Source: Klebsormidium nitens
Taxonomy: Eukaryota > Plantae > Klebsormidiophyceae
Direction: 5' to 3'
Assembly: GCA_000708835.1 (NCBI GenBank)
Contig: DF237146.1
Coordinates: 1 to 64,000, forward strand
DNA: 64,000 bases
Positions within the stretch are counted from its first letter, which is position 1; every line of letters begins with the position of its first letter. Both the position numbers and the translations under genes were made by a program. The notes under the pieces are model-generated. The model did no database searches. It was not told the origin of the DNA and worked only from the letters and a program-made list of their open reading frames with translations. Positions 1 through 64,000 of the stretch are shown here, piece after piece.

Positions 1-441
1 AATAAGACCAGCTGCTGCCGCTCCCGCTCCAGCCGCTGCAGCCATGCTGGCTACTCGTCCAGATAAAGGAGTGACCAAACAAACTGCAGGTCCTCGAACA
101 GCCGCTCGATAGTTGAGAGCACTTGTCGCAGCTCCCCCGGTGCTGTCCGAACGTCGTCCGGGTCCCGACGGGACAGCTTCCGAATTCGGTGAAGCTCCCT
201 CCCCACTTGGTGAAGCAGGGTTGCGCGTTGAAGACGCAGCTCCGTGTGCTCGTACACACTCAGCTCTTGTCCCCTCCTCTCCGGATGCCCTGGGTTCCCC
301 CTGTGCGCCAAGACTGATCCATGGCGCAGACTCTCCGCTGGAATGCTTACGCAGCGAGTGTAACGTATTCTGCGCGCCGTCACCGTATGTCTAGGAGGTT
401 TTTACTTTGTTGGAAGCTGATTTGTGTTCCTAAATGTGCAG

Positions 442-1976
442 GCTCGAAGGACGAGTCGGAGGATGAACAGATGGCAATCTGCGTGGTACCGGAGAAGCCC
501 GTGGTGGATCCTCGATACATGAAAGTGAAGAGAAAGAGGGCAGAGAAGACGGTAAGGACAGCTTGTATCAGCGAAGGTGCTGTTGGCTTTGGCATGTGTC
601 CTTGGTTGGTCACCATGAATGCTGGGTTGTTGGAGCTTCCGTAGTTCAGCGCGTGTTTGAGGTATGTTGGGAGTAATCTGTTGTCCCCAACGGCCATACT
701 TGCTGACCCAACTGCAGAGTGTGGAGCGCGCGTTGGCGAGCGCATTGATGTTGAGCGACGCCATTGGTCACAACTTCTACCCGACGCCCGACGAGCTCTT
801 GTACTTTCGCGCCGTGCACGAGGGGATGGAGCCCACCGATGACGATGGCGAGCCGAACGACCACAGGGAGTGTTCTTCAAGAAGGAGGATTATGCTTACC
901 TTGTGAGCGAGCACACAAAGGCGTGCTCTTCAAAGCGCAGCGAGCTGTCAGGCGTGAGGGGGATCCGCGGGGAGTTTGATCGGATCGCAGAGTTCAACTT
1001 GAAGAACACGCTGGACGAGGACAAGGAGAAGGCAGAGGAGTGGGCGGAACGGATGCGTGGTAAAGTCATCTGCCCAGTCTATGACGTCACGATGTTCGAG
1101 TTGGCATATGCCAGTCGCAATGTCGTTCAAACGGTTTGCCCTGAAGCTTCAGTACGTTGCCGACGCTGAGTCAAGTTGGATTTGCGGTGACCCACTGAAG
1201 AGTTTGGCCGGCAAGTTTACCGTTGATGCGGGAAATGTGGTGCCATTGGTTTTTGCTTATTTCTGCACTGCTTGAATCCTCTTTATCCTCGCAGACGGCA
1301 AGTGGCACGAGGATGCGGACGGCGTACCGTTTTCGTCGCGAGTCATGTGTCTGATTGCCAAGCGGGTGTGGTGCGAGCCCGACATGGTGTTGACTGCCTA
1401 TCAGCTCGTTTGGACCTGCATGGTGGTACGTGCCCTCTCCCCTATTGTCAGCTGAGATTGTCAGCTGAGATTCTGAAGTTTGCGTGCTGCTGGGTGATTG
1501 CTAACAAGTGTTGTATGTCCGTGCATACACTGCGCCTCGCCATATGAGTGCCAGGCATTGCTTACAAAGCTGGCTCAATTTGTTGCACCAAGTCCGGTTG
1601 AAGCGTCGAGTCGCTGGAACACGTGAAGTAATCGATTCCTACGGTTGAAATGCAGGTGGAGGCCCACCTTCGTGGGCAGAACTTGGACAAGAACGACAAC
1701 GTCAACGCCAACAACATGCAGGCGATGGCGAAGGTCGTGGCGACCCGCTTAACCAAGGCACGGAAGGCCAAGCAGGTAACGAAGGTGACTGTGAAGGACC
1801 TCGACAAGGAGGTGACCGTCGACCTCATCCCCGCGTACATCGAGCTTGGCTTTCAAGACGCTGTGCGAGGAGGACGGAAGCAGAAGGATGCCAAGAAGCC
1901 TGGGAAGGAACGCAACACGGAGCAGGCTGCCTGGGACGAAATCTTGGGTGCGGGCAATGAGGATGAGCCCGTTTGA
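442..1976 (+). CDS. Multi-exon hypothetical protein (exons about 442-551, 718-1151, 1656-1976), with a 1-nt frameshift near 868; 5' end unresolved
   Basis: Donors GTAAGG (552) and GTACGT (1152) and acceptors TGCAG (441, 717, 1655). The two internal junctions are phase 0 and join protein-like frames: SKDESEDEQ...EKT | SVERALAS...NDHR / VFFKKEDY...PEAS | VEAHLRG...EDEPV*. The frame changes from 664-frame to 870-frame at CACAGGGAGTGTTC. No family recognised. Confidence 0.5.
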
Positions 1977-2020
1977 GGCACAGGTAGTAGTCACTTTGAT
2001 TAGCGTAGTGGCCAACTTGT

Positions 2021-2886
2021 TCAATGAACATTCGACAGTGGTTTGGATTGGATTTGGGGATAGTGGACTTGAAAACCACGTTTGCAACACATTGAACAGA
2101 GGAAAAACCACTTCCAAGGCTTGCCATTCCATGACGTCACTGGTCCAGGACGGCTGATGACGTCATCCAGAAAAGCGTAAGTCGCGACGGAGAGCTTCTA
2201 TTTGACGACGGGTCCGCCTCCAGAGGTCGCGTTATCAGCTATACTGACCCATGTCTTGACTGTATCACTGTAAGAAATGATAGCATCCGTTGTACTTGTC
2301 GGGCATGCGCAAGGCTCGCTCGCTGTGTGAATTGGATCCGGAATGCCCTCAGAATCTGCAGGCTTCCCCGTTGGCGAAAGGTATCCGGAACAAGCTAGAG
2401 GGGTGGTTTTCTTGGGGCTATTGGCACTCCAGCCAGTCAACGTGCCTCGAAAGCTACACAGGTGCAAGAATCGAGCCACGTCATTGACGCCATTAGCCAC
2501 GCTTTTGATGGAGCCTTCAGATCCAGAAATTTCGAATTCTTTACAGTTGCTAATTGGGTTTGTTCAGGACAGGGACGTGATGGCTTTTCCAGTCCCTCGC
2601 GCGCGCGCGCGTCCCTCGCGTTCATGAGCGCCAGCCATCTATACCCACCCAAGGCAGCCACCTCAGTGTCAAGCGCGGCGTTAGTGGTAGAATTGAGGTG
2701 CACGCTGAAGCTTTTTTCAAGGCACCCTGCTGATGCTAGGAAGGCTTCCTTCCAAAGACCAGTGTCTTTCTCGATTGCTTGGTGCAGCGAAGTAGAGACG
2801 CAGCTTGCCCTCAACAGAGAAAGTGGATCGTGCACAGCCAGCTTTTGTAGAATACACTGAACCAAGTCGTCCGGGAGACGCTCCAT
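2021..2886 (-). pseudogene. F-box gene, class II subfamily A, copy A1; disrupted
   Basis: MERLPDDLVQCILQKLAVHDPLSLLRASCV...LWKEAFLA is an F-box motif. Aligns with intact copy 7225-8178 apart from a 1-nt deletion at 2559-2561 and an in-frame TAG at 2198-2200. The C-terminal part (DVARFLHLCSFRG; SVATYAF; GKPWKW) is recoverable. Confidence 0.85.
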
Positions 2887-3415
2887 GGTCGCTATGAGAG
2901 CAAGCGGCCCTTGGCAATCCTGGTGATCTGGATTGGTATGATCAGCTCAGTGTGGCTCAGCTGCGAGGGAGCGCGCATCCGACCCGCGCGCGGCTCAGCT
3001 TGAGTGCGGCCGCGATATTAAAGAAGGTTTCAAAAGGTGGGCCGGGTCAGCTCACAGCCAACGTGAGCCGGCCGGCCGCGGCCAATACCGCCCAGCTAAG
3101 AATTGCAATTTAAGGCCAGTCACGCGGCCGCGCGAGAAACGTTCTGAGGCGCGCCCGGACGAACCTCAGGCAGCCACGTCGGGGCCGACCAGCGCGCGGC
3201 GCTCGTTAGGTACGCGGAGAGCCGCCGCCGCGCGTAGGCGACGCGGCCGGCCGGCCGGCAGGTTTCAGGGTGCGGCCGCCGCTCAAGCGACGCGCGGCAG
3301 TACTGATCGGATCGACGCGGCCCAGGTGACCAGGCCGGTCGCACTGCGGCTGTGCAAAATGGCAGCTCCGTTCACTTCGCTACAAGATCTAAGCTGCTAC
3401 TAAATCCCCGCCGCT
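2887..3415. promoter_or_regulatory. Shared divergent spacer / putative bidirectional promoter (A1-B1)
   Basis: GC- and CpG-rich. GCGGCCGC at 3006, 3124 and 3272. The block CAGCTCAGT..ACCCGCGCGCGGCTC..GCGGCCGCG..AAGGTTTCAA is also present at 6160-6243 and 8214-8310. Confidence 0.55.
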
Positions 3416-3753
3416 ATGGACCAGTTGCCTTCCAAGCGACGTCGTTTTGTTGATCCTCCGGAAGCTGGCAGTGCAAGAGCCGTTCTCCTGCTTCGCGTCA
3501 CGTGCGCTTTGACGCCCTTCCACCGCGCAGCAGCAGCCAATCCAGAGGTCTGTCCAGAACGAAGCACTTTACGGCTGAAAAAAGGGACACGTTGATTGCC
3601 GTCGTGGATTCCGCAGGAGGTTTCCAAACTGGACGCGCAAGTGGATGCGCGAGGACTCGTTTCGAGCGTCTGCTGACAGCAAAACTGTGCGCGACGCAAA
3701 GCAGCAGAGAGTCTGATCAAAAACAGAAGTGCAGCGAGTGCGGAACCCAGTAG
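3416..3753 (+). pseudogene. F-box gene, class I subfamily B, copy B1; frameshifted and truncated
   Basis: ATG 3416. Piecewise translation MDQL/PSDVVLLILRKLAVQEP/LLRVTCALTPFHRAAAANPEV.../KLDAQVDARG/RLLTAKL...QKCSEC matches 8671 and 47772 with several indels. Confidence 0.8.
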
Positions 3754-5206
3754 AGCGTTTACCACTGAACAGCAAAGTTACTGCAATGATGACCCCGATT
3801 ATGTCATGAACATTCCCTCTTTTGCAATTAGAGTTCGAGAATTTATATATCCATGATGTCGATGCATGTTTAAGGATTCAAAGCCCTGACCATCGTTGAT
3901 TTCAATAACGGCCTTCGTTCAAGGCGTCCGGAAACCTAATCCAGACAACCGCACATAAAATCTCTGGGCGTAGATCCAGTTATAACCCAGTTTCTCGTGC
4001 AGCCCGAAGTGATCTGAACATCGATCCCACAAATCAAACAACTGTTTACTCGGAATTAAGACAGGCCGCGCTGGCAACAAGATAAACACCGTCACGAGAA
4101 CTTCGCAAGTAGACAAAGAATAGACTTGCGCTTCGTCACGACATTCCCACGCGACGCGTTCTTCTCGCGCTGCACAAAAAATGAATCTGCTCTGGGCCCT
4201 TGCAAATCACGAGCTGCAATTAAAAGCCACGCAGTACCCCCTGGTGACATTCATTCTGCCGCGAGGAATGTGCGGGCGCTTGCCAACGCGCGTCGGACTT
4301 CCTACAACTTAAGTTTTCTGCAAAGATCTTCGGTACGGGCGTTAAGATGTGATGTATGTATGTGTCCTTTTGTCGAGGAGCTGATCGAACTTGAGTGCAT
4401 GATGGATCGCTGCAGACTTTGGCACTCGAACTTTCTTCGTAAGCGGAACATCGATGTCACCAGGAGGCATTCATTATATAATTCATAGTGGAAATATTTT
4501 AAAGGCTAGCTGTCCGAAACGATTGTGTGTTTGAGATATACAACGAGAAGCTTTTATTTCCAATCTGAATGGATCACATGATGCACGATCGAATAGATAT
4601 ACAAATCATTTTCTCATGATCAGACCATGCCGCCGTGCCCGCATGCCACTCTATGGCTCTAAACGACGCCAGCTGGCAACCAGCCAGACGGACTCGGAGC
4701 GGTCTGCACCGTTCAAATTGACACTTATCAACACACGATCATGCTGCCGTCAAATTTTGTCGAGGGGGCCAGAACTTCGAAACCTCCTCCATTATCTGAA
4801 TGCCCGTATGTAAATATCAAATCCCTCACCCCTGATCGTGACGCCCTGACACAATCCTTTGGGAACTGTAACCCAGTTTTACTCCCCAGATGCACTCACA
4901 TTTTCATACCTATCTTTGAGTGCCAGAAAGACAGACGTCGCCTTCTTGCCTACGTGTCTACTCATGTGACGTGAATTCAACGATGGTGAAGCTTTTATAA
5001 GCTTCCTGGGGCCAGAAGTATGTAAGGAAATTTGCACAACCTTCATTGAAGCTAGCCAATGAGGTTCCTCCCCTTGACTCAAAGAAGCTAGCCAACCGCC
5101 ATTACATTGAGGAAACAAAGGAAAACGTATCTTTCAGTCAACGGCCATCCAAGAATTCAGCTGGAAACACTGCACCTCCGGATGCCCTTTGATGCCCTGT
5201 TTCCAA

Positions 5207-6108
5207 CTAAAATATCGACCCCAGCCAGAGCAGTAATTTCGTGACCCCAGACGTCTGGCTTGCCCGGTCAGGGGTTCGCGACACAAGATACACCTTTCCC
5301 TCGCATTGAGGAAGGACGCACTCGACGCCGTCACGCTTTGAATAGTAATCAAAAGACCACTGCCAAGGCTTGCCCTCGCATGACGTCACTGGTCCAGGAT
5401 GGCTGATGACGTCACCCAGGAAAGCGTACGTCTCGACGGTGAGCTTCTCTTCAACGAAGCGTTTGCCTTCTAAGGTCGTTCTACCAGCTCTCTTGATCCA
5501 ACACTCGACTAATTCATCGAAATAAACGCCTGTACATTCCGCATCGTTTGTAGGGCTTGATTCTGGGTCATAATCGCACGCAGAAACAAATACGCTCACG
5601 TCGTCTCCGGGTTTCCCGCTTGGTAGAATGTCATTTGAGCAAAGCAGGGGCAACGTTGCCTCTGGATTACAGGCCCTCCAGCCAATTAAGGTCCGCCGAA
5701 ACCTATACAGGTCCAAGAATCGAGCCACATCAGTGCTGGACCTCTCACCAGACGCTGTTGTACGAGTGCACTCGAGGGAGTTTGTTCAGAAGCCGGACGT
5801 GATGGCCTTTCGAGCCCCGCGCGCGTGCGCGCGCCCCTCGCTTTCATGAGCGCGAGCCGTCTATACCCGCCCAAGGAAGCCACTTCGGTGTCAAGCGCGG
5901 CGTTAGCGGTAGCACTCAAGAGCGCGTCGCAGCTTTGTTCAAGAGACCCTGGTGATGCTAGGAAAACTTTCTTCCAAAGACCAGTGTCTTTCTCGATTGC
6001 TTGATGCAACGAAGTAGAGACGCAGCTTGCTCTCAACAAGGAAACGGGGTCTTGCACAGCCAGCTTTTGGAGAATGCACTGAATCAAGTCGTGCGGGAGA
6101 CGCTCCAT
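5207..6108 (-). pseudogene. F-box gene, class II subfamily A, copy A2; single frameshift
   Basis: MERLPHDLIQCILQKLAVQDPVSLLRASCV. The only lesion seen is a 1-nt deletion at 5781-5783. The downstream frame (5207-5728, 173 aa) is open and ends KLLLWLGSIF, like the intact KLGLWLRSVF. Confidence 0.85.
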
Positions 6109-6417
6109 GGTGGCCAAGCGAGGAAGCAGCCGTCAATCTTGGGTCGAGATTGCTTTGCTTAGCTCAGTACCCATCGGTCAAGCCGACCCGCGTGCGGCTC
6201 ACGCCCGTGCGCGGCCGCGTAACGGAAAAGGGGTTTTCAAAGTTGGGCGAAGTTGAGACGGCGGCCGGCCGCCACCGCACAGAACGATTCGGAGGTCACG
6301 GAACGGTTTACGGTCAATTTAGACGGCCGCCCTCCGTCGAGTTCTTTGAGGGCGGTGCAAGCAACGTGCGGGGTTGGCGCCTTTCTATACGGTTCCAGTG
6401 GCCTCTTAGGAGACCCG

Positions 6418-6830
6418 CTCTGTATAAGCTGTTCCATTAAATCTGTATATTGAAAGCGCTTGTTGGCATCAGGACAAGTTAAACAACAAACAGGTAAATG
6501 AGGTCCTTGTTGCCCACGACTCTTCTTATTTGAATGATGCGACCAAAAGTCGCTGTTCAGAACCGATCACACCGTTTGCAAGGATGACTGCTGAGTGAAG
6601 TTCCTCGGCGAGGCACCCACTCCGAGTTCTAAACTTGTGGGCTTTTGTATGTATGATTTCTTCTCGTCGTCAAGTAATCATACCATCAATAAGCCAGGCC
6701 CTCCAACGTACTGCCCCGTCAAAGAAAGGAACACAAGACTCGACTCGACTACGAATTCATGCTGCAGACTTATTTGCAACGGATCCGGAGTTCCTGCATG
6801 AGCCCTCGTCTATAACACATGGTCTTTTGT
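6418..6830 (+). pseudogene. Heavily decayed class I (B-type) relic facing copy A2
   Basis: CCCGCT-CTG matches the CCGCT-ATG start context of B copies. Faint remnants GGACAAGTT (EQV-like), TCTAAACTT (SKL) and ADLF. Similar sequence occurs at about 4600-4900. Confidence 0.35.
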
Positions 6831-7224
6831 GCTCTCACCAAAGCCGTCAGAAATCGCAACCTATCGTTTCGTGTCAAGCGCCAAGTGACATCAAGCGTAT
6901 TTTTGTTCACTCAGCACGAAAGAAGTCAACCTCATGCATGCGGTGATGTCCTGGGCGCAAATCTTGTTTTTCTCCTCAGGCAGGGCTTGGGCTACAAGAA
7001 TTGCAATGAGAGATTATCAACACAAATAAAATATCTTCGATATCATGAGCCACAACTTGCGAGTTGGTAGTGCAAACACAATAAGCTGATTACGATATGG
7101 CGGAGACGGTAATCTACCGTACTTCGTAGTAGAACGGCCAATCGGAGCCCTACAGCTCCAAGCAGCATTCCGTCCGGATATACATCTGAAACAAATGTAT
7201 GCTATTACCATGCCTCGCTTCCAA

Positions 7225-8178
7225 CTAGAAGACTGACCTCAGCCACAGACCTAGCTTGCTGTACTCATTCTCCTGCCTTGCCCGATCAGGGGCTCGGGAC
7301 ACAAAGAAGCTCTTTCCCTTGCATTTTGCCAGAACGTACTTGGCTCCGTCGACGTGCGCATTGATAAGAAAAGGCCACTGCCAAGGCCTGCCCTCCCGTG
7401 ACGTTACAGCTCCAGGAGCGTCCAAGACGTCACCCAGGAAAACGTAGGTCTCGACGCAGAGCTCTTCTTCGGCGACGTTTTTTCCGTCCAAGGTCGTGCA
7501 GCTACCCGCTAACTTTGCCCATGCTTTGATGACGTCATCAAAAAGAACGCCTGTACTCTTGATGTCGCCTGTAGGGCTTGATTCAAGTACAGGTTCATCC
7601 CTCAAATCCTTGATAGACATACCCACAGACCCTTCGAAGTACCAGCTTGGTAGAGGGAAGGTGGAAGGAGGCAGGCCGGGCGAGGTTTCAGTAGGACTGC
7701 CAGTACACCAGCCGAATACTGTCCCACGCAGTCTACACAGGTGCAGATATCGGTTCACGTCCGAGGCATTTGCGTACAGTTCGTCCATTGGCAGGTTTGC
7801 TTCGAACTTTCCCCTCCATATGGCAAAGGGGTTTTGTTCAAAAAATGGACGTAGCAGCTTTTCTAGCCGCGAAGTAGGGCGCACGTGCCTCGCTTTTATG
7901 AGCGCCAGCCGTCTATACCACCCGCCCAAAGAAGCGACGACGATGTCAAGCTTGCCGCTAACTGCGGTAGCTTCTGAATGCACGAGGCTAAGTTCTTGAG
8001 AAGCCTCCAAACCCACTGGGGTCAGAAAAGACTTCTTCCAGATAGCACTATCTTTGTCTTTTTCAACCGCCTGGTGGAAATTTCTGCAAACGCAGCTCGC
8101 CTTCAACAGGGAGAGGGGGTCCTGCACAGCAAGCTTCCGGAAAATATGCTGAACCAAGTCGTCCGGGAGACGCTCCAT
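7225..8178 (-). CDS. F-box protein, class II subfamily A, intact, 317 aa, intronless
   Basis: Uninterrupted ORF with N-terminal F-box LPDDLVQHIFRKL...ASCVCRNFH...IWK. C-terminal region not recognised. Confidence 0.9.
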   Translation of the reverse strand: MERLPDDLVQHIFRKLAVQDPLSLLKASCVCRNFHQAVEKDKDSAIWKKSFLTPVGLEASQELSLVHSEATAVSGKLDIVVASLGGWYRRLALIKARHVRPTSRLEKLLRPFFEQNPFAIWRGKFEANLPMDELYANASDVNRYLHLCRLRGTVFGWCTGSPTETSPGLPPSTFPLPSWYFEGSVGMSIKDLRDEPVLESSPTGDIKSTGVLFDDVIKAWAKLAGSCTTLDGKNVAEEELCVETYVFLGDVLDAPGAVTSREGRPWQWPFLINAHVDGAKYVLAKCKGKSFFVSRAPDRARQENEYSKLGLWLRSVF

Positions 8179-8670
8179 GGTCGCGAGAGAAAGCGGCGTG
8201 ATTAGATGGACTGCTCAGCTCAGTGCAGCTTAGAGGAGCTTACACAAGTTGGCCCGCGCGCGGCGCGGCTCGGCACTTCGCGCGGCCACGACACGAAAGG
8301 GGGTTTCGAGAGCAGGGTCAGCACCGCCGCGGAACTGGGCGCTTGGTCAGCAGCTTGCCCAATTCGGAGGGTTTGCGATTCAAGGGCGGCCGTCGCCAGT
8401 CAGGCGGCAAAAAGTTGGAAGGCGCGTTCGAAAAAGGCGCGCGCGCGCCCGTGCGAAGTGACCAACAGCGCAGCCAGGCGGGCGGCCCCGCCGGCGCAGA
8501 CCCGCGGCGGCCGCGTGCCGCAAGCGTTGTCGCGTTGCGACGCGGCAACGCGCGGCCTACAGGCTTCAGAAGGTTAAAGATGCGGCCGCTCAAGCGAAGT
8601 CAGGATGCGGTCAACCAGGGTCGTGAGGCCGCTGTTTAGACTCTGTTTAGTTCTTCTACGGCCCCCCGCT
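8179..8670. promoter_or_regulatory. Shared divergent spacer / putative bidirectional promoter (A3-B3)
   Basis: GC-rich. GCGGCCGC at 8507 and 8582, GGGGTTTC near 8300. A partial copy of this spacer (GGTTTGCGATTCAAGG) recurs near 10330. Confidence 0.55.
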
Positions 8671-9505
8671 ATGGACCGCCTTCCAAGCGACGTTGTTCTG
8701 CTGATCGTCCGCAAGCTGGCAGTGCAAGAGCAAGTTTCTTTGCTCCGCGCCACGTGTGCCTTGGCGCCCTTCCACCGGGCGGCAGCAGCCAGTCCAGAGG
8801 TTTGGAAGGAAGCATTTTACGGGTGGGAAGAGGTCAAGGCACGCACTACCCGGCGTATTTTCCGGAGGAGGTTTCCAAACTGGATGCGGAAGTGGATGCG
8901 CGAGGGGGTGTCAGGCGTCTGCTGACAGCAAAACTGCGCGCGACGCATAACATCAGAGAATCTGAACAAAACAGAAGTGCAGTGAGTGCGGAGCCCATCC
9001 GATCGATGGTTGCTTTCAGCCGCAGCTCTTAAACGGCGGACTGCTTATTGTCGCCCGGATTTGCAACCATCCTCTTTCGTGGGGCCTCTTCGCTCAGGAA
9101 CGTTTCCCAACAGTACTTCCGCATCTGGACACCGGCTATTACACGGCGGGCCTTCTTCTCCAACGGATGTGTTCACTAACTTGGAAGGAAGATTTCATCA
9201 CAGGTGGTCGAAGGAGCCGCGATTCATTGGGAGAAAGCTTCAAAATGATAACCGTCGAAGCGTACGGATTCGGTTGTTCCCTTAAAAACGAGCGGAGTGT
9301 ATCGAAGATGGACGAAGTCTGGTTTGGAAACTTTCATCAAATCAATATCTGGCAGCGTAGTCTATGGGATGGTGCCTACACTATCTGGGGCGCCATTATG
9401 GGTCCAAATCGTGACCCTTGTGCCGAAATATGTTCACGAGGAAACTATCCACTGTTCCAGATCGATGCGCGGATTTTTCCGGAGTGGATGCGGTTCAACA
9501 ACTGA
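8671..9505 (+). pseudogene. F-box gene, class I subfamily B, copy B3; two frameshifts
   Basis: MDRLPSDVVLLIVRKLAVQE...PEVWKEAFYG, then frame 8754 (SKLDAEVDARGGVRRLLTAKL...SEQN), then frame 9167 (FQPQLLNGGLLIVARI...ITVEAYGF). Collinear with 47772-48527. Confidence 0.85.
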
Positions 9506-11019
9506 TCAGGAACCCGTAGAGGCGTAGATGAACCCACTGGCAATTTCCTACATGATATCTTTGAAGGAATAGGAAGATGAGTACGTCTGGAGCGCCCAAA
9601 AGTGCGACTCGTGAGCTGCCAAGACACGGTGTCAGAACTTCATCTGGAAGTAAAGTATGCCCAGCACCTTTAACTCCAAAGGATTGGATGAAAACCTTTA
9701 TGAGATCAAGTCTGCAAAGCGATAGCCTCAAGTCCTTGATCAGCGGAAGAAGAGCAGCAAGAGCCAATACTATGCAGCGGATATCGTGTATGAAACTTCC
9801 GAGTCAACGATAATTGTACTCCGTGTTGAAGACTGGAAGGATGCAAGTGCGGGTCCACTGAATGAATTTAGATCGGACAGATTCCCTCTAATTGTCTTGC
9901 AATCAGGATACATATAAGTACCGGTAGCCCCGCTTCGAAGGCTTTACCAACACTATATTTGCTTGCCAGTCCGTCTACTTTTCGAATATCCGACTTACCT
10001 CCACTATTGACTTGTTTCTTCTGCATGTGGTTAACGATATAGTGCAAGATGGTTGTTACTGCATGTACTCTAGACGAGCTTTGATCGCGGCTTGGTACGT
10101 ACTACATTCACATCTCATGCAACCAGACTTTTTTCAAGAACAAACCATGCACCAACTGGGTCAGAAGGTTGCGGCCCTGTACGATAGTCACGACTACATT
10201 GTTTAGAAGCGCGTCCTTCGCTGCCAAAGAATGCAGGAGGTGTCGAAAAGATTCTTACTTGGGTGCCTTTCGCCTTTTGCCTTTCGCGGCGTTCTCTTCC
10301 TTCAGTGGGCGGGCAGAGCGCATTTTAAGAGGTTTGCGATTCAAGGCGGCCGCTCGCGGCCGCCTCTTCTTCGGTTCAAAAATAAAAGCCGTTGCTAGCG
10401 CTGCCGCGCCCAGAGAGTTGGCTAAGTTTAGAAGATTCGCTGGCAGAGACAGATTGGAAAAGTTTCTGATGCTCGTCTGGGCGTCCTATGTTCCAGAATG
10501 AAGGAGACTGGAACAAGGTTGGGCCACAGGCTGGGCAGAAGTTGATATTGACACGGTAGGAAAGTTCGAAAGCAAGCGATTACTTGTTTAAGATTCGGAA
10601 TTTGACCAATCAATCTTCGTGAGCACCTTATATATTCAATCTGTGATGCGAACCGGCTGCGGGCCCATTGAGTACGTTGATTTGCCAGTACGCTTCAGAT
10701 TTTCAGGTACACTCGTGCACTTCAGTCCTGAGGGGAATATTCATCGGACAGCTTAGATTCCATCGTGAAAAGCGACTTCGGCGACCAAGCTAGCGCCGTG
10801 GGGCGTTGTCTGGTCGCCGGAGGGCCCAACGCTGAAAGTTTCGACAGACGCGTTCGGCTGCGCGGCCCGCAGCGCGCGCTACCCTGGCGGGCGCTGCGTC
10901 GAGAGGGTTTCACAGCAATTGTTAAGCTCCTCACGTCAGTCAAAGCGGCCGCGAACCCAATTCGGGCGCTACCCGGCAGATTCTCCATAACAACAGGGAC
11001 CGGAGAGAGGGAGGACGAC

Positions 11020-11976
11020 ATGGAGGCCCTTCCGGGCGACGTTTTCGTGGTGCTTCTTCACAAGCTTGCTGTTCAGGACCCTCTTTCTCTCGTGCGCGCC
11101 ACGTGTGCCTGGGCGCCCTTTTATCGCGCTTCAAAAGAAAACCCTAGTGTCTGGAGGGAAGCATTTTATGGAGGGGCAGGAGAAGAGGAGCGAGAAGACT
11201 CTTCAAAGTTAGATGACCAAGTGGAGATTTTAGGAGGGTACATGCTCTTGGTAAAAAGGAGGCTGCTTGTTTGTTCAAACGGCGCATATGATAGAGCTAG
11301 AGAAGACTTGAAGGCATGCGCAGAAGGCAACTCCTTGGATGCTCCCGGACGCAGCTTTGAGTCGAACATGTTTCCTGGAAGTATTCTCATCCTGGTTAGA
11401 TTGGAAGGGATGCTGCTCTTGTGGGGTCACTCTGACATTCAACAAAGACTAGCGCCGCGCGCAAAAGATTCGAGGACGTTCAGGGGGTTTTGGATGAACC
11501 TTCCTCTCGAGCAGCTTTATCCAGCTGATAGCTCATTGGAAAGGATGTTGAGAAGAGCTCGGGACGGAGTCAATGAAGAGCTATCCTGCTACCTCACAGG
11601 GCGGGCTAAGGAGGCCCTGTCTATTGACCTGTACGCTTCCACTGCGAAGGAAAATTGGTTAGAAGAACGGGGCGCAGCTACTCATTCGGTAGGGAACAGC
11701 GCTTTCCTCGGAGTCTTCCATTCGCTCGACGTCATGCGTGGTAAAGACGACGGCTTGTCATTGTGGGGTCACATCAAAGCAGAGACTTCATGGACTCCAA
11801 ATGGGAAAAAAGAGGGGAGAGTATTGGGGTTTCGATTTGTATCTGTTCCAGGCTGGTCCTTCTCTTGGTGCTTGAACGAGGAGCGGCAAGCAGACTTAGA
11901 GAAACTGAGTCCACGAGAACGAGCGCGCCTCGCGAAGTCTACAATCAGTGTGAAACTAGGAGTACGTCGTGATTGA
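11020..11976 (+). CDS. F-box protein, class I subfamily C, intact, 318 aa, intronless
   Basis: ATG 11020 chosen by paralog alignment (MEALPGDVFVVLLHKLAVQDPLSL). The ORF extension to 10765 is spacer DNA. Clearly similar along its whole length to 41355-42356. Confidence 0.9.
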   Translation: MEALPGDVFVVLLHKLAVQDPLSLVRATCAWAPFYRASKENPSVWREAFYGGAGEEEREDSSKLDDQVEILGGYMLLVKRRLLVCSNGAYDRAREDLKACAEGNSLDAPGRSFESNMFPGSILILVRLEGMLLLWGHSDIQQRLAPRAKDSRTFRGFWMNLPLEQLYPADSSLERMLRRARDGVNEELSCYLTGRAKEALSIDLYASTAKENWLEERGAATHSVGNSAFLGVFHSLDVMRGKDDGLSLWGHIKAETSWTPNGKKEGRVLGFRFVSVPGWSFSWCLNEERQADLEKLSPRERARLAKSTISVKLGVRRD

Positions 11977-13289
11977 CGTTTACCACGTCATCGGATCTGT
12001 CCGTGCCTGCACAGATGAAGATGTCTTTCTTGAAGAATCGCGGCGAGGTCGTGAGGTAATCCGGGAGATGCCTTTGTGACTGCACTACTCAAACTTTCTT
12101 AAGCAACACTGTATCAGGTGGCCCCCCTTCTCCCAAAGCCAGACCGCATGCGTTCAAGAACTCTTGCAGCCTCAGTTGAATATCGATGACGGGCCCACGT
12201 CCGACTTCTCGTTCCGATTGTATCAACGGCTTACTACATGGCTGGCTAGCACACTCTGAGATGAGCTTCTCTTATTCAGGTGCCCAACGAGCAATCCCAT
12301 CATGGCGATTTGATCACCGTGGCGTCATATACTAACAGCTGTAAACTTCAACGCGTGATTAAATGTACCCGACCTGCCGCACATCTCATGCGCCCATGTA
12401 TTCTTCTAAGGTGATCGCACTGGGACGGGTATGGTTGTTTTGGTGGCCTTTCAGGGCAGGTAAACTTAACTAGAGCTTATTGGTCACGTATGTGTGGGCG
12501 TGTCGATTGTTTTGGATTTCATTGCGCCCGTCGCATGCCAGTGCCTGCCAGACCTCGGCTTTATTACCAAATCGTTATGCTGGCATGCATCTGCATAATG
12601 GACCGCTGTCACGCAGGATTTGCAGCTAGAGGGCGCCCGAGTTCATCAAAATCAAGCACAGCATGTGCGGCTCAATGTGCTTCAATGCATGGACAACCGT
12701 GCGCGGCGCGCCGCCTGATGTGCCCGTCAATGATGGCTTTGACGTAATCATGTGGGCTGTGCATGACGAAGATCCGACGCCCCTGTTTAAGCCATCGGGG
12801 CCTGTGACTGATAAAATGGTTCAAGTTCTCGATCGGCGGGCAGAATCCCATTAAGCTCTACTCACAGGTGTAGCACATTCGAGTCACAATATGACGTGCC
12901 CATTCCACGCGTTCCAACTTTGGAATGTCTTCAGCGTGGAAACAATCAAAAGGGCTCAGAACGTTCATTCTTATAAACCCTTGAATACTCAAGAAAACTA
13001 TTTAGTAACGGAAGAGAAGCTGACCATATATTATCACACTAGCTCTTTGTAATTGACCGGCTACTGCTTTGATGGTCCGTTTCCAATCAGACAACTATCG
13101 ACCCCAGCCAGAGTAGCAAATTTTTGAACAATTTGAATCAATCCGTACACTTTGTTTGAATGACAGAAAACACATAAGAAGTAATCCCTGAAAAGATATG
13201 ACTTCAAAGGTCTTCCAGGAGACGGTTTCTTGATCATGCTGCACAAGTTAGCAATTGTGAAAGACCAGTACCATTTTTGTGCGCCAAGT

Positions 13290-14800
13290 TCACCTACAGG
13301 CTCCTGGACCTCACGTACTATCCGTTCCGTCGCCTTAGCAGCATACTTCTTTTTCCTGGCCCTCGAACGCTGACTCTCGGCGTCGCTCTCTACCACCTCC
13401 GCCTGCGCCACGAAGCTCCTCCTTCGCTCAAAACTACCGTTCCGCTCTCGTTGCACTTTCCTGGTTAAGTTTGCGCGGGGCCCAATACGCCCCAAAGCCG
13501 CTGCCGCAGAGCACACGAAACGCCTCCACTCGCCAACTAAACGTTCTAAACCCTCTGAATTCCTCTTCACAAGCCACGCGCTTCACTTCGTAGCGCTCTA
13601 GTTCCGATGCTGTCCGCAAGACCTGAGACGACAACGGGCCCTCTGGCGGAGTTTTCGGAGCCAAGGCGCTGACGCCAGTGCGGAAACGCTACAGAGGATT
13701 CGGTACGAAGGTGATGCTGGAGTGCAGGGTGAACGGGTAGCGGTTAGCGGCGCCCTCCCGTCTGGGGGGTCGGGGGAAAAGCTGGTTCGACCAGCTTTTT
13801 GATTTTTGGGATGAGCGACATCCCGAAGACCGAAAGAACTCCTGGAACGGTATGCGGGCAACATTCGGAGCCCGGCAAGGCCCCGAAGAAACCAAATTCT
13901 TCTTCAAGCAACGGTCATTAACAGCGGTTCGTAAGTGAACGTTCAAATACGGAACGCTCTGGTTCTTAACCTGTCTGCGCCTCCCTGGCCAGCTGCCTCC
14001 AGTCCCGCTTTTTCCGATCCTGGTACCCTTTCAAAGGCGACCGACGATTTTGTCGCTGCTTTCTTTGCCGCCTTCCCTGGGAATAAAGCTGCCGCCGTCG
14101 CTCACTTCCACTGCTGTTTTGCAGCGCCGTCACTCAAAAAGTACTCCCGACCGCCTTGATCTCCCCCAGGGGGGTCTTTTTCCAGCGGACTTCTAAGCCA
14201 ACCCGTCGATTCCACACCCCCCGTCGTCTAGGTCAAACGTAGTAACGGCCACTCTTGGCGGTCCCCCGGCTAGTCGTTCTCACCCGTCCCTGACCTCTTG
14301 AGAGTGTCTTTCCGTACTCTTTACACGGTCCGCTTCTTTCTGGCGACCCTTTCCCGCCTGCAAACACGCTGATGTGCGCCGCAAAATCCTTCGACAGCAC
14401 TCGTTCTTAACGTGCCTACCTTGTGCCAAGCCGCCGCCGCCTTCGTGCCAGGCTTCCCGCTTGACAGCACCGCTCGCGTCTCGATCGATCTGCCTGCTAA
14501 GGCACCACCGTTGCTGCAAGATCCGCTCTTCCGCCGAGGAAGTTGCGGAACAGAGACTTCGCGGCCCCGGCTGCTCGGGATTCTGCGCTCGCCCCCCTCC
14601 TCCAAGAGCAGCTTTCGCGGCCCCCCATTTGCGGCCAGACAATCCGCATCCCAATCTGAGCTCGGCACTTCGCCCCCCCCGTCATCACTTTGCGACGCCT
14701 ATTGCAACTCATCTAACGTACGAGCCGCACATTCGGTGCTCAACTCGTGACTCCAGTCCCCCTCACCGAAATTTCCTCGTCGTTCTTAATCCAGCCCTCG
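13290..14800 (-). pseudogene. Inverted, decayed duplicate of the last exon of the C2CD3-like gene
   Basis: Fragments DRDASGAVKREAWHEG, GAANRYPFTLHSSITFVP, PKTPPEGP.SSQV and VAQAEVVESD..SQR.R.RKKKYAAKATERIVR match about 34945-36510. Many stops and frameshifts. Homology continues into the 3' flank (about 13110-13290 vs 36510-36680). Confidence 0.9.
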
Positions 14801-15341
14801 GCCCGAAAACTTGCGCGCCGCGCGTTGCCGCCGGAGAGGTCCTCAGACTTAAATGGGATGACGCGACGGTCGAAAGCACGTTAGCCGATCCAACCTTCCA
14901 TTTCTCCTTGCTTTTGTGCCTTTATTGGTAAGTTTTGAGGTACGGTCCTTATATGGAAACTAAAGTCACGTAACTCAGTACGTACGTGAATTCTATATGT
15001 TTTATCTGCTCAGCATGTAATCCGACCATGCATGTCAGCGGTCACTGCAGCTGGTCCGAGTGATTGAATTTGATCGGAAATTCAATCTCTTTTAGTGCAG
15101 CTGTGCCGGCGTGTCAGGCCCTGGCTGACCTAACGAACTTATCAGTGTGAATGAAACTCCCAGAGTCACGTTTCTAGTATTATAGTCTGGCAGCGGCACT
15201 GAACGTACTAGACCGACGTCATTTTTCAAGAAAGCTCAAAACATTCTGCAGATTGTGCATACGTCCTGTTCATTTGATCACGATCGCTTCAACTTCATCC
15301 TTTACAAAGTGGTTCATCCGACATCTAGGTAGATCCGCTAA

Positions 15342-16097
15342 TCCGGACTTGAGCTATGATAAGTTGTACTATCTAGCTCAAAGTAGACGGTACCCTATGG
15401 CCCGGCCCATGAACATGAGCCTAACAAAGGAGACGCAAATGTACAGGCCTCACTAACACCGGTGTACCCGTTTCAACTACCGGAAACTCAAACAAGAAGT
15501 TCTAGGACAGAAAAGGCCACTCCGATCAGAAATTCTGTCTAACTAGATCCGGAGTTGAGCTAGAATTGTGCTATCTAATTCAAATCAGACGGTTCGCAAT
15601 GGCCACTTGACATGAATCTAACAAAGTGGACGCAAATGTACAGACCTCACCGACGACCCTATTACCCAGTGGAAGCTCGGACAAGAAGTTCTAGCACAAA
15701 AAAGGCCACTACCAATCAAAAAAAGTGTCTATTAGTCCGGAATGAGCTCGAATTGTACTATCTAGCTCAAATCAGACGGTTCCCTATGGACATTGACATG
15801 AACCTAAGAAAGTGGACGCAAACGTCCAGACCTCACCGACGACCCTTTTTTCCTATCGGAAGCTCGGACAGGAAGTTCTAGCACAAGATCCCGATCAGAA
15901 AGTTTGTCTAACTCCGGAGTTGAGCTAGAATTGTACTATCTAGCTCAAAGCAGACGATTCCCTACGGCCTGTTGACACGAACCTAACAAAGTAGACGCAA
16001 ATGTACAGACCTCACCGACGACCCTTTTTAACCACTGGAAGCTCGGACAAGAAGTTCTAGCACAAGAAAGGACACTCCGATCAGAAAGTTTGTCTGG
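15342..16097. repeat. Tandem satellite, 4 units of about 177-206 bp
   Basis: Anchor TCCGGA(G/C/A)(T)TGAGC at 15342, 15548, 15736 and 15913. Each unit carries (A/G)CTATCTA...AGACG...GACGCAAA..ACCTCAC..GAAGTTCTAG. Confidence 0.95.
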
Positions 16098-16619
16098 TTA
16101 CTGCTGCGATGGGTTGAATCCTAGGTAGATTGCGGCTCAAACACTACGGTACCTTGCGACAGTCGAAATCGTAAGGCCAAGTCACGAAGCAACGGGTGCA
16201 CCGTCCAAATGAGGTGACTCCACAATCCTGCGGCTCTGAACTGTGTAAGGTTTGATTTCCAAATCTCTGCTCACCAAAGTCTGATTTTTGCACCCTTTCT
16301 GGGACTCGAAGCACTGTCTCTTGTTTCACTGTAAGTTCATAAATATTGCTGCACTGTCTCTTGTCGGAAGGTCATATAAATACTGCTTCATGATGTCGCG
16401 TTCTTGTCATTGATGACGGCTTGTGGCACGCCTGGAATTCTTGAGTCCTCGGTTCTGTAGTCGTCGCTCCAAATCCGTCGAAGGCTTCCACTTGATGCGC
16501 CGGCCACAACGTATGAGGTGAGATATTTCAGATTCGAAAGTACCTGAGACAAGAACCAATCAATCAAGAATGGTACGTGACAGATCTGCTCAGACTCTTT
16601 CCATGTTGTTCGAGTACAG

Positions 16620-19600
16620 TGGATTACCACTGACATAATCGAGTAAGGGGACGGTGTACTAGGACCATTTCGAATCCACTGTTCTTAATCCTGGCTGCTT
16701 GACTTGCTAGCAGCGCAGGCTTAGCGTTGCAGACATCAAAAGTGACCAGAATAACTTCTTCACGGTTCGTTTCTGGCGGATACGGCGTAGATCACAAAGG
16801 CAGTTGAGGTACACACAGGGACCGTCTAACAAAAGGAGGGTAGCCAGGAGCGTACTCATCAATGGCAGAAAAGTTAGCCTTTACAAGGGAGCATCAGGCA
16901 TCGTAATTCAGCTTGACCCCGAAAGACTGGCCGTGGATTGGGCCACATCCACGAAGACTCTTCTGTTGTAGATGAGTCCGCTGAGCCAGATTCAACCAGA
17001 ATACAACCAGAACACATGTGCGTCGACTATGATGGAAGGTGATTCGCCTTTTCTACTCCTTGAAATTTGCACCGCCTTCCTATACTCGGTGCTTCAAAGG
17101 AAAAGAGTATATGCCACTTACCTTGCTGACCGAAGTCTTGTCTGCCCCCATAATAATAAATCCTTTGTGCTTCTCGCCTTCCGCGGACTCCCACTCAGAC
17201 GGGAAAAGTTCAACATCGATATCTTGGGCCCAATTCTTCAAGCTCTCGAAATGAGGGTAATACAGGGATGCTGAGTCGCACATACTGAATACCTGTGGGC
17301 TCTCCACGCTCGCCCAGAATTCCTGCAATTAACGAGTCAAAGGTTTCGGTGTCAACATCTACAGCGCTCGATCATGGTCATAACGCGACTACAAAATTTG
17401 CGCGTATACAATGATCGACCGAGCCGGAACACCATGTTGGTTGGCGGAAGAAGAAAGAAACTGGATCCTCGATGTTTGAAACTTGTGAATGAGCAAGAAC
17501 GAGGCATTCGAACGTCCTGACAAGACCCAGGATGACGCGTATGCTCATCACCTCCAGATCGCATTCTCTGGGTAACCTAGTATCATTTGATCAGACGCAG
17601 CTTGAGAAGACATTTGTTCTGCAATAAAGCGACAAGCAAGCCGGACTGCCGTTCAGATCTGGCATACCTGAATTTTCAAATGCAAAAGGGTCACTTTAGC
17701 AATCGAGATCTTCTCATGCCGAACGCCTCTTCTGTCCGTTACAGAACTCAGTCGACGACTGCAGAAAATGGTCACCCACCTTATCGTTGACATATTTTGG
17801 CTTTGGCACCGCATATACTTCAGTGCCTGCCGGAAGCCGTTCCATCAAGTATGTCGTCACGTTGATTGCACCCGGGGGAAACCGCACGTCTACGAACCAA
17901 CCGGGCTTCGCGGCCGGTATGGGAATGTCCCACCACGACGTCCAGACACGGGCTCCGCCATGCTTCCAAATCCACGGTGCTCGCTTCTAGCCTCCAATCT
18001 TCCCCCGAGAATCATAAAAGAGGTCTTGAAAGAAATAATTGATTACTGTGGGTTTGTCCCATTCATTGTGGATTGGGCCAGTGATCTGGATGTTGAGGTA
18101 CTCATCATTGTAAGTTTCATAATGAAGTATTTTCTCGATCGCGATAGGCGTAGGCTCCGGTGTATCGTCGTTCGGTGTTGACAAGAGGTATGACGGAACA
18201 GTTGCTTTGGGTGCCATTTTCGCCAGGACATCGGTTGCACCCAACCTGCACAACAAGAAAACGAGTTCGAATGTAAGGGGTACTACTAGCGACGTCAGGC
18301 TTGTCCTATTTGACGTCCCCAGCTTCTGTCAGGCACAAAGGCGTGCGTGCCAGAAGACGACGTGCTTCGACATCAACTTGATCTCCGACGGATGCCCGAG
18401 TCGCATTGCCTAGTGCACTTCCGGTATGCAACTTATACAGAGTTCAGCCGTCAAATTTCTGGCTCTTTGAATCTCGCAAGCAGGGGTTAATATTCTAGGG
18501 AGCGAGACACCTCTTGATGATGCCAATGATAATTTGTTCACAAACGATCGGAGGGTTGTGTCTGGACGAGTGGGTGTGCAAAGCAACGATAGGGACAACA
18601 TGCCCCTTATTGGACTGCTGTAATGACAGCAGGACCGGTGATTTTAAGAGTCCCTTTTAGAGTAAGCGAGTAATCTCACGATTGCTCAGATGCCTGCGAA
18701 AAGGTCTTTGCAAGCGATTCCCGATTTCGACTTGCCCAATACCCGTCAAGAGGATGACAAACAGCTTGTCGATGAAAGTACTTGGAGTGATGAGGTGGCT
18801 CCCAGCTTCAGAGAATTGGGCCTTCCTTTTTGTGACTAAGCAAAATAAAAACATCATAAAATAAGCAATCTTGAGCAGTGCTTTTAGGATCGAACTGGGA
18901 ACTCTGACTTCCAGGAAACCCACCTTGGAAATATGGTATTTGAGTGAATCTGTAAGTGGGACTCGTCTTGAATATCGAACTTCTGTTGCAGATTGGGCCC
19001 GGAAGAACCCCGAACGGCTGGTCGTCGTATATCCGCTCCCTGCAACAATGTCATCTGATTTGGCGGGCAAAAACCTACAACACGCAAAGTAGCGCTTGAT
19101 TAGTAGCACACCTATGTGTCATGCATGCCGCTCCTGAATCCACTAATGTCTGATATTTTTGTCCGCAATCAAGTGCCTTTGGTCGAGGACTGATTGGGGC
19201 AACGATTACGACCTCTAGAGCGTGACTGCAACTCTTCAGTCAAAGTAGACAAATGTACAAGGTTTTCAGGAGCGATAGCCTCTCGAAGGGTCCATGTGAG
19301 ACCAGATGGAAAGAAGCAAGCGCTAAATGACTCCAGAGAGATGGGTACGTTTGAAATCACAGATTGAATGTCGTCAAGGTCAGGTTTTTTGTGATCAAAT
19401 GCGTCTTTGCTAGTAAGAGCGACCTTGCCTGCCGTACGCAAGACGCCCTGTCAGCAGGATAAGTCAATCGGTCATGTTTCAAGATCGTTATTTCAGAGGA
19501 AGAAGCGTCCACTTGTATGGCTGTGGGAGAGTTCCTATAAAGCGCATCTCCAACACTCAGGAACGGGCACATCTTGCCAGCAAGGGTTGAAGAGCGAGCC

Positions 19601-22430
19601 TTTCAGGATAAGTAGCAGGGCGTCAGAGAGACACAAGTGCGGATACTGGTTTAGAAGATAGCCAGACTGTCCACCAGCAAACTGGTGTGATTCAGTCTTA
19701 ATAACGAATCAAGCCCTAAGAGTGCCAACGTCTTCACTTAGTCCCCGCAAGAGACAAAGCTCATCCTGAAATATACCCTTACTTCTGCATGTTTGGGTGA
19801 AGCGTGCATGATAGGACCATCACAGATTGCAACTTAAAGCTTGTCAAAGTGCTATGAAGCTGATTGCAGTAGCCTTTTGACATGACCTCTGTAACACAGC
19901 TAAAGCAGAAGTAGAAGCTTCTGACTTGAAGTATGCCTCACAGTAAATCCGCGCCTTACTTACGGGCGCTATGACAAACTCACCTACTGATGTATCGGCG
20001 GAACTCGTGGAAGTTGTGTTTCCCGGCGAAGCTGACGATGACGTCTGGACGAAGACCCGTTTATTACGATTGGAGTATGCTGAAGAACCTGCGCAAAAGT
20101 AGGCAGTCTGGTCAAAATTCAAAATCTAAAGGGCCATTTTGGACTGACTCTATCCTATGCAAAGAAAAACTTAAGTCGACTCTCTTGGACTTTCTGTTCA
20201 AGAGAACTCAGTGGCGTGAGGCTTCTAGGGTTTGGATCTTGATAACCAACAACCGGTGCTGCAACAACACCTGGCCTCTTGAGACATGGATGAATCAGAA
20301 GTCTCAGATTTGAAGGTGCATGAGAACAAGGCAGAAGTTGAGAGATACAGCCAAAGTTCATTGATGCATGACCTTCGTGGGACCTCGGAATCTTTGTAGT
20401 TTTCTGCAAACTGTCCGGTTAATGCTGAGCATCCTCGCCTAAGACTTCCAATGTCAAAGAGCTTTCTTGCGATCAAGCAGGAGGTGTAAACATCACTGGA
20501 ATGTGAGGACGAAGACAAGAAATGTACAGGCAGGCCTGAGCACGCGTAGAAGCATTTCAGTAGTTACTGCAGCCATGTGTGAGGTACAGTGGTACTGAAA
20601 GTCGCCAACGGAACAATTTGAGTTGGCGGTTCCACATACCTACAGACTTCATGGTCGAAAGTATGGGTGTTGATGATTTCGGTGGAGATATAGAGGCGCA
20701 CCCCTTGCAACTTTGGCTGGACAGTCCACCATGGTTGAACGACAATTCAAATCGTGTAGACCGAGGGAACTTATCTGCAGAGTCATGAAAGAAGAGCTCG
20801 AGCTGTCAACCGGAAAGCCACTCGTCAAGCGCTTCTTTCGGTAGGGCTTGGCCATGCAGTTAGGGACTTGTCCGTGAAGCCAAGATGGCATTTGCAGCTT
20901 GGTGCATTTCATGATGACAACTCCCTTTAGAGATGTTCCTTTCTACCCAGCGCAACGCAAAAGCCTGCCATGCTTTCAGAGTATCAAAAAATGGATGTGA
21001 AGTGCACTCTGGTATATTGGCAACTTTGCCGACCAGAAGAAGCGTCAGCTGACGAGCAGAACACGATCATCGGACTCCACCTTGCCCTATCTCTAAGATC
21101 GCATACTAAACTCTTAGTAGCTCACCTTGGCATGGCTTGTGTTCCCCTCTGATAAAACATGTGGAACCCTTGTCGTAATTGTACTTGAAGTCAAATATGT
21201 TGTGATCATTCAATCCCTGGTCCATAACGTGGAAATAATTATAGCTTGCGTGGGCAGCATCAAGAGACTCTGGATGTATTACCCCTGGGAAGTATCTCAC
21301 AATGAAAAGTTTTCCCTTGTATCTCGCCGTCAACTCCAACAAAACCGGATTGTGGTGCTTGTCGCCTGATGCAAAAACAAGTAAGACCTTCGTTTGGTCA
21401 TTAGAGCGACTGTTGAAGATGTCTTCGACAGCCCTCCTCATTTCCTGCAGGAAAAGGGATTGCATATGGGCATGGTGCAGAACAGCAAAGTGCAAAGTGT
21501 CTCTTAGGTTCGGTCCGAGGCATATGGGGAGCCTTGATGTGACAGTCATGCTGAAGAGCCCCTCTTTTTCAACAATCAGGTCTGCTCAATCTGCCTAGAT
21601 TTGCAGTAAGATACACTGATGTTGTCTTGATGTCCATCTCATTGTGGAACACTAGAGCAAAAAAGACACTAGGGACAAAAGAGAACAACAGCTGGAAGTA
21701 TAAATGCGTATCCATAGGACTGAAAGAGGAGTTTGAAGACACTTTCAAGGCCTTTTCAAATTCTACCCTGTCCGTTTCCTTTCCGCTATTGCCCTTTTTT
21801 TTGTCCTCCTTCGCCGCTGTGCTGTGGGGCAAAGAACTTCTATCGCTGGCATGACAACACCATTATCCACTCTTGTCATTATAATATAAAGAGATTCCCT
21901 CAAAACTCAAAGGGCAGCTCCTCAGCACCAAGGTCATGAAGGTGGTGCTTGTCTGATGATGCTGGTTGGAATCTTGCCTTGCCCACACTTCTCTTAATCT
22001 GCTGTTGCATTGCGACCTTTTATTTCTTGCATTATACAAATTTGCGGGACATAATGTTGCACATCACAGCCAGTGCTGTAACTTTGCAGCTCACCTTATT
22101 CACATATGCATCTACCTCTTCCTTCGTCCCACCCGCTTTGCCAGCCACCTCCTTGAGCTTACACCCACATTCCTCGAAATCAGCCGCCTCTTCGGCACTC
22201 AAAGGATTTTTTAGAATAGTTCGTGCAACATAGTGATGGACGATGTCGAGCGACCAGCCAGCCTGTTGAGCCCTCCGAGTAATATCACTCTTGATAATCT
22301 TCACATAGAGCTTTACGGTTGATATCTTGGGTCCCCCTGTCACCGCTGGCCTAATGTTCTCCGGATCGAGAGTCATAATCGCCTTCAACAGAGGCCGAGG
22401 AGTGTTGCTTCTGGCCCTATACCTCTCCAT
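16620..22430 (-). pseudogene. Multi-exon NYN (LabA/DUF88, PIN-like) domain gene with nonsense lesions in downstream exons
   Basis: The exon ending at 22095 (donor GTGAGC) splices in phase 0 to exon 21444-21126, giving IMTLDPENIRP...EECGCKLKEV...KEEVDAYVNK|EMRRAV...KVLLVFASGDKHHNPVLLEL...GKLFIV...SLDAAH. This follows the NYN pattern D-x-EN / K-x-x-VD / SGDxD. Further GT-AG bounded, protein-like segments to about 16620 contain isolated TGA/TAG stops (e.g. 17987-17989). Ends are approximate. Confidence 0.7.
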
Positions 22431-23895
22431 GCGCCTCCTCAGGGGCCCACCGCGAACCCACAACCACCACCGACCCAGCGAAGGTAGTGGTCCTGAATCG
22501 ATCTGGTGCTTGGCTCATCAAAGTCGGTTCCTGGACCGACACCGGCTCATTTGACCAGCCATTTCTGGACCCAGGTGAACCTCTGTCACCTCTCACAAAC
22601 TGCATTCGCAAACTTGCCTTGGACTCGGCATAATTTGGAGGAGCCTCAAGTTCAAGTTGTTGAGCTGGGCCTATAGGAGCTGGGCCCATGCCCCCGGTCA
22701 ATGAACCCCAGCCACGTCACCAGAGACGCCGGGTACCGCTTCTCAGGACCCGGCGGAGGTCCTTCGACGGTCCCCCAAGAAGAACTTTCGAAAGACCGTG
22801 CACCCCCTCCCCGCCTGCGGGCTAAGGGCTCACCCCCAAAATATAAAAAGAACGTTCGAAAGAGCCTGACATCGAAGTCGACAGAGCGACCTAAACGAAC
22901 ACGCCACGATCTTGTGGCCGGTACACAGCCCGGTGGAGGGATCGCTCAGATTGCCGCCATAATGCTTGAAAAGTCTCATCATGCAAATTTTCACAAGGGA
23001 AGCAATTAAGGGTGAGGAGCCTGGAAAGGTTGCAGAAGGAGCAGCAAAGAACCAGATGGTGATATGTACGGTGCGCCGGTTGTAATGGGCCAGAGAATTT
23101 GGTCAGGGCAGCCTTGGGGAACTGCATTTTGGAGCAGCTGATGCCCCCTGCTGCTCAGCCTGAGTTTGAGAAAATGACCGGTGAATATCTGCCCCTTTGC
23201 CCTAGGTTGAGAAATTTGACTTGGATCCAGAGGCCTAAAGGTGGAGCATTTTTACCGGCAATTTGAGCGAACTTTGGAAGGATAGCCTGCAAATCTGCTC
23301 TTTTCTGAGCCGCATGTTGTTGAGTTGTTCGCATGCTCTCACACAAGCATGACTTGAAATATGTAGTCTATCCACTTTTGATTGTCTCCTGTCTCGGGTG
23401 CAAAACCTGTGGAGACTTTTGGAAAGAATTGCCCTTCAGAGAGCCTATCTCTCTCCCCTTGGTGCAATAAAGCATCTGCTGGTGAGGTTCCTTGCAAGAG
23501 AGGTTTTCAGCTTCTACATCAAGGCTGTTTCCTTGTGCAGGACCCCCTGAGAAAGAGAAGACCAAGAGGATGCAGTTTGGTACGTCAATACCCCCCGGAG
23601 TTGGGCCAAATAGCAATATCCTCATCACATAAGCCGTGCTGACCTGAGCTTCTTGCTTCCCTGCTTCGTTGCCTGCGACTCTCTTTCTGGTTATCAGCAA
23701 GCCTTTCATGACCGATGTGCTTCCTCTTGAGTTTTCAGCCAAGCCTGAAGCAGACTCCGAGACTTCCAGGAACTCTTGAAATGCATTGAATGCATGATCC
23801 GCTTGAATGCAATCCAAAGCTTGCCAATTCATCACCACTTTTCCTTTGACCGCTGTTGCCTCCACTTCCTCGTGGGGAAGTTGTCATAACCACAG

Positions 23896-26800
23896 AGGGT
23901 GTTGAATGGTCCATCAAGGACCCCCCTCTCCTCACTTCACTCCGCATCAAGTGGTGGGGGCAAGATGGAGAGGGCACAACTTCCAGGCAAGGCCGCTGCC
24001 ACTGATGGTTCTTTTCCCCTATTGACAAAAGAAGCTCCACATGCCTGTTGCTTGCTGAAAGAAGGGGAAAAGGAAGGAAGGGGTAAACAAGGCCCCTCCT
24101 TGCGCCTGGAATGGACCATCACCTGCAAGCCCTGGGCCTTAACCTGCAAAGACTGTGATCTACGACCAAGTCAATGTAGGGCCAATAAGAATCACCGCTT
24201 ACGTCCATCTTGCAGGATCTATGCAAAGAGCAGTGCACACTTACTGACGTCAGCCACCAACCTGGTATTTCCAGCCATGTGTGGCCCAAAGAACTTGTCA
24301 TCCTACTTTCATGGTAGGTCCTATCTTCCGTTATCTCTGTCTCGATCTCCGCACTAGGGACGGCTACCTCCATTAGGCCTGCTCTTTGATGCTTTTCTTG
24401 ATTTGCGCTACAGTCCGCTTCAGTTTGCAGGATAAGAATTGACAATGCCCGAACAGGGTGGTCCAGCTAATGCGATTGATGCAATCAGGCCCCTCCATCA
24501 AATTCAGATTCCTTTGTCGGCTCTCACTTTGGAGATCGGCACAGTTGTTCCTGTCTCTATCTACCCCTACGTGTTGCCCTCTTTGCCACAGGCCTGCTAA
24601 CGCAAAAGCTAGAGTTTGGAGCTGAAATTCGTTTGGCTCCTTGCCTGCAGATATGCATAATCTGCCTGTTGAGATTACTAGCGGGTCAGGGCCGGCGAGG
24701 GTCGTTGGGAAAGCGGAGATTGACATCAGCGACCTGGTCCGAGTGAGCTCCATCAGTAGGTAAGTGCACGCTTATGCTAGGCCTGCTGAAAATCAGGCCT
24801 TCTTTGTATCAGACACTCGAGAAGTGTCGTATTCCTCTGCCTTAGTTAAGATACTGACCTTACCTTGGACGAGATCACTACTCTGGTAATCGTAGACTGC
24901 TGTAATGTTGCTTGGGCAAAGTTTGACAGATTTTCTCGACTTTTTTTTGCAGGAAGAATCCACTCATAGCTGGCCAGAGGACAGTTGGTGTGGTGCCACT
25001 CACTATCTCCGTCAATTTCTTCCCAACAGGTGAGAGCATCACGTGCCTCGCTGGGTTGCTGCTCGATTTTGAAGCAGATATGCTATTAAACTGATAATTG
25101 GAAACGCAAGTTGTGTGCTTGCGGGTTCTGCGGCTTATTGTTCGAGATGATTTCAAAGACTTAGCACAGATGGTTGCGCTCAAAGGCAACAGTTGGCCAT
25201 TTTAAGTAGAGCTGTGATGTCCGCTTTGAAGCTAAATACATTTACATCGACACTGATAGCGCAACTGACAACTGGACAAGAAACGCTGGCTATATCAGAA
25301 TGACCTGAAAGCATAGTTGGGCTTTCGCAACCAACCATGATCAACTGCTTTTGCAGATTGAAGACGTGGCCCTACCTATCTTTGTCTTTCACCTTGTAAT
25401 TGACAGCCTTACACCGCTCCGCCCAACCAATTTCTATTTCGCATGCTGCTTTGATAGCTAGCTTCGTTCGTTCCTTCCCCCTGTACAGTGGTAACCTCCT
25501 TCGAGCTGAATGAGCACCAGGCTGAGGCCGATACGCTGACGCCGGTTCTGCCGACCCCGCGCCTCACCACCTGGAGAGCTGCTGCAGCCAGCGGGTCAAA
25601 GACAGGGGTAGGGGGCATTCCGGCGGAAGAAAGCGGACCCAGCGGAATCGGTATCAGTCCCTTGGAAACCGGCATGGGACGACTTGAGCCCCCAGATAGC
25701 TCGAGACGAACTGAAGATGGGTCACAGGGGGTGGTTTCGGCGGCAAGTGACGTGGCAGGCGGGGTTGTTGAACAAGGGAACGAATTGCTGGGTCAGAGTG
25801 TGCTGATAGAGTCTGGGAACGGGGACGGGATTGCATCCAGTCGTGCGGCAGAACAACTAGGAGGGGACGAAATGCACTCAGATCAAGCGAAGGCTGCTGG
25901 GGATGAGTCCACTGCGCGGGCAAGCGAGCAGCCGGGGTTGGGTTCACCCGAAGTAACGGCTTTCCCAGATGTCGGAGAAAAGGCGTCAGAGGTAGCTCAA
26001 TTAGAGAGAGTGAACGAGGGCCCCAAGGGTCCAAGCAACCTTGACGCCGAGCTTAGGGCGCTGATCGCCAGGGCGGAGAAGCTCCGAGAGGCAATGACTC
26101 GAGCGAGCGAGACAGTTCCTGTCCCCGTGAGCAGCGCAGCCGCCCGGTTGGCCCGCCTTGAGCTTCCCCTGATCGGGAAAGACCGAGTACCAATCCCGCA
26201 GGCAGAGTCTATTTTTGCTGACGGGCGCGGCGGGCGGGAGAGAAACCCTCGCTCTAGTTTGCGCCGGATTGTGGATGTGCTTGACGAAGAAGAGGGGCTG
26301 GTAACTAGGTATGGGCCGTTCAGGCGGCGGGGGCGCTCGGTGCTGTCGCCCAGGCACTCTAGCAATGACTCATCGGACGGCTCCAATTGCACATCGGACG
26401 GCTCAGACGGTTCGTACGCTTCGGACAGCTGGGCAGAGCCGGACAGCGAGGATGACCCTCGCGGCGTCGCGGAGGACGAGCTTTTGAAGGAGCTGTTCTT
26501 TGCGGAGGCTGGGAGCGATCGGCGGCGGATCGCGGACGAGTCGAGCGACCAAGATATGGCTGGCGGGGCGGAGGCGCCAAGGGGCGAAGCAGGGGAAAGG
26601 CCCGGTTTGGCGTCGTCGGTCGAGCAGGCAACCACGGTCCGGATCGTGGTGGGCCATCTCGTACTGGGGGGAACTCTTGGTGGGGAGTCGGATCCCCCCC
26701 CCAGCTGCACACTCTCGATGCGCTTACCCGTCGTTCCCCCCGCCATGGCCGACGTTGCGGCCGTGCACCCCCCCCAAGCGATGTCCATCGTTCCGTCCAA

Positions 26801-29800
26801 AGTCAGCGCTAAGGGCCTCGTTTTCCGGCACAGCGCAGAGTTTCCGGTCCGGATGGCGGATCCGGACGTCCGCCAGCTGTGGCAGTTCGGCGAACTGAGG
26901 GTCGAGGCGCATTTTGGAAGGGGGGCGGTGCGTGTTGAGTGCCGGGGAAGCGTCTCTCTTGAGGATGTCCTGAGCAGTGTGCCCGCTTCGTTTCGGACCA
27001 GTGTCCCTTTGTATATTGAAGCGCGCGAGGAGAACGGGGAGAAGGGGCAAAGTCGGGGACTTCAGGAAACGAGAGACGGTTCAGAGGTTCCCCCGGGAGA
27101 GCCCGAGCCGGCGGAAGAGCGTAATGATTCAGGTGCTGAGGAAGTAGGGCGCAATGAAGGGGCGGCCATTTTGCAGACCGGAGGAGGGGCCCCTTCAGGC
27201 AAGAGAGGGGAAGCTGAAGAGGGGAGGGGCGCCGAGGGAGCGCCAGACGCTGGCAGCGACTGGCGACTCGACGAGGGAGTGCTCTTTGGAACACTAGATT
27301 TGGAGGTGCAGTTGCTCAGCAGCGGAAGGGGTGGCGCGCAGAAGCCAGCAGAGACTCCGGCGCTGACTGAGTTTTATGCGATAGACGACGGCAGGGAAAG
27401 CAGGGTAAGCCCGCCCCGCCTGCTTGTACAAGTCAAGTGTGTCGAGCTCTCGAGTGGCCGGCAGGAGGCCGAAAAAGCGAGAGAAGGAGAGGTCATCTTG
27501 GTCGCGAAAGCACCGAGATCGGCGGGCGGCGACGTGGAGTTGCGAGTGCATGACGGGGGTTTTGGGCGGGGGCAGAAGTTGAGTCAATTGAGAGAGGGCA
27601 TTGTTCCAGCGCCGAAGGAACTAGCTGGGTCCGCCATCGCAAGGCAGGAGGGGACGCTCGTCGTGGAAGTGTGGGAGCGGAGCCACGCGGGTGACGTCAG
27701 CGAGAGCCGCATGGGTGACGTCAGCGAGGCGCTCCTGGGGCTGGTCCGGGTGCCGCTGAGGCGCCGGGAGCGGCCGCCGAGGTTGCGGGGTTTGGAGGGT
27801 TCAGTCCAGGATCAACTGGTCGAGATCTGGGACCCGCTGACGGGTTTGAACCGGGGAGAAGTGAGAGTGACGGTCTGGCTCGGAAGCGCGGCACAGATTC
27901 AGCAGTTTGTGTGGGAGACTGCGGCGGCTGTGTGCATTCAGCGGTACGCAAGAGGCTTTGCTGCAAGGAAGCGGGTCGCCGCTCAGGTGGCCGCCCGGCG
28001 GGAAGAGGAACTAGGGATGGGGAGAGGCGCGTGCGTCAAGCACACGTTCCGCGTGACGGTCGTGGGCGCTGCGGGACTGCCCGCGGGGGAGGCCCTGTAT
28101 GACGTCAGCGGCGCACGAGCCGAAACGGAAGCCGACCCGTCCCATTCTGCAAAACATGCAGCTGCGCAGGGGAAGGCGACTAACCCCAGGAAGAAAGCGG
28201 TTACTTTCAAAGCGGACCCGCAGCATTTTGAAGCCCCTCCAAGGAATCTTCCGACTTCCCCCCTGAAAAAGTTGAAGTCCGCAGAAGCCTCAGGTCAAAG
28301 CCGCTCGGAAGCGCACCCTTCTCCGCCCGAAGGACACCGGTTCATTAAGTACTGGTTCCCGGGGGAAACGGAACCGCTGTACACACGGAACGTCGACTGG
28401 AGCGGAAGTCCCCGGTTCGGGGCTCAGGCGTGGCACAGCATAACCCTTCCGGTTGCGGAACGCATCGGCGATCATTTTGGGGCGGCGGCGCACGGGCTGC
28501 GGTTCGAGGTGTGGGACCGGGTGGACACGTGGCAGGGCGAGAGAGGGCCGGAGGAGTGCCACGTGGGTGCGGCGGAGTTGCAGATGGACGTGCTGCTGAA
28601 GGCTGCGGATGTGCGGCGACCAGCGAGTGGTCCGGAGGTGAGGAGCTGACTCGATTGACTTTCTTTGTTGTTGGGCCAACAGGATTTAGTCTGGTCATGA
28701 CACTGCCTTTGAAGAGATGGCTGTGCCGTAATTCGTCAATTGTTTGCTGTTGCGCTTCCAGAAGGATCTGCAGCTGGTATTGATCTGAAGGAACGCACTT
28801 CGTTCAAAGCGTTTTGACTACGTGGAGCTTTATCGAACAGCATCTGTCATTCATTCTGCAACTTGTTTCTCGTACCCGTAATATTGACCACCTTGCTTCG
28901 AAAGCACTGATTCGGCACTACTACGACAGGGGAATCATGAGTTCTGTAATGCTTGTCACTCTCTGCTTTTGGTCTTAGTTCTTGTCTTTATCTTCCCATA
29001 ATTGTGACGCTGTCTGTTCGCGACCGCTCGCTTTTAGCTCGCTCTTTGCGGTCGGGCTCTTAATTTCTCAGCTTCTGAACCATGTTTTGTCCTTGCTTTC
29101 ATCCTTGCTATCTAGTCCCGCCCCTCGCTCCCAGCTCCCAGTCTCTCTCATCGTTTCCCTGTTCTCTGCAGTTCAAGGTGACTGCTGAGCTGTCCCGATC
29201 CCGCCTGTTGCAGTCTTCCCTGTTTCCCGCAGCCTAGAAAGTCGTTTCGGATGGCCCCATATTTCCCCTTTCCTGTTTTCACCTTTTCCTCCGCAGGTCG
29301 AAAAGACGGATTTGAGCACTTTGCGGAACCCTCCCCGGACGCGCTTTCCGCCCGACTGCAAATATTCTAATCTACCACGCGAGCAGTCTTACAACACCTT
29401 CTTGCCCCTCGCTCTCAGCTGCCGTCCCTCATATCTTCCTCTTCCTCTGCAGTTCAAGAAGACGTTTGAGCTGCCCATCCGCCTGGCCGAAGGGATTCCC
29501 CCCGGGGAGGGCTTCCCCCGACTGCAAGTGGAGCTTTCCTACCAGGCGAGCGCCATATTCTTTAGATTTGTTTCGTTCTTGCAAAACCGTGTTCCTCTCA
29601 CGGTCTGTTTGAGCTTGGCATGCGGTTCTACCTCATCATTTGTGTTTCGAGAGTCCTGAAGCCGGACCTGAAGCCGAACGGAGTAGAGCATCACAAGCGA
29701 ATGATCTCTTCCTTCGTTTGCAAGGCTATGTTTTTCGCCCAAGGCTGCGATGAGCTTGGCATGCGGTCTATCTTAACGCTGTGTTTCGGGAATTCAAGAC

Positions 29801-32800
29801 TCGAAGCCAAACGAACTGGGGTGAACTTAAAAAACTAATAGCCCCTTGAATTCCACTGCAGGCGAGCGCGGTCTTCCAGCACCCCCTGGCGGACACGGTG
29901 TTTGCGCCCCAGGGACAGCCGCTGCCAGAATTGCCCATCAAGGCTGTTCTCGACATCAGAATCATCAGGGCGTCTGGCCTGCAGGTGAGCTTGCGGCTCT
30001 AGCTGACCGGTGGGCTCCTGCCATCCGCACTTCCTTGGATATGCTTGTTTTGGACGACTGAGTCTGACAGCTGGCCGTTACCTTCGAAGATGCAAGAGAA
30101 GTGCAAATTAGGGTGCATTCGTAGGAGAATGAATATTCTGGAACAGCTAGAAGGCCCTTCAGGAACGTCCAAGTGGAAGTTACAAAGCTCAGTGGCATCA
30201 GATTCATTGAAGTTCTGAAATGCTCTCGATAACCTGAGTCGCCACTAGATGGCGGTCAGGCTACCGTTGTCTTGATTTTCTTATAACCCTGAGGAGACTA
30301 TGCTCGCGACTCTGCACACGAAGTGATTCAAAAAAATGAGAAAAAAGTATTGTCTGCCCTCGTTGAGGCTGCAGGGTCATGCTTGTAGCTCCTACATGTA
30401 AGCAATTGAGACGATTTGTGAGGTATTCTTTCTGGCCCTGATAAGCTACAACCATTGCTTCTTCTGGAGACCCACTTGTGACCCCAGCGCTTCTTCTTCA
30501 GGCCGCTGTTGCCGCAGGCATCCCCACGGCTGAATACGGAAGCTGGAGTTCTTATACACGGTTGTCTCAGATTTGTCCTTCGTGAACCCTTTCTTTCTTA
30601 GTTCTCACAAGGTTCGAGTCACCCCTTTCCTCGAATCAAGACCAATCTTGGGTTTTCCAGGCCGCTGTTGCCGCCGCTATCCCGACGAGCCCCTCCCTCC
30701 GGACGGTTCTCCACTCGGGCGCCCATTCGTACGTCCGGCTGTCCCTCTTTCCGTCCAGCCACGAGCTCGAGCTGCAGTACCCCCCCATCCACACACCTCT
30801 GCAAGCCCAGACTTTTACCCCCCACTACGGGTTCCACCGCCGACTGAGCGTCACGGTTAACGAGGAGGTTTTGGAAGCGTTCAGAACGGGGGTGGCGGTT
30901 CTGGAAGTGTGGCACCACGCGCCGCGGTCGATGCAGGCGGAAGGGACGAACTCGTGGCTGGGGACGGTCAGCGTGCCGCTGAGCCAACTGGTGAAGAATG
31001 AGAAAGGTGGGCTTCTCCATTGTTGATAGCATAAAAGTCTCTTCCTAGCTTCTCACAATAATTCAGCATACGTCTTTGAACGACTCAGCCTGGCTCAGCC
31101 TACGCTCCCCTGTTCAACTCTGACAAGTTGGACAAATTTGGTGGCTGGGCAGGGTCAGGGTGCCGCTAAGTGAATGCCAAAGAACGAAGAAGAAGGACAT
31201 TAAAAACCCTACTCAGGCGCCTTTTGGACATGTGTGGACTTTTGTGTTATCTTTAGAATATCAGACGCGTTCCATCATCAGCTGCGGGCCCCGGAGTGAA
31301 AGGAACGAAGGGGTGGCTATGGCAATCAATCAGCCCGTGAAAGGACGAAAAGGAGGTTGGATGTCGGCTTTGACATCATCTCCCTGGAAGTTTTGAACAC
31401 CCTGCGCTGCTTACAGTGAAGTCAGTGGCGCTTGTCGCTGGGTATGGTAAGCTCTACATGTGCACTCACAAAAGGTTGAATTTCTGTTGTGAAGGCCACG
31501 TTTGGATGGTTGAGTCAAGGACCGCAAAAGTGGCGAGCGGGTTGCGTTGTGCTGGCAAAGTATAGCCCAGCAGAGCGTAAACGTATCTTCGTCATGCTGG
31601 TCCACCGCTTTCTTGGGCTGGTACCCTCTCTCGAGGCTTTTGCTGGGGTGGTAAAAACTCTCGGTTGAAGCCAATCCATCCCTCCTCCTTCTCCCCCAGG
31701 TATCAACGGATGGTACGACATCCTCTCGAGAAGGGGCGACATGGTTGGGGCCATCGAGCTGGACATCGCAGTCGCGGAGTGGCGGCCCCTGCCCCAGGCC
31801 GACGACCATGACGTCATCCTGACGTCACCGGAGCCCCTCTCCCCTCCAATTTCTCCCCCAAGCCGAGCCCCAAACACCCGGCCCCTCGAAAGCAGTCCCT
31901 CTCGCTTGCGGACGCATAGCCGGGGAAGTGCGAGCGCTGCCCAAAAAGAGCAGGAGATGGTAGCCCGGTTGACAGTGAGCGTCGAAGAAGTGGTTCTTCC
32001 GAAGGAGGGGGGTAAGGAGGGCGGGTTGCAAGAGCTGCTTGGCGGAAAGCGCGCCGCGCCGGACCGATTCTATGCGGTTCATGCGCGATACGGAGAGGCG
32101 GAGCCGTGTGTCAGTCGGGCCGTTCCGACTGCGCCGGAGGCACAGTCGACTTCGCGGGAAAACGACGCGCGGGGTTCTGGGGACGGGGACGAAAGGAGTG
32201 TTCTCCTGGAGCACACGTGCGAAGTGATCACGCCGTTCGACGATGCGTTTCTGGAACACCTCAAGCAGCGGCTGGCCGTGGAGGTTTGGCGGGTGGACAG
32301 CCCGAGGGATCCCTCTCGGGGCAAACCGACTTCCAGGGGGGAGAGACGGGAAAGGGGAAGGGACCGACTGGTGGGCACCGCCTACGTTGGGCTGAGCCCC
32401 CTGCTAGACCACGGCGTCGCAGACCTGCGCGTTCCGGCGGGGTCGGAAAGCGTTGGAGTTTCAGGGGGGGTCAGGACTTTTGGGCGACAGAAGACCGAAG
32501 CGCCCAAAACTGCGAGTTTGAGTGGGGCGTTCGCATTGGTGCATCCGGACTCTGCGAACCTGGGAAACGCGCGCGTGATAGTGCGGATTTTGCTGCAGTT
32601 GGCAGAGAGGCAGAAACCGGAGACGGACCCGAGCGGACACAGTCAGGAGGCCCTCGGATCTAGAAGTCGGTTCCAGGAAGCGTCTCCGGAACCGCTTTCA
32701 CCGGTGGCAGGAAGTGGGAGTCCCGAAGTAACGCTGGGTGTGGGTGACAGTCTGGAAGCTACATCTGAAGTAGAGTCGGAGGAAGGCCTCGGGGAGGAGC

Positions 32801-35800
32801 GGCAAGAAGAGGGAGGTTACGATGGGACGAGTCTGTCGCCCGAGCGGGGGTCGGAGGCTAGTGATGACGTGGACGAAGAGGATTGGCTGCAGCAGCGCGC
32901 GCTCCGGCGATCGGCTGAGCTGTTGCGGCGCTCGAAGGAAGCGCGGGCGGGGAAGCTGCGTAGCGATGACGGTTTAGAATTTAGAGAAGACGAGGGCGTT
33001 TCCGAGAGGGAGGGGGACGGACATCAGACCGGAGAGACGTCGGTGCGGTCTCCAGAAAGGGCGGCATTGTCAGTCCGCAGCGACGAGAGAGGTGACTCAA
33101 GACGGGCAACTAGGATGGAGGGAATTGGTGAAACTGATGCAAGCCGGCTGCTTTCGGAAGGGAAAGGGGAAGAGTCCGAGATCCCTAGGGGCCCAGCGAG
33201 GCGACTGGCAGGGCACGTGACGGTCACAGCTCCCCTGAAACGGGGGCCGGCAGGGAGAAGGGGCATGCCAACCACGGGTCCGAGGACAAGAGGCAGCGGC
33301 GAAGGTGAGTGTCATCTCTGCCCGTGGGTCGATCTTTTACATGGAACAAGGAGAATAGAACACGTGTAGTAGGTTCTTTAATTGATCTAGGGCAGCGAGC
33401 ATTCTGGGCGAAGTAGTGGAAGACGGGATGATTTTTCCGCGAAAAATGCGGTCTGCTTTGTTCCGCTCGGACTTGGTCATGCGCCTTAAAGAAAGAGGGT
33501 TTGCCGGATTCATAAGATATGAACGGGATACATGAGCAGGTAAAAAAGGCGTGCGTTTCTCGAGTGGAGCACAAGTCGTTCGTCGGGTCCACTGCTCGCC
33601 TCTCGATGTTTGGCTCTGTGTAGCGGACGTGTGATAAGTAGTCACAATTGACAGGTTTGAGCACCTTTTAAAGACAGCTGCACTGCTGCTAACTTAAACG
33701 TTTTGATTATTTCTGGTGTTTTGTCCTGGTCCTCGTCTGGGTTCAACGACTAGCTTTCTTCCTTCCTTCATCCAAACATCTAGCTGCTGGATAGGAAGAG
33801 GTTAAATGTCTTCATGTTTTTGCCAGCAAACGAATGCTTCCTCTTACAACATCATTGATGGTAGCGCCTCACAGTATCACCAACAGCTTGCTTTTTCCAC
33901 ACCGCAGAACGCCGGGAAAGCCTCTCCCAACACATGACGCCGGGTTCTACAGAAACGGGTCGCCCAGCCCCGGGGCAATCCCCCGAGCCCCTCCAAGCCG
34001 CCCCAACAGACGCGACAGCCCCCCTGCCGGACTCTCTTCCGACAGCTGCGCCCGAAATGGGCCAGTCAGTGCCCCCTCAAAGACGGGTTCTTCAAATCCC
34101 TCCGGAGCAACGTTACACGAGCGTCCGGGTCTGCATCGAAGCCGCCATGAACCTCCAGTTCACCGCATGTCACAGCCAGGCCGAGGAGGACTTCTGGGCG
34201 GGCGCCGAGACTTCCAAAACCCTAAAGCTTGCGCGCGCAGAAACGGGTACAACTTCCAGCCTTGAGGGATCGGAATCCGCCGGAACGGCTGGCTTTCCGC
34301 TGCGGAACGTCCCCCAGGGGCTATTCGTGAGCTACCGGTGGCAGGAGACGGGCGAAGTGGTGTGCAGCCCGTTGGTGGGTCCGAGCTCTAGTCCGAAATG
34401 GTATCACTCCCGTCACCTCCCGTTAGCCACGCCGTCACGGAACCGCCCGACCGACCGCGTCCTGGTGCTCAAAGCCTGGAAACGGTTACCCGAGCCGGGG
34501 TCCGGGGGTTCTAGCCACGTGGGCGGTGTGAATGCGCTCCCACTGCAGCTTGGCGCGCATGCGCGCGCGCAGGAGGCGGTGCCGTCCCCCGACCTCGACC
34601 GGTTGGTCGGCTGCGCGGCGATCGACCTCTCGCCGCTGTTTTTGGGGATGGAGGAATTGTGTGGCTGGTACACTGTTCACGATCTCCGGCAACGGTCGCT
34701 CGGGCAACTCAAAGTCGTCGTTTCCCCGGTGGATGTGATTCTGACGAGTTACCGGCCGGCGGACGCCGAGGGGGGGGAGGTTCGCCTGCGGAGCCCCCCG
34801 CAAAGGGGACCACCCGGGGGGGCGGGCGCGCGACGGGGGAATGAGGAGCTGACAACGGAAAATGCAGTCAGCCAGGAAAAAGCGGAAGCACTAATCGAGG
34901 AGTTCAAGCTGGAAAGTCAAGTGGAAGAGGAAACGTTAGAGGGAGGGGGATTGAACGAGGAGGAAAGCTTCGGAGAAGTGAGATGGGGTCGCGAGTCGAG
35001 CATGGAGGACGTCCGGCTGCGGCTCGAAGAGCTGCAGGAGATGTCGCGGAAGATTCTGGCGAGGCGGGGCCTCGATGAGAGGGGGGGCGAAGTGCCGGAG
35101 TCTGAGCCGGGGGTAGGAGTGTCTGGCGGGGGCGGGGGGGTTGCGGAAGCTGCTCGCGATAGGGGGCCCGAAGCGCTAGAATCTGGGCAGGGGGCCGAAG
35201 TGTCGTATCCGTACGAAGAGGTGGAAAAAGCGGGTTTTGAAGCTACGGTGGCCCCTGCCAAAGGTATCGAGCAAGACGCGAGCGGCGGTGTCAACCGGGA
35301 CGCCTGGCACGAAGGCAGCGGCGACGTGACACAGGATTGGCACGCTGAGGAAGGAGGGCTATTGGGGCACTTTTCGGCGAACGTGGACGTGTTTGCAGGC
35401 GGGGAAGGGTCGCCGGAAGAAGCGGACGGTGTGGAGTACGGACGCGACGATCTCGAGGGGGGACAGGGCGGGGACGGCTGGTCGGGGGATCCCCCAAGAG
35501 TGGCCGTTTCGTTTGAGATGGACGAGGGGGGGGACGGAAACGACGGGTGGGCTCAGGCGAGTCCTGCGGAAAGCAACAGCCCCGGACTAATGAAGGCGAC
35601 CGGAAGTACGTTTGGGGAAAGTTTTGCCTCTATTGACGAGGCTGTAACATTGAGCGACAGCGGCAATCCGGTTCCGGGTAAATTGGGAAGAAAGGCAGCG
35701 GCAGACTTCTCCATTGCTTCGGAGCGCAATGTGGACCTGGAAAAAGCGAAGAAAGCTGACGAGGAAAGTGGCGACATATCGCGAACTAGAGAGGACGGAA

Positions 35801-36510
35801 ACGGCACGGCTGAGGGCGTTCGAATCGGCACAAGCCAAAACCAGCCTCCACCGAGCAACTTCCGAGCAACCGACGCAGAAAAAGCAATCCCGGAAACGGT
35901 ACGCGGGCATGTCTCGGCAATTGGGAAAGGGGCGGAGGAATCCAAACCGCTGGCCCAAGCAATGGTTGTAGAAGAGCGGTCTGTGTTCGAACGACGTTCC
36001 GTGCTCGAAGAGCGGGCGGGCCCGTCGAACCAGCTTCCTCCCCGACCCCCCAAACGGGAGGGCGCTCCTAGCCGCTACCCGTTCACCCTCCACTCCAGCA
36101 TCACCTTCGTGCCGGCCCCTCTAAAACGTTTCCGCACGGGCCCCAGCGCCTTGGTCCCGAAAAGTCCGCCAGAGGGCCCATGGTCGTCTCAGGTCGTGCG
36201 GACAGAGCGCGACGAAGTGAAGCGCGTGAGTAGGCTAGAGGAAGTCGAGGGGTTTAGGGGGTTTAGTCGGCGAGTGGAGGCGGTCGTGTCCGCGGCCGCG
36301 GCGTCGGGGCCTGTTTGGCCGCACGGACATGCGACCAAGAAAGAGCAACTAGAGCGGAGTGGTAATTCTGAGCAGAGGATGAGGTTGGTGGCGCAGGCGG
36401 AGGTGGTAGAGAGCGACGGCGAGGGGCAGCGTGCGAGGACCAGCCGAAAGAGGTACGCTGATAAGGAGACGGAACGGATTGCACGTATAATGGGGTTGCG
36501 AAGTTTGTAG
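23896..36510 (+). CDS. C2CD3: C2CD3-like centriolar multi-C2-domain protein; exons 23896-23986, 24216-24313, 24651-24759, 24953-25029, 25489-28637, 29453-29545, 29862-29984, 30661-31006, 31700-33304, 33908-36510; first exon unresolved
   Basis: All listed junctions are phase-consistent with no stops. Motifs recalled from C2CD3: IKWWGQDGEGT, CGPKNLSSYFHDM, SFELNEH, IRIIRASGLQAA, LGTVSVPLSQL..KGINGWYDI, LVGCAAIDLSPLFLGMEELCGWYTV.D....LGQLKVVVSP and C-terminal ETERIARIM. IQ motif IQRYARGFAARK near 27936. Confidence 0.85.
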
Positions 36511-37708
36511 TAACACTGCGCCAGAGAGATGGTTGGCCAAGGGCAAGTGGCTAGCTTGTGCAGCATGAACAAGATACCGCTGCTTTGAAAAGCTTTTTGA
36601 AGCTCGTGTCTATTCGGTGTATACTTTTAGCTGTATATACCTTTCTACCGGCGCGGCTTGTCGATCTTCCAAGCAACTTTATGGTGTTTTCAATCGTACG
36701 TTGATGGACGGGCGCGTCGGGCCTCTACTGTGAAAGGAAACGTCCATATGCATGTTTTTCGCCCAGTACAATCCGACTCGACTTCGTGCAAGCCGATCAA
36801 GTGATCATTATCATGACAGTGATAGTACCTATGACATCTGGTGTAACGTTTGTACGTGTGCATGCCAGTGTTGCATGCGAAGCTACCGTCTCGACCAATT
36901 GCCGCTTCAAAGGCCCGCTAGGCGTACTGCGGGACGCCGAATATCTTCAATTTCGCCGCTGTCTGCGTTGATTACAAAAAATCTCATTAAGCTCACACGT
37001 ACACACTGCAACGCATTATAATAAATCAATAATTGTGCACAATCTGCAGTTCAACGCTGATAACATGCAGCTCGCCGCCCATGCACGTACTGCATGCTGC
37101 TCTGCTGGTTAAGAATGTTACAACTTGCATGATCGATATCAGAGCACATGCATTGACGTGCCCGCGCTAGCTTATAGATAGATACATGTACGTGCCACTG
37201 AGATATGTGCAGTCGTGTGTTAGTAAATCCAGTAATGCGTATAACCACTATTTGGTATGATTGATGCAAGTTGAGGCCTCATCATTGCAGGCCGGGCATG
37301 GGCTGGCGTGCACGGAATGTGCCGCATCTTCATGATGCGTACAGACTTCGTTACGACTTTGTCTGACGCCCTAAATTGTCAAAGCATAGTACATTCGGGG
37401 CCCGGCGCGCCCTATGGTACCTTGAAAGTTGAATCGGCATCTGATTGGAATGCAATCTTTGTGAGCATCTGGACCAAGCCTGACCCAGTCAAGTGTGCTA
37501 GCCAGCCACGTTAATAGCTATTGACTGAATTCTGTAATGCGAGCAGTTAGACGCGGGTCGGTTGTCTGTCATGAGTACGGCTGCAGATCGTTTGAGAGCA
37601 TGCAGCTTTTATTCCTGGCGACTAAGAGTCCGTCTCGCCGCAAGTTCAAGAGGAAAGATCTATGGTCCATGCAGCTAGTGAGGTGGTACAAGTTGTATCG
37701 AAAGGAGG

Positions 37709-38877
37709 CTACTCCAGCATACCCATCTTTATTGCAAACTTTGCTCCGCACACTCTTCCTCGTTCACTCCACGATATTAGATCTTCCTCTTCCAAACTCC
37801 AAGAAAAGGACCAGCCTGGAACAGACTGATAGTTGAGCCCCAAAGCGGCAGATACCCCCTCCTCTTTTCCTTGGACCCGAGTCTTCTTTGGAGGCTCCGG
37901 TGTGACATGCATGCCCCCACACATAAAAGTCGTCGAATGTCTTCCGAGGAATGATGTCCAGGGCATGAAAGAACCCGTGAAAAGCGCTGTTCCCGACTAG
38001 AGTAGCTGCGCCTCTCCTCTTAGACCTTCGTTTCTTTGGAGTGTAAGCGTACAATTCAATAGACAGTGCCGCCTTAGGCGCCCGCCTTGTGAGACAGCTG
38101 GTGCGATTCTCATCAGCTCTGTCCCGAGCTCTTCTTAAGATCTTCTCCAAGGAGCGGTCAGCAGGTCAGCTGGAAACAGCTGTTCAAGAGTGAGGCGTAT
38201 CCATCCATCAAAATTCCTCCAATGCTTGGCGCATGCCAACCTTTGTCGCTTGTCAGAGAGACCCCACAAGAGCAGTCTCTCTTTCAACCGAATCAGGATC
38301 AGAACCCTTCCAGGAAACATGTTTGACGTCAAGCTGCGGCCGGCAACACCTGATAGATGGCGTTTCTCCATCACGTCTTCTTTGGTTTTGGCAGGTTCAC
38401 CGTTTGAACAAACACGCAGCCTGGCAGTTACCAAGACCTTGTACCCTCCCAGAATTTCCACTTCTGCTTGTAACCTAGAAGTGTCTTCTAGTCCCTGTTT
38501 TCCAGCCATTCCGTAGAATGCTTCCTTCCAGATACTAGGGGTTACTTTTTCAGCGCGGTAAAAAGCCGCCAAGGCACACGTGGCACGCACCAGGGAGAGC
38601 GGGTCCTGAACAGCGAGCTTATGGAGTAGCACCAGAACCACGTCGCCCGGANNNNNNNNNNNNNNNNNNNNNNNNNNNNNNNNNNNNNNNNNNNNNNNNN
38701 NNNNNNNNNNNNNNNNNNNNNNNNNNNNNNNNNNNNNNNNNNNNNNNNNNNNNNNNNNNNNNNNNNNNNNNNNNNNNNNNNNNNNNNNNNNNNNNNNNNN
38801 NNNNNNNNNNNNNNNNNNNNNNNNNNNNNNNNNNNNNNNNNNNNNNNNNNNNNNNNCATGCCCGGAAGGGCCTCCAT
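37709..38877 (-). pseudogene. F-box gene, class I subfamily C, copy C2; two frameshifts and an N-gap in codons 5-7
   Basis: MEALPG [gap] PGDVVLVLLHKLAVQDPLSL. Three consecutive frames (38135-38641, 37764-38150, 37709-37966) together align with 41355-42356 and end KFAIKMGMLE. Confidence 0.88.
38652..38856. other. Assembly gap (205 N)
   Basis: Run of N. Confidence 1.
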
Positions 38878-39126
38878 GTCAGATTTCATCGTTCTCGACA
38901 GACTTCTGCCGTCACGGTTGTCCGCGTCGCCGCGCCAGTGCGGCCAGCGCCGAGACCGCCTTCGCGGCCGCGTTAACCGAAATGCTGGGCTCTTAAGTTT
39001 TGAAACCCAAACCCTGTCGTCCTGGTCGACCACGCGGCCGCGGTAGCTAGCGCGCGCCATGCTCCAATTCGTCTGCTATCTAAATCTTTCAAGTGAAGCA
39101 AGGCGTGCGTTGGAGCGCCTGACGCC
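38878..39126. promoter_or_regulatory. Shared divergent spacer / putative bidirectional promoter (C2-D1)
   Basis: CGCGGCCGCGTTAAC at 38963, GAAACCCAAACCCT at 39002, GCGGCCGC at 39034. TTCAAGTGAA..AAGGCGTGCG is shared with the 42357-42685 spacer. Confidence 0.6.
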
Positions 39127-40158
39127 ATGGAGGCTCTTCCAAGCGACGTCGCTCAGACAATTCTCCACAAGCTAGCAGCGCAGGACCCCCCCTCCTTGCT
39201 AACACTGACCTGCGCAAGCGCATCTTTCTACAGGGAGGCCGAGCAAAGTCCTGAGATCTGGAAAGAAGCGTGGTTGGCACCATTGCATCAGCCTCACTCT
39301 GAGCACAGCAAACTGGCGCTTGGAAAAGAGCTGAGCGCAAAGCTGGACTCAGAGATTCTTGCGTTGGGGGGATATAAGAAGCTGGTGATAGCCCGCTGGG
39401 CGAGGGTTGCCCAAGGACACAAGATTTCCTCCGATGAAGAGTTTGATGACGCTTACTGTGACATCGCCAACCCTCCCCGTTGGAGCAAGTCAACCGGAGA
39501 GAAGGAGTACACCAGCTCTAGAACTCGATACTTGGTTCTTATCAGGGTGGAGGGAAGCCTTCTTCTCTGGGGGCTCTACAAAGCAGAAGCTTTGGGCCCT
39601 CCCCGCGGGACCTGTCATTGTAAGCCAGGTGCTGAAGAAAGAGATACCCTGTCTCTCAGCTTCTATGACCGACGATTACCAAGCCTCCCAGATCCTTCTA
39701 TCGCAAGGTTGACGATCCGAGCAAGCAGATTCGAGCCAGTTTACGTGGATGTCCCTGTTGACAAGATCCAAGAGCACTGGAGAGAATCTTATGGACTTGT
39801 GAGTAGATTCGGAGGAACAAACTTGGAATTCCAAGAGCTGGTGGCCAGCATGGAAATTTATGCATGCCTGGATGAGCGCACCGATCCAAAGAAACTGCCG
39901 CCAACAAGAAAGGGCAAGACCTGGGAGTGCTTCCTTTTCCTCCGGCACCCTTCGGATCCTTCTCAAGGGTATCACTACCTTGATTGTGGATTCGGCGGAA
40001 GATTCTATGTCTTCGTCAAAGATGATCAAGAGGGGGACATCCAGGATTCGCAGTCTTCGCTGTTACTGCACATGGCGCAGGCAGCTGTGAGCTTCGTTTC
40101 AGAAGTCAATGAGAAGCTTTGTCAGGCGGGAACCTGGATTGCGGACCTGTTTGATTGA
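39127..40158 (+). CDS. F-box protein, class II subfamily D, intact, 343 aa, intronless
   Basis: MEALPSDVAQTILHKLAAQDPPSLL...EIWKEAWLA. Open ORF with family motifs KLDSEILALGGYKKL and RYLVLIRVEGSLLLWG. Confidence 0.9.
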   Translation: MEALPSDVAQTILHKLAAQDPPSLLTLTCASASFYREAEQSPEIWKEAWLAPLHQPHSEHSKLALGKELSAKLDSEILALGGYKKLVIARWARVAQGHKISSDEEFDDAYCDIANPPRWSKSTGEKEYTSSRTRYLVLIRVEGSLLLWGLYKAEALGPPRGTCHCKPGAEERDTLSLSFYDRRLPSLPDPSIARLTIRASRFEPVYVDVPVDKIQEHWRESYGLVSRFGGTNLEFQELVASMEIYACLDERTDPKKLPPTRKGKTWECFLFLRHPSDPSQGYHYLDCGFGGRFYVFVKDDQEGDIQDSQSSLLLHMAQAAVSFVSEVNEKLCQAGTWIADLFD

Positions 40159-41354
40159 ATCGTACTAAGGACGTTTGTATTGGGTCAGGTAGCTTCTAGA
40201 AGACGAAGACGAAATAGTTTTCAGAACACGAGCTACTGGCAGAAACAAATCGCTGAAGAAAATTGAGAGGAGGAAGGATATGAACAATAGATGTCTAAGT
40301 TGCTTTCGTGCGAAGGCAACCGCTTTGTGAAGCTGAATGACTGGCACGGTAACGATGGCTCACTGCGGTCTTATCGTTCATCATGAGAAGATTTTATACG
40401 AGATCCTCAGGCTACCTACTGGCGAGCGAATGGACGAGGGATTGACCAGGACAACACCGGTTGTGATGTGCGCGCCTATCTCTGATTAATATCTGCTGCA
40501 TGAGTCGCTTTTCTGTAGCATGTATATGTGACACACGGGAATGGTCTCGCTCACTCTTGTGAGGCTGTAGCCTGTCTGAATATCACGAGGAGCGAATGGG
40601 TATCTGACATCCGTGAGGCAATGATCAGTGCCTTTCACATGCTTAGACTTGGTACGAGAGCTCCGTGATTCGCGCCGTTCTGAGGTGCTGAAGTTTGAAG
40701 TATCTACATCTGCGCGCCACCACATCAACGAAACGTACTGAGCGTCGGTAGTCCTTTTGCAGTGCATATACTCTTCAGTTATTGGAAGCTGTGGAAAAGG
40801 ATGGACTTGGGTACATAAAAGGCGACTTCATTTGGTGGGCACGTTCCAGACTGTGCTATGCTGCCTGAATTGCATAATTGTCTTATGCTACCCTGATTTG
40901 TCTTCTAGCAAAACTTTCGATACATATTTAGCAGGCGCATGATGAAGCGAAGGATTCGGCAGGGGCGCAGGTTATGTACGGGACATTCATTAAAAGTGCT
41001 TGGCGACCTTCGATACATCCGCTAGAGGGACCATTGCCAATTTGTATCTACATATGTGGGGCCAGCAAAAGTCTGGAGAGCAGTATACTGGAATCCCAAT
41101 GATTATAAAGCATCTGAACCAGATCTGGCATGCTTAAAAAGCAAACTTTCAGGCGCGTAAGGAGCTACCCAAACTTTGAAGGCCTTGTGGACAGAGAAGC
41201 GGGTCGTTGTGTACTCGTAACATCAACTACATATATAGTTCGGGGCCGCAAGAATCATCAGAAGGATGCCTTGCCGGTTCGTCTCTTCGTAACGTTTACT
41301 GAGGGAAGACGTTGACTTGACCAACCAGACTTGATCAATAGCTGGTACCGCGAA

Positions 41355-42356
41355 CTACTCTAGCATTTGCTGCTTGATCTCGAACTTTGCAAGGCGCGCT
41401 CGTCCTCGTGGGCTCAGTTTCCGCAAATCTTCGTCCCTCTCCTCTCTCAGGCTCCACGAAAAGGACCAACCTGGGACAGAACGATAGTTGAACCCCAAAA
41501 TGGAGTAAACCCCGTCCTGATCTTCTGTGACCTGAGGCTTTGGAGGCTCCGCGTTGACATGCCCATATATTGCGTCGTCTTTCTTACCACGCATGACGTC
41601 CAATGGACGGAAGAATCCCTGAAAAGCATGGTTGCCTTCGGAAGTAGGCGCCCCTCCAATCACCACTTTCTCAAGGTCGTTTTTCTTCGGCGTGTAAGCG
41701 TACAGTTCAACGGAAAGGTCCGCCTTGAACCCTTCTGTTACATAGCAACTTTTGTTCAAAGGATAAACTCCTTCCCGAGCTTCCCTCAATGTCTTTTCCA
41801 GAGAGATATTAGCAGGATAAAGCTTTTCGAGTTGAAGGCGTAACCAACCCCTATAACTCCGCCACCGGTCTTTAGCAGACGCCAGTCTTTGTTGCTTGTC
41901 AGAGAGACCCCACAAGAGCAGCCTCCCTTTCAGCCGCACCAGGACTACAAACCTTCCGGGGAACATGTTCGACTCAAAGCTGCAACCTGGAGCATCCAAA
42001 GGGTTGCTTCGTCCCTTCACGGTTCTTTTGGGTTTGTTCTGGTCACGCCCTAAACCTACACAAACACGCAGCCTTGTTAGCAACAAGGTCTTGTAACCTC
42101 CCAAAATTTCTACTTCTGCATCCAACTTGGAGCAAGCCTCCGGTTCATGTTTGAAATCCGTCCCATAAAATGCTACTTTCCAGATGCTAGGGGTTTCTTC
42201 TCCGGCGCGGTAAAAGGACGCCGATGCACACGTGGCGCGCACCAGGGAAAGCGGGTCCTGACCAGCGAGCTTGTGAAGAAGCACCACAACAACGTCACCT
42301 GGAAGAGCCTCCATGTCGGCCTTTGAGTCTAACGTCGTGTTCTGGTCTGAGTCCAA
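41355..42356 (-). CDS. F-box protein, class I subfamily C, intact, 333 aa (319 aa from ATG 42314), intronless
   Basis: MEALPGDVVVVLLHKLAGQDPLSL. Open ORF and paralog of 11020-11976. Confidence 0.9.
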   Translation of the reverse strand: MDSDQNTTLDSKADMEALPGDVVVVLLHKLAGQDPLSLVRATCASASFYRAGEETPSIWKVAFYGTDFKHEPEACSKLDAEVEILGGYKTLLLTRLRVCVGLGRDQNKPKRTVKGRSNPLDAPGCSFESNMFPGRFVVLVRLKGRLLLWGLSDKQQRLASAKDRWRSYRGWLRLQLEKLYPANISLEKTLREAREGVYPLNKSCYVTEGFKADLSVELYAYTPKKNDLEKVVIGGAPTSEGNHAFQGFFRPLDVMRGKKDDAIYGHVNAEPPKPQVTEDQDGVYSILGFNYRSVPGWSFSWSLREERDEDLRKLSPRGRARLAKFEIKQQMLE

Positions 42357-42685
42357 ATGATTCCTGCCTTGTAGTTGCTTCTAGTCTATAATCCGTTTCG
42401 CGTCGACGCAACGATCGGCCGCCAGCCAGCGTCAATCGCGCCGACCACCCCTCCGCGGCCGCGTTGACGCGAGGAACTTGATGAAAACCTCTTTGAAAAC
42501 ATCTCGTGCGCACGCGCGCGCGGTCGACCGGCCTCTAAATCTTGAAACCCTCGATTCACGACCGATCACGCGGCCGAGATTGCGCGCGCTGCGGCCATGA
42601 CATGCGCATATCAAAGGGCTACCTGTAAGCAGAGGAAACTTCAACTTCAAGTGAAAGAAAGGCGTGCGCTGGACCGCCTAGAGCC
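42357..42685. promoter_or_regulatory. Shared divergent spacer / putative bidirectional promoter (C3-D2)
   Basis: CGCGGCCGCGTTGAC at 42454 and GAAACCCT at 42544. Same layout as 38878-39126 and, inverted, 10760-11019. Confidence 0.6.
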
Positions 42686-43198
42686 ATGAAGGATCTTCCG
42701 GGCAACGTGGCGCGGATCATTCTCCGCAAGCTGGCAGTCCAGGACCCCCCCTCCTTGTTATCACTGACTTCTGCAGATGCATCTTCTTACAGAGAGGCCA
42801 AGCAGAGTCCTGGGATCTGGAAGGAGGCGTGGTATTCATCAGCTGATCAGCAAAGCTCCGAGGTCTGGAAGAAAGGGTGGTCCCCACCCGAGGATAATGA
42901 GTTTGAATTCAGGGACGTCATGAACCCGTCACTTTGGTGGAAAGAGATGAGCGCGAAGCTGGACTCTGAGATCCTGGCGCTAGGAGGCTTAGGGTACAAG
43001 AAGTTGGTGATCGCTCGCTGGGCGAGAACTCCCAAAAAGAAAGTCTCTACTCCCGGTGGAGACCAGGGAAACACTCTTGAACACCTCAAGATTCCTGTTG
43101 GCAGACTTGCAAACAAACAGTTGGAATACAGCAGCTCCACAAGCAGATACCTGATGCCCCTCAAGGTAAAGGGGGGGTTCTTCCTTTGGGGGGCCTAG
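42686..43198 (+). pseudogene. F-box gene, class II subfamily D, copy D2; truncated at 170 aa
   Basis: MKDLPGNVARIILRKLAVQDPPSLL...KLDSEILALGGLGYKKLVIARW...RYLMPLKVKGGFFLWG, then a stop. Paralog 39127 continues for about 190 aa more. Confidence 0.8.
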
Positions 43199-44583
43199 AA
43201 CTGCCTAGAATCACAAAAACACCGAGATACGAGTTGGGTTAATCTAGGGGCCTGAGAAAAGGTACAAGAAACGGAACAGCTTCTGAACAGCCACCAGCAT
43301 CATCAGCAATCGCCTTTCATGTACTAGGTTGTTAAAACAAGCAAGCCGTTCGGAGCCAGCTTACTACCTGGATCGCCGTTTCGACAAGAGAGACAACACT
43401 GGAGCAAGGTTGGAAAAGTCGAAGAGGATCCGGACGGGAAGGAACACGAGGATTCCAAAGGCCATGGCCAGTATCGTATTCTAAGCAACACAGAGTGAGA
43501 GAACGAATCCGACAAAGCTTTCGCTGAGTAGGAAAGGCAAGGCCGGGATTGCGCACTGCTGCGCCGTCCCCATTCTGAAGCGTATTCTACTATTGTCGCC
43601 GTCGACTGGATTCAAGTCTTACTGGAAGTTTGTATGCCATGGTGACAAAGATTTTTGAGAGTGTTCTCAGTCATCAAAGAAAACCTCTGTGGGCGAGAGC
43701 CTCGGTTGCGGACCTGTTAGGCTGAATGCTCCGGCAGATGTATACATCATCTTGCCAGGCTTGTACATGAAAAAGTGGATTTCATTGTAAAATATTGGCT
43801 GAAGGGAACCGCTTTAAAGAGTCAATCGGAGGAAGGATCAAAGGCTAAAAGGTTGCTTACAAGTCTGCAAGCTTTTCGTCAAGAGAAAGTGGGACGAGGT
43901 TGAAATAGTCTTTTCCGGATCTCTCCTCTATCCACTCTGCTTCGAACAGATTGCAGACGGGCTTCTTATTCTGTCTACCTACTTGTGACAGCTGGCGAAC
44001 CCAATAAACGAGGCTCTTGGTGAAAGCAGAAACCGTTCATATGCGCGCATTGATCTCACTTCCTATATACGCGGACTTGCCCCATAAGCTGTACCTTGCA
44101 TGGGCGTAGCGATGCAGGACTGAATAAATTCTCATAGTGTCGAGGATATTTTCACTCTGAAATTGATGTGAGGCGATCAAGTAATTTGCATCGGCCAGCT
44201 GCCAAAGCTGCTTTGCTGACTCTCTTGAGGAGTCTCATGTTCCTCGGCTCCCCTGAGGAGCTGAACGGTTGAAATCAGATCCTTTCCATATACCATCAGG
44301 TCGAAATATATAATAGTTAGCCGCGAGACGAGGATATAGCGACGGTATTGAGCTTCATTTCCTCTGCGGTGCTTTATCTACAACTTACCCCGTTCCGTTG
44401 CCAGATTTCAACAAGTCAAAAACACGGCGGAAGTATCCCGCATGCCTAGTAATCCTTGCAGGGACCCAGAAATTTTTCGACGTTGCCAGCTTTTCACATA
44501 TGAGATTCTGTGTTTTGAAAGAAGCCTCGTTGCTTCTGGTTCCGATTGCCACACGCCGGCCAGTCCAAAACAAATGCTCGTCT

Positions 44584-44646
44584 GCAAGATAGGCCACTGA
44601 ACGGCAAGATAGGCCACTGAACTGCAAGATAGGCCACTGAACGGCA
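44584..44646. repeat. 20-bp tandem repeat x3
   Basis: GCAAGATAGGCCACTGAAC(G/T) at 44584, 44604 and 44624. Confidence 0.95.
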
Positions 44647-45060
44647 TCGTTTCTAAAACATCTTAGCTGGTGCTGCCGTCTAATGAAGGCTATGAGAAAC
44701 TGAGCGTGTTTCATCCTTATTATCCTTATCAATGCTTGTACGCTGATCCTAAAACACCATGATCGTATCGGGTAACCGTTTTGATATCCAAGCCAAGCAG
44801 AAAGTTTTGTGTGGCGTAGGGCTGGGCTGTTAAGATCGGGCGTGCAAGAATAAGAATACCCACTGGCTGGCAGCGAGCTAGGAGGGCAAGTGCGAAGGGC
44901 ACTTGGCACATTCATTGTGTTGGGATTCTGCGGATCAGCCACTTTTGACTTCACGCCGCGCTTCTAATTTCAAGACTCGGATGCTGGGGGCCAGGAATCA
45001 GGTCAATCTCTTGCACACATTTTAGCTGAAACTTCATCGAGTCATTTCCACCTCTGGTCC

Positions 45061-45926
45061 TTAATTGGTAAACCAACGGACTGTGCAAGCCGGCAGATTC
45101 TCGGAATCAAATTCAATATTTGTGTAGCCTCCTAACAAACATCCTTCACTGCACTGATTATCAACGTTTTGATCAAAGGCGCCCAACGCATAGCAGTTCC
45201 ACGTTTTAAGGCACGAGCGGACCCCCCTTGCTGATGGAAGGTTCGATACCAAACTTTCGTCTGGGGCTGATACTCTCCGCTCTTCTTTCGCTTTTCCTAA
45301 GGATTCAGTCCAACCGTATGCATCCACGGAAAGCGCTTCAAAGCTTTCTTCCAAATTACAACAGCCTTTGCGAACTTTCGAGATGAAAGCTTCCTTCCAG
45401 TCGAAGCAACACTGTGGCTCAAGGGGAATGCCTGCACAAAGGTAAGTGGCGTGCTATTTTCCGGCGAAGAATATTTCTGTCCGGAAACGGTCCTGAGGGT
45501 AGTAGAGGCAGCACAACCGCAGGCTGCCGCATATGCGAGCGATTACCAGCAATCCGCCACTACACAGCTCCGGTTGAAAGAAGCCGTGAAGGGGGCGCAC
45601 TCGCTCCACCTTGTCTGATTTTGCTCAGACGCTCTGCGCTTCTGCTCCGCACAGAATCGTGCCGTCAGTAAACGCTTGAAACCGCCTCGCGCGTCCACCT
45701 CCGCATCCAACTTGGAAAGCTCCTCTGAGAGGTACGCTTGGAACAGTAGCTGCATGCCTCCTCCTATTTCTGACCCTTAAAACACCTCCTTCCAGACCTG
45801 TGGGCCGGCTGAAGCTGCGCGATGGAAGCGTGCCAAGGAACACGTGGCGCGCATCAAGGAGAGCGGGTCTTGCCAAGCCAGCTTGCGGAGGATCACCCGA
45901 ACGACGTCACTCGGAACGTCATCCAT
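45061..45926 (-). pseudogene. F-box gene, class I subfamily B, copy B4; stops and frameshift
   Basis: MDDVPSDVVRVILRKLAWQDPLSLMRATC...VWKEVF* (TAA 45777-45779 where paralogs have Y), then SKLDAEVDARGG, a frameshift near 45580, FQPELCSGGLLVIARI and FEALSVDAYG. Confidence 0.85.
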
Positions 45927-46230
45927 AGCAGCGGGCCCTAGAAGGTTTGAGGAAAGAGTTTCGTTTCAGAGCACGGCTGGAGAACCGACGCGCGCCGCTA
46001 CCATCGCGCATCGCGGGCCCGCTGAAGATTCCGGCCGGCCGCGACGGCCGAGTTGCCGACTCGCGGCCGCGCTTCGTCGCGGAGACCAGCCTGAGCCGCG
46101 CGCGTCTGCGCGGCAGAGTACCGCCCGCGAGCGTGCGCGCGTGCGTTGTTGATCGACCCCACCCTGACGGGCGGCGGCCGCCCTGTTGCAAAAAGGCGCG
46201 GCCCGCCCAAGAAGAAGGCAGCGCCCAACG

Positions 46231-46452
46231 ATGGCCGCTCTTGCAACGGACATGATCTTGGTTATATTAGGCAAGCTTGAGGAGCAGGATCCCCCTTCTT
46301 TGCTGCAGGCTACTTGTGTCATTCACGCAATTAGCTTCCGCCATGCTCGCCGAACTACAGCTGTTTGCTCAGCCCTGAGACGCGCCCTCTTGGGCGACCT
46401 CGCGCGTTGGAGCGTTGGACCACGGAGTGACGGCAGGTCGGGCGCCTTATAA
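46231..46452 (+). pseudogene. F-box relic, class II (E-type), facing B4
   Basis: MAALATDMILVILGKLEEQDPPSLLQATCV resembles 49019 (MDGLAVDVIVIILRKLAGQDPLSLLQA). Decays after about 40 codons. Confidence 0.7.
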
Positions 46453-47771
46453 ATCCCAGCCGAGAGCGGCCGTTTTTTAGTAGACATCTATTCCGGCAGC
46501 GGGTTCTCAAGCGTTTGCCAACGCCAAAAAGGAGAATGTGACACACACGAACTTTAAAATAGGCTCTCGAATCCGAGCGTCGAGAGCTTCAATACTCGGC
46601 TGACATGACACATGCATCGTTCCGAAAAGCCCGCTGATTCAATCAGGAAAGCCGGAAAAAGCAGAAGGCAACCACCTTGGACAGACGTGCGCAATGATCG
46701 GCCGCTCGCGCTCGCGGCGTGCATCTCGAGCAGTGGGCGCGGCTGGCCGTCCGCACGTGGCTAGAGCTGCGGGTTGAAGTGGCGGGCGGCAGTGAGGCGG
46801 CACTCATTTGCGTGCAGACGGATTCGGCTTCGGAAAAGACGAAGTGCTTAGTAGCCGCGGAAGATGGCCAGGCGCATGCGTGCCCCGCGCGCGCACAGAC
46901 ATCGCGAGCGTCCGCACAGGCGCACACGCCTCTTTCATGTCCTAGCTGGTAGCTGTCATGGTCCGTTCCGAGGCGAGTTTGGTTGGGAGACAATCGTACA
47001 AAAGCGTACAAAACTTAGAGACTTATAAGTCACCTATCATGACGACGATATGGGCTTGATCCAGGAATAGATGCATGATTCGTTGTCTCAGATCTTTTGT
47101 ATTGATTGTTGGAGGTGAAGTAAGGCGGTTTCTTTTGTTCGGCAGGATTCACGGGTTCGCCTGGTGTACGTTCAAAAATGATCATCCATTTTGTAACAGT
47201 GTTCCGCATATTGTATGTAAGATGGAAACATACTGATCAAAAGATTCATCAAGGATCAGACGCACCGAGGAAGCGGAGGTCTTGTCGATCCCGCATCCGA
47301 GCTGAGCCCATAAACTGCAGAGTTGCGGAAAACTTAACAAAAAAGGCAATCATTTCGGTCCGTTCAAGTTCTGGTTACTGACCCATGAGGCTTCCAGTTT
47401 AATATTTGCATCACACTTTTGGTCCCCAAAAGATATACGCCACATGGTCAGGCACTCGCCGCTCTCGTTCCGTCGACTAAATGTGAATCTTCATTTACGT
47501 CGTTCTGGCGACATGTTTCCATAGGAAGTTGCTAATAGCCTTGTCAGAGCTACAGGCGTACTACCTTGTCACCTTAGATTCTAGGCTCCTCCATACATTT
47601 CTAGAGCAATCTTTCTTGATCTACTGTACAACCTAGCTAAGGCGTTGATCGATCCAATTGTTTTGCCCCTAACGTCAGTTCAACCACCGGACCGTCACTA
47701 CGGAGAATGCTAATTGCATCCGTTTCGAGTTCTCAGTAAGTTCTCTACTGGACATCTTCCACCAGGCTGGT

Positions 47772-48527
47772 TTACATCTGCTTTTCTGGCGCCCCAAAGA
47801 GACCAAGCGACATCTGACTTGTCAGTTCCGGCAAAGGAGAATACCACTCCGACGAATCCCATACCAGACTCTGTCCATCGGTGGTGCACTCGGCTCTTAG
47901 TTTCGCTTCTCTTGAGGAGCCGCTGAATCCGTACACTTCGACGGACAAGGGTTCAAAACTTCTGCCCGAGATAGCACGTCTTCTTAGAGCTTCTTCAACA
48001 TAAGGGTCCTTCAAACCAGCAAAAGGACGCAGTGACTTAAGGAACATGAGTGGAGATCGGTGAAATGGGTAGTAATTGGAACTCAGAATCTCTGGAAACG
48101 GTCCCCGGAAACGGTCCCGAGGGTAGAGGCCCCACAAGAAGAGGTTGCTGCAAATGCGGGCGACGATCAGCACCTCGCCCTCAAAGAGATCCGGTTGGAA
48201 GCGGCCAGACTCGCCGCACTTCTGGTTTTGTTCAGACGCCTTCTGCGTCCCGAGTAACCTCGCCATCAGCAGACGCCTGAACCCCCCTCGCGCATCCACC
48301 TCCGCATCCAACTTGGAAATTTCCTTTGGGAAGTAGGACAGAGATCGGGACTGCATGCTATCTCCTAAATGCGAGCCATAGAAAGCTTCCTTCCAGACCT
48401 GTGGGTCGGCTAATGCAGCGCGATAGAAGGGCGCCAAGGCCCACGTGGCGCGCAGCAAGGAGAGCGGGTCCTGCACAGCCAGCTTGCGGAGGATCGCCCA
48501 AACGACATCGCTCGGAAGGTCATTCAT
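47772..48527 (-). CDS. F-box protein, class I subfamily B, open ORF of 251 aa, intronless (C-terminus possibly shortened)
   Basis: ATG 48527 by paralog alignment (MNDLPSDVVWAILRKLAVQDPLSLLRATW). The upstream ORF extension to 48884 is GC-rich spacer. Confidence 0.85.
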   Translation of the reverse strand: MNDLPSDVVWAILRKLAVQDPLSLLRATWALAPFYRAALADPQVWKEAFYGSHLGDSMQSRSLSYFPKEISKLDAEVDARGGFRRLLMARLLGTQKASEQNQKCGESGRFQPDLFEGEVLIVARICSNLFLWGLYPRDRFRGPFPEILSSNYYPFHRSPLMFLKSLRPFAGLKDPYVEEALRRRAISGRSFEPLSVEVYGFSGSSREAKLRAECTTDGQSLVWDSSEWYSPLPELTSQMSLGLFGAPEKQM

Positions 48528-49018
48528 AGCGGCGGGCTTTAGAAGTTCTCGGAAAGAGTGTTTGAACAACTTCACATACGGCTGGAATAGACACGCGCCG
48601 CTTGAACTCGCGGGCGCCCCGGGGGGTTCCGATCGCCGGCCGCGCCGACCCCGTCGCCGCCCCGCGGCCGCGCTGCGGCGCGGAGACGGGAGTCGCGCGC
48701 GGTCGCGCTCCGGCGAGATGACCAGAACCACGGGCGGCCGCGCTCTGGCGCGGAGACTAGAGTCGCGCGGCCGCGTCCCGGCGAGAGGACCGAGCCGCGC
48801 GCCGCGCCGCGCGCGTCTGCGCCATAAGGTACGCTTTCTTTTCCGCGTCAAGTGCAAGCGAGGTGAATGACGTAATGCATTCAATCCCTCGCGCGGGCGC
48901 GGGCGCGCCGGTGACAGAATCCTGTTGCGGCTGCCCTAGAGAACGCCGCAAAAACTAGTTTAAACTTGGGGCACCAGCAGAAGTCTGAGCTCTTCAGCAA
49001 ACACCTGTGCGCGCAGAG

Positions 49019-49872
49019 ATGGACGGTCTTGCAGTGGACGTAATCGTGATCATTCTGCGCAAGCTAGCGGGACAGGATCCTCTTTCCCTGCTGCAAGCCA
49101 TGACGTGCGCTTGCAAGTCGTTCCTGAGATGGTCTCCTGCTCTTTGGAGGGAAGCGTTTCTAGCCCCTTATCCCGCGCGCGGACGAAAATGCGTTGGGGT
49201 TGGAAGAAAGCTTAACGCCTGATTTCGGTGAGATGGTCACGTCAATGGGGGAATATAAGCGGCTTGCGCTGGTGAAAGGTCGGTATCGGCGGGCGTCGAA
49301 GCTGCACATTGCAAACCTGAACAAACACCCAGAGAAACTTCCAACGACTGAGCTAGAGAAAGGGTATTCAGGCGCATCGTTACCTCCATATTCAAAGATC
49401 TTGGCCCGGTACTTGTTTCTTTACAAGTTGCGCGGGGAAACTCTTTCGGGGACATTCTTTGCGACACCGCAGAATCCGTACTACATTGAAACTCCTAGCT
49501 GGATCCTTAAACTGTTTCCTAACCACAGAGAAGCGGACGCTGATAGCATGCCTGTGACAGCCTATTTGACGATAGCTGGAAACCAGCGTCTTGGTATAAC
49601 CTACGAAAGGATGCTGAAGGATTGGACTAGAGACGGAACGATCAAGGTCACGAAGAAAGCCAAAAAAGGGGGATGTAAAATAAATAGAGGCGTGGTCTCA
49701 GATATATAGAGTCTCTAATCTTGAGGTCTACGCCTGTTTTAACCCTGATCTAAAATCAGCGAGAAGAGAGTGCAAGCCGTGGGACTTCCGCCTTGCTATC
49801 ACGACCAAACGGAACATTTTCACCTTTCCCGTTTGCAGGCGGAAAGTATACCTGCTTTCCCCCGGAACCTAA
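49019..49872 (+). pseudogene. F-box gene, class II (E-type, A-related); frameshifts
   Basis: MDGLAVDVIVIILRKLAGQDPLSLL...LWREAFLA, frameshift near 49180, EYKRLALVKGR...ARYLFLYKLRG, lesion near 49710, then NLEVYAC..KPWDF..FPVCRRKVYLLSP*. Confidence 0.85.
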
Positions 49873-51419
49873 GTTAAAAGAGCTTTGATGTCCAAAAGCA
49901 GGACCTTGCCAGCAGACTACCATCTGATTTCAAAGCGGGTATTGGTTGTCGTAGCAGCAATGACTCATTGGACGGATCAGGCTAAAAGTCGGGGCGTTGC
50001 CAACGGGTAGATGCTCAGAGGAACAGAATTGCCCTTTTCCAGAAATATTTTTTGGCTTCGGCTCGTCATGCGTCCTTCTAGAGGCAAGTCACGGTTTTTT
50101 GAAAACTTGTGTGCTTGACCATTTTATGAATCTCAATACTGGGCCAAGAAGGAGACGCGTTTGTGTGAATGAACCCTTCCACAGCATCCTTCATGATTGT
50201 CCAAAGACTTGCGGATCGCCCATGCTCAGAGTTGCGATTCGCGATATCATCGGTGGTGACGTGCATGGTGACGTGCCTCATGAATCCTGCAACAGCCGTT
50301 TTCGAATGTTCATATCAATTCGTTTTCTTACGATGCTGCTACATCCGGACGATGGGGTCTAAGCTGGTAGATACCTTCAATTCGCAATTCTTAGTGTGAT
50401 TTGTAGAAGGCTTTCGTCGCTGAAGGAGCTGACCGTTGATACTCATGTCAGCTTTTTGAGCCCACTGCTCCTTTTGGGTCCAAAGTGCATCCAGATGCAC
50501 CGACAAGTGTTATTCCGCTTTTCGACAGTCCTAGGCAAAAACAGCCGACAAGTGTAAGACGTCACAGCCCATCAACCAAAATAATGGCCTAAATCGTGCA
50601 TCATCTCATACTTAAGCACTGGTTCTGAGTTCGCAGCCACTGTAGCATCCACAGCTGCCACTTCATCCTGATTATATCGGGAGTCTGACGTGTCTCTCAA
50701 CGTGAAATGTACTGTCAAGTGCAATCCTGCAAACGCGGAGATTGCTATCAGAAATATTGTTCAAATCCTCCTAGCATACGACTTACAAATTTGAAAGGGG
50801 TGAGAAACGAAGATCTGGATCCTTCGTACCGAGACAGGTGCTGAGAGTCAGGCTGTTCCTTCAAACGCTCCGTTTAGTGTTGCTCCTAACGCCTTCTTCT
50901 GATTCGCTGCAGCGATTCAATCCATTTCACCTGAAGTACAGACTCATTAAGTGCTTAAGGTTCCTTGCGCGATAGTACACTCGTACTGGAGCGAAGCCGC
51001 TACGCCAACCCCCTACCCGTCAGGGTTATACTCGCAAACAGGCCGTCAGAATCTGCGGCAGACCGTGTTGCAGCTCTCCGGCAGAGAGACCAATCCGTGT
51101 GCGTCAGCGCCAGCAGCTACCTCTTCTGGATTGCCCACGCGCGCACAGGCATCCGAGCCACACGCCGCAGCCCGGAGCTGATGTTGCGCTCGCGGCAGAT
51201 GACGACTGACGATTGCGAAGCTGTCACCAGCGGGCTGTTTCCGCGCCCAGGGGAAACAGCGCGCGGACTGCGGCGCGGTCGGCGGACCCCTCATTGATGG
51301 CGAGATCGGTGGCCGCCAGAAACCCTGAACCCTGAACCCCGGCGCAGCTCGCCCAGTATAACAAAGCGAAAACGGCACCCGAAAGCGCGGCATTTTTGGC
51401 GAATCTTCTGCCAGCTGCC

Positions 51420-51593
51420 ATGGAAGATCTACCAAGTGGGGGCGGTCGCTCGCGTGCATTAGACAAAGACGGTCCTCGAAGAACCTCGCGGGGGATTGGG
51501 AGCCGCGAAAGATGCATGGCCAGGCGCACGCGCACACGCGCGCACACACGCCGCCAGCGACCGTACAGACGCACATGCTTCTTTGGTGTATGA
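51420..51593 (+). pseudogene. Possible F-box start relic (MEDLPS)
   Basis: MEDLPS follows a GC-rich spacer-like tract containing GAAACCCTGAACCCTGAACCC. No further family motif is recoverable. Confidence 0.25.
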
Positions 51594-53654
51594 TCGATGT
51601 GCTATGTTCATTACAACAGTAAAGAAAGATGGCTGGAAGACGCTGTGTCAAACGTTTACGGTTAAATGTGAACGGTTAACCGTTCGGGTTCAAGGACGGA
51701 CTCCGAGTTTCCCTCGGAGTTTCCCTCTTATGAAGGCAGTATGGGCTTGAGTCAGACATAGAACCTTGAATTGTTGGATCCCCTTTTGACTGCACTTCGT
51801 CTTTGAAATGCAAATGCGAAGTAAAGCAATCTCTTATGCATGCAATCTCTTACGCATGCCCGGCAACTTCAATTGCCTGAAGTACATCTAGAATCAACCA
51901 TCGTTCAACAGTTCCGCAATGTGAAGAGAAGGTGAAAGCCAATAAAGGAATTCAGAAAATGGTCGACGGAACATGAGGCAAGCGGGTCAAGCAATTTCAA
52001 CTCAAGAGCACAAATCGACATCCAATACTTACAAGATGCCTGGCTGCACATGTATCGAGAACAATACAACTGTCACCTATATTCTGATCACCGACCTATA
52101 CATTGAAACTTTGTCCTGAAATATACATTGTCGTTGAATGTTCTCAATAAAAACATCCGCCACTCGATCGGGTTTGCATCGCTCTCGCTTCCCTGACGAG
52201 GTCGTCCCTACGTTTTACAACTTTCTCTAGTATGGGCCCTTTGAATCCTTTCCGTCGGTGAAAGGCGCTGCTTTGTCTGCACGTCTAAGGTAGACCTGTC
52301 TGTCTACTTCCCGTGGCTTATCCACACGTTCCGGGGCGCTCGAGTGGTGACTCTAGTGGTCTTGCGTTTCTACAGTTGTCAACCAGGAGGTTGAATATGC
52401 CTACATCTTCGCCTCTGGTTTCTGATCAACCAGCGGAGCCTCACATTCCGGAAAGCTTTGCACTTATTATTCCTGCACAATAAGTTCCTTAAGAGATTCG
52501 TCTTGCTGTAATGGACCTATGGATCCCCAGAGAAATCAAGTCCCTTTCTCTTTGTCACGAAGTGTACTAATGATCCGCTGATGGAAGGGTTCATACAAAA
52601 CGTCGTCCACTGATAACACAGTCCGCTCTTTCACTAATTCCCCGGAATATGGGTGATTAGACGTCTCACCCACTTTACGGGGAACACTTCCAAAGTTATC
52701 TCCCATGTAGGCACTAGTTTTCTGAGATTCTGTGATGACAGATTCTCCCCAGAGTGGAAAAGAAGGCCCGCAAATCAACCGAGAGGCCTTGCTGCTTGTC
52801 TGGAAACGCTCCTGACCTGCCCGGCGGTCCTTAGAGCAGAGGCCCCGCAACACCAGCCTAGCGCGAGGCGCGGCCGCGCCTCAAACGGCGCGGCGTCGCA
52901 CGGCCGCGGCCGCGGCCGAGGTCAAGACCAGGAACCTGACAAAACCGCGCTGGTATTGGGCCTGGGCCGCGGCTGGTCCGAGGCGGCGACCGGCCCGAGT
53001 CCGCGGCCGTGCGCGGAAGACGGCCTGTCATGGCTTTTGAACAAAAGCAGTTCTTTTTTCTGAGCTCGGCATTCAGACCCAGCGGCTTTTGCTCCTAACA
53101 ATCAGGGAAACAGGTTTGGGTCAAGCGTGAGTCAGGATGACGTCAGACATGCAGAGGAAAAAAGAAAGGACCCCGCTGCCGCGCTACTGGAGTCTAGTCC
53201 TGGTGACCTGCTGCTGGACAGGTACGTAAGGCGAAGTGCACCCTTTGAAAAGCATGCATGTAATGAGGAGGAGGAGGTTGGATTGCTGCCCTGCTTCTAG
53301 CTCACTGCATTTTAGATTTGAATTTACTTAGCATCCCTCTACGTGATGTAGCCATCCTGTGGTTGTCGACAATTCGGATTGTGTAAGACTTCGTCTTTTG
53401 TACGGCTTTGTGTTGCATGTAAAGTTTGTGAAGACGTCAGAATCCGCCCATGTGCTGTTCGAGGGCTTTGTTACCGAGCAACGTTCCAAAGAGTTCGTTA
53501 AGATTCCAGAGGGATGTAGTACAGAGTCTGAATGTTGAGGATGTTTGTTCAGAATATTACTACTGGGGCTGAGTGAAATCCTTGCCGGGAAAGTAAACGG
53601 GTGGGTGACATTGCCGACCTTTTGAGTCGGCCAGATGTAGAAATAAGCCACAAA

Positions 53655-55928
53655 ATGTTGATTAAGTGGGCTCTTTACTTACTGATACTTGTTCAGCTCG
53701 CTGCTCGAATTCATGGAGTACACATGTCCAATACTCATCGCATCTTCTCTGCAGTTCTCAGTGCTCCCAATGGATCCAGCGCTCAAACTCTCCCCACCAA
53801 CCAGTCGCTCCCCGAGCCGACCCTGGTGAACGGCTTCTTGCTGAGCAACCATTCCAATTGGACAAATCCAGTGCTCGGGAACACGCCCCGACCGCTACAA
53901 GTAATTAAGTGCCAATCGCTGACGAAACCGGTGTACGACTTCTATCAGATCGAAGCACCAAGGAAGACTTGTCACATTCCGCCTCCGCTTGTAAACGTCC
54001 TCCATCCAAAGCACACTCCCATAGTACTCCGCATTCTCCTGGGCACAGCCATCCTTCTCAGCGTGGTTCTCTTCGGCCTCATTCTGTTTTGGATGGCTTG
54101 GGTGGCTTTCCTTATCGCTTTGTCCGGCGGTCTGGCGACCCTGGCGGTAGTCGGCTGCCTGCTGATCTGCCTTCTGAGGTGCATCTTCTGCTGTTGCTTT
54201 CCTTGGGAGAAGAGCGCCAGCTCTCAGGAGGCCCCAGATGTGGAAGCACCCGGCCCTTCGCCAAATCACGCCGACAACGTCACTGGAAAGAAAGAGGTTA
54301 CTAAGTCAGTTCAAGTCGAGTCCCTGAAGTCCGAGATTGGCTGGGTAAAGTCAAACGATACCGCTAAGCAAGAGCGCACTATTAGCTGGGAGCCGGCCAA
54401 TGAGTTCAACCCCTTCGATCTCAGCTACACCAGCGAAATACAAACGCCAAACAAGGACGCGAGGGCCGCCGCTTTCCAAGGACACGTGGCGGCTTCGAAG
54501 GCAGCTGCTGACATCACTCCCCAGTCAGTGGAGCTTTCGGACGGCCAGTTTGGGTCGGATCTACAAGTTCCCCCGGTGATCTGCTACAAGACCAAGGAAA
54601 GGAAAGAGGGCCCGGAAGCGCGACCCATACTGTCAGGGACTCCTGATCGCGACGTACATCGTAACGCTGCCGGTGCTCGTTTACCTGATGGTCTCAGTTG
54701 CTCGCATGATTCCGGGAGGGGTCAAGTGCTTCACGACCGATACCAGAGTGGAGCGGCTGTGCCCGGTGCCTCTGCCTCAACCGGAACAAGGTAAGGGTAT
54801 TTGTTGCGCATGCACGCAGATGGATTTTTGGCGGTTAAACGTAGTCGGTTACGTGCTGGATCAAAGCTGGTTGAATGTCCGCTAACCGGACTGGAGCAGT
54901 TAACCACGTTTTTAGCATGGCATAACGCGGTTATTGGTCAAAGAACCACACTGGAGTCTGGTTATGAAACCTGGTTAGCAGCAAGACTTTCCTTTGACGT
55001 TGAATTTGGTGGCTGTGAAGACTTTGCGCGTTTTGCCAAGATTTTTGATGGGCTAGAACGACTTGGTCAAGTTCAGTACTGCCCGGCCAAAGATAATGGT
55101 CAAGCAAGCTCACAAACTCTTTGTCGTTGGCTGCTGAGAATTGCACAGTCCTTGAAAGTTCTAATAGTATGTGGTGACGTCGTTGCATCCATTCCAAGCC
55201 CACCGGAGATGCGAACGTACCGTCTGCACTTTGGCTGCCCACAAACCCTTCGTGATCTGCTCAAACATCAAGGTTTAATACGATTCGACGCGCGCGCGCG
55301 CGCACGCGCACGCGCGACTCACAACCGGGTCAACAACGAGCGCCTTAAAATCTAGGTTACTGTTCAACTCACGCAGTCAACTGCTCGTACATCAAAAATA
55401 AGAGTCGGGCTTGAAAATTTCCTGGGTGAGAGCTCTTTACCAAGCAGACATGTAGGCATGCTGTTTTCTGGTCATTGTATCTGTACTCAAGCCTCGACGA
55501 ATCGACAAACTCTCTCCTCGATGACGTCTTTACCAGGTCTGAACCAGTACCTGGCTACCAAGACCAACGGAACCAGCCTGACGCTGCAGCTCTGCAAGAA
55601 CGGCAACTTTCAATTCTACGCTCTGGCTCCGGACGGCTGCGGACGTCTGGAAGATCCGTACGGCGGCCGCGCCCCCGACAACGAGCTGCCGGCACGTATC
55701 CGCGCCACGTGTCCGGAATTTCTGGGCATTTGGCCCGCCAAAGTCTTGGTGTACTGGTCTCCACTCAACCAGGCAATGGCCGTCGCCGTCTGGTCTTTGG
55801 TACTGGACTGCACGTTGCCTCTGTGCGAGTGCGAGGGGTGTAAGAAGGAGCGCGAGAGGAGAGCGGAAGTTGCGGTTCAAACGGAGGACCCTCCGCGTGA
55901 GCAATTTGGAGTGGAAGAAACAGTCTAG
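53655..55928 (+). CDS. Membrane protein with signal peptide, hydrophobic hairpin and Cys cluster; intron 54791-55536; probable frameshift near 54580-54625
   Basis: MLIKWALYLLILVQLAARIHG; long hydrophobic segment ending CLLRCIFCCCFPW; donor GTAAGG at 54791 and acceptor TACCAG at 55536. An alternative frame with TM GLLIATYIVTLPVLVYLMVSV splices in phase to GLNQYLAT...EETV*. Confidence 0.55.
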
Positions 55929-56690
55929 AAGTTGAGGGCAGTGAGGAGGGTCCTATCGCGGATGACACCGACAGAAGAGACTGGCCGCGCGTATATCATC
56001 TCTGACTCATTCCTTTGAAAGCTAGACGCGGTGTTCATAATAATACAGACGCTATCAATCTTCATAGTAATCGTTACAGACATGTGATGTTCTCTCTTAT
56101 TTGAGGCGACTGATGATATGGTAGAAAAAGTTCTGCCATGACCACCTGTCGAATATCTCTAAGCCGAATGTTTTGTTCTTCGGACCAGTAATCTGGACAC
56201 GGATACTTGGATGAGCATGTACGTGGAGTAGCTCGTTTCAGTACTACGCATGCTTTGGCAGTCTGAATGAACGAGCGCTTCGACATGCAACGAGTGTTGC
56301 TTGCAACAAGCAGCTTAAATATTGAAGAGTATTCGGCTCGTTCATCCAATCCATGGCTCAGTCGCGTCTGATTTGATCTACGCGGCGTCCTTGGTTCAAA
56401 CCTTGAACGGGTTGGCTGATAGGTCAACCGGCTTTCCCCCAGGGACTTGCTTAACGTTTTCGGACGAATTCTCAACGCGACGGAATTGATGCGTATCTCA
56501 AAAACAGCCCGCTAACAGAACCCGCCGTAACTTCAGCCGCAATAGCAAGCCCGGCTTCTCGAGCGCCCATCATCGTCAAAACCGTCGTCGGAACGAACAG
56601 CCTGCGACAGCATGATGAAAGCACGAGACCCGTCCGTCACTTCAAGGTGTGCCTCTCCTCATTACCGAGCAAGCGGCGATAGTGCCGGGC

Positions 56691-56918
56691 ATGGAATCAC
56701 TTTCAAACGACGTACTCTTGGTTGTTCTGGCGAAGAATAGCGGCTCAGGCCCTTTGCCTTTCTGCGGGCCTCGTGCGTTTGCAAGCTTTTTTCTCTGTGT
56801 AACTCAAGAGATTCTTGTCGTCTGGAAGGAAGCGTGGAAAGACCTTGCGCCGCTTGACAAAATGCACCAATCGCAGAGCCTCCGGCCGGCCGGCCCCGTT
56901 GTCAACACGGGGGTATGA
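56691..56918 (+). pseudogene. F-box relic
   Basis: MESLSNDVLLVVLAK, then frameshifted remnants of A.QDPL / RASCVCK and VWKEAW. Confidence 0.5.
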
Positions 56919-58515
56919 AACGGCTGCGGCGCGCGGCCGCGGTCTGGCACCGTGTGGAAACGAGTGTATCGCGCGACCGTGCGCGTCCGCGCCGGCAGGT
57001 CCCTTTTGGAGGACCCAGGGCAAGCTCTGAAACTCTTTCCTAGAAGGCGGTTAGACCTTACTGATTACCGTCCCCCGTCGATAGCCTAGGGTATGAGCAG
57101 ATCGAACCAACAACTTTCACAGCAATGCCGTCCCGAAGCGACGATGCGGGAACGATGCGCTATCCAGCTGGAGCCAGACATACAGGGGTTTTCAGCCATA
57201 TAGAAAAGAACTTCGAAGAAAGGGACGAGAGTGCTTTCCATAGGAATGGAAAGTCTTAGGAATTCGATGATTGTCAGTAACTCATCACCGTCAGAAGAAA
57301 GGTGATTTGCGCGGGTTGACGGCACAGATCTGCTGCCCCGTCACCGCCAATCTCGGGTGGCGGCATAGGGGCTCCATACGCAGACGGAACTGCGAGTGGA
57401 TCAGTGATGTAACTTCGGTTACGTTACTGAAGCTGATCTGACGTCATGTCACCGAAACTAGCATGATGGGGCTAGTCTCGGCAGAGACGGTGATGAGTGA
57501 TGTGTCCACTTTCGATGTTTTGTTCATAACCAGGTCCGGTGGTTGAGGGGCCGCCGTTTTTGATCAGAAGTGAATTGCAAGGAGGCGCCTCGGCTGTCCG
57601 TCCTTAGTGAAGTGAGGCATCTTAGTGGGTTGTTTAAAAAAGGAGGAACGTGTCCAAGCCTGCTCAACATGGCCGCGTTGGTTGAGGGCCGGCGCGGCGA
57701 GATGGCAGGGAAGGGAGAGGTCATCAGCAGTGACGAGATGTACATGCGCAGGTAAGGCGAGCTAAGCGAGTGGGAAGGAGGGTGGGTGAAACTTTTCAGC
57801 GGCGCCGCCTTGGCAGGCGCTCTGAGTTTCTTCTTGCGCCTTAGCGAAATTGCTGAGCAAATGAGCAAGGCAAGATGACTACTTGCTCTTGCTTCTGGTC
57901 TTGAACAAGCGTCAAGCAGAGTCGCTTTGTTCAAGCGACACGCTCACGGCGTCAGCTATGGCTGCTGACGCGACGAGGTTGAAATTCAAATCTCAGCGAG
58001 GGTTATGAGGTTTAAGAGTCACGCGCGACCGCGCGCTCGGCTGGTGGCGCAAAGGCACGCGCAAGGCTGAGCATTCTGGTGCTTTAAGGTTTGACAGGTT
58101 ATCTCATCATCTAGCCACGGGTTATCGCAATGAACGGCTGAGGTGCATTCTCCTAATGAAATGAGAGGGAGACTACTCTGCTGTAATTTCCAGCAGAATC
58201 GACGTCTTTGGGCTCTGGCGACGCAAGGCCGGCCGTCCCGCGCGGCCGCGGGCCAGCTATGGAAGCGGCCGCGCCCGCGTCACTGAAGGCTTTCGGAAAT
58301 TCGACGCGGCAGCGCGGCGCGCCTGCACTGGCCATTGGGCAACAGCCGCCGCCGCGGCCGCGACAATAATGCTGCCAGAACCGTCGGGTCATTGTTCCAT
58401 AGAGCGCTAGCGCGTCGGGCGCAGCTCTCTTCCCCTTCAAGCAGGCCTCTTTCCGCATAAAGAAATTTTCTTGTTTCTCAGAAACTGGCGCGTTCCTTTT
58501 AAAATCCTTGTCAGC

Positions 58516-59401
58516 ATGATGGAGGGCCTCCCAAGCGACACAGTCTTGGGCATCCTGTTGAAGCTAGCGGTGCAAGACCCTCTCTCTTTGCTGCGGGCGA
58601 CCTTTGCTTGCAAGTGGATCCTCAGAAAGCAACCCTGCCGTCTGGAGGGAAGCATTCTTTGCGCCTTGTCGCAGAGAGATGGGCACGATTCGGGGTGCAA
58701 AGCAAGGTGGGTACAAGAAACTCGCGTTAGTGAGAGCCAGGCATAGATTAGAAGCGGCGAAACCAGGGGGGACAATGATTCGAGAACAAACGCAGGAACA
58801 AGAAAAGTCTAGTTCTGAACAAATCAAGAAGCGGCTCTTGCTCCTGTTTGCAAGAGGCGGCGTGCCGAAGCCCACGAGACATGTCAAGATTCACGTGGCC
58901 CGATACGTGTACCTTTTCAGGCTTCGAGGGAGGCTCTTTCATGATGCTGAAGTTTTTCCAATGGACCACTCGTGCTACGAAGGGGACCCTGAGGTTTTTA
59001 AGTTAACACAAGAGACTCTCCCTCATGTCCCTCTGGAATTCAGGTTCACCAAGTCCGGACAGAAGCTTCTAGGTGCAACGTACAGTGAGATGATCAAAGA
59101 CTGGGAGAAAATCGCACCAGGGGCCGATGGCACCCGCTTAGTCGAGGACGATATCTCCGTGGAAGTCTACGCTTAAATAACCGTCGAAGGGGGCGTCTTG
59201 CCCGTGGCTTGCAAGCCTATAGATAGAATCTACACCCTAAGCTGTAAGGACTGCAGAGGAATAGACTACCAAATCCCAGACTGCGAAACTCCTGTGTATC
59301 TTGTTCCTCAAGGAAAGCACGGTTTCAGCGGCAAGGGTGGTCAGATAGATGACGCCTCGTCCGCGGAAGCAGGACAAAGACTTGTTCAGATTTCGTTCTA
59401 G
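58516..59401 (+). pseudogene. F-box gene, class II (A/E-type); frameshift and internal stop
   Basis: MMEGLPSDTVLGILLKLAVQDPLSLLRATFACK, frameshift near 58630, PAVWREAFFA..GGYKKLALVRAR..ARYVYLFRLRG..ISVEVYA* (59174-59176), then in-frame continuation IPDCETPVYLVP to 59401. Confidence 0.85.
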
Positions 59402-59751
59402 ATGGATCCACATAACCACACACGCCCGTGGAATGATGCATGAGCACATCAGCCTAGGTTTGTGTGTGTTCCAATCGAACTTCTCTATTCCATATGACGC
59501 TGATCAGGCTCGCATACGGTTAGATCTTCGTCAGATACGTGAGCATTTTTCTCTAAGTTCTGTCATTTTTGAACTATTTTTCTGCGGACCCCGTACCGTA
59601 CGCAGCCTGCCCATACAGGAGTGGTGTGTGGAGTCAGCCAAAGTACTTCGATTCATCATGCAATGAGCAGACTATTTTGAAGCCTGCTGACCTAGTGTTT
59701 GGACCGGAATCTTTAATGATTATGACCACGGCGGGAAGCATGTTCCTAATT

Positions 59752-60015
59752 GAATGATCTTCCTAAGGGAGTATTTCTTCAAGCTTCGCCTGCTTGCAAG
59801 GACACAGAAGATTCGAATCTCTGTACTTGTGGGGTCACGATGGCAGAATCCGTCCATTTGCACGCGTGAATGAAGAACTGCGAGGCGATTCAAAATCATT
59901 TGACGCGTTCCGCGCGCTTCATGGATACATCCTCATAGCAAGGCACTGCTCCTTCGTAGGACATCTTGGAAATTTTCATTTCCCGTTGCCCGTGCTTGTT
60001 TCTGGGTTGTTATGA
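59752..60015 (+). pseudogene. Possible F-box relic
   Basis: NDLPKGVFL-QASPACK, and in another frame KSFDAFRALHGYILIAR, resembling KLD.E..ALGGYKKLVIAR. Confidence 0.3.
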
Positions 60016-61150
60016 ATGCTCCTACTGCGGATCGGCTGAGTTTCGACAGTCGGTATACGTATGAGCTTGTGCCGCGTCAGCCTGCCAAGATGGTCGGCAC
60101 TGCCAACAGGCGTTTCGATGTTCAGGCAAGTAGCTCGACCGACAGTTTATATTTCATAGAAACTTCTGGTTTTGTGGCGCCGCTTGGAGACCACCAACGT
60201 CCTGCCTGCCTGCCCGATTTCAGGAGGGCAGCTTGACAATTTGAATCGAAGTAATCCGGCAGCAGATCGAGCGATTGAGAGAAAGCAATGACAGCCGCGG
60301 GCTACAGCATCAAAACTGTTTCAAGTTTTTGAAGTGCTGTTTTTGAGATGCAGACACTGAGGACCGTCCAATTTCGTCCCGCTCTTTTTTTTGAAGGGTC
60401 AGTTCTTTGTTTTCCGAGAAGGGGGTCGCTAGGGGCTGACTGAGAGCGATCGAAGCCCAAAAAGGCAACAGAGATCTCTAGAGGTTGTCGCAAATTGTAC
60501 CTTTGAGGCACCTCCGCTTAGTAGTACTCGAGGATCAGATGCAGTTTTTCTCATCTCGTCATCTCTCACTTGAGCTGAGCAGGCTAACTGCGGATTTATG
60601 AGTGTTTTATGAACCAGTCTTCTTGACTGTGCGGCAATCGCGGTGGCACGTTCACTTCCCTTCCGGACATGTGGGCACCGCTAGCTTCAACGTCGTATGG
60701 TGCTCTTACGGATATCAATACTGCTCAAGGGCAATACATGCGATTGAAGTTTGTCACTCTGGCGAACATGACAACTTCTTAGAACGGAGAGTCACTTAAG
60801 AGCGTCTTTCATGCATCTGGCATGTCATCAATATGGCTGGGCACTTGCGGCCACGTGTGCATTGCAGTTTGTCAGTGAGTGAGCGCAGAGAACGTAAAGT
60901 AAACTACTGACACTTTATTTAGGTAGTTGACGACGTCTCTCACATTGAGTTGACGCGAGACACGTGTCTCATTGTTCTCTCATCTCATCTGATTGCCACG
61001 TTCTTGTTACCTCTAAGAAAACGCTACTAGGCTTCGTTTGTGACGCCTGACGATTACTCCGGTGTTCTAGCATATCTTGCAGCAAAACTGTTTCGGCTCG
61101 CTTAGTCCCCATCTTACAAGTGGCAGACGGTCGCGACCGCAGATTCTCTT

Positions 61151-61290
61151 CTTATTGCAAAACGTTCCTGTGCGCCAGTCACTGGACACACTCATCTCTA
61201 CTCAAGATTGTCTCTTCACCCGCAGAACCACTCCTTATTGCAAAAACGTTTCTGCGCGCCAGTTTCACTGGACACACTCATGTCTACTCA
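61151..61290. repeat. Degenerate tandem duplication, period about 83 bp
   Basis: CTTATTGCAAAA(A)CGTT.CTG.GCGCCAGT..CACTGGACACACTCAT.TCTACTCA at 61151 and 61234. Confidence 0.85.
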
Positions 61291-61307
61291 TCTCATTTCA
61301 CTTTTGT

Positions 61308-61432
61308 GAAACCCTCATCTAGGACCAAAACTTAAAAAAGCCGGTAAGCGCCCGGAAACCCTCATCTAGGACCAAAACTCAAAAACCGGGACGTCCACCG
61401 AAACCCTCATCTAGGACCAAAACTTAAAACCG
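61308..61432. repeat. 45-47 bp tandem repeat x3 with a conserved core of about 29 bp
   Basis: GAAACCCTCATCTAGGACCAAAACT(T/C)AAAA at 61308, 61355 and 61400, each followed shortly by CCGG. Confidence 0.95.
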
Positions 61433-61504
61433 GTAATTCCCCCGGCCACGCTCGGTTTAGAATACACCCGCGCGCATGCGCCCGGTGGACAATCCCCGGT
61501 TGCT

Positions 61505-62944
61505 CTAACAGTTGTAGGGGACGGGGTTGGCCGCAGTGCCGGTGAAGGTGACGTAAGCGTTGTTGCTGCACGTGGGGGTAGTCGAGGAGCAGCTGCTGGG
61601 GTTAATGCAGCACACCTTCTGGGAGCCCTGTAGAGTGGGTTAACGAAAACCAGGGTCAGCAAATGGGTTCGGAAATGGTCAGCATTAGTATGACTGCAGC
61701 ACACCCTCTACGTCTCCTAACGAGTGGTTTAGCATAAACTCGGGTTAGTGAAAGTCGGTTGAAAACGGGCTAGCAGAGAGACCTTGACTTTTAGCAGTAA
61801 GGTGAATGGCGTCAAAGAGGCGCCTCGGACTCCAAGAACTTACTCGAATTCGTCGAGGTGAACGGGTGTTAGCCGAACCGACGACCATTTTCGATGCAAT
61901 TTGGACAGACTTCTTTGAGGACCATAGTTTGCCTCAATCTCGTTCTCAACGCAATCACAAGTAAGTTCTTGACGCAAGTGAAGTCCTTGTAAGACTCCCT
62001 TGAAGAGCAACACACTCTGGAAACATGCTTTTTCAGCAGCAAAGACTCAAGAGATGAGCATTAAACCAAAGCAAACAGGGAATCTAAGAACGACGAATCG
62101 GAAGTCTAGGAGGACCTAGGGATTCCAATGCTTACGCCGGCGTTGAAGCATGCGTTGGACGGGACGCCGTTGCAAGAAGGGCACGCGGCACCGCCGTTGA
62201 TCAGAGTGAAAGTGATGGGAGGGGGGGGAGGGAAGATGTAGTAGTTGCCGTTCGTGCACGTGGCGCCACCATTGGCGTCCTTGTCACCGCACGAGTCGGG
62301 GTTAATGCAGCAGACGTGAGTGGTGCCACCTGCAAGCGACGAGGAGGGCTGACGTCAGCTAGGGATGACGGCAGCTATGGATGACGTCAGGGCGAACCAA
62401 GGGACGGAAGGGTGGTCTCAAAGCTTGTCCTGACCAGCTGACACTCAACTGTCAAGGTCGTTCTGACAACATTTTGTTTCGGTTTGACCTGACATGCTAA
62501 AGCTAGTCACCAAAAATTGACCGTGGGACCTTACTTTTCGGTGCGCAACTATAGCTGCTCTGTTTAAGGGGCAGGGCAAGGGATGGTTAACGGGAGAACC
62601 TGGATTAGATGCAAACTATATGCCTCTACCGACTCAGCTCCACACATGTCCTACTGAAAATGGGGAAGAAGGAAGTGGCCTAGAACAGAGTGTCAGAAAA
62701 TAAACAGTGGCAGGTTCTGTTCCAAGTCTGGTGCCCATTCTGAAATTTGAACATGAACTTGAAGGGCAAATGTTTTAGAACAGAGTGTCAGGAAAACTGT
62801 GGCAGGTTCTTCTAAGTTGTATGGCCACACAAACATTTTTGGACTTGAACGAGAACAAGAGCTCACCATTGTTGAAGCAGGAGTTGGTGGGGGTGTTGGC
62901 GGGTGAGTTGGGGCATGCGGTCGCTGCGGGCACGGTCGCGCCAG
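61505..62944 (-). CDS. Cys-rich, probably secreted protein with two copies of a repeat; exons 62944-62867, 62329-62136, 61627-61505; 5' exons unresolved
   Basis: Canonical GTGAGC/GTAAGC donors and GCAG/ACAG acceptors give the in-phase product ...ACPNSPANTPTNSCFNN|GGTTHVCCINPDSCGDKDANGGATCTNGNYYIFPPPPPITFTLINGGAACPSCNGVPSNACFNAG|GSQKVCCINPSSCSSTTPTCSNNAYVTFTGTAANPVPYNC*. Confidence 0.8.
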
Positions 62945-63165
62945 CTGCATTATTTGAAGGGGTCCTCAGTCAGTCATGAAAGAAAGTTAGTAACCCAGTT
63001 TTTGAAGTAGAAAGTCAGTCAGAAAGTAAGTTCGTCACAAAGCTTACACTCTGCAAGCTGCATTATTTGAAGGGGTCCTCAGTCAGTCATGAACGAAGTT
63101 TATAACGAGTTAACTGAAGGTAAAAGGCAGTCACAAAGTCAATCAGAAAGTAAGTTCGTCACAAG
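62945..63165. repeat. Tandem duplication, period about 114-123 bp, covering a splice acceptor
   Basis: CTGCATTATTTGAAGGGGTCCTCAGTCAGTCATGAA at 62945 and 63059. CAGAAAGTAAGTTCGTCACAA occurs twice. Confidence 0.85.
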
Positions 63166-64000
63166 TCTGAAGGTCCGTCTGAGCTGCACCCTGCAGGGTT
63201 AACCCAGGCGGCAGAAACGTGTCTTAGAGTCAAAGGAGCAGTTACTAAGAAGTCGGTCACAGAGAAAAATGAGGACGCAAGAGAGTTGGTTACAGAATAC
63301 TGGTGGCATACCAGTCGTAAGGGGGGCATTTGAAGCAATGAAAGGCTCATCCTGCGGAAGTATTTGGGCTTGGGGAACGAAATCCAAACCAAAATCATTC
63401 AAGGACACGCTTGAAAGGGATCCCTGAGCTGGGGGGGAGGTTCTTAACGGCAAAGCGCATTCACACCACTCTCAGAGGGACATATAAGGTGGAAAGAGAA
63501 TCAATATATGCCCAAATGCAAATCCTAGAAGGCGGGGCTAAGCAAATGCCATTCTCTTAATTGCATTCAGCGTAACATGACCTGTTGTTCCCCAAAGTAT
63601 GAATTGTATTCTCCCATACTGGCCTCAAAGCAGGCTACTTATTAAGCACATATACAGGAATCCCAGGAAAGGAGAATGTCTAATACTTCCAGCCCCTCAA
63701 AGTAAACTGGACACTACATTAACCCCCTGAAAGCATGCACACAAGTGCCCTAACTTGCCCAACAAAGAAGAACCTTGAAGATTTTGCCCTGGGTTTCAAA
63801 GTAAATTGATGAGACAGGGCTTGACCATATGAGGCCTTTACTCATTGCCACTGCCCATATCTATCCACCAGAACTGAACGACAAAAGCCATGGGAATGAC
63901 AAGTCAAGTTCAGTAATTCTGGTCTTCATGGATGCCCCCTGTAGCTTGGAGCCCGAAAGTCCGTAGCGCAAGTCTAGTGAGCTTGTTAGGTGGTAACTGC

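Follow-up and report, generated by a model that had tools for sequence, protein, structure and literature searches.

An F-box-like gene family of Klebsormidium nitens in which head-to-head pairs were duplicated as units and partners decay independently

The head-to-head F-box genes in a 64,000-nucleotide stretch of the Klebsormidium nitens genome (contig DF237146.1, positions 1 to 64,000; hereafter the window) are best explained by ordinary birth-and-death evolution of a Klebsormidium-specific F-box-like family, a reading to which we give a probability of roughly three in four. For the C/D and A/B pairs the unit of duplication was the pair and not the single gene, as a sequence-only reading of the same DNA had proposed. 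That reading also took the partners for a possible co-functioning two-component module, which our analysis does not support. Most copies are dead and nothing shows that partners cooperate, so the locus looks like ordinary gene-family turnover.

Family copies in the window

Family N-termini were located with tblastn, open reading frames and a profile HMM at 2886-, 3416+, 6108-, 8178-, 8671+, 38877-, 39127+, 42314-, 42686+, 45926-, 46231+, 48527- and 49019+, and the copies fall into two clusters. The six divergent class I/class II pairs described earlier are present, with ATG-to-ATG spacers of 529, 492, 249, 371, 304 and 491 bp. Each joins a B or C gene to an A/E or D gene, and the class motifs seen in the ORF translations are roughly those noted before. 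Three unpaired copies had been overlooked (11020+, 56691+ and 58519+). The C gene at 11020+ lies inside the coordinate range that the earlier reading covered. A decayed seventh pair had been placed at 6108/~6418; no B-type remnant was found at ~6418 by HMM (E<50) or sensitive blastn, and A2 (6108-) is thus effectively unpaired. The HMM, again at E<50, found no family remnants upstream of 11020 and 58519. The features are as follows.

2093..2886, - strand: A1, class II (A) pseudogene, pair 1; frame change near residue 115-118, C-terminus truncated
2887..3415: spacer of pair 1, with CGCGGCCGCG at 3123
3416..3750, + strand: B1, class I (B) pseudogene, pair 1; several frame changes in codons 1-60
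5207..6108, - strand: A2, class II (A) copy; single frameshift near 5740-5776 (from the assembly sequence only), partner undetectable
7225..8178, - strand: A3, intact class II (A) gene, 317 aa, pair 3; unbroken ORF with Pfam F-box match
8671..9343, + strand: B3, class I (B) pseudogene, pair 3; homology spread over three reading frames
11020..11976, + strand: intact class I (C) gene, 318 aa, unpaired; within an inverted segmental duplication
37712..38877, - strand: C4, class I (C) pseudogene, pair 4; codon 7 interrupted by an insertion (at the assembly gap), plus two frameshifts
38652..38856: assembly gap that conceals an insertion, its ends inverted repeats and its flanks a direct repeat; from loose contig ends of runs X1 and X3 and reconstruction
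38963..39042: two CGCGGCCGCG palindromes within the pair 4 spacer
39127..40158, + strand: D1, intact class II (D) gene, 343 aa, pair 4; compared with its ortholog, dN/dS is 0.35
41355..42314, - strand: C5, intact class I (C) gene, 319 aa, pair 5; ORF
42686..43541, + strand: D2, class II (D) pseudogene, pair 5; stop after residue 170, the rest decayed and in another frame
45247..45926, - strand: B4, class I (B) pseudogene, pair 6; codon 50 is an in-frame stop, frameshift near residue 105
46231..46365, + strand: E1, class II remnant, pair 6; F-box part only (HMM positions 1-44, E=1.5e-8), nothing recognisable 3′ of it
47772..48527, - strand: B5, intact class I (B) gene, 251 aa, pair 7; ORF
49019..49709, + strand: E2, class II (A/E) pseudogene, pair 7; frameshift near 49200, stops replace the C-terminal part
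56691..56879, + strand: decayed family remnant, unpaired; HMM E=0.0015, translation starts MESLSNDVLLVVLAK
58519..59302, + strand: A/E-type pseudogene, unpaired; frameshift near codon 30 and an in-frame stop
6210, 42454, 46062, 48663, 48766, 58241, 58353: other CGCGGCCGCG sites

Nature of the family

Judged by sequence, all classes form a single F-box-like family with homology along their entire length. They align full-length with common motifs, and an A member matches a D member with E=3e-17 over 318 residues. The F-box identity given in the sequence-only reading was borne out by A3, which exceeds the Pfam curated cut-offs for F-box-like (PF12937, 35.1 bits; cut-off 24.3) and F-box (PF00646, 34.7 bits; cut-off 20.5), and by the structural matches below. 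In the 69 members compared with Pfam, F-box-like was matched by 38 at E<=0.01 and by 54 at E<=10, and no domain other than the F-box was found. Members of B, C and D fall singly below the Pfam thresholds (D1, E=0.013), yet their homology to A covers the same residues.

A first structural model, built on an alignment of 15 sequences, was of poor quality (pLDDT 57). In the AlphaFold2 model helices lie at residues 6-50, the pLDDT is ~93 over residues 1-50, and a low-confidence body follows. The best five of 48,161 chains compared with it in structure (FBXO31, SLY1, Cdc4, FBXO3 and Fbs2; Z 5.4-7.2) are all SKP1-bound F-box proteins; these Z values are middling, and the weight of the predicted likeness rests on the consistency of the top matches. 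Foldseek gave no PDB match to the C-terminal body at E<=0.001, and the best match to it by shape in the ESM atlas was an F-box cluster with a TM of 0.32. PDB searches by sequence with the family profile and with A3 returned no significant match. Estimates of dN/dS were 0.35-0.46 overall and below 1 in all comparisons and regions, with the F-box part most constrained (0.13-0.29, against 0.33-0.55 elsewhere). The genes are F-box-like, with no recognisable substrate-binding domain after the F-box in our searches. Their products presumably dock on SKP1 of an SCF ubiquitin ligase through the N-terminal F-box, and the fast-evolving body of about 200-290 residues presumably selects substrates.

Database searches at E<=1e-3 gave 172 family clusters, of which the named ones were K. 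nitens hypothetical F-box proteins only; the family has so far been found only in Klebsormidium-like algae. No relatives were confirmed when viral and metagenome contigs were scanned with C5. Of the annotated K. nitens gene models, at least two (KFL_001020220 and KFL_008270010) each run across several copies of the family and are probably chimeric.

Duplication of pairs

In the family tree B and C share one supported clade (95/95), and A/E and D form separate clades outside it; the tree is unrooted, so class II may not be a clade. Collinear paralogous pairs are found at 68-80% identity within the window, both between pairs 4 and 5 (C and D) and between pairs 1 and 3 (A and B). A locus of another genome, L002, with 70-78% identity to the window, has the same order of a neighbouring gene tail, a C/D pair and a second C/D pair, and one alignment between the two spans an entire spacer. 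The trees of C and D have mirrored topologies: (C4, L002_9476) corresponds to (D1, L002_9186) for pair 4, and (C5, L002_6749) to (D2, L002_6329) for pair 5. The collinear paralogs, the syntenic pairs and the mirrored trees identify the pair as the duplicated unit. Orthologous pairs have kept their orientation and short spacer since a split at dS ~0.6, which could reflect selection for a shared promoter. The pairing pattern is non-random and is explained by copying of a few ancestral pairs; the pairs are not independent events.

Outside the window we sampled 10 loci, picked by homology. Head-to-head pairs recur there, and so do head-to-tail arrays (L004 with five copies, L001, L003 and L007; L004 and L007 are in the same genome as the window), single copies (L009-L011), and head-to-head pairs of two near-identical sister paralogs (L008 and L005).

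State of the copies and of their partners

Five of the 17 copies in the window are intact and 12 are broken, as expected under the birth-and-death evolution suggested earlier. The K. nitens assembly was built with 454 reads (PMC4052687). Sequencing error was ruled out as the cause of the frameshifts in 37700-43600, the region covered by the read-based lesion check: contigs of two DNA runs showed no indels relative to the assembly and matched it at the lesions of C4 and D2. Outside this region most broken copies have at least two lesions; A2 has only one. Introns were rejected as the cause of the breaks because each intact member is one uninterrupted ORF and a change of frame takes only a few bases, too few to accommodate an intron.

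At the assembly gap (38652-38856), contigs of the two DNA runs extend 42 nt beyond 38651 and 25 nt ahead of 38857, and the added sequence does not extend the C4 reading frame. The two overhangs are reverse complements of each other over 18 nt, and a direct repeat (GCCCGGA, + strand) is present on both sides. The smallest reconstruction of the gap is 55 nt and puts C4 out of frame. The two sides of C4 are therefore not continuous in frame, and an insertion with inverted-repeat ends interrupts codon 7. No further copies of its inverted-repeat sequence were found in the window or in L001-L008.

None of seven window pairs has both genes intact. Across 14 pairs, both genes are intact in two, only the class I gene in two, only the class II gene in four and neither in six (Fisher p=1), so that the intactness of one partner is statistically independent of that of the other. 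The two pairs with both partners intact are L002 9186/9476 and, in K. nitens, L006 8188/8976. In the window, the intact C5 and D1 sit in different pairs, and the intact C gene at 11020 survives without a partner. At the C/D locus at least one intact C and at least one intact D are kept in each species, which also fits a need for both classes. Complex prediction with the intact head-to-head partners P0001 (C) and P0005 (D) gave a score of 0.00, which counts neither for nor against binding. The transcript data are low-depth contigs of 240-320 nt, from runs guessed to be RNA, and lie over intact genes and pseudogenes alike.

An upstream palindrome

The palindrome CGCGGCCGCG occurs at 14 sites, against 0.09 expected. 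It is found in six of the seven pair spacers, and equally upstream of unpaired and head-to-tail copies. From its positions it marks the upstream region of family genes, paired or unpaired, and is a sharply defined candidate promoter element tied to the family in two genomes. CAMTA-type CGCG-box factors are candidates for binding it.

Discussion

In the reading we prefer, an ancient local inverted duplication would have set two copies head to head over a short promoter region, and these would then have diverged into a class I and a class II gene. Block copying of this pair later produced the A/B-type and C/D-type pairs together with tandem repeats, after which copies were lost at random, leaving the remainder as pseudogenes. 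Subfamilies A, B, C and D each retain one or more intact genes, on which purifying selection is moderate. With block copying and random loss, fixed class pairing records how the DNA was copied and is not evidence that the partners need each other.

A co-regulated pair would differ in that selection keeps the head-to-head layout around one bidirectional promoter with the CGCGGCCGCG palindrome, the two products working in one pathway, perhaps as a heterodimeric SCF receptor or as sensor and helper. Such a pair would account for the palindrome in most spacers, for the orientation and spacing kept between two genomes, for window partners that always come from different clades, and for the doubly intact pairs in L002 and L006. 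We nevertheless consider it unlikely, since the motif is equally found upstream of unpaired and head-to-tail copies, partners in the window are never both intact and break independently, and the surviving C5 and D1 belong to different pairs while the C gene at 11020 has none. That the pairs form a real two-gene unit, with a bidirectional CGCGGCCGCG promoter, jointly acting products (for example a heterodimeric SCF substrate receptor) and complementary loss caused by selection for one gene of each class, we regard as very unlikely. If it were true, the survival of C5 and D1 here, and of both genes in the L002 ortholog of pair 4, would represent selection keeping one of each.

Doubt about the F-box itself leads to another explanation, in which the N-terminal helices are a look-alike with some other use and most loci are non-functional debris. 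It draws on the sub-threshold scores of single B, C and D members, the middling structural Z values, the PDB sequence searches and the unproven expression. These have to be set against a member above the curated cut-offs, F-box-like matches in most members, five best structural matches that are all SKP1-bound F-box proteins, and a constraint that is strongest in the F-box; we judge the probability of this explanation to be slight. The high turnover with many pseudogenes, the lineage-specific family with its many clusters and the relaxed constraint outside the F-box would also suit a selfish or conflict element, either a toxin/antidote- or drive-like pair or a family directed against viruses or transposons, its turnover being an arms race. 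This is very improbable, as dN/dS stays below 1 in all comparisons and regions, synteny has been preserved from one genome to the other, no relatives turned up in viral contigs with close patterns, Pfam found toxin-like features in neither partner, and the partners decay independently.

Birth-and-death evolution of an F-box-like family can be compared with several known systems, and it reveals no paired ubiquitin-ligase system of a new kind. Plant NLR immune receptor pairs such as RPS4/RRS1 and RGA4/RGA5 are co-retained and their proteins are interdependent. The K. nitens pairs resemble them in consisting of two paralogs from different clades, placed head to head over a short common spacer, but here the partners decay independently, intact genes occur alone and there is no integrated decoy domain. 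In the rosid LYK subclade IA/IIA arrays, fixed head-to-head pairing of subclades is likewise explained by duplication history (PMC2728734); LYK proteins, however, are LysM receptor kinases, and repeated re-duplication of the pair is not described there (PMC2728734). In structure, residues 1-94 match FBXO31 best (SKP1-FBXO31, 5vzt; Z 7.2), but the modelled C-terminal part did not superpose. A language-model feature search with residues 120-343 pointed to an FBXO31-type cluster with a score of 0.75, which is within the chance range, and the beta-barrel domain of FBXO31 (PF12014, Cyclin_D1_bind) was not matched by any of the 69 members at E<=10. We treat a relation to FBXO31 as a lead only.

Parallels also exist in the lineage-specific F-box expansions of land plants and nematodes, which form tandem arrays and undergo birth-and-death evolution. 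They share with the present family a conserved N-terminal F-box before a variable target-binding body, local clusters with many pseudogenes, weaker constraint outside the F-box and confinement to a single lineage. Differences are that the K. nitens body matches none of the named domains (LRR, Kelch, FBA, WD40 and DUF295 among them), that in part of the expansion a divergent pair and not a single gene was copied, and that the host is a streptophyte alga. Our results document an undescribed F-box-like family, private to Klebsormidium-like algae and with an unnamed putative target-binding body, and show that a lineage-specific F-box expansion with heavy pseudogene turnover, like those of land plants and nematodes, was already present in an early-diverging streptophyte alga.

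Family copies in the window

Copies were sought in this window of Klebsormidium nitens, a streptophyte alga, by tblastn with intact members and with an HMM covering the 100 N-terminal alignment columns. Seventeen were counted in the window, including a partner for A2 at ~6418 that the sequence-only reading had proposed as one half of a seventh pair and that was undetectable in our search of the window. The other six head-to-head pairs, with spacers of 249–529 bp, lie at exactly the coordinates first proposed. B and C genes form class I, and A/E and D genes class II.

Family copies in the window (position, strand, copy, state)
2886, −, A1, broken
3416, +, B1, broken
6108, −, A2, one frameshift
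8178, −, A3, intact, 317 aa
8671, +, B3, broken
11020, +, C, intact, 318 aa, unpaired
38877, −, C4, broken
39127, +, D1, intact, 343 aa
42314, −, C5, intact, 319 aa
42686, +, D2, broken
45926, −, B4, broken
46231, +, E1, remnant
48527, −, B5, intact, 251 aa
49019, +, E2, broken
56691, +, family remnant, decayed, unpaired
58519, +, A/E-type copy, broken, unpaired

A large gene unrelated to the family occupies 25–36.5 kb and separates the two clusters. This gene (25488–36510) is multi-exon and GC-rich (up to 64%), with long acidic low-complexity ORFs of 1053, 542 and 858 aa and a weak IQ motif as its sole Pfam signal. A tandem repeat of three to four copies of a ~200 bp unit (~78% identity) lies at 15338–16095.

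Family identity

All classes can be aligned over their whole length and have motifs after the F-box in common; A matches D with E=3e-17 across 318 residues. A3 scores above the Pfam curated cut-offs for both F-box-like and F-box, and 38 of 69 members match F-box-like at E≤0.01, the only domain found when the 69 were searched against Pfam. An AlphaFold2 model of D1, made from the 69-sequence alignment, had a pLDDT of 69 overall and ~93 for residues 1–50. The five best matches among 48,161 solved chains were all SKP1-bound F-box proteins (FBXO31, SLY1, Cdc4, FBXO3 and Fbs2; Z 5.4–7.2), aligned to model residues 1 to ~94. The body of the protein, modelled at low confidence as about eight strands mixed with a long C-terminal helix, gave no convincing structural match. 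An FBXO31-type identity, to which a weak feature-based score (0.75) pointed, was unsupported by Pfam. When 1.84 billion representatives were searched with a profile, 172 clusters matched; the only named proteins among them were hypothetical F-box proteins of K. nitens, and the others came from unnamed assemblies.

Most copies are pseudogenes

Among the window copies, only A3, the C gene at 11020, D1, C5 and B5 have uninterrupted ORFs. The remainder have in-frame stops, missing ends or frame changes within a few bases. Introns were ruled out as the source of these breaks, as the frame changes span too few bases and intact members are single-exon. The assembly was built partly from 454 reads (PMC4052687), making false frameshifts a concern. 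Lesions were checked against read contigs over 37700–43600, where contigs of two DNA runs contained no insertions or deletions relative to the window; the lesions in C4 and D2 are therefore real. Most broken copies carry at least two lesions, and A2 has only one. Each of the seven pairs has one or both partners gone or disabled by two or more lesions. In the related genome, a single deletion (L003:4662-5865) removed the spacer and both N-termini of one C/D pair, leaving D from residue 40 and C from residue 190, another route by which C/D pairs die.

C4 contains an assembly gap (38652–38856) and, beyond it, two frameshifts. Contigs of two DNA runs stop at both gap edges, with overhangs of 42 nt past 38651 and 25 nt before 38857. 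The overhangs depart from the C4 reading frame, and an 18-nt part of one is the reverse complement of the other. A direct repeat borders the gap on either side; it reads GCCCGGA on the + strand and extends to 10 nt when the first loose letters count. Their smallest join, 55 nt, shifts the C4 frame. A simple break in a continuous C4 gene was therefore rejected. The gap hides an insertion at C4 codon 7 that has inverted repeats at its ends and a target-site duplication; its true length may exceed the 55-nt join. The extra DNA resembles a small transposon or a transposon footprint, and no further copies were found in the window or in eight family loci outside it, L001–L008.

Pairs are duplicated as units

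The C/D pairs C4/D1 and C5/D2, and the A/B pairs A1/B1 and A3/B3, are collinear duplicates with 68–80% identity. Locus L002, from another genome (Logan assembly of SRR23617307), is 70–78% identical to the window and has the same order as 35.1–42.8 kb: first the large gene's tail, then one C/D pair and then another, with one alignment spanning an entire spacer. A maximum-likelihood tree built from 45 N-terminal regions placed B, C and a head-to-tail group in a supported class I clade (95/95), with D (including L006_8976) and A/E as separate supported clades outside it. C and D topologies mirrored each other: C4 grouped with L002_9476 and D1 with L002_9186, C5 with L002_6749 and D2 with L002_6329. 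The A/B quartet agreed as well. Chance alone would give two congruent quartets about 1 time in 9, and the congruence is consistent with, if not strong evidence for, co-duplication of pairs. The L006 pair looks incongruent; an AU test did not reject its congruent placement (p=0.28). Collinear paralogous pairs, synteny with L002 and mirrored C/D trees together uphold the earlier proposal that the pair is the unit of duplication. Synonymous divergence is ~0.6 between orthologs and 0.85–1.05 between paralogous pairs, which places the pair duplications before the two genomes separated.

A segment of at least 3.7 kb is duplicated in inverted orientation (11012–14686 versus 38651–35074) and contains a C gene and a pseudo-copy of the large gene's 3′ end (33.9–36.5 kb; 69–76% identity). 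The C gene at 11020 is thus the mirror copy of C4, and is unpaired because the duplication carried no D gene. Both copies of the large-gene tail are also present in the related genome (L002, L003).

An upstream palindrome

The palindromic 10-mer CGCGGCCGCG occurs at 14 sites in the window, against 0.09 expected.

Sites of CGCGGCCGCG in the window
Family-linked: 3123, 6210, 38963, 39033, 42454, 46062, 48663, 48766, 58241, 58353
Non-family (four): 36291, 52869, 52905, 56932

Of the 44 sites in the window and L001–L008, 36 fall no more than 600 bp upstream of a family start codon, in both genomes, in any gene orientation, and at paired, head-to-tail and single copies alike. The element thus belongs to the gene, not to the pair. 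Its flanks are not conserved, and the 10-mer itself is therefore the conserved unit. CGCGGCCGCG makes a good candidate for a family promoter element and, being a palindrome, could serve both directions.

Do partners depend on each other?

Divergent F-box pairs had been proposed to act as a co-functioning two-component module. The intact genes of the window each belong to a different pair or stand alone. Over all loci, 14 head-to-head pairs could be judged: both genes were intact in two, class I only in two, class II only in four and neither in six, so that intactness of one partner was independent of the other (Fisher p=1). In K. nitens, L006 holds a head-to-head pair whose two ORFs are both intact. 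Other arrangements occur elsewhere: head-to-tail arrays in K. nitens (five copies in L004, two in L007) and single copies in two metagenome contigs. The head-to-head pairs of L008, and of L005 in the other genome, are composed of two sister paralogs, and new inverted duplications therefore yield such pairs without a class rule. The module is thus without support, and we give it a small probability.

Two annotated gene models are probably chimeric: KFL_001020220 (580 aa over 7.3 kb; L004:10001-17295, DF237051.1) spans four tandem family copies, and KFL_008270010 (644 aa over 7.8 kb; L006:2047-9800, DF237776.1) spans a head-to-head pair.

Judged by dN/dS (0.35–0.46 overall, 0.13–0.29 in the F-box, 0.33–0.55 in the rest), the intact genes are under moderate purifying selection. 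From runs presumed to be RNA came only short low-depth contigs, over intact genes and pseudogenes alike, with no splice joints or usable starts. Birth-and-death evolution, also part of the sequence-only reading, is borne out, most window copies being broken. On the best reading, the arrangement records how a lineage-specific F-box family evolving in this way was copied, and is not a new two-component system.
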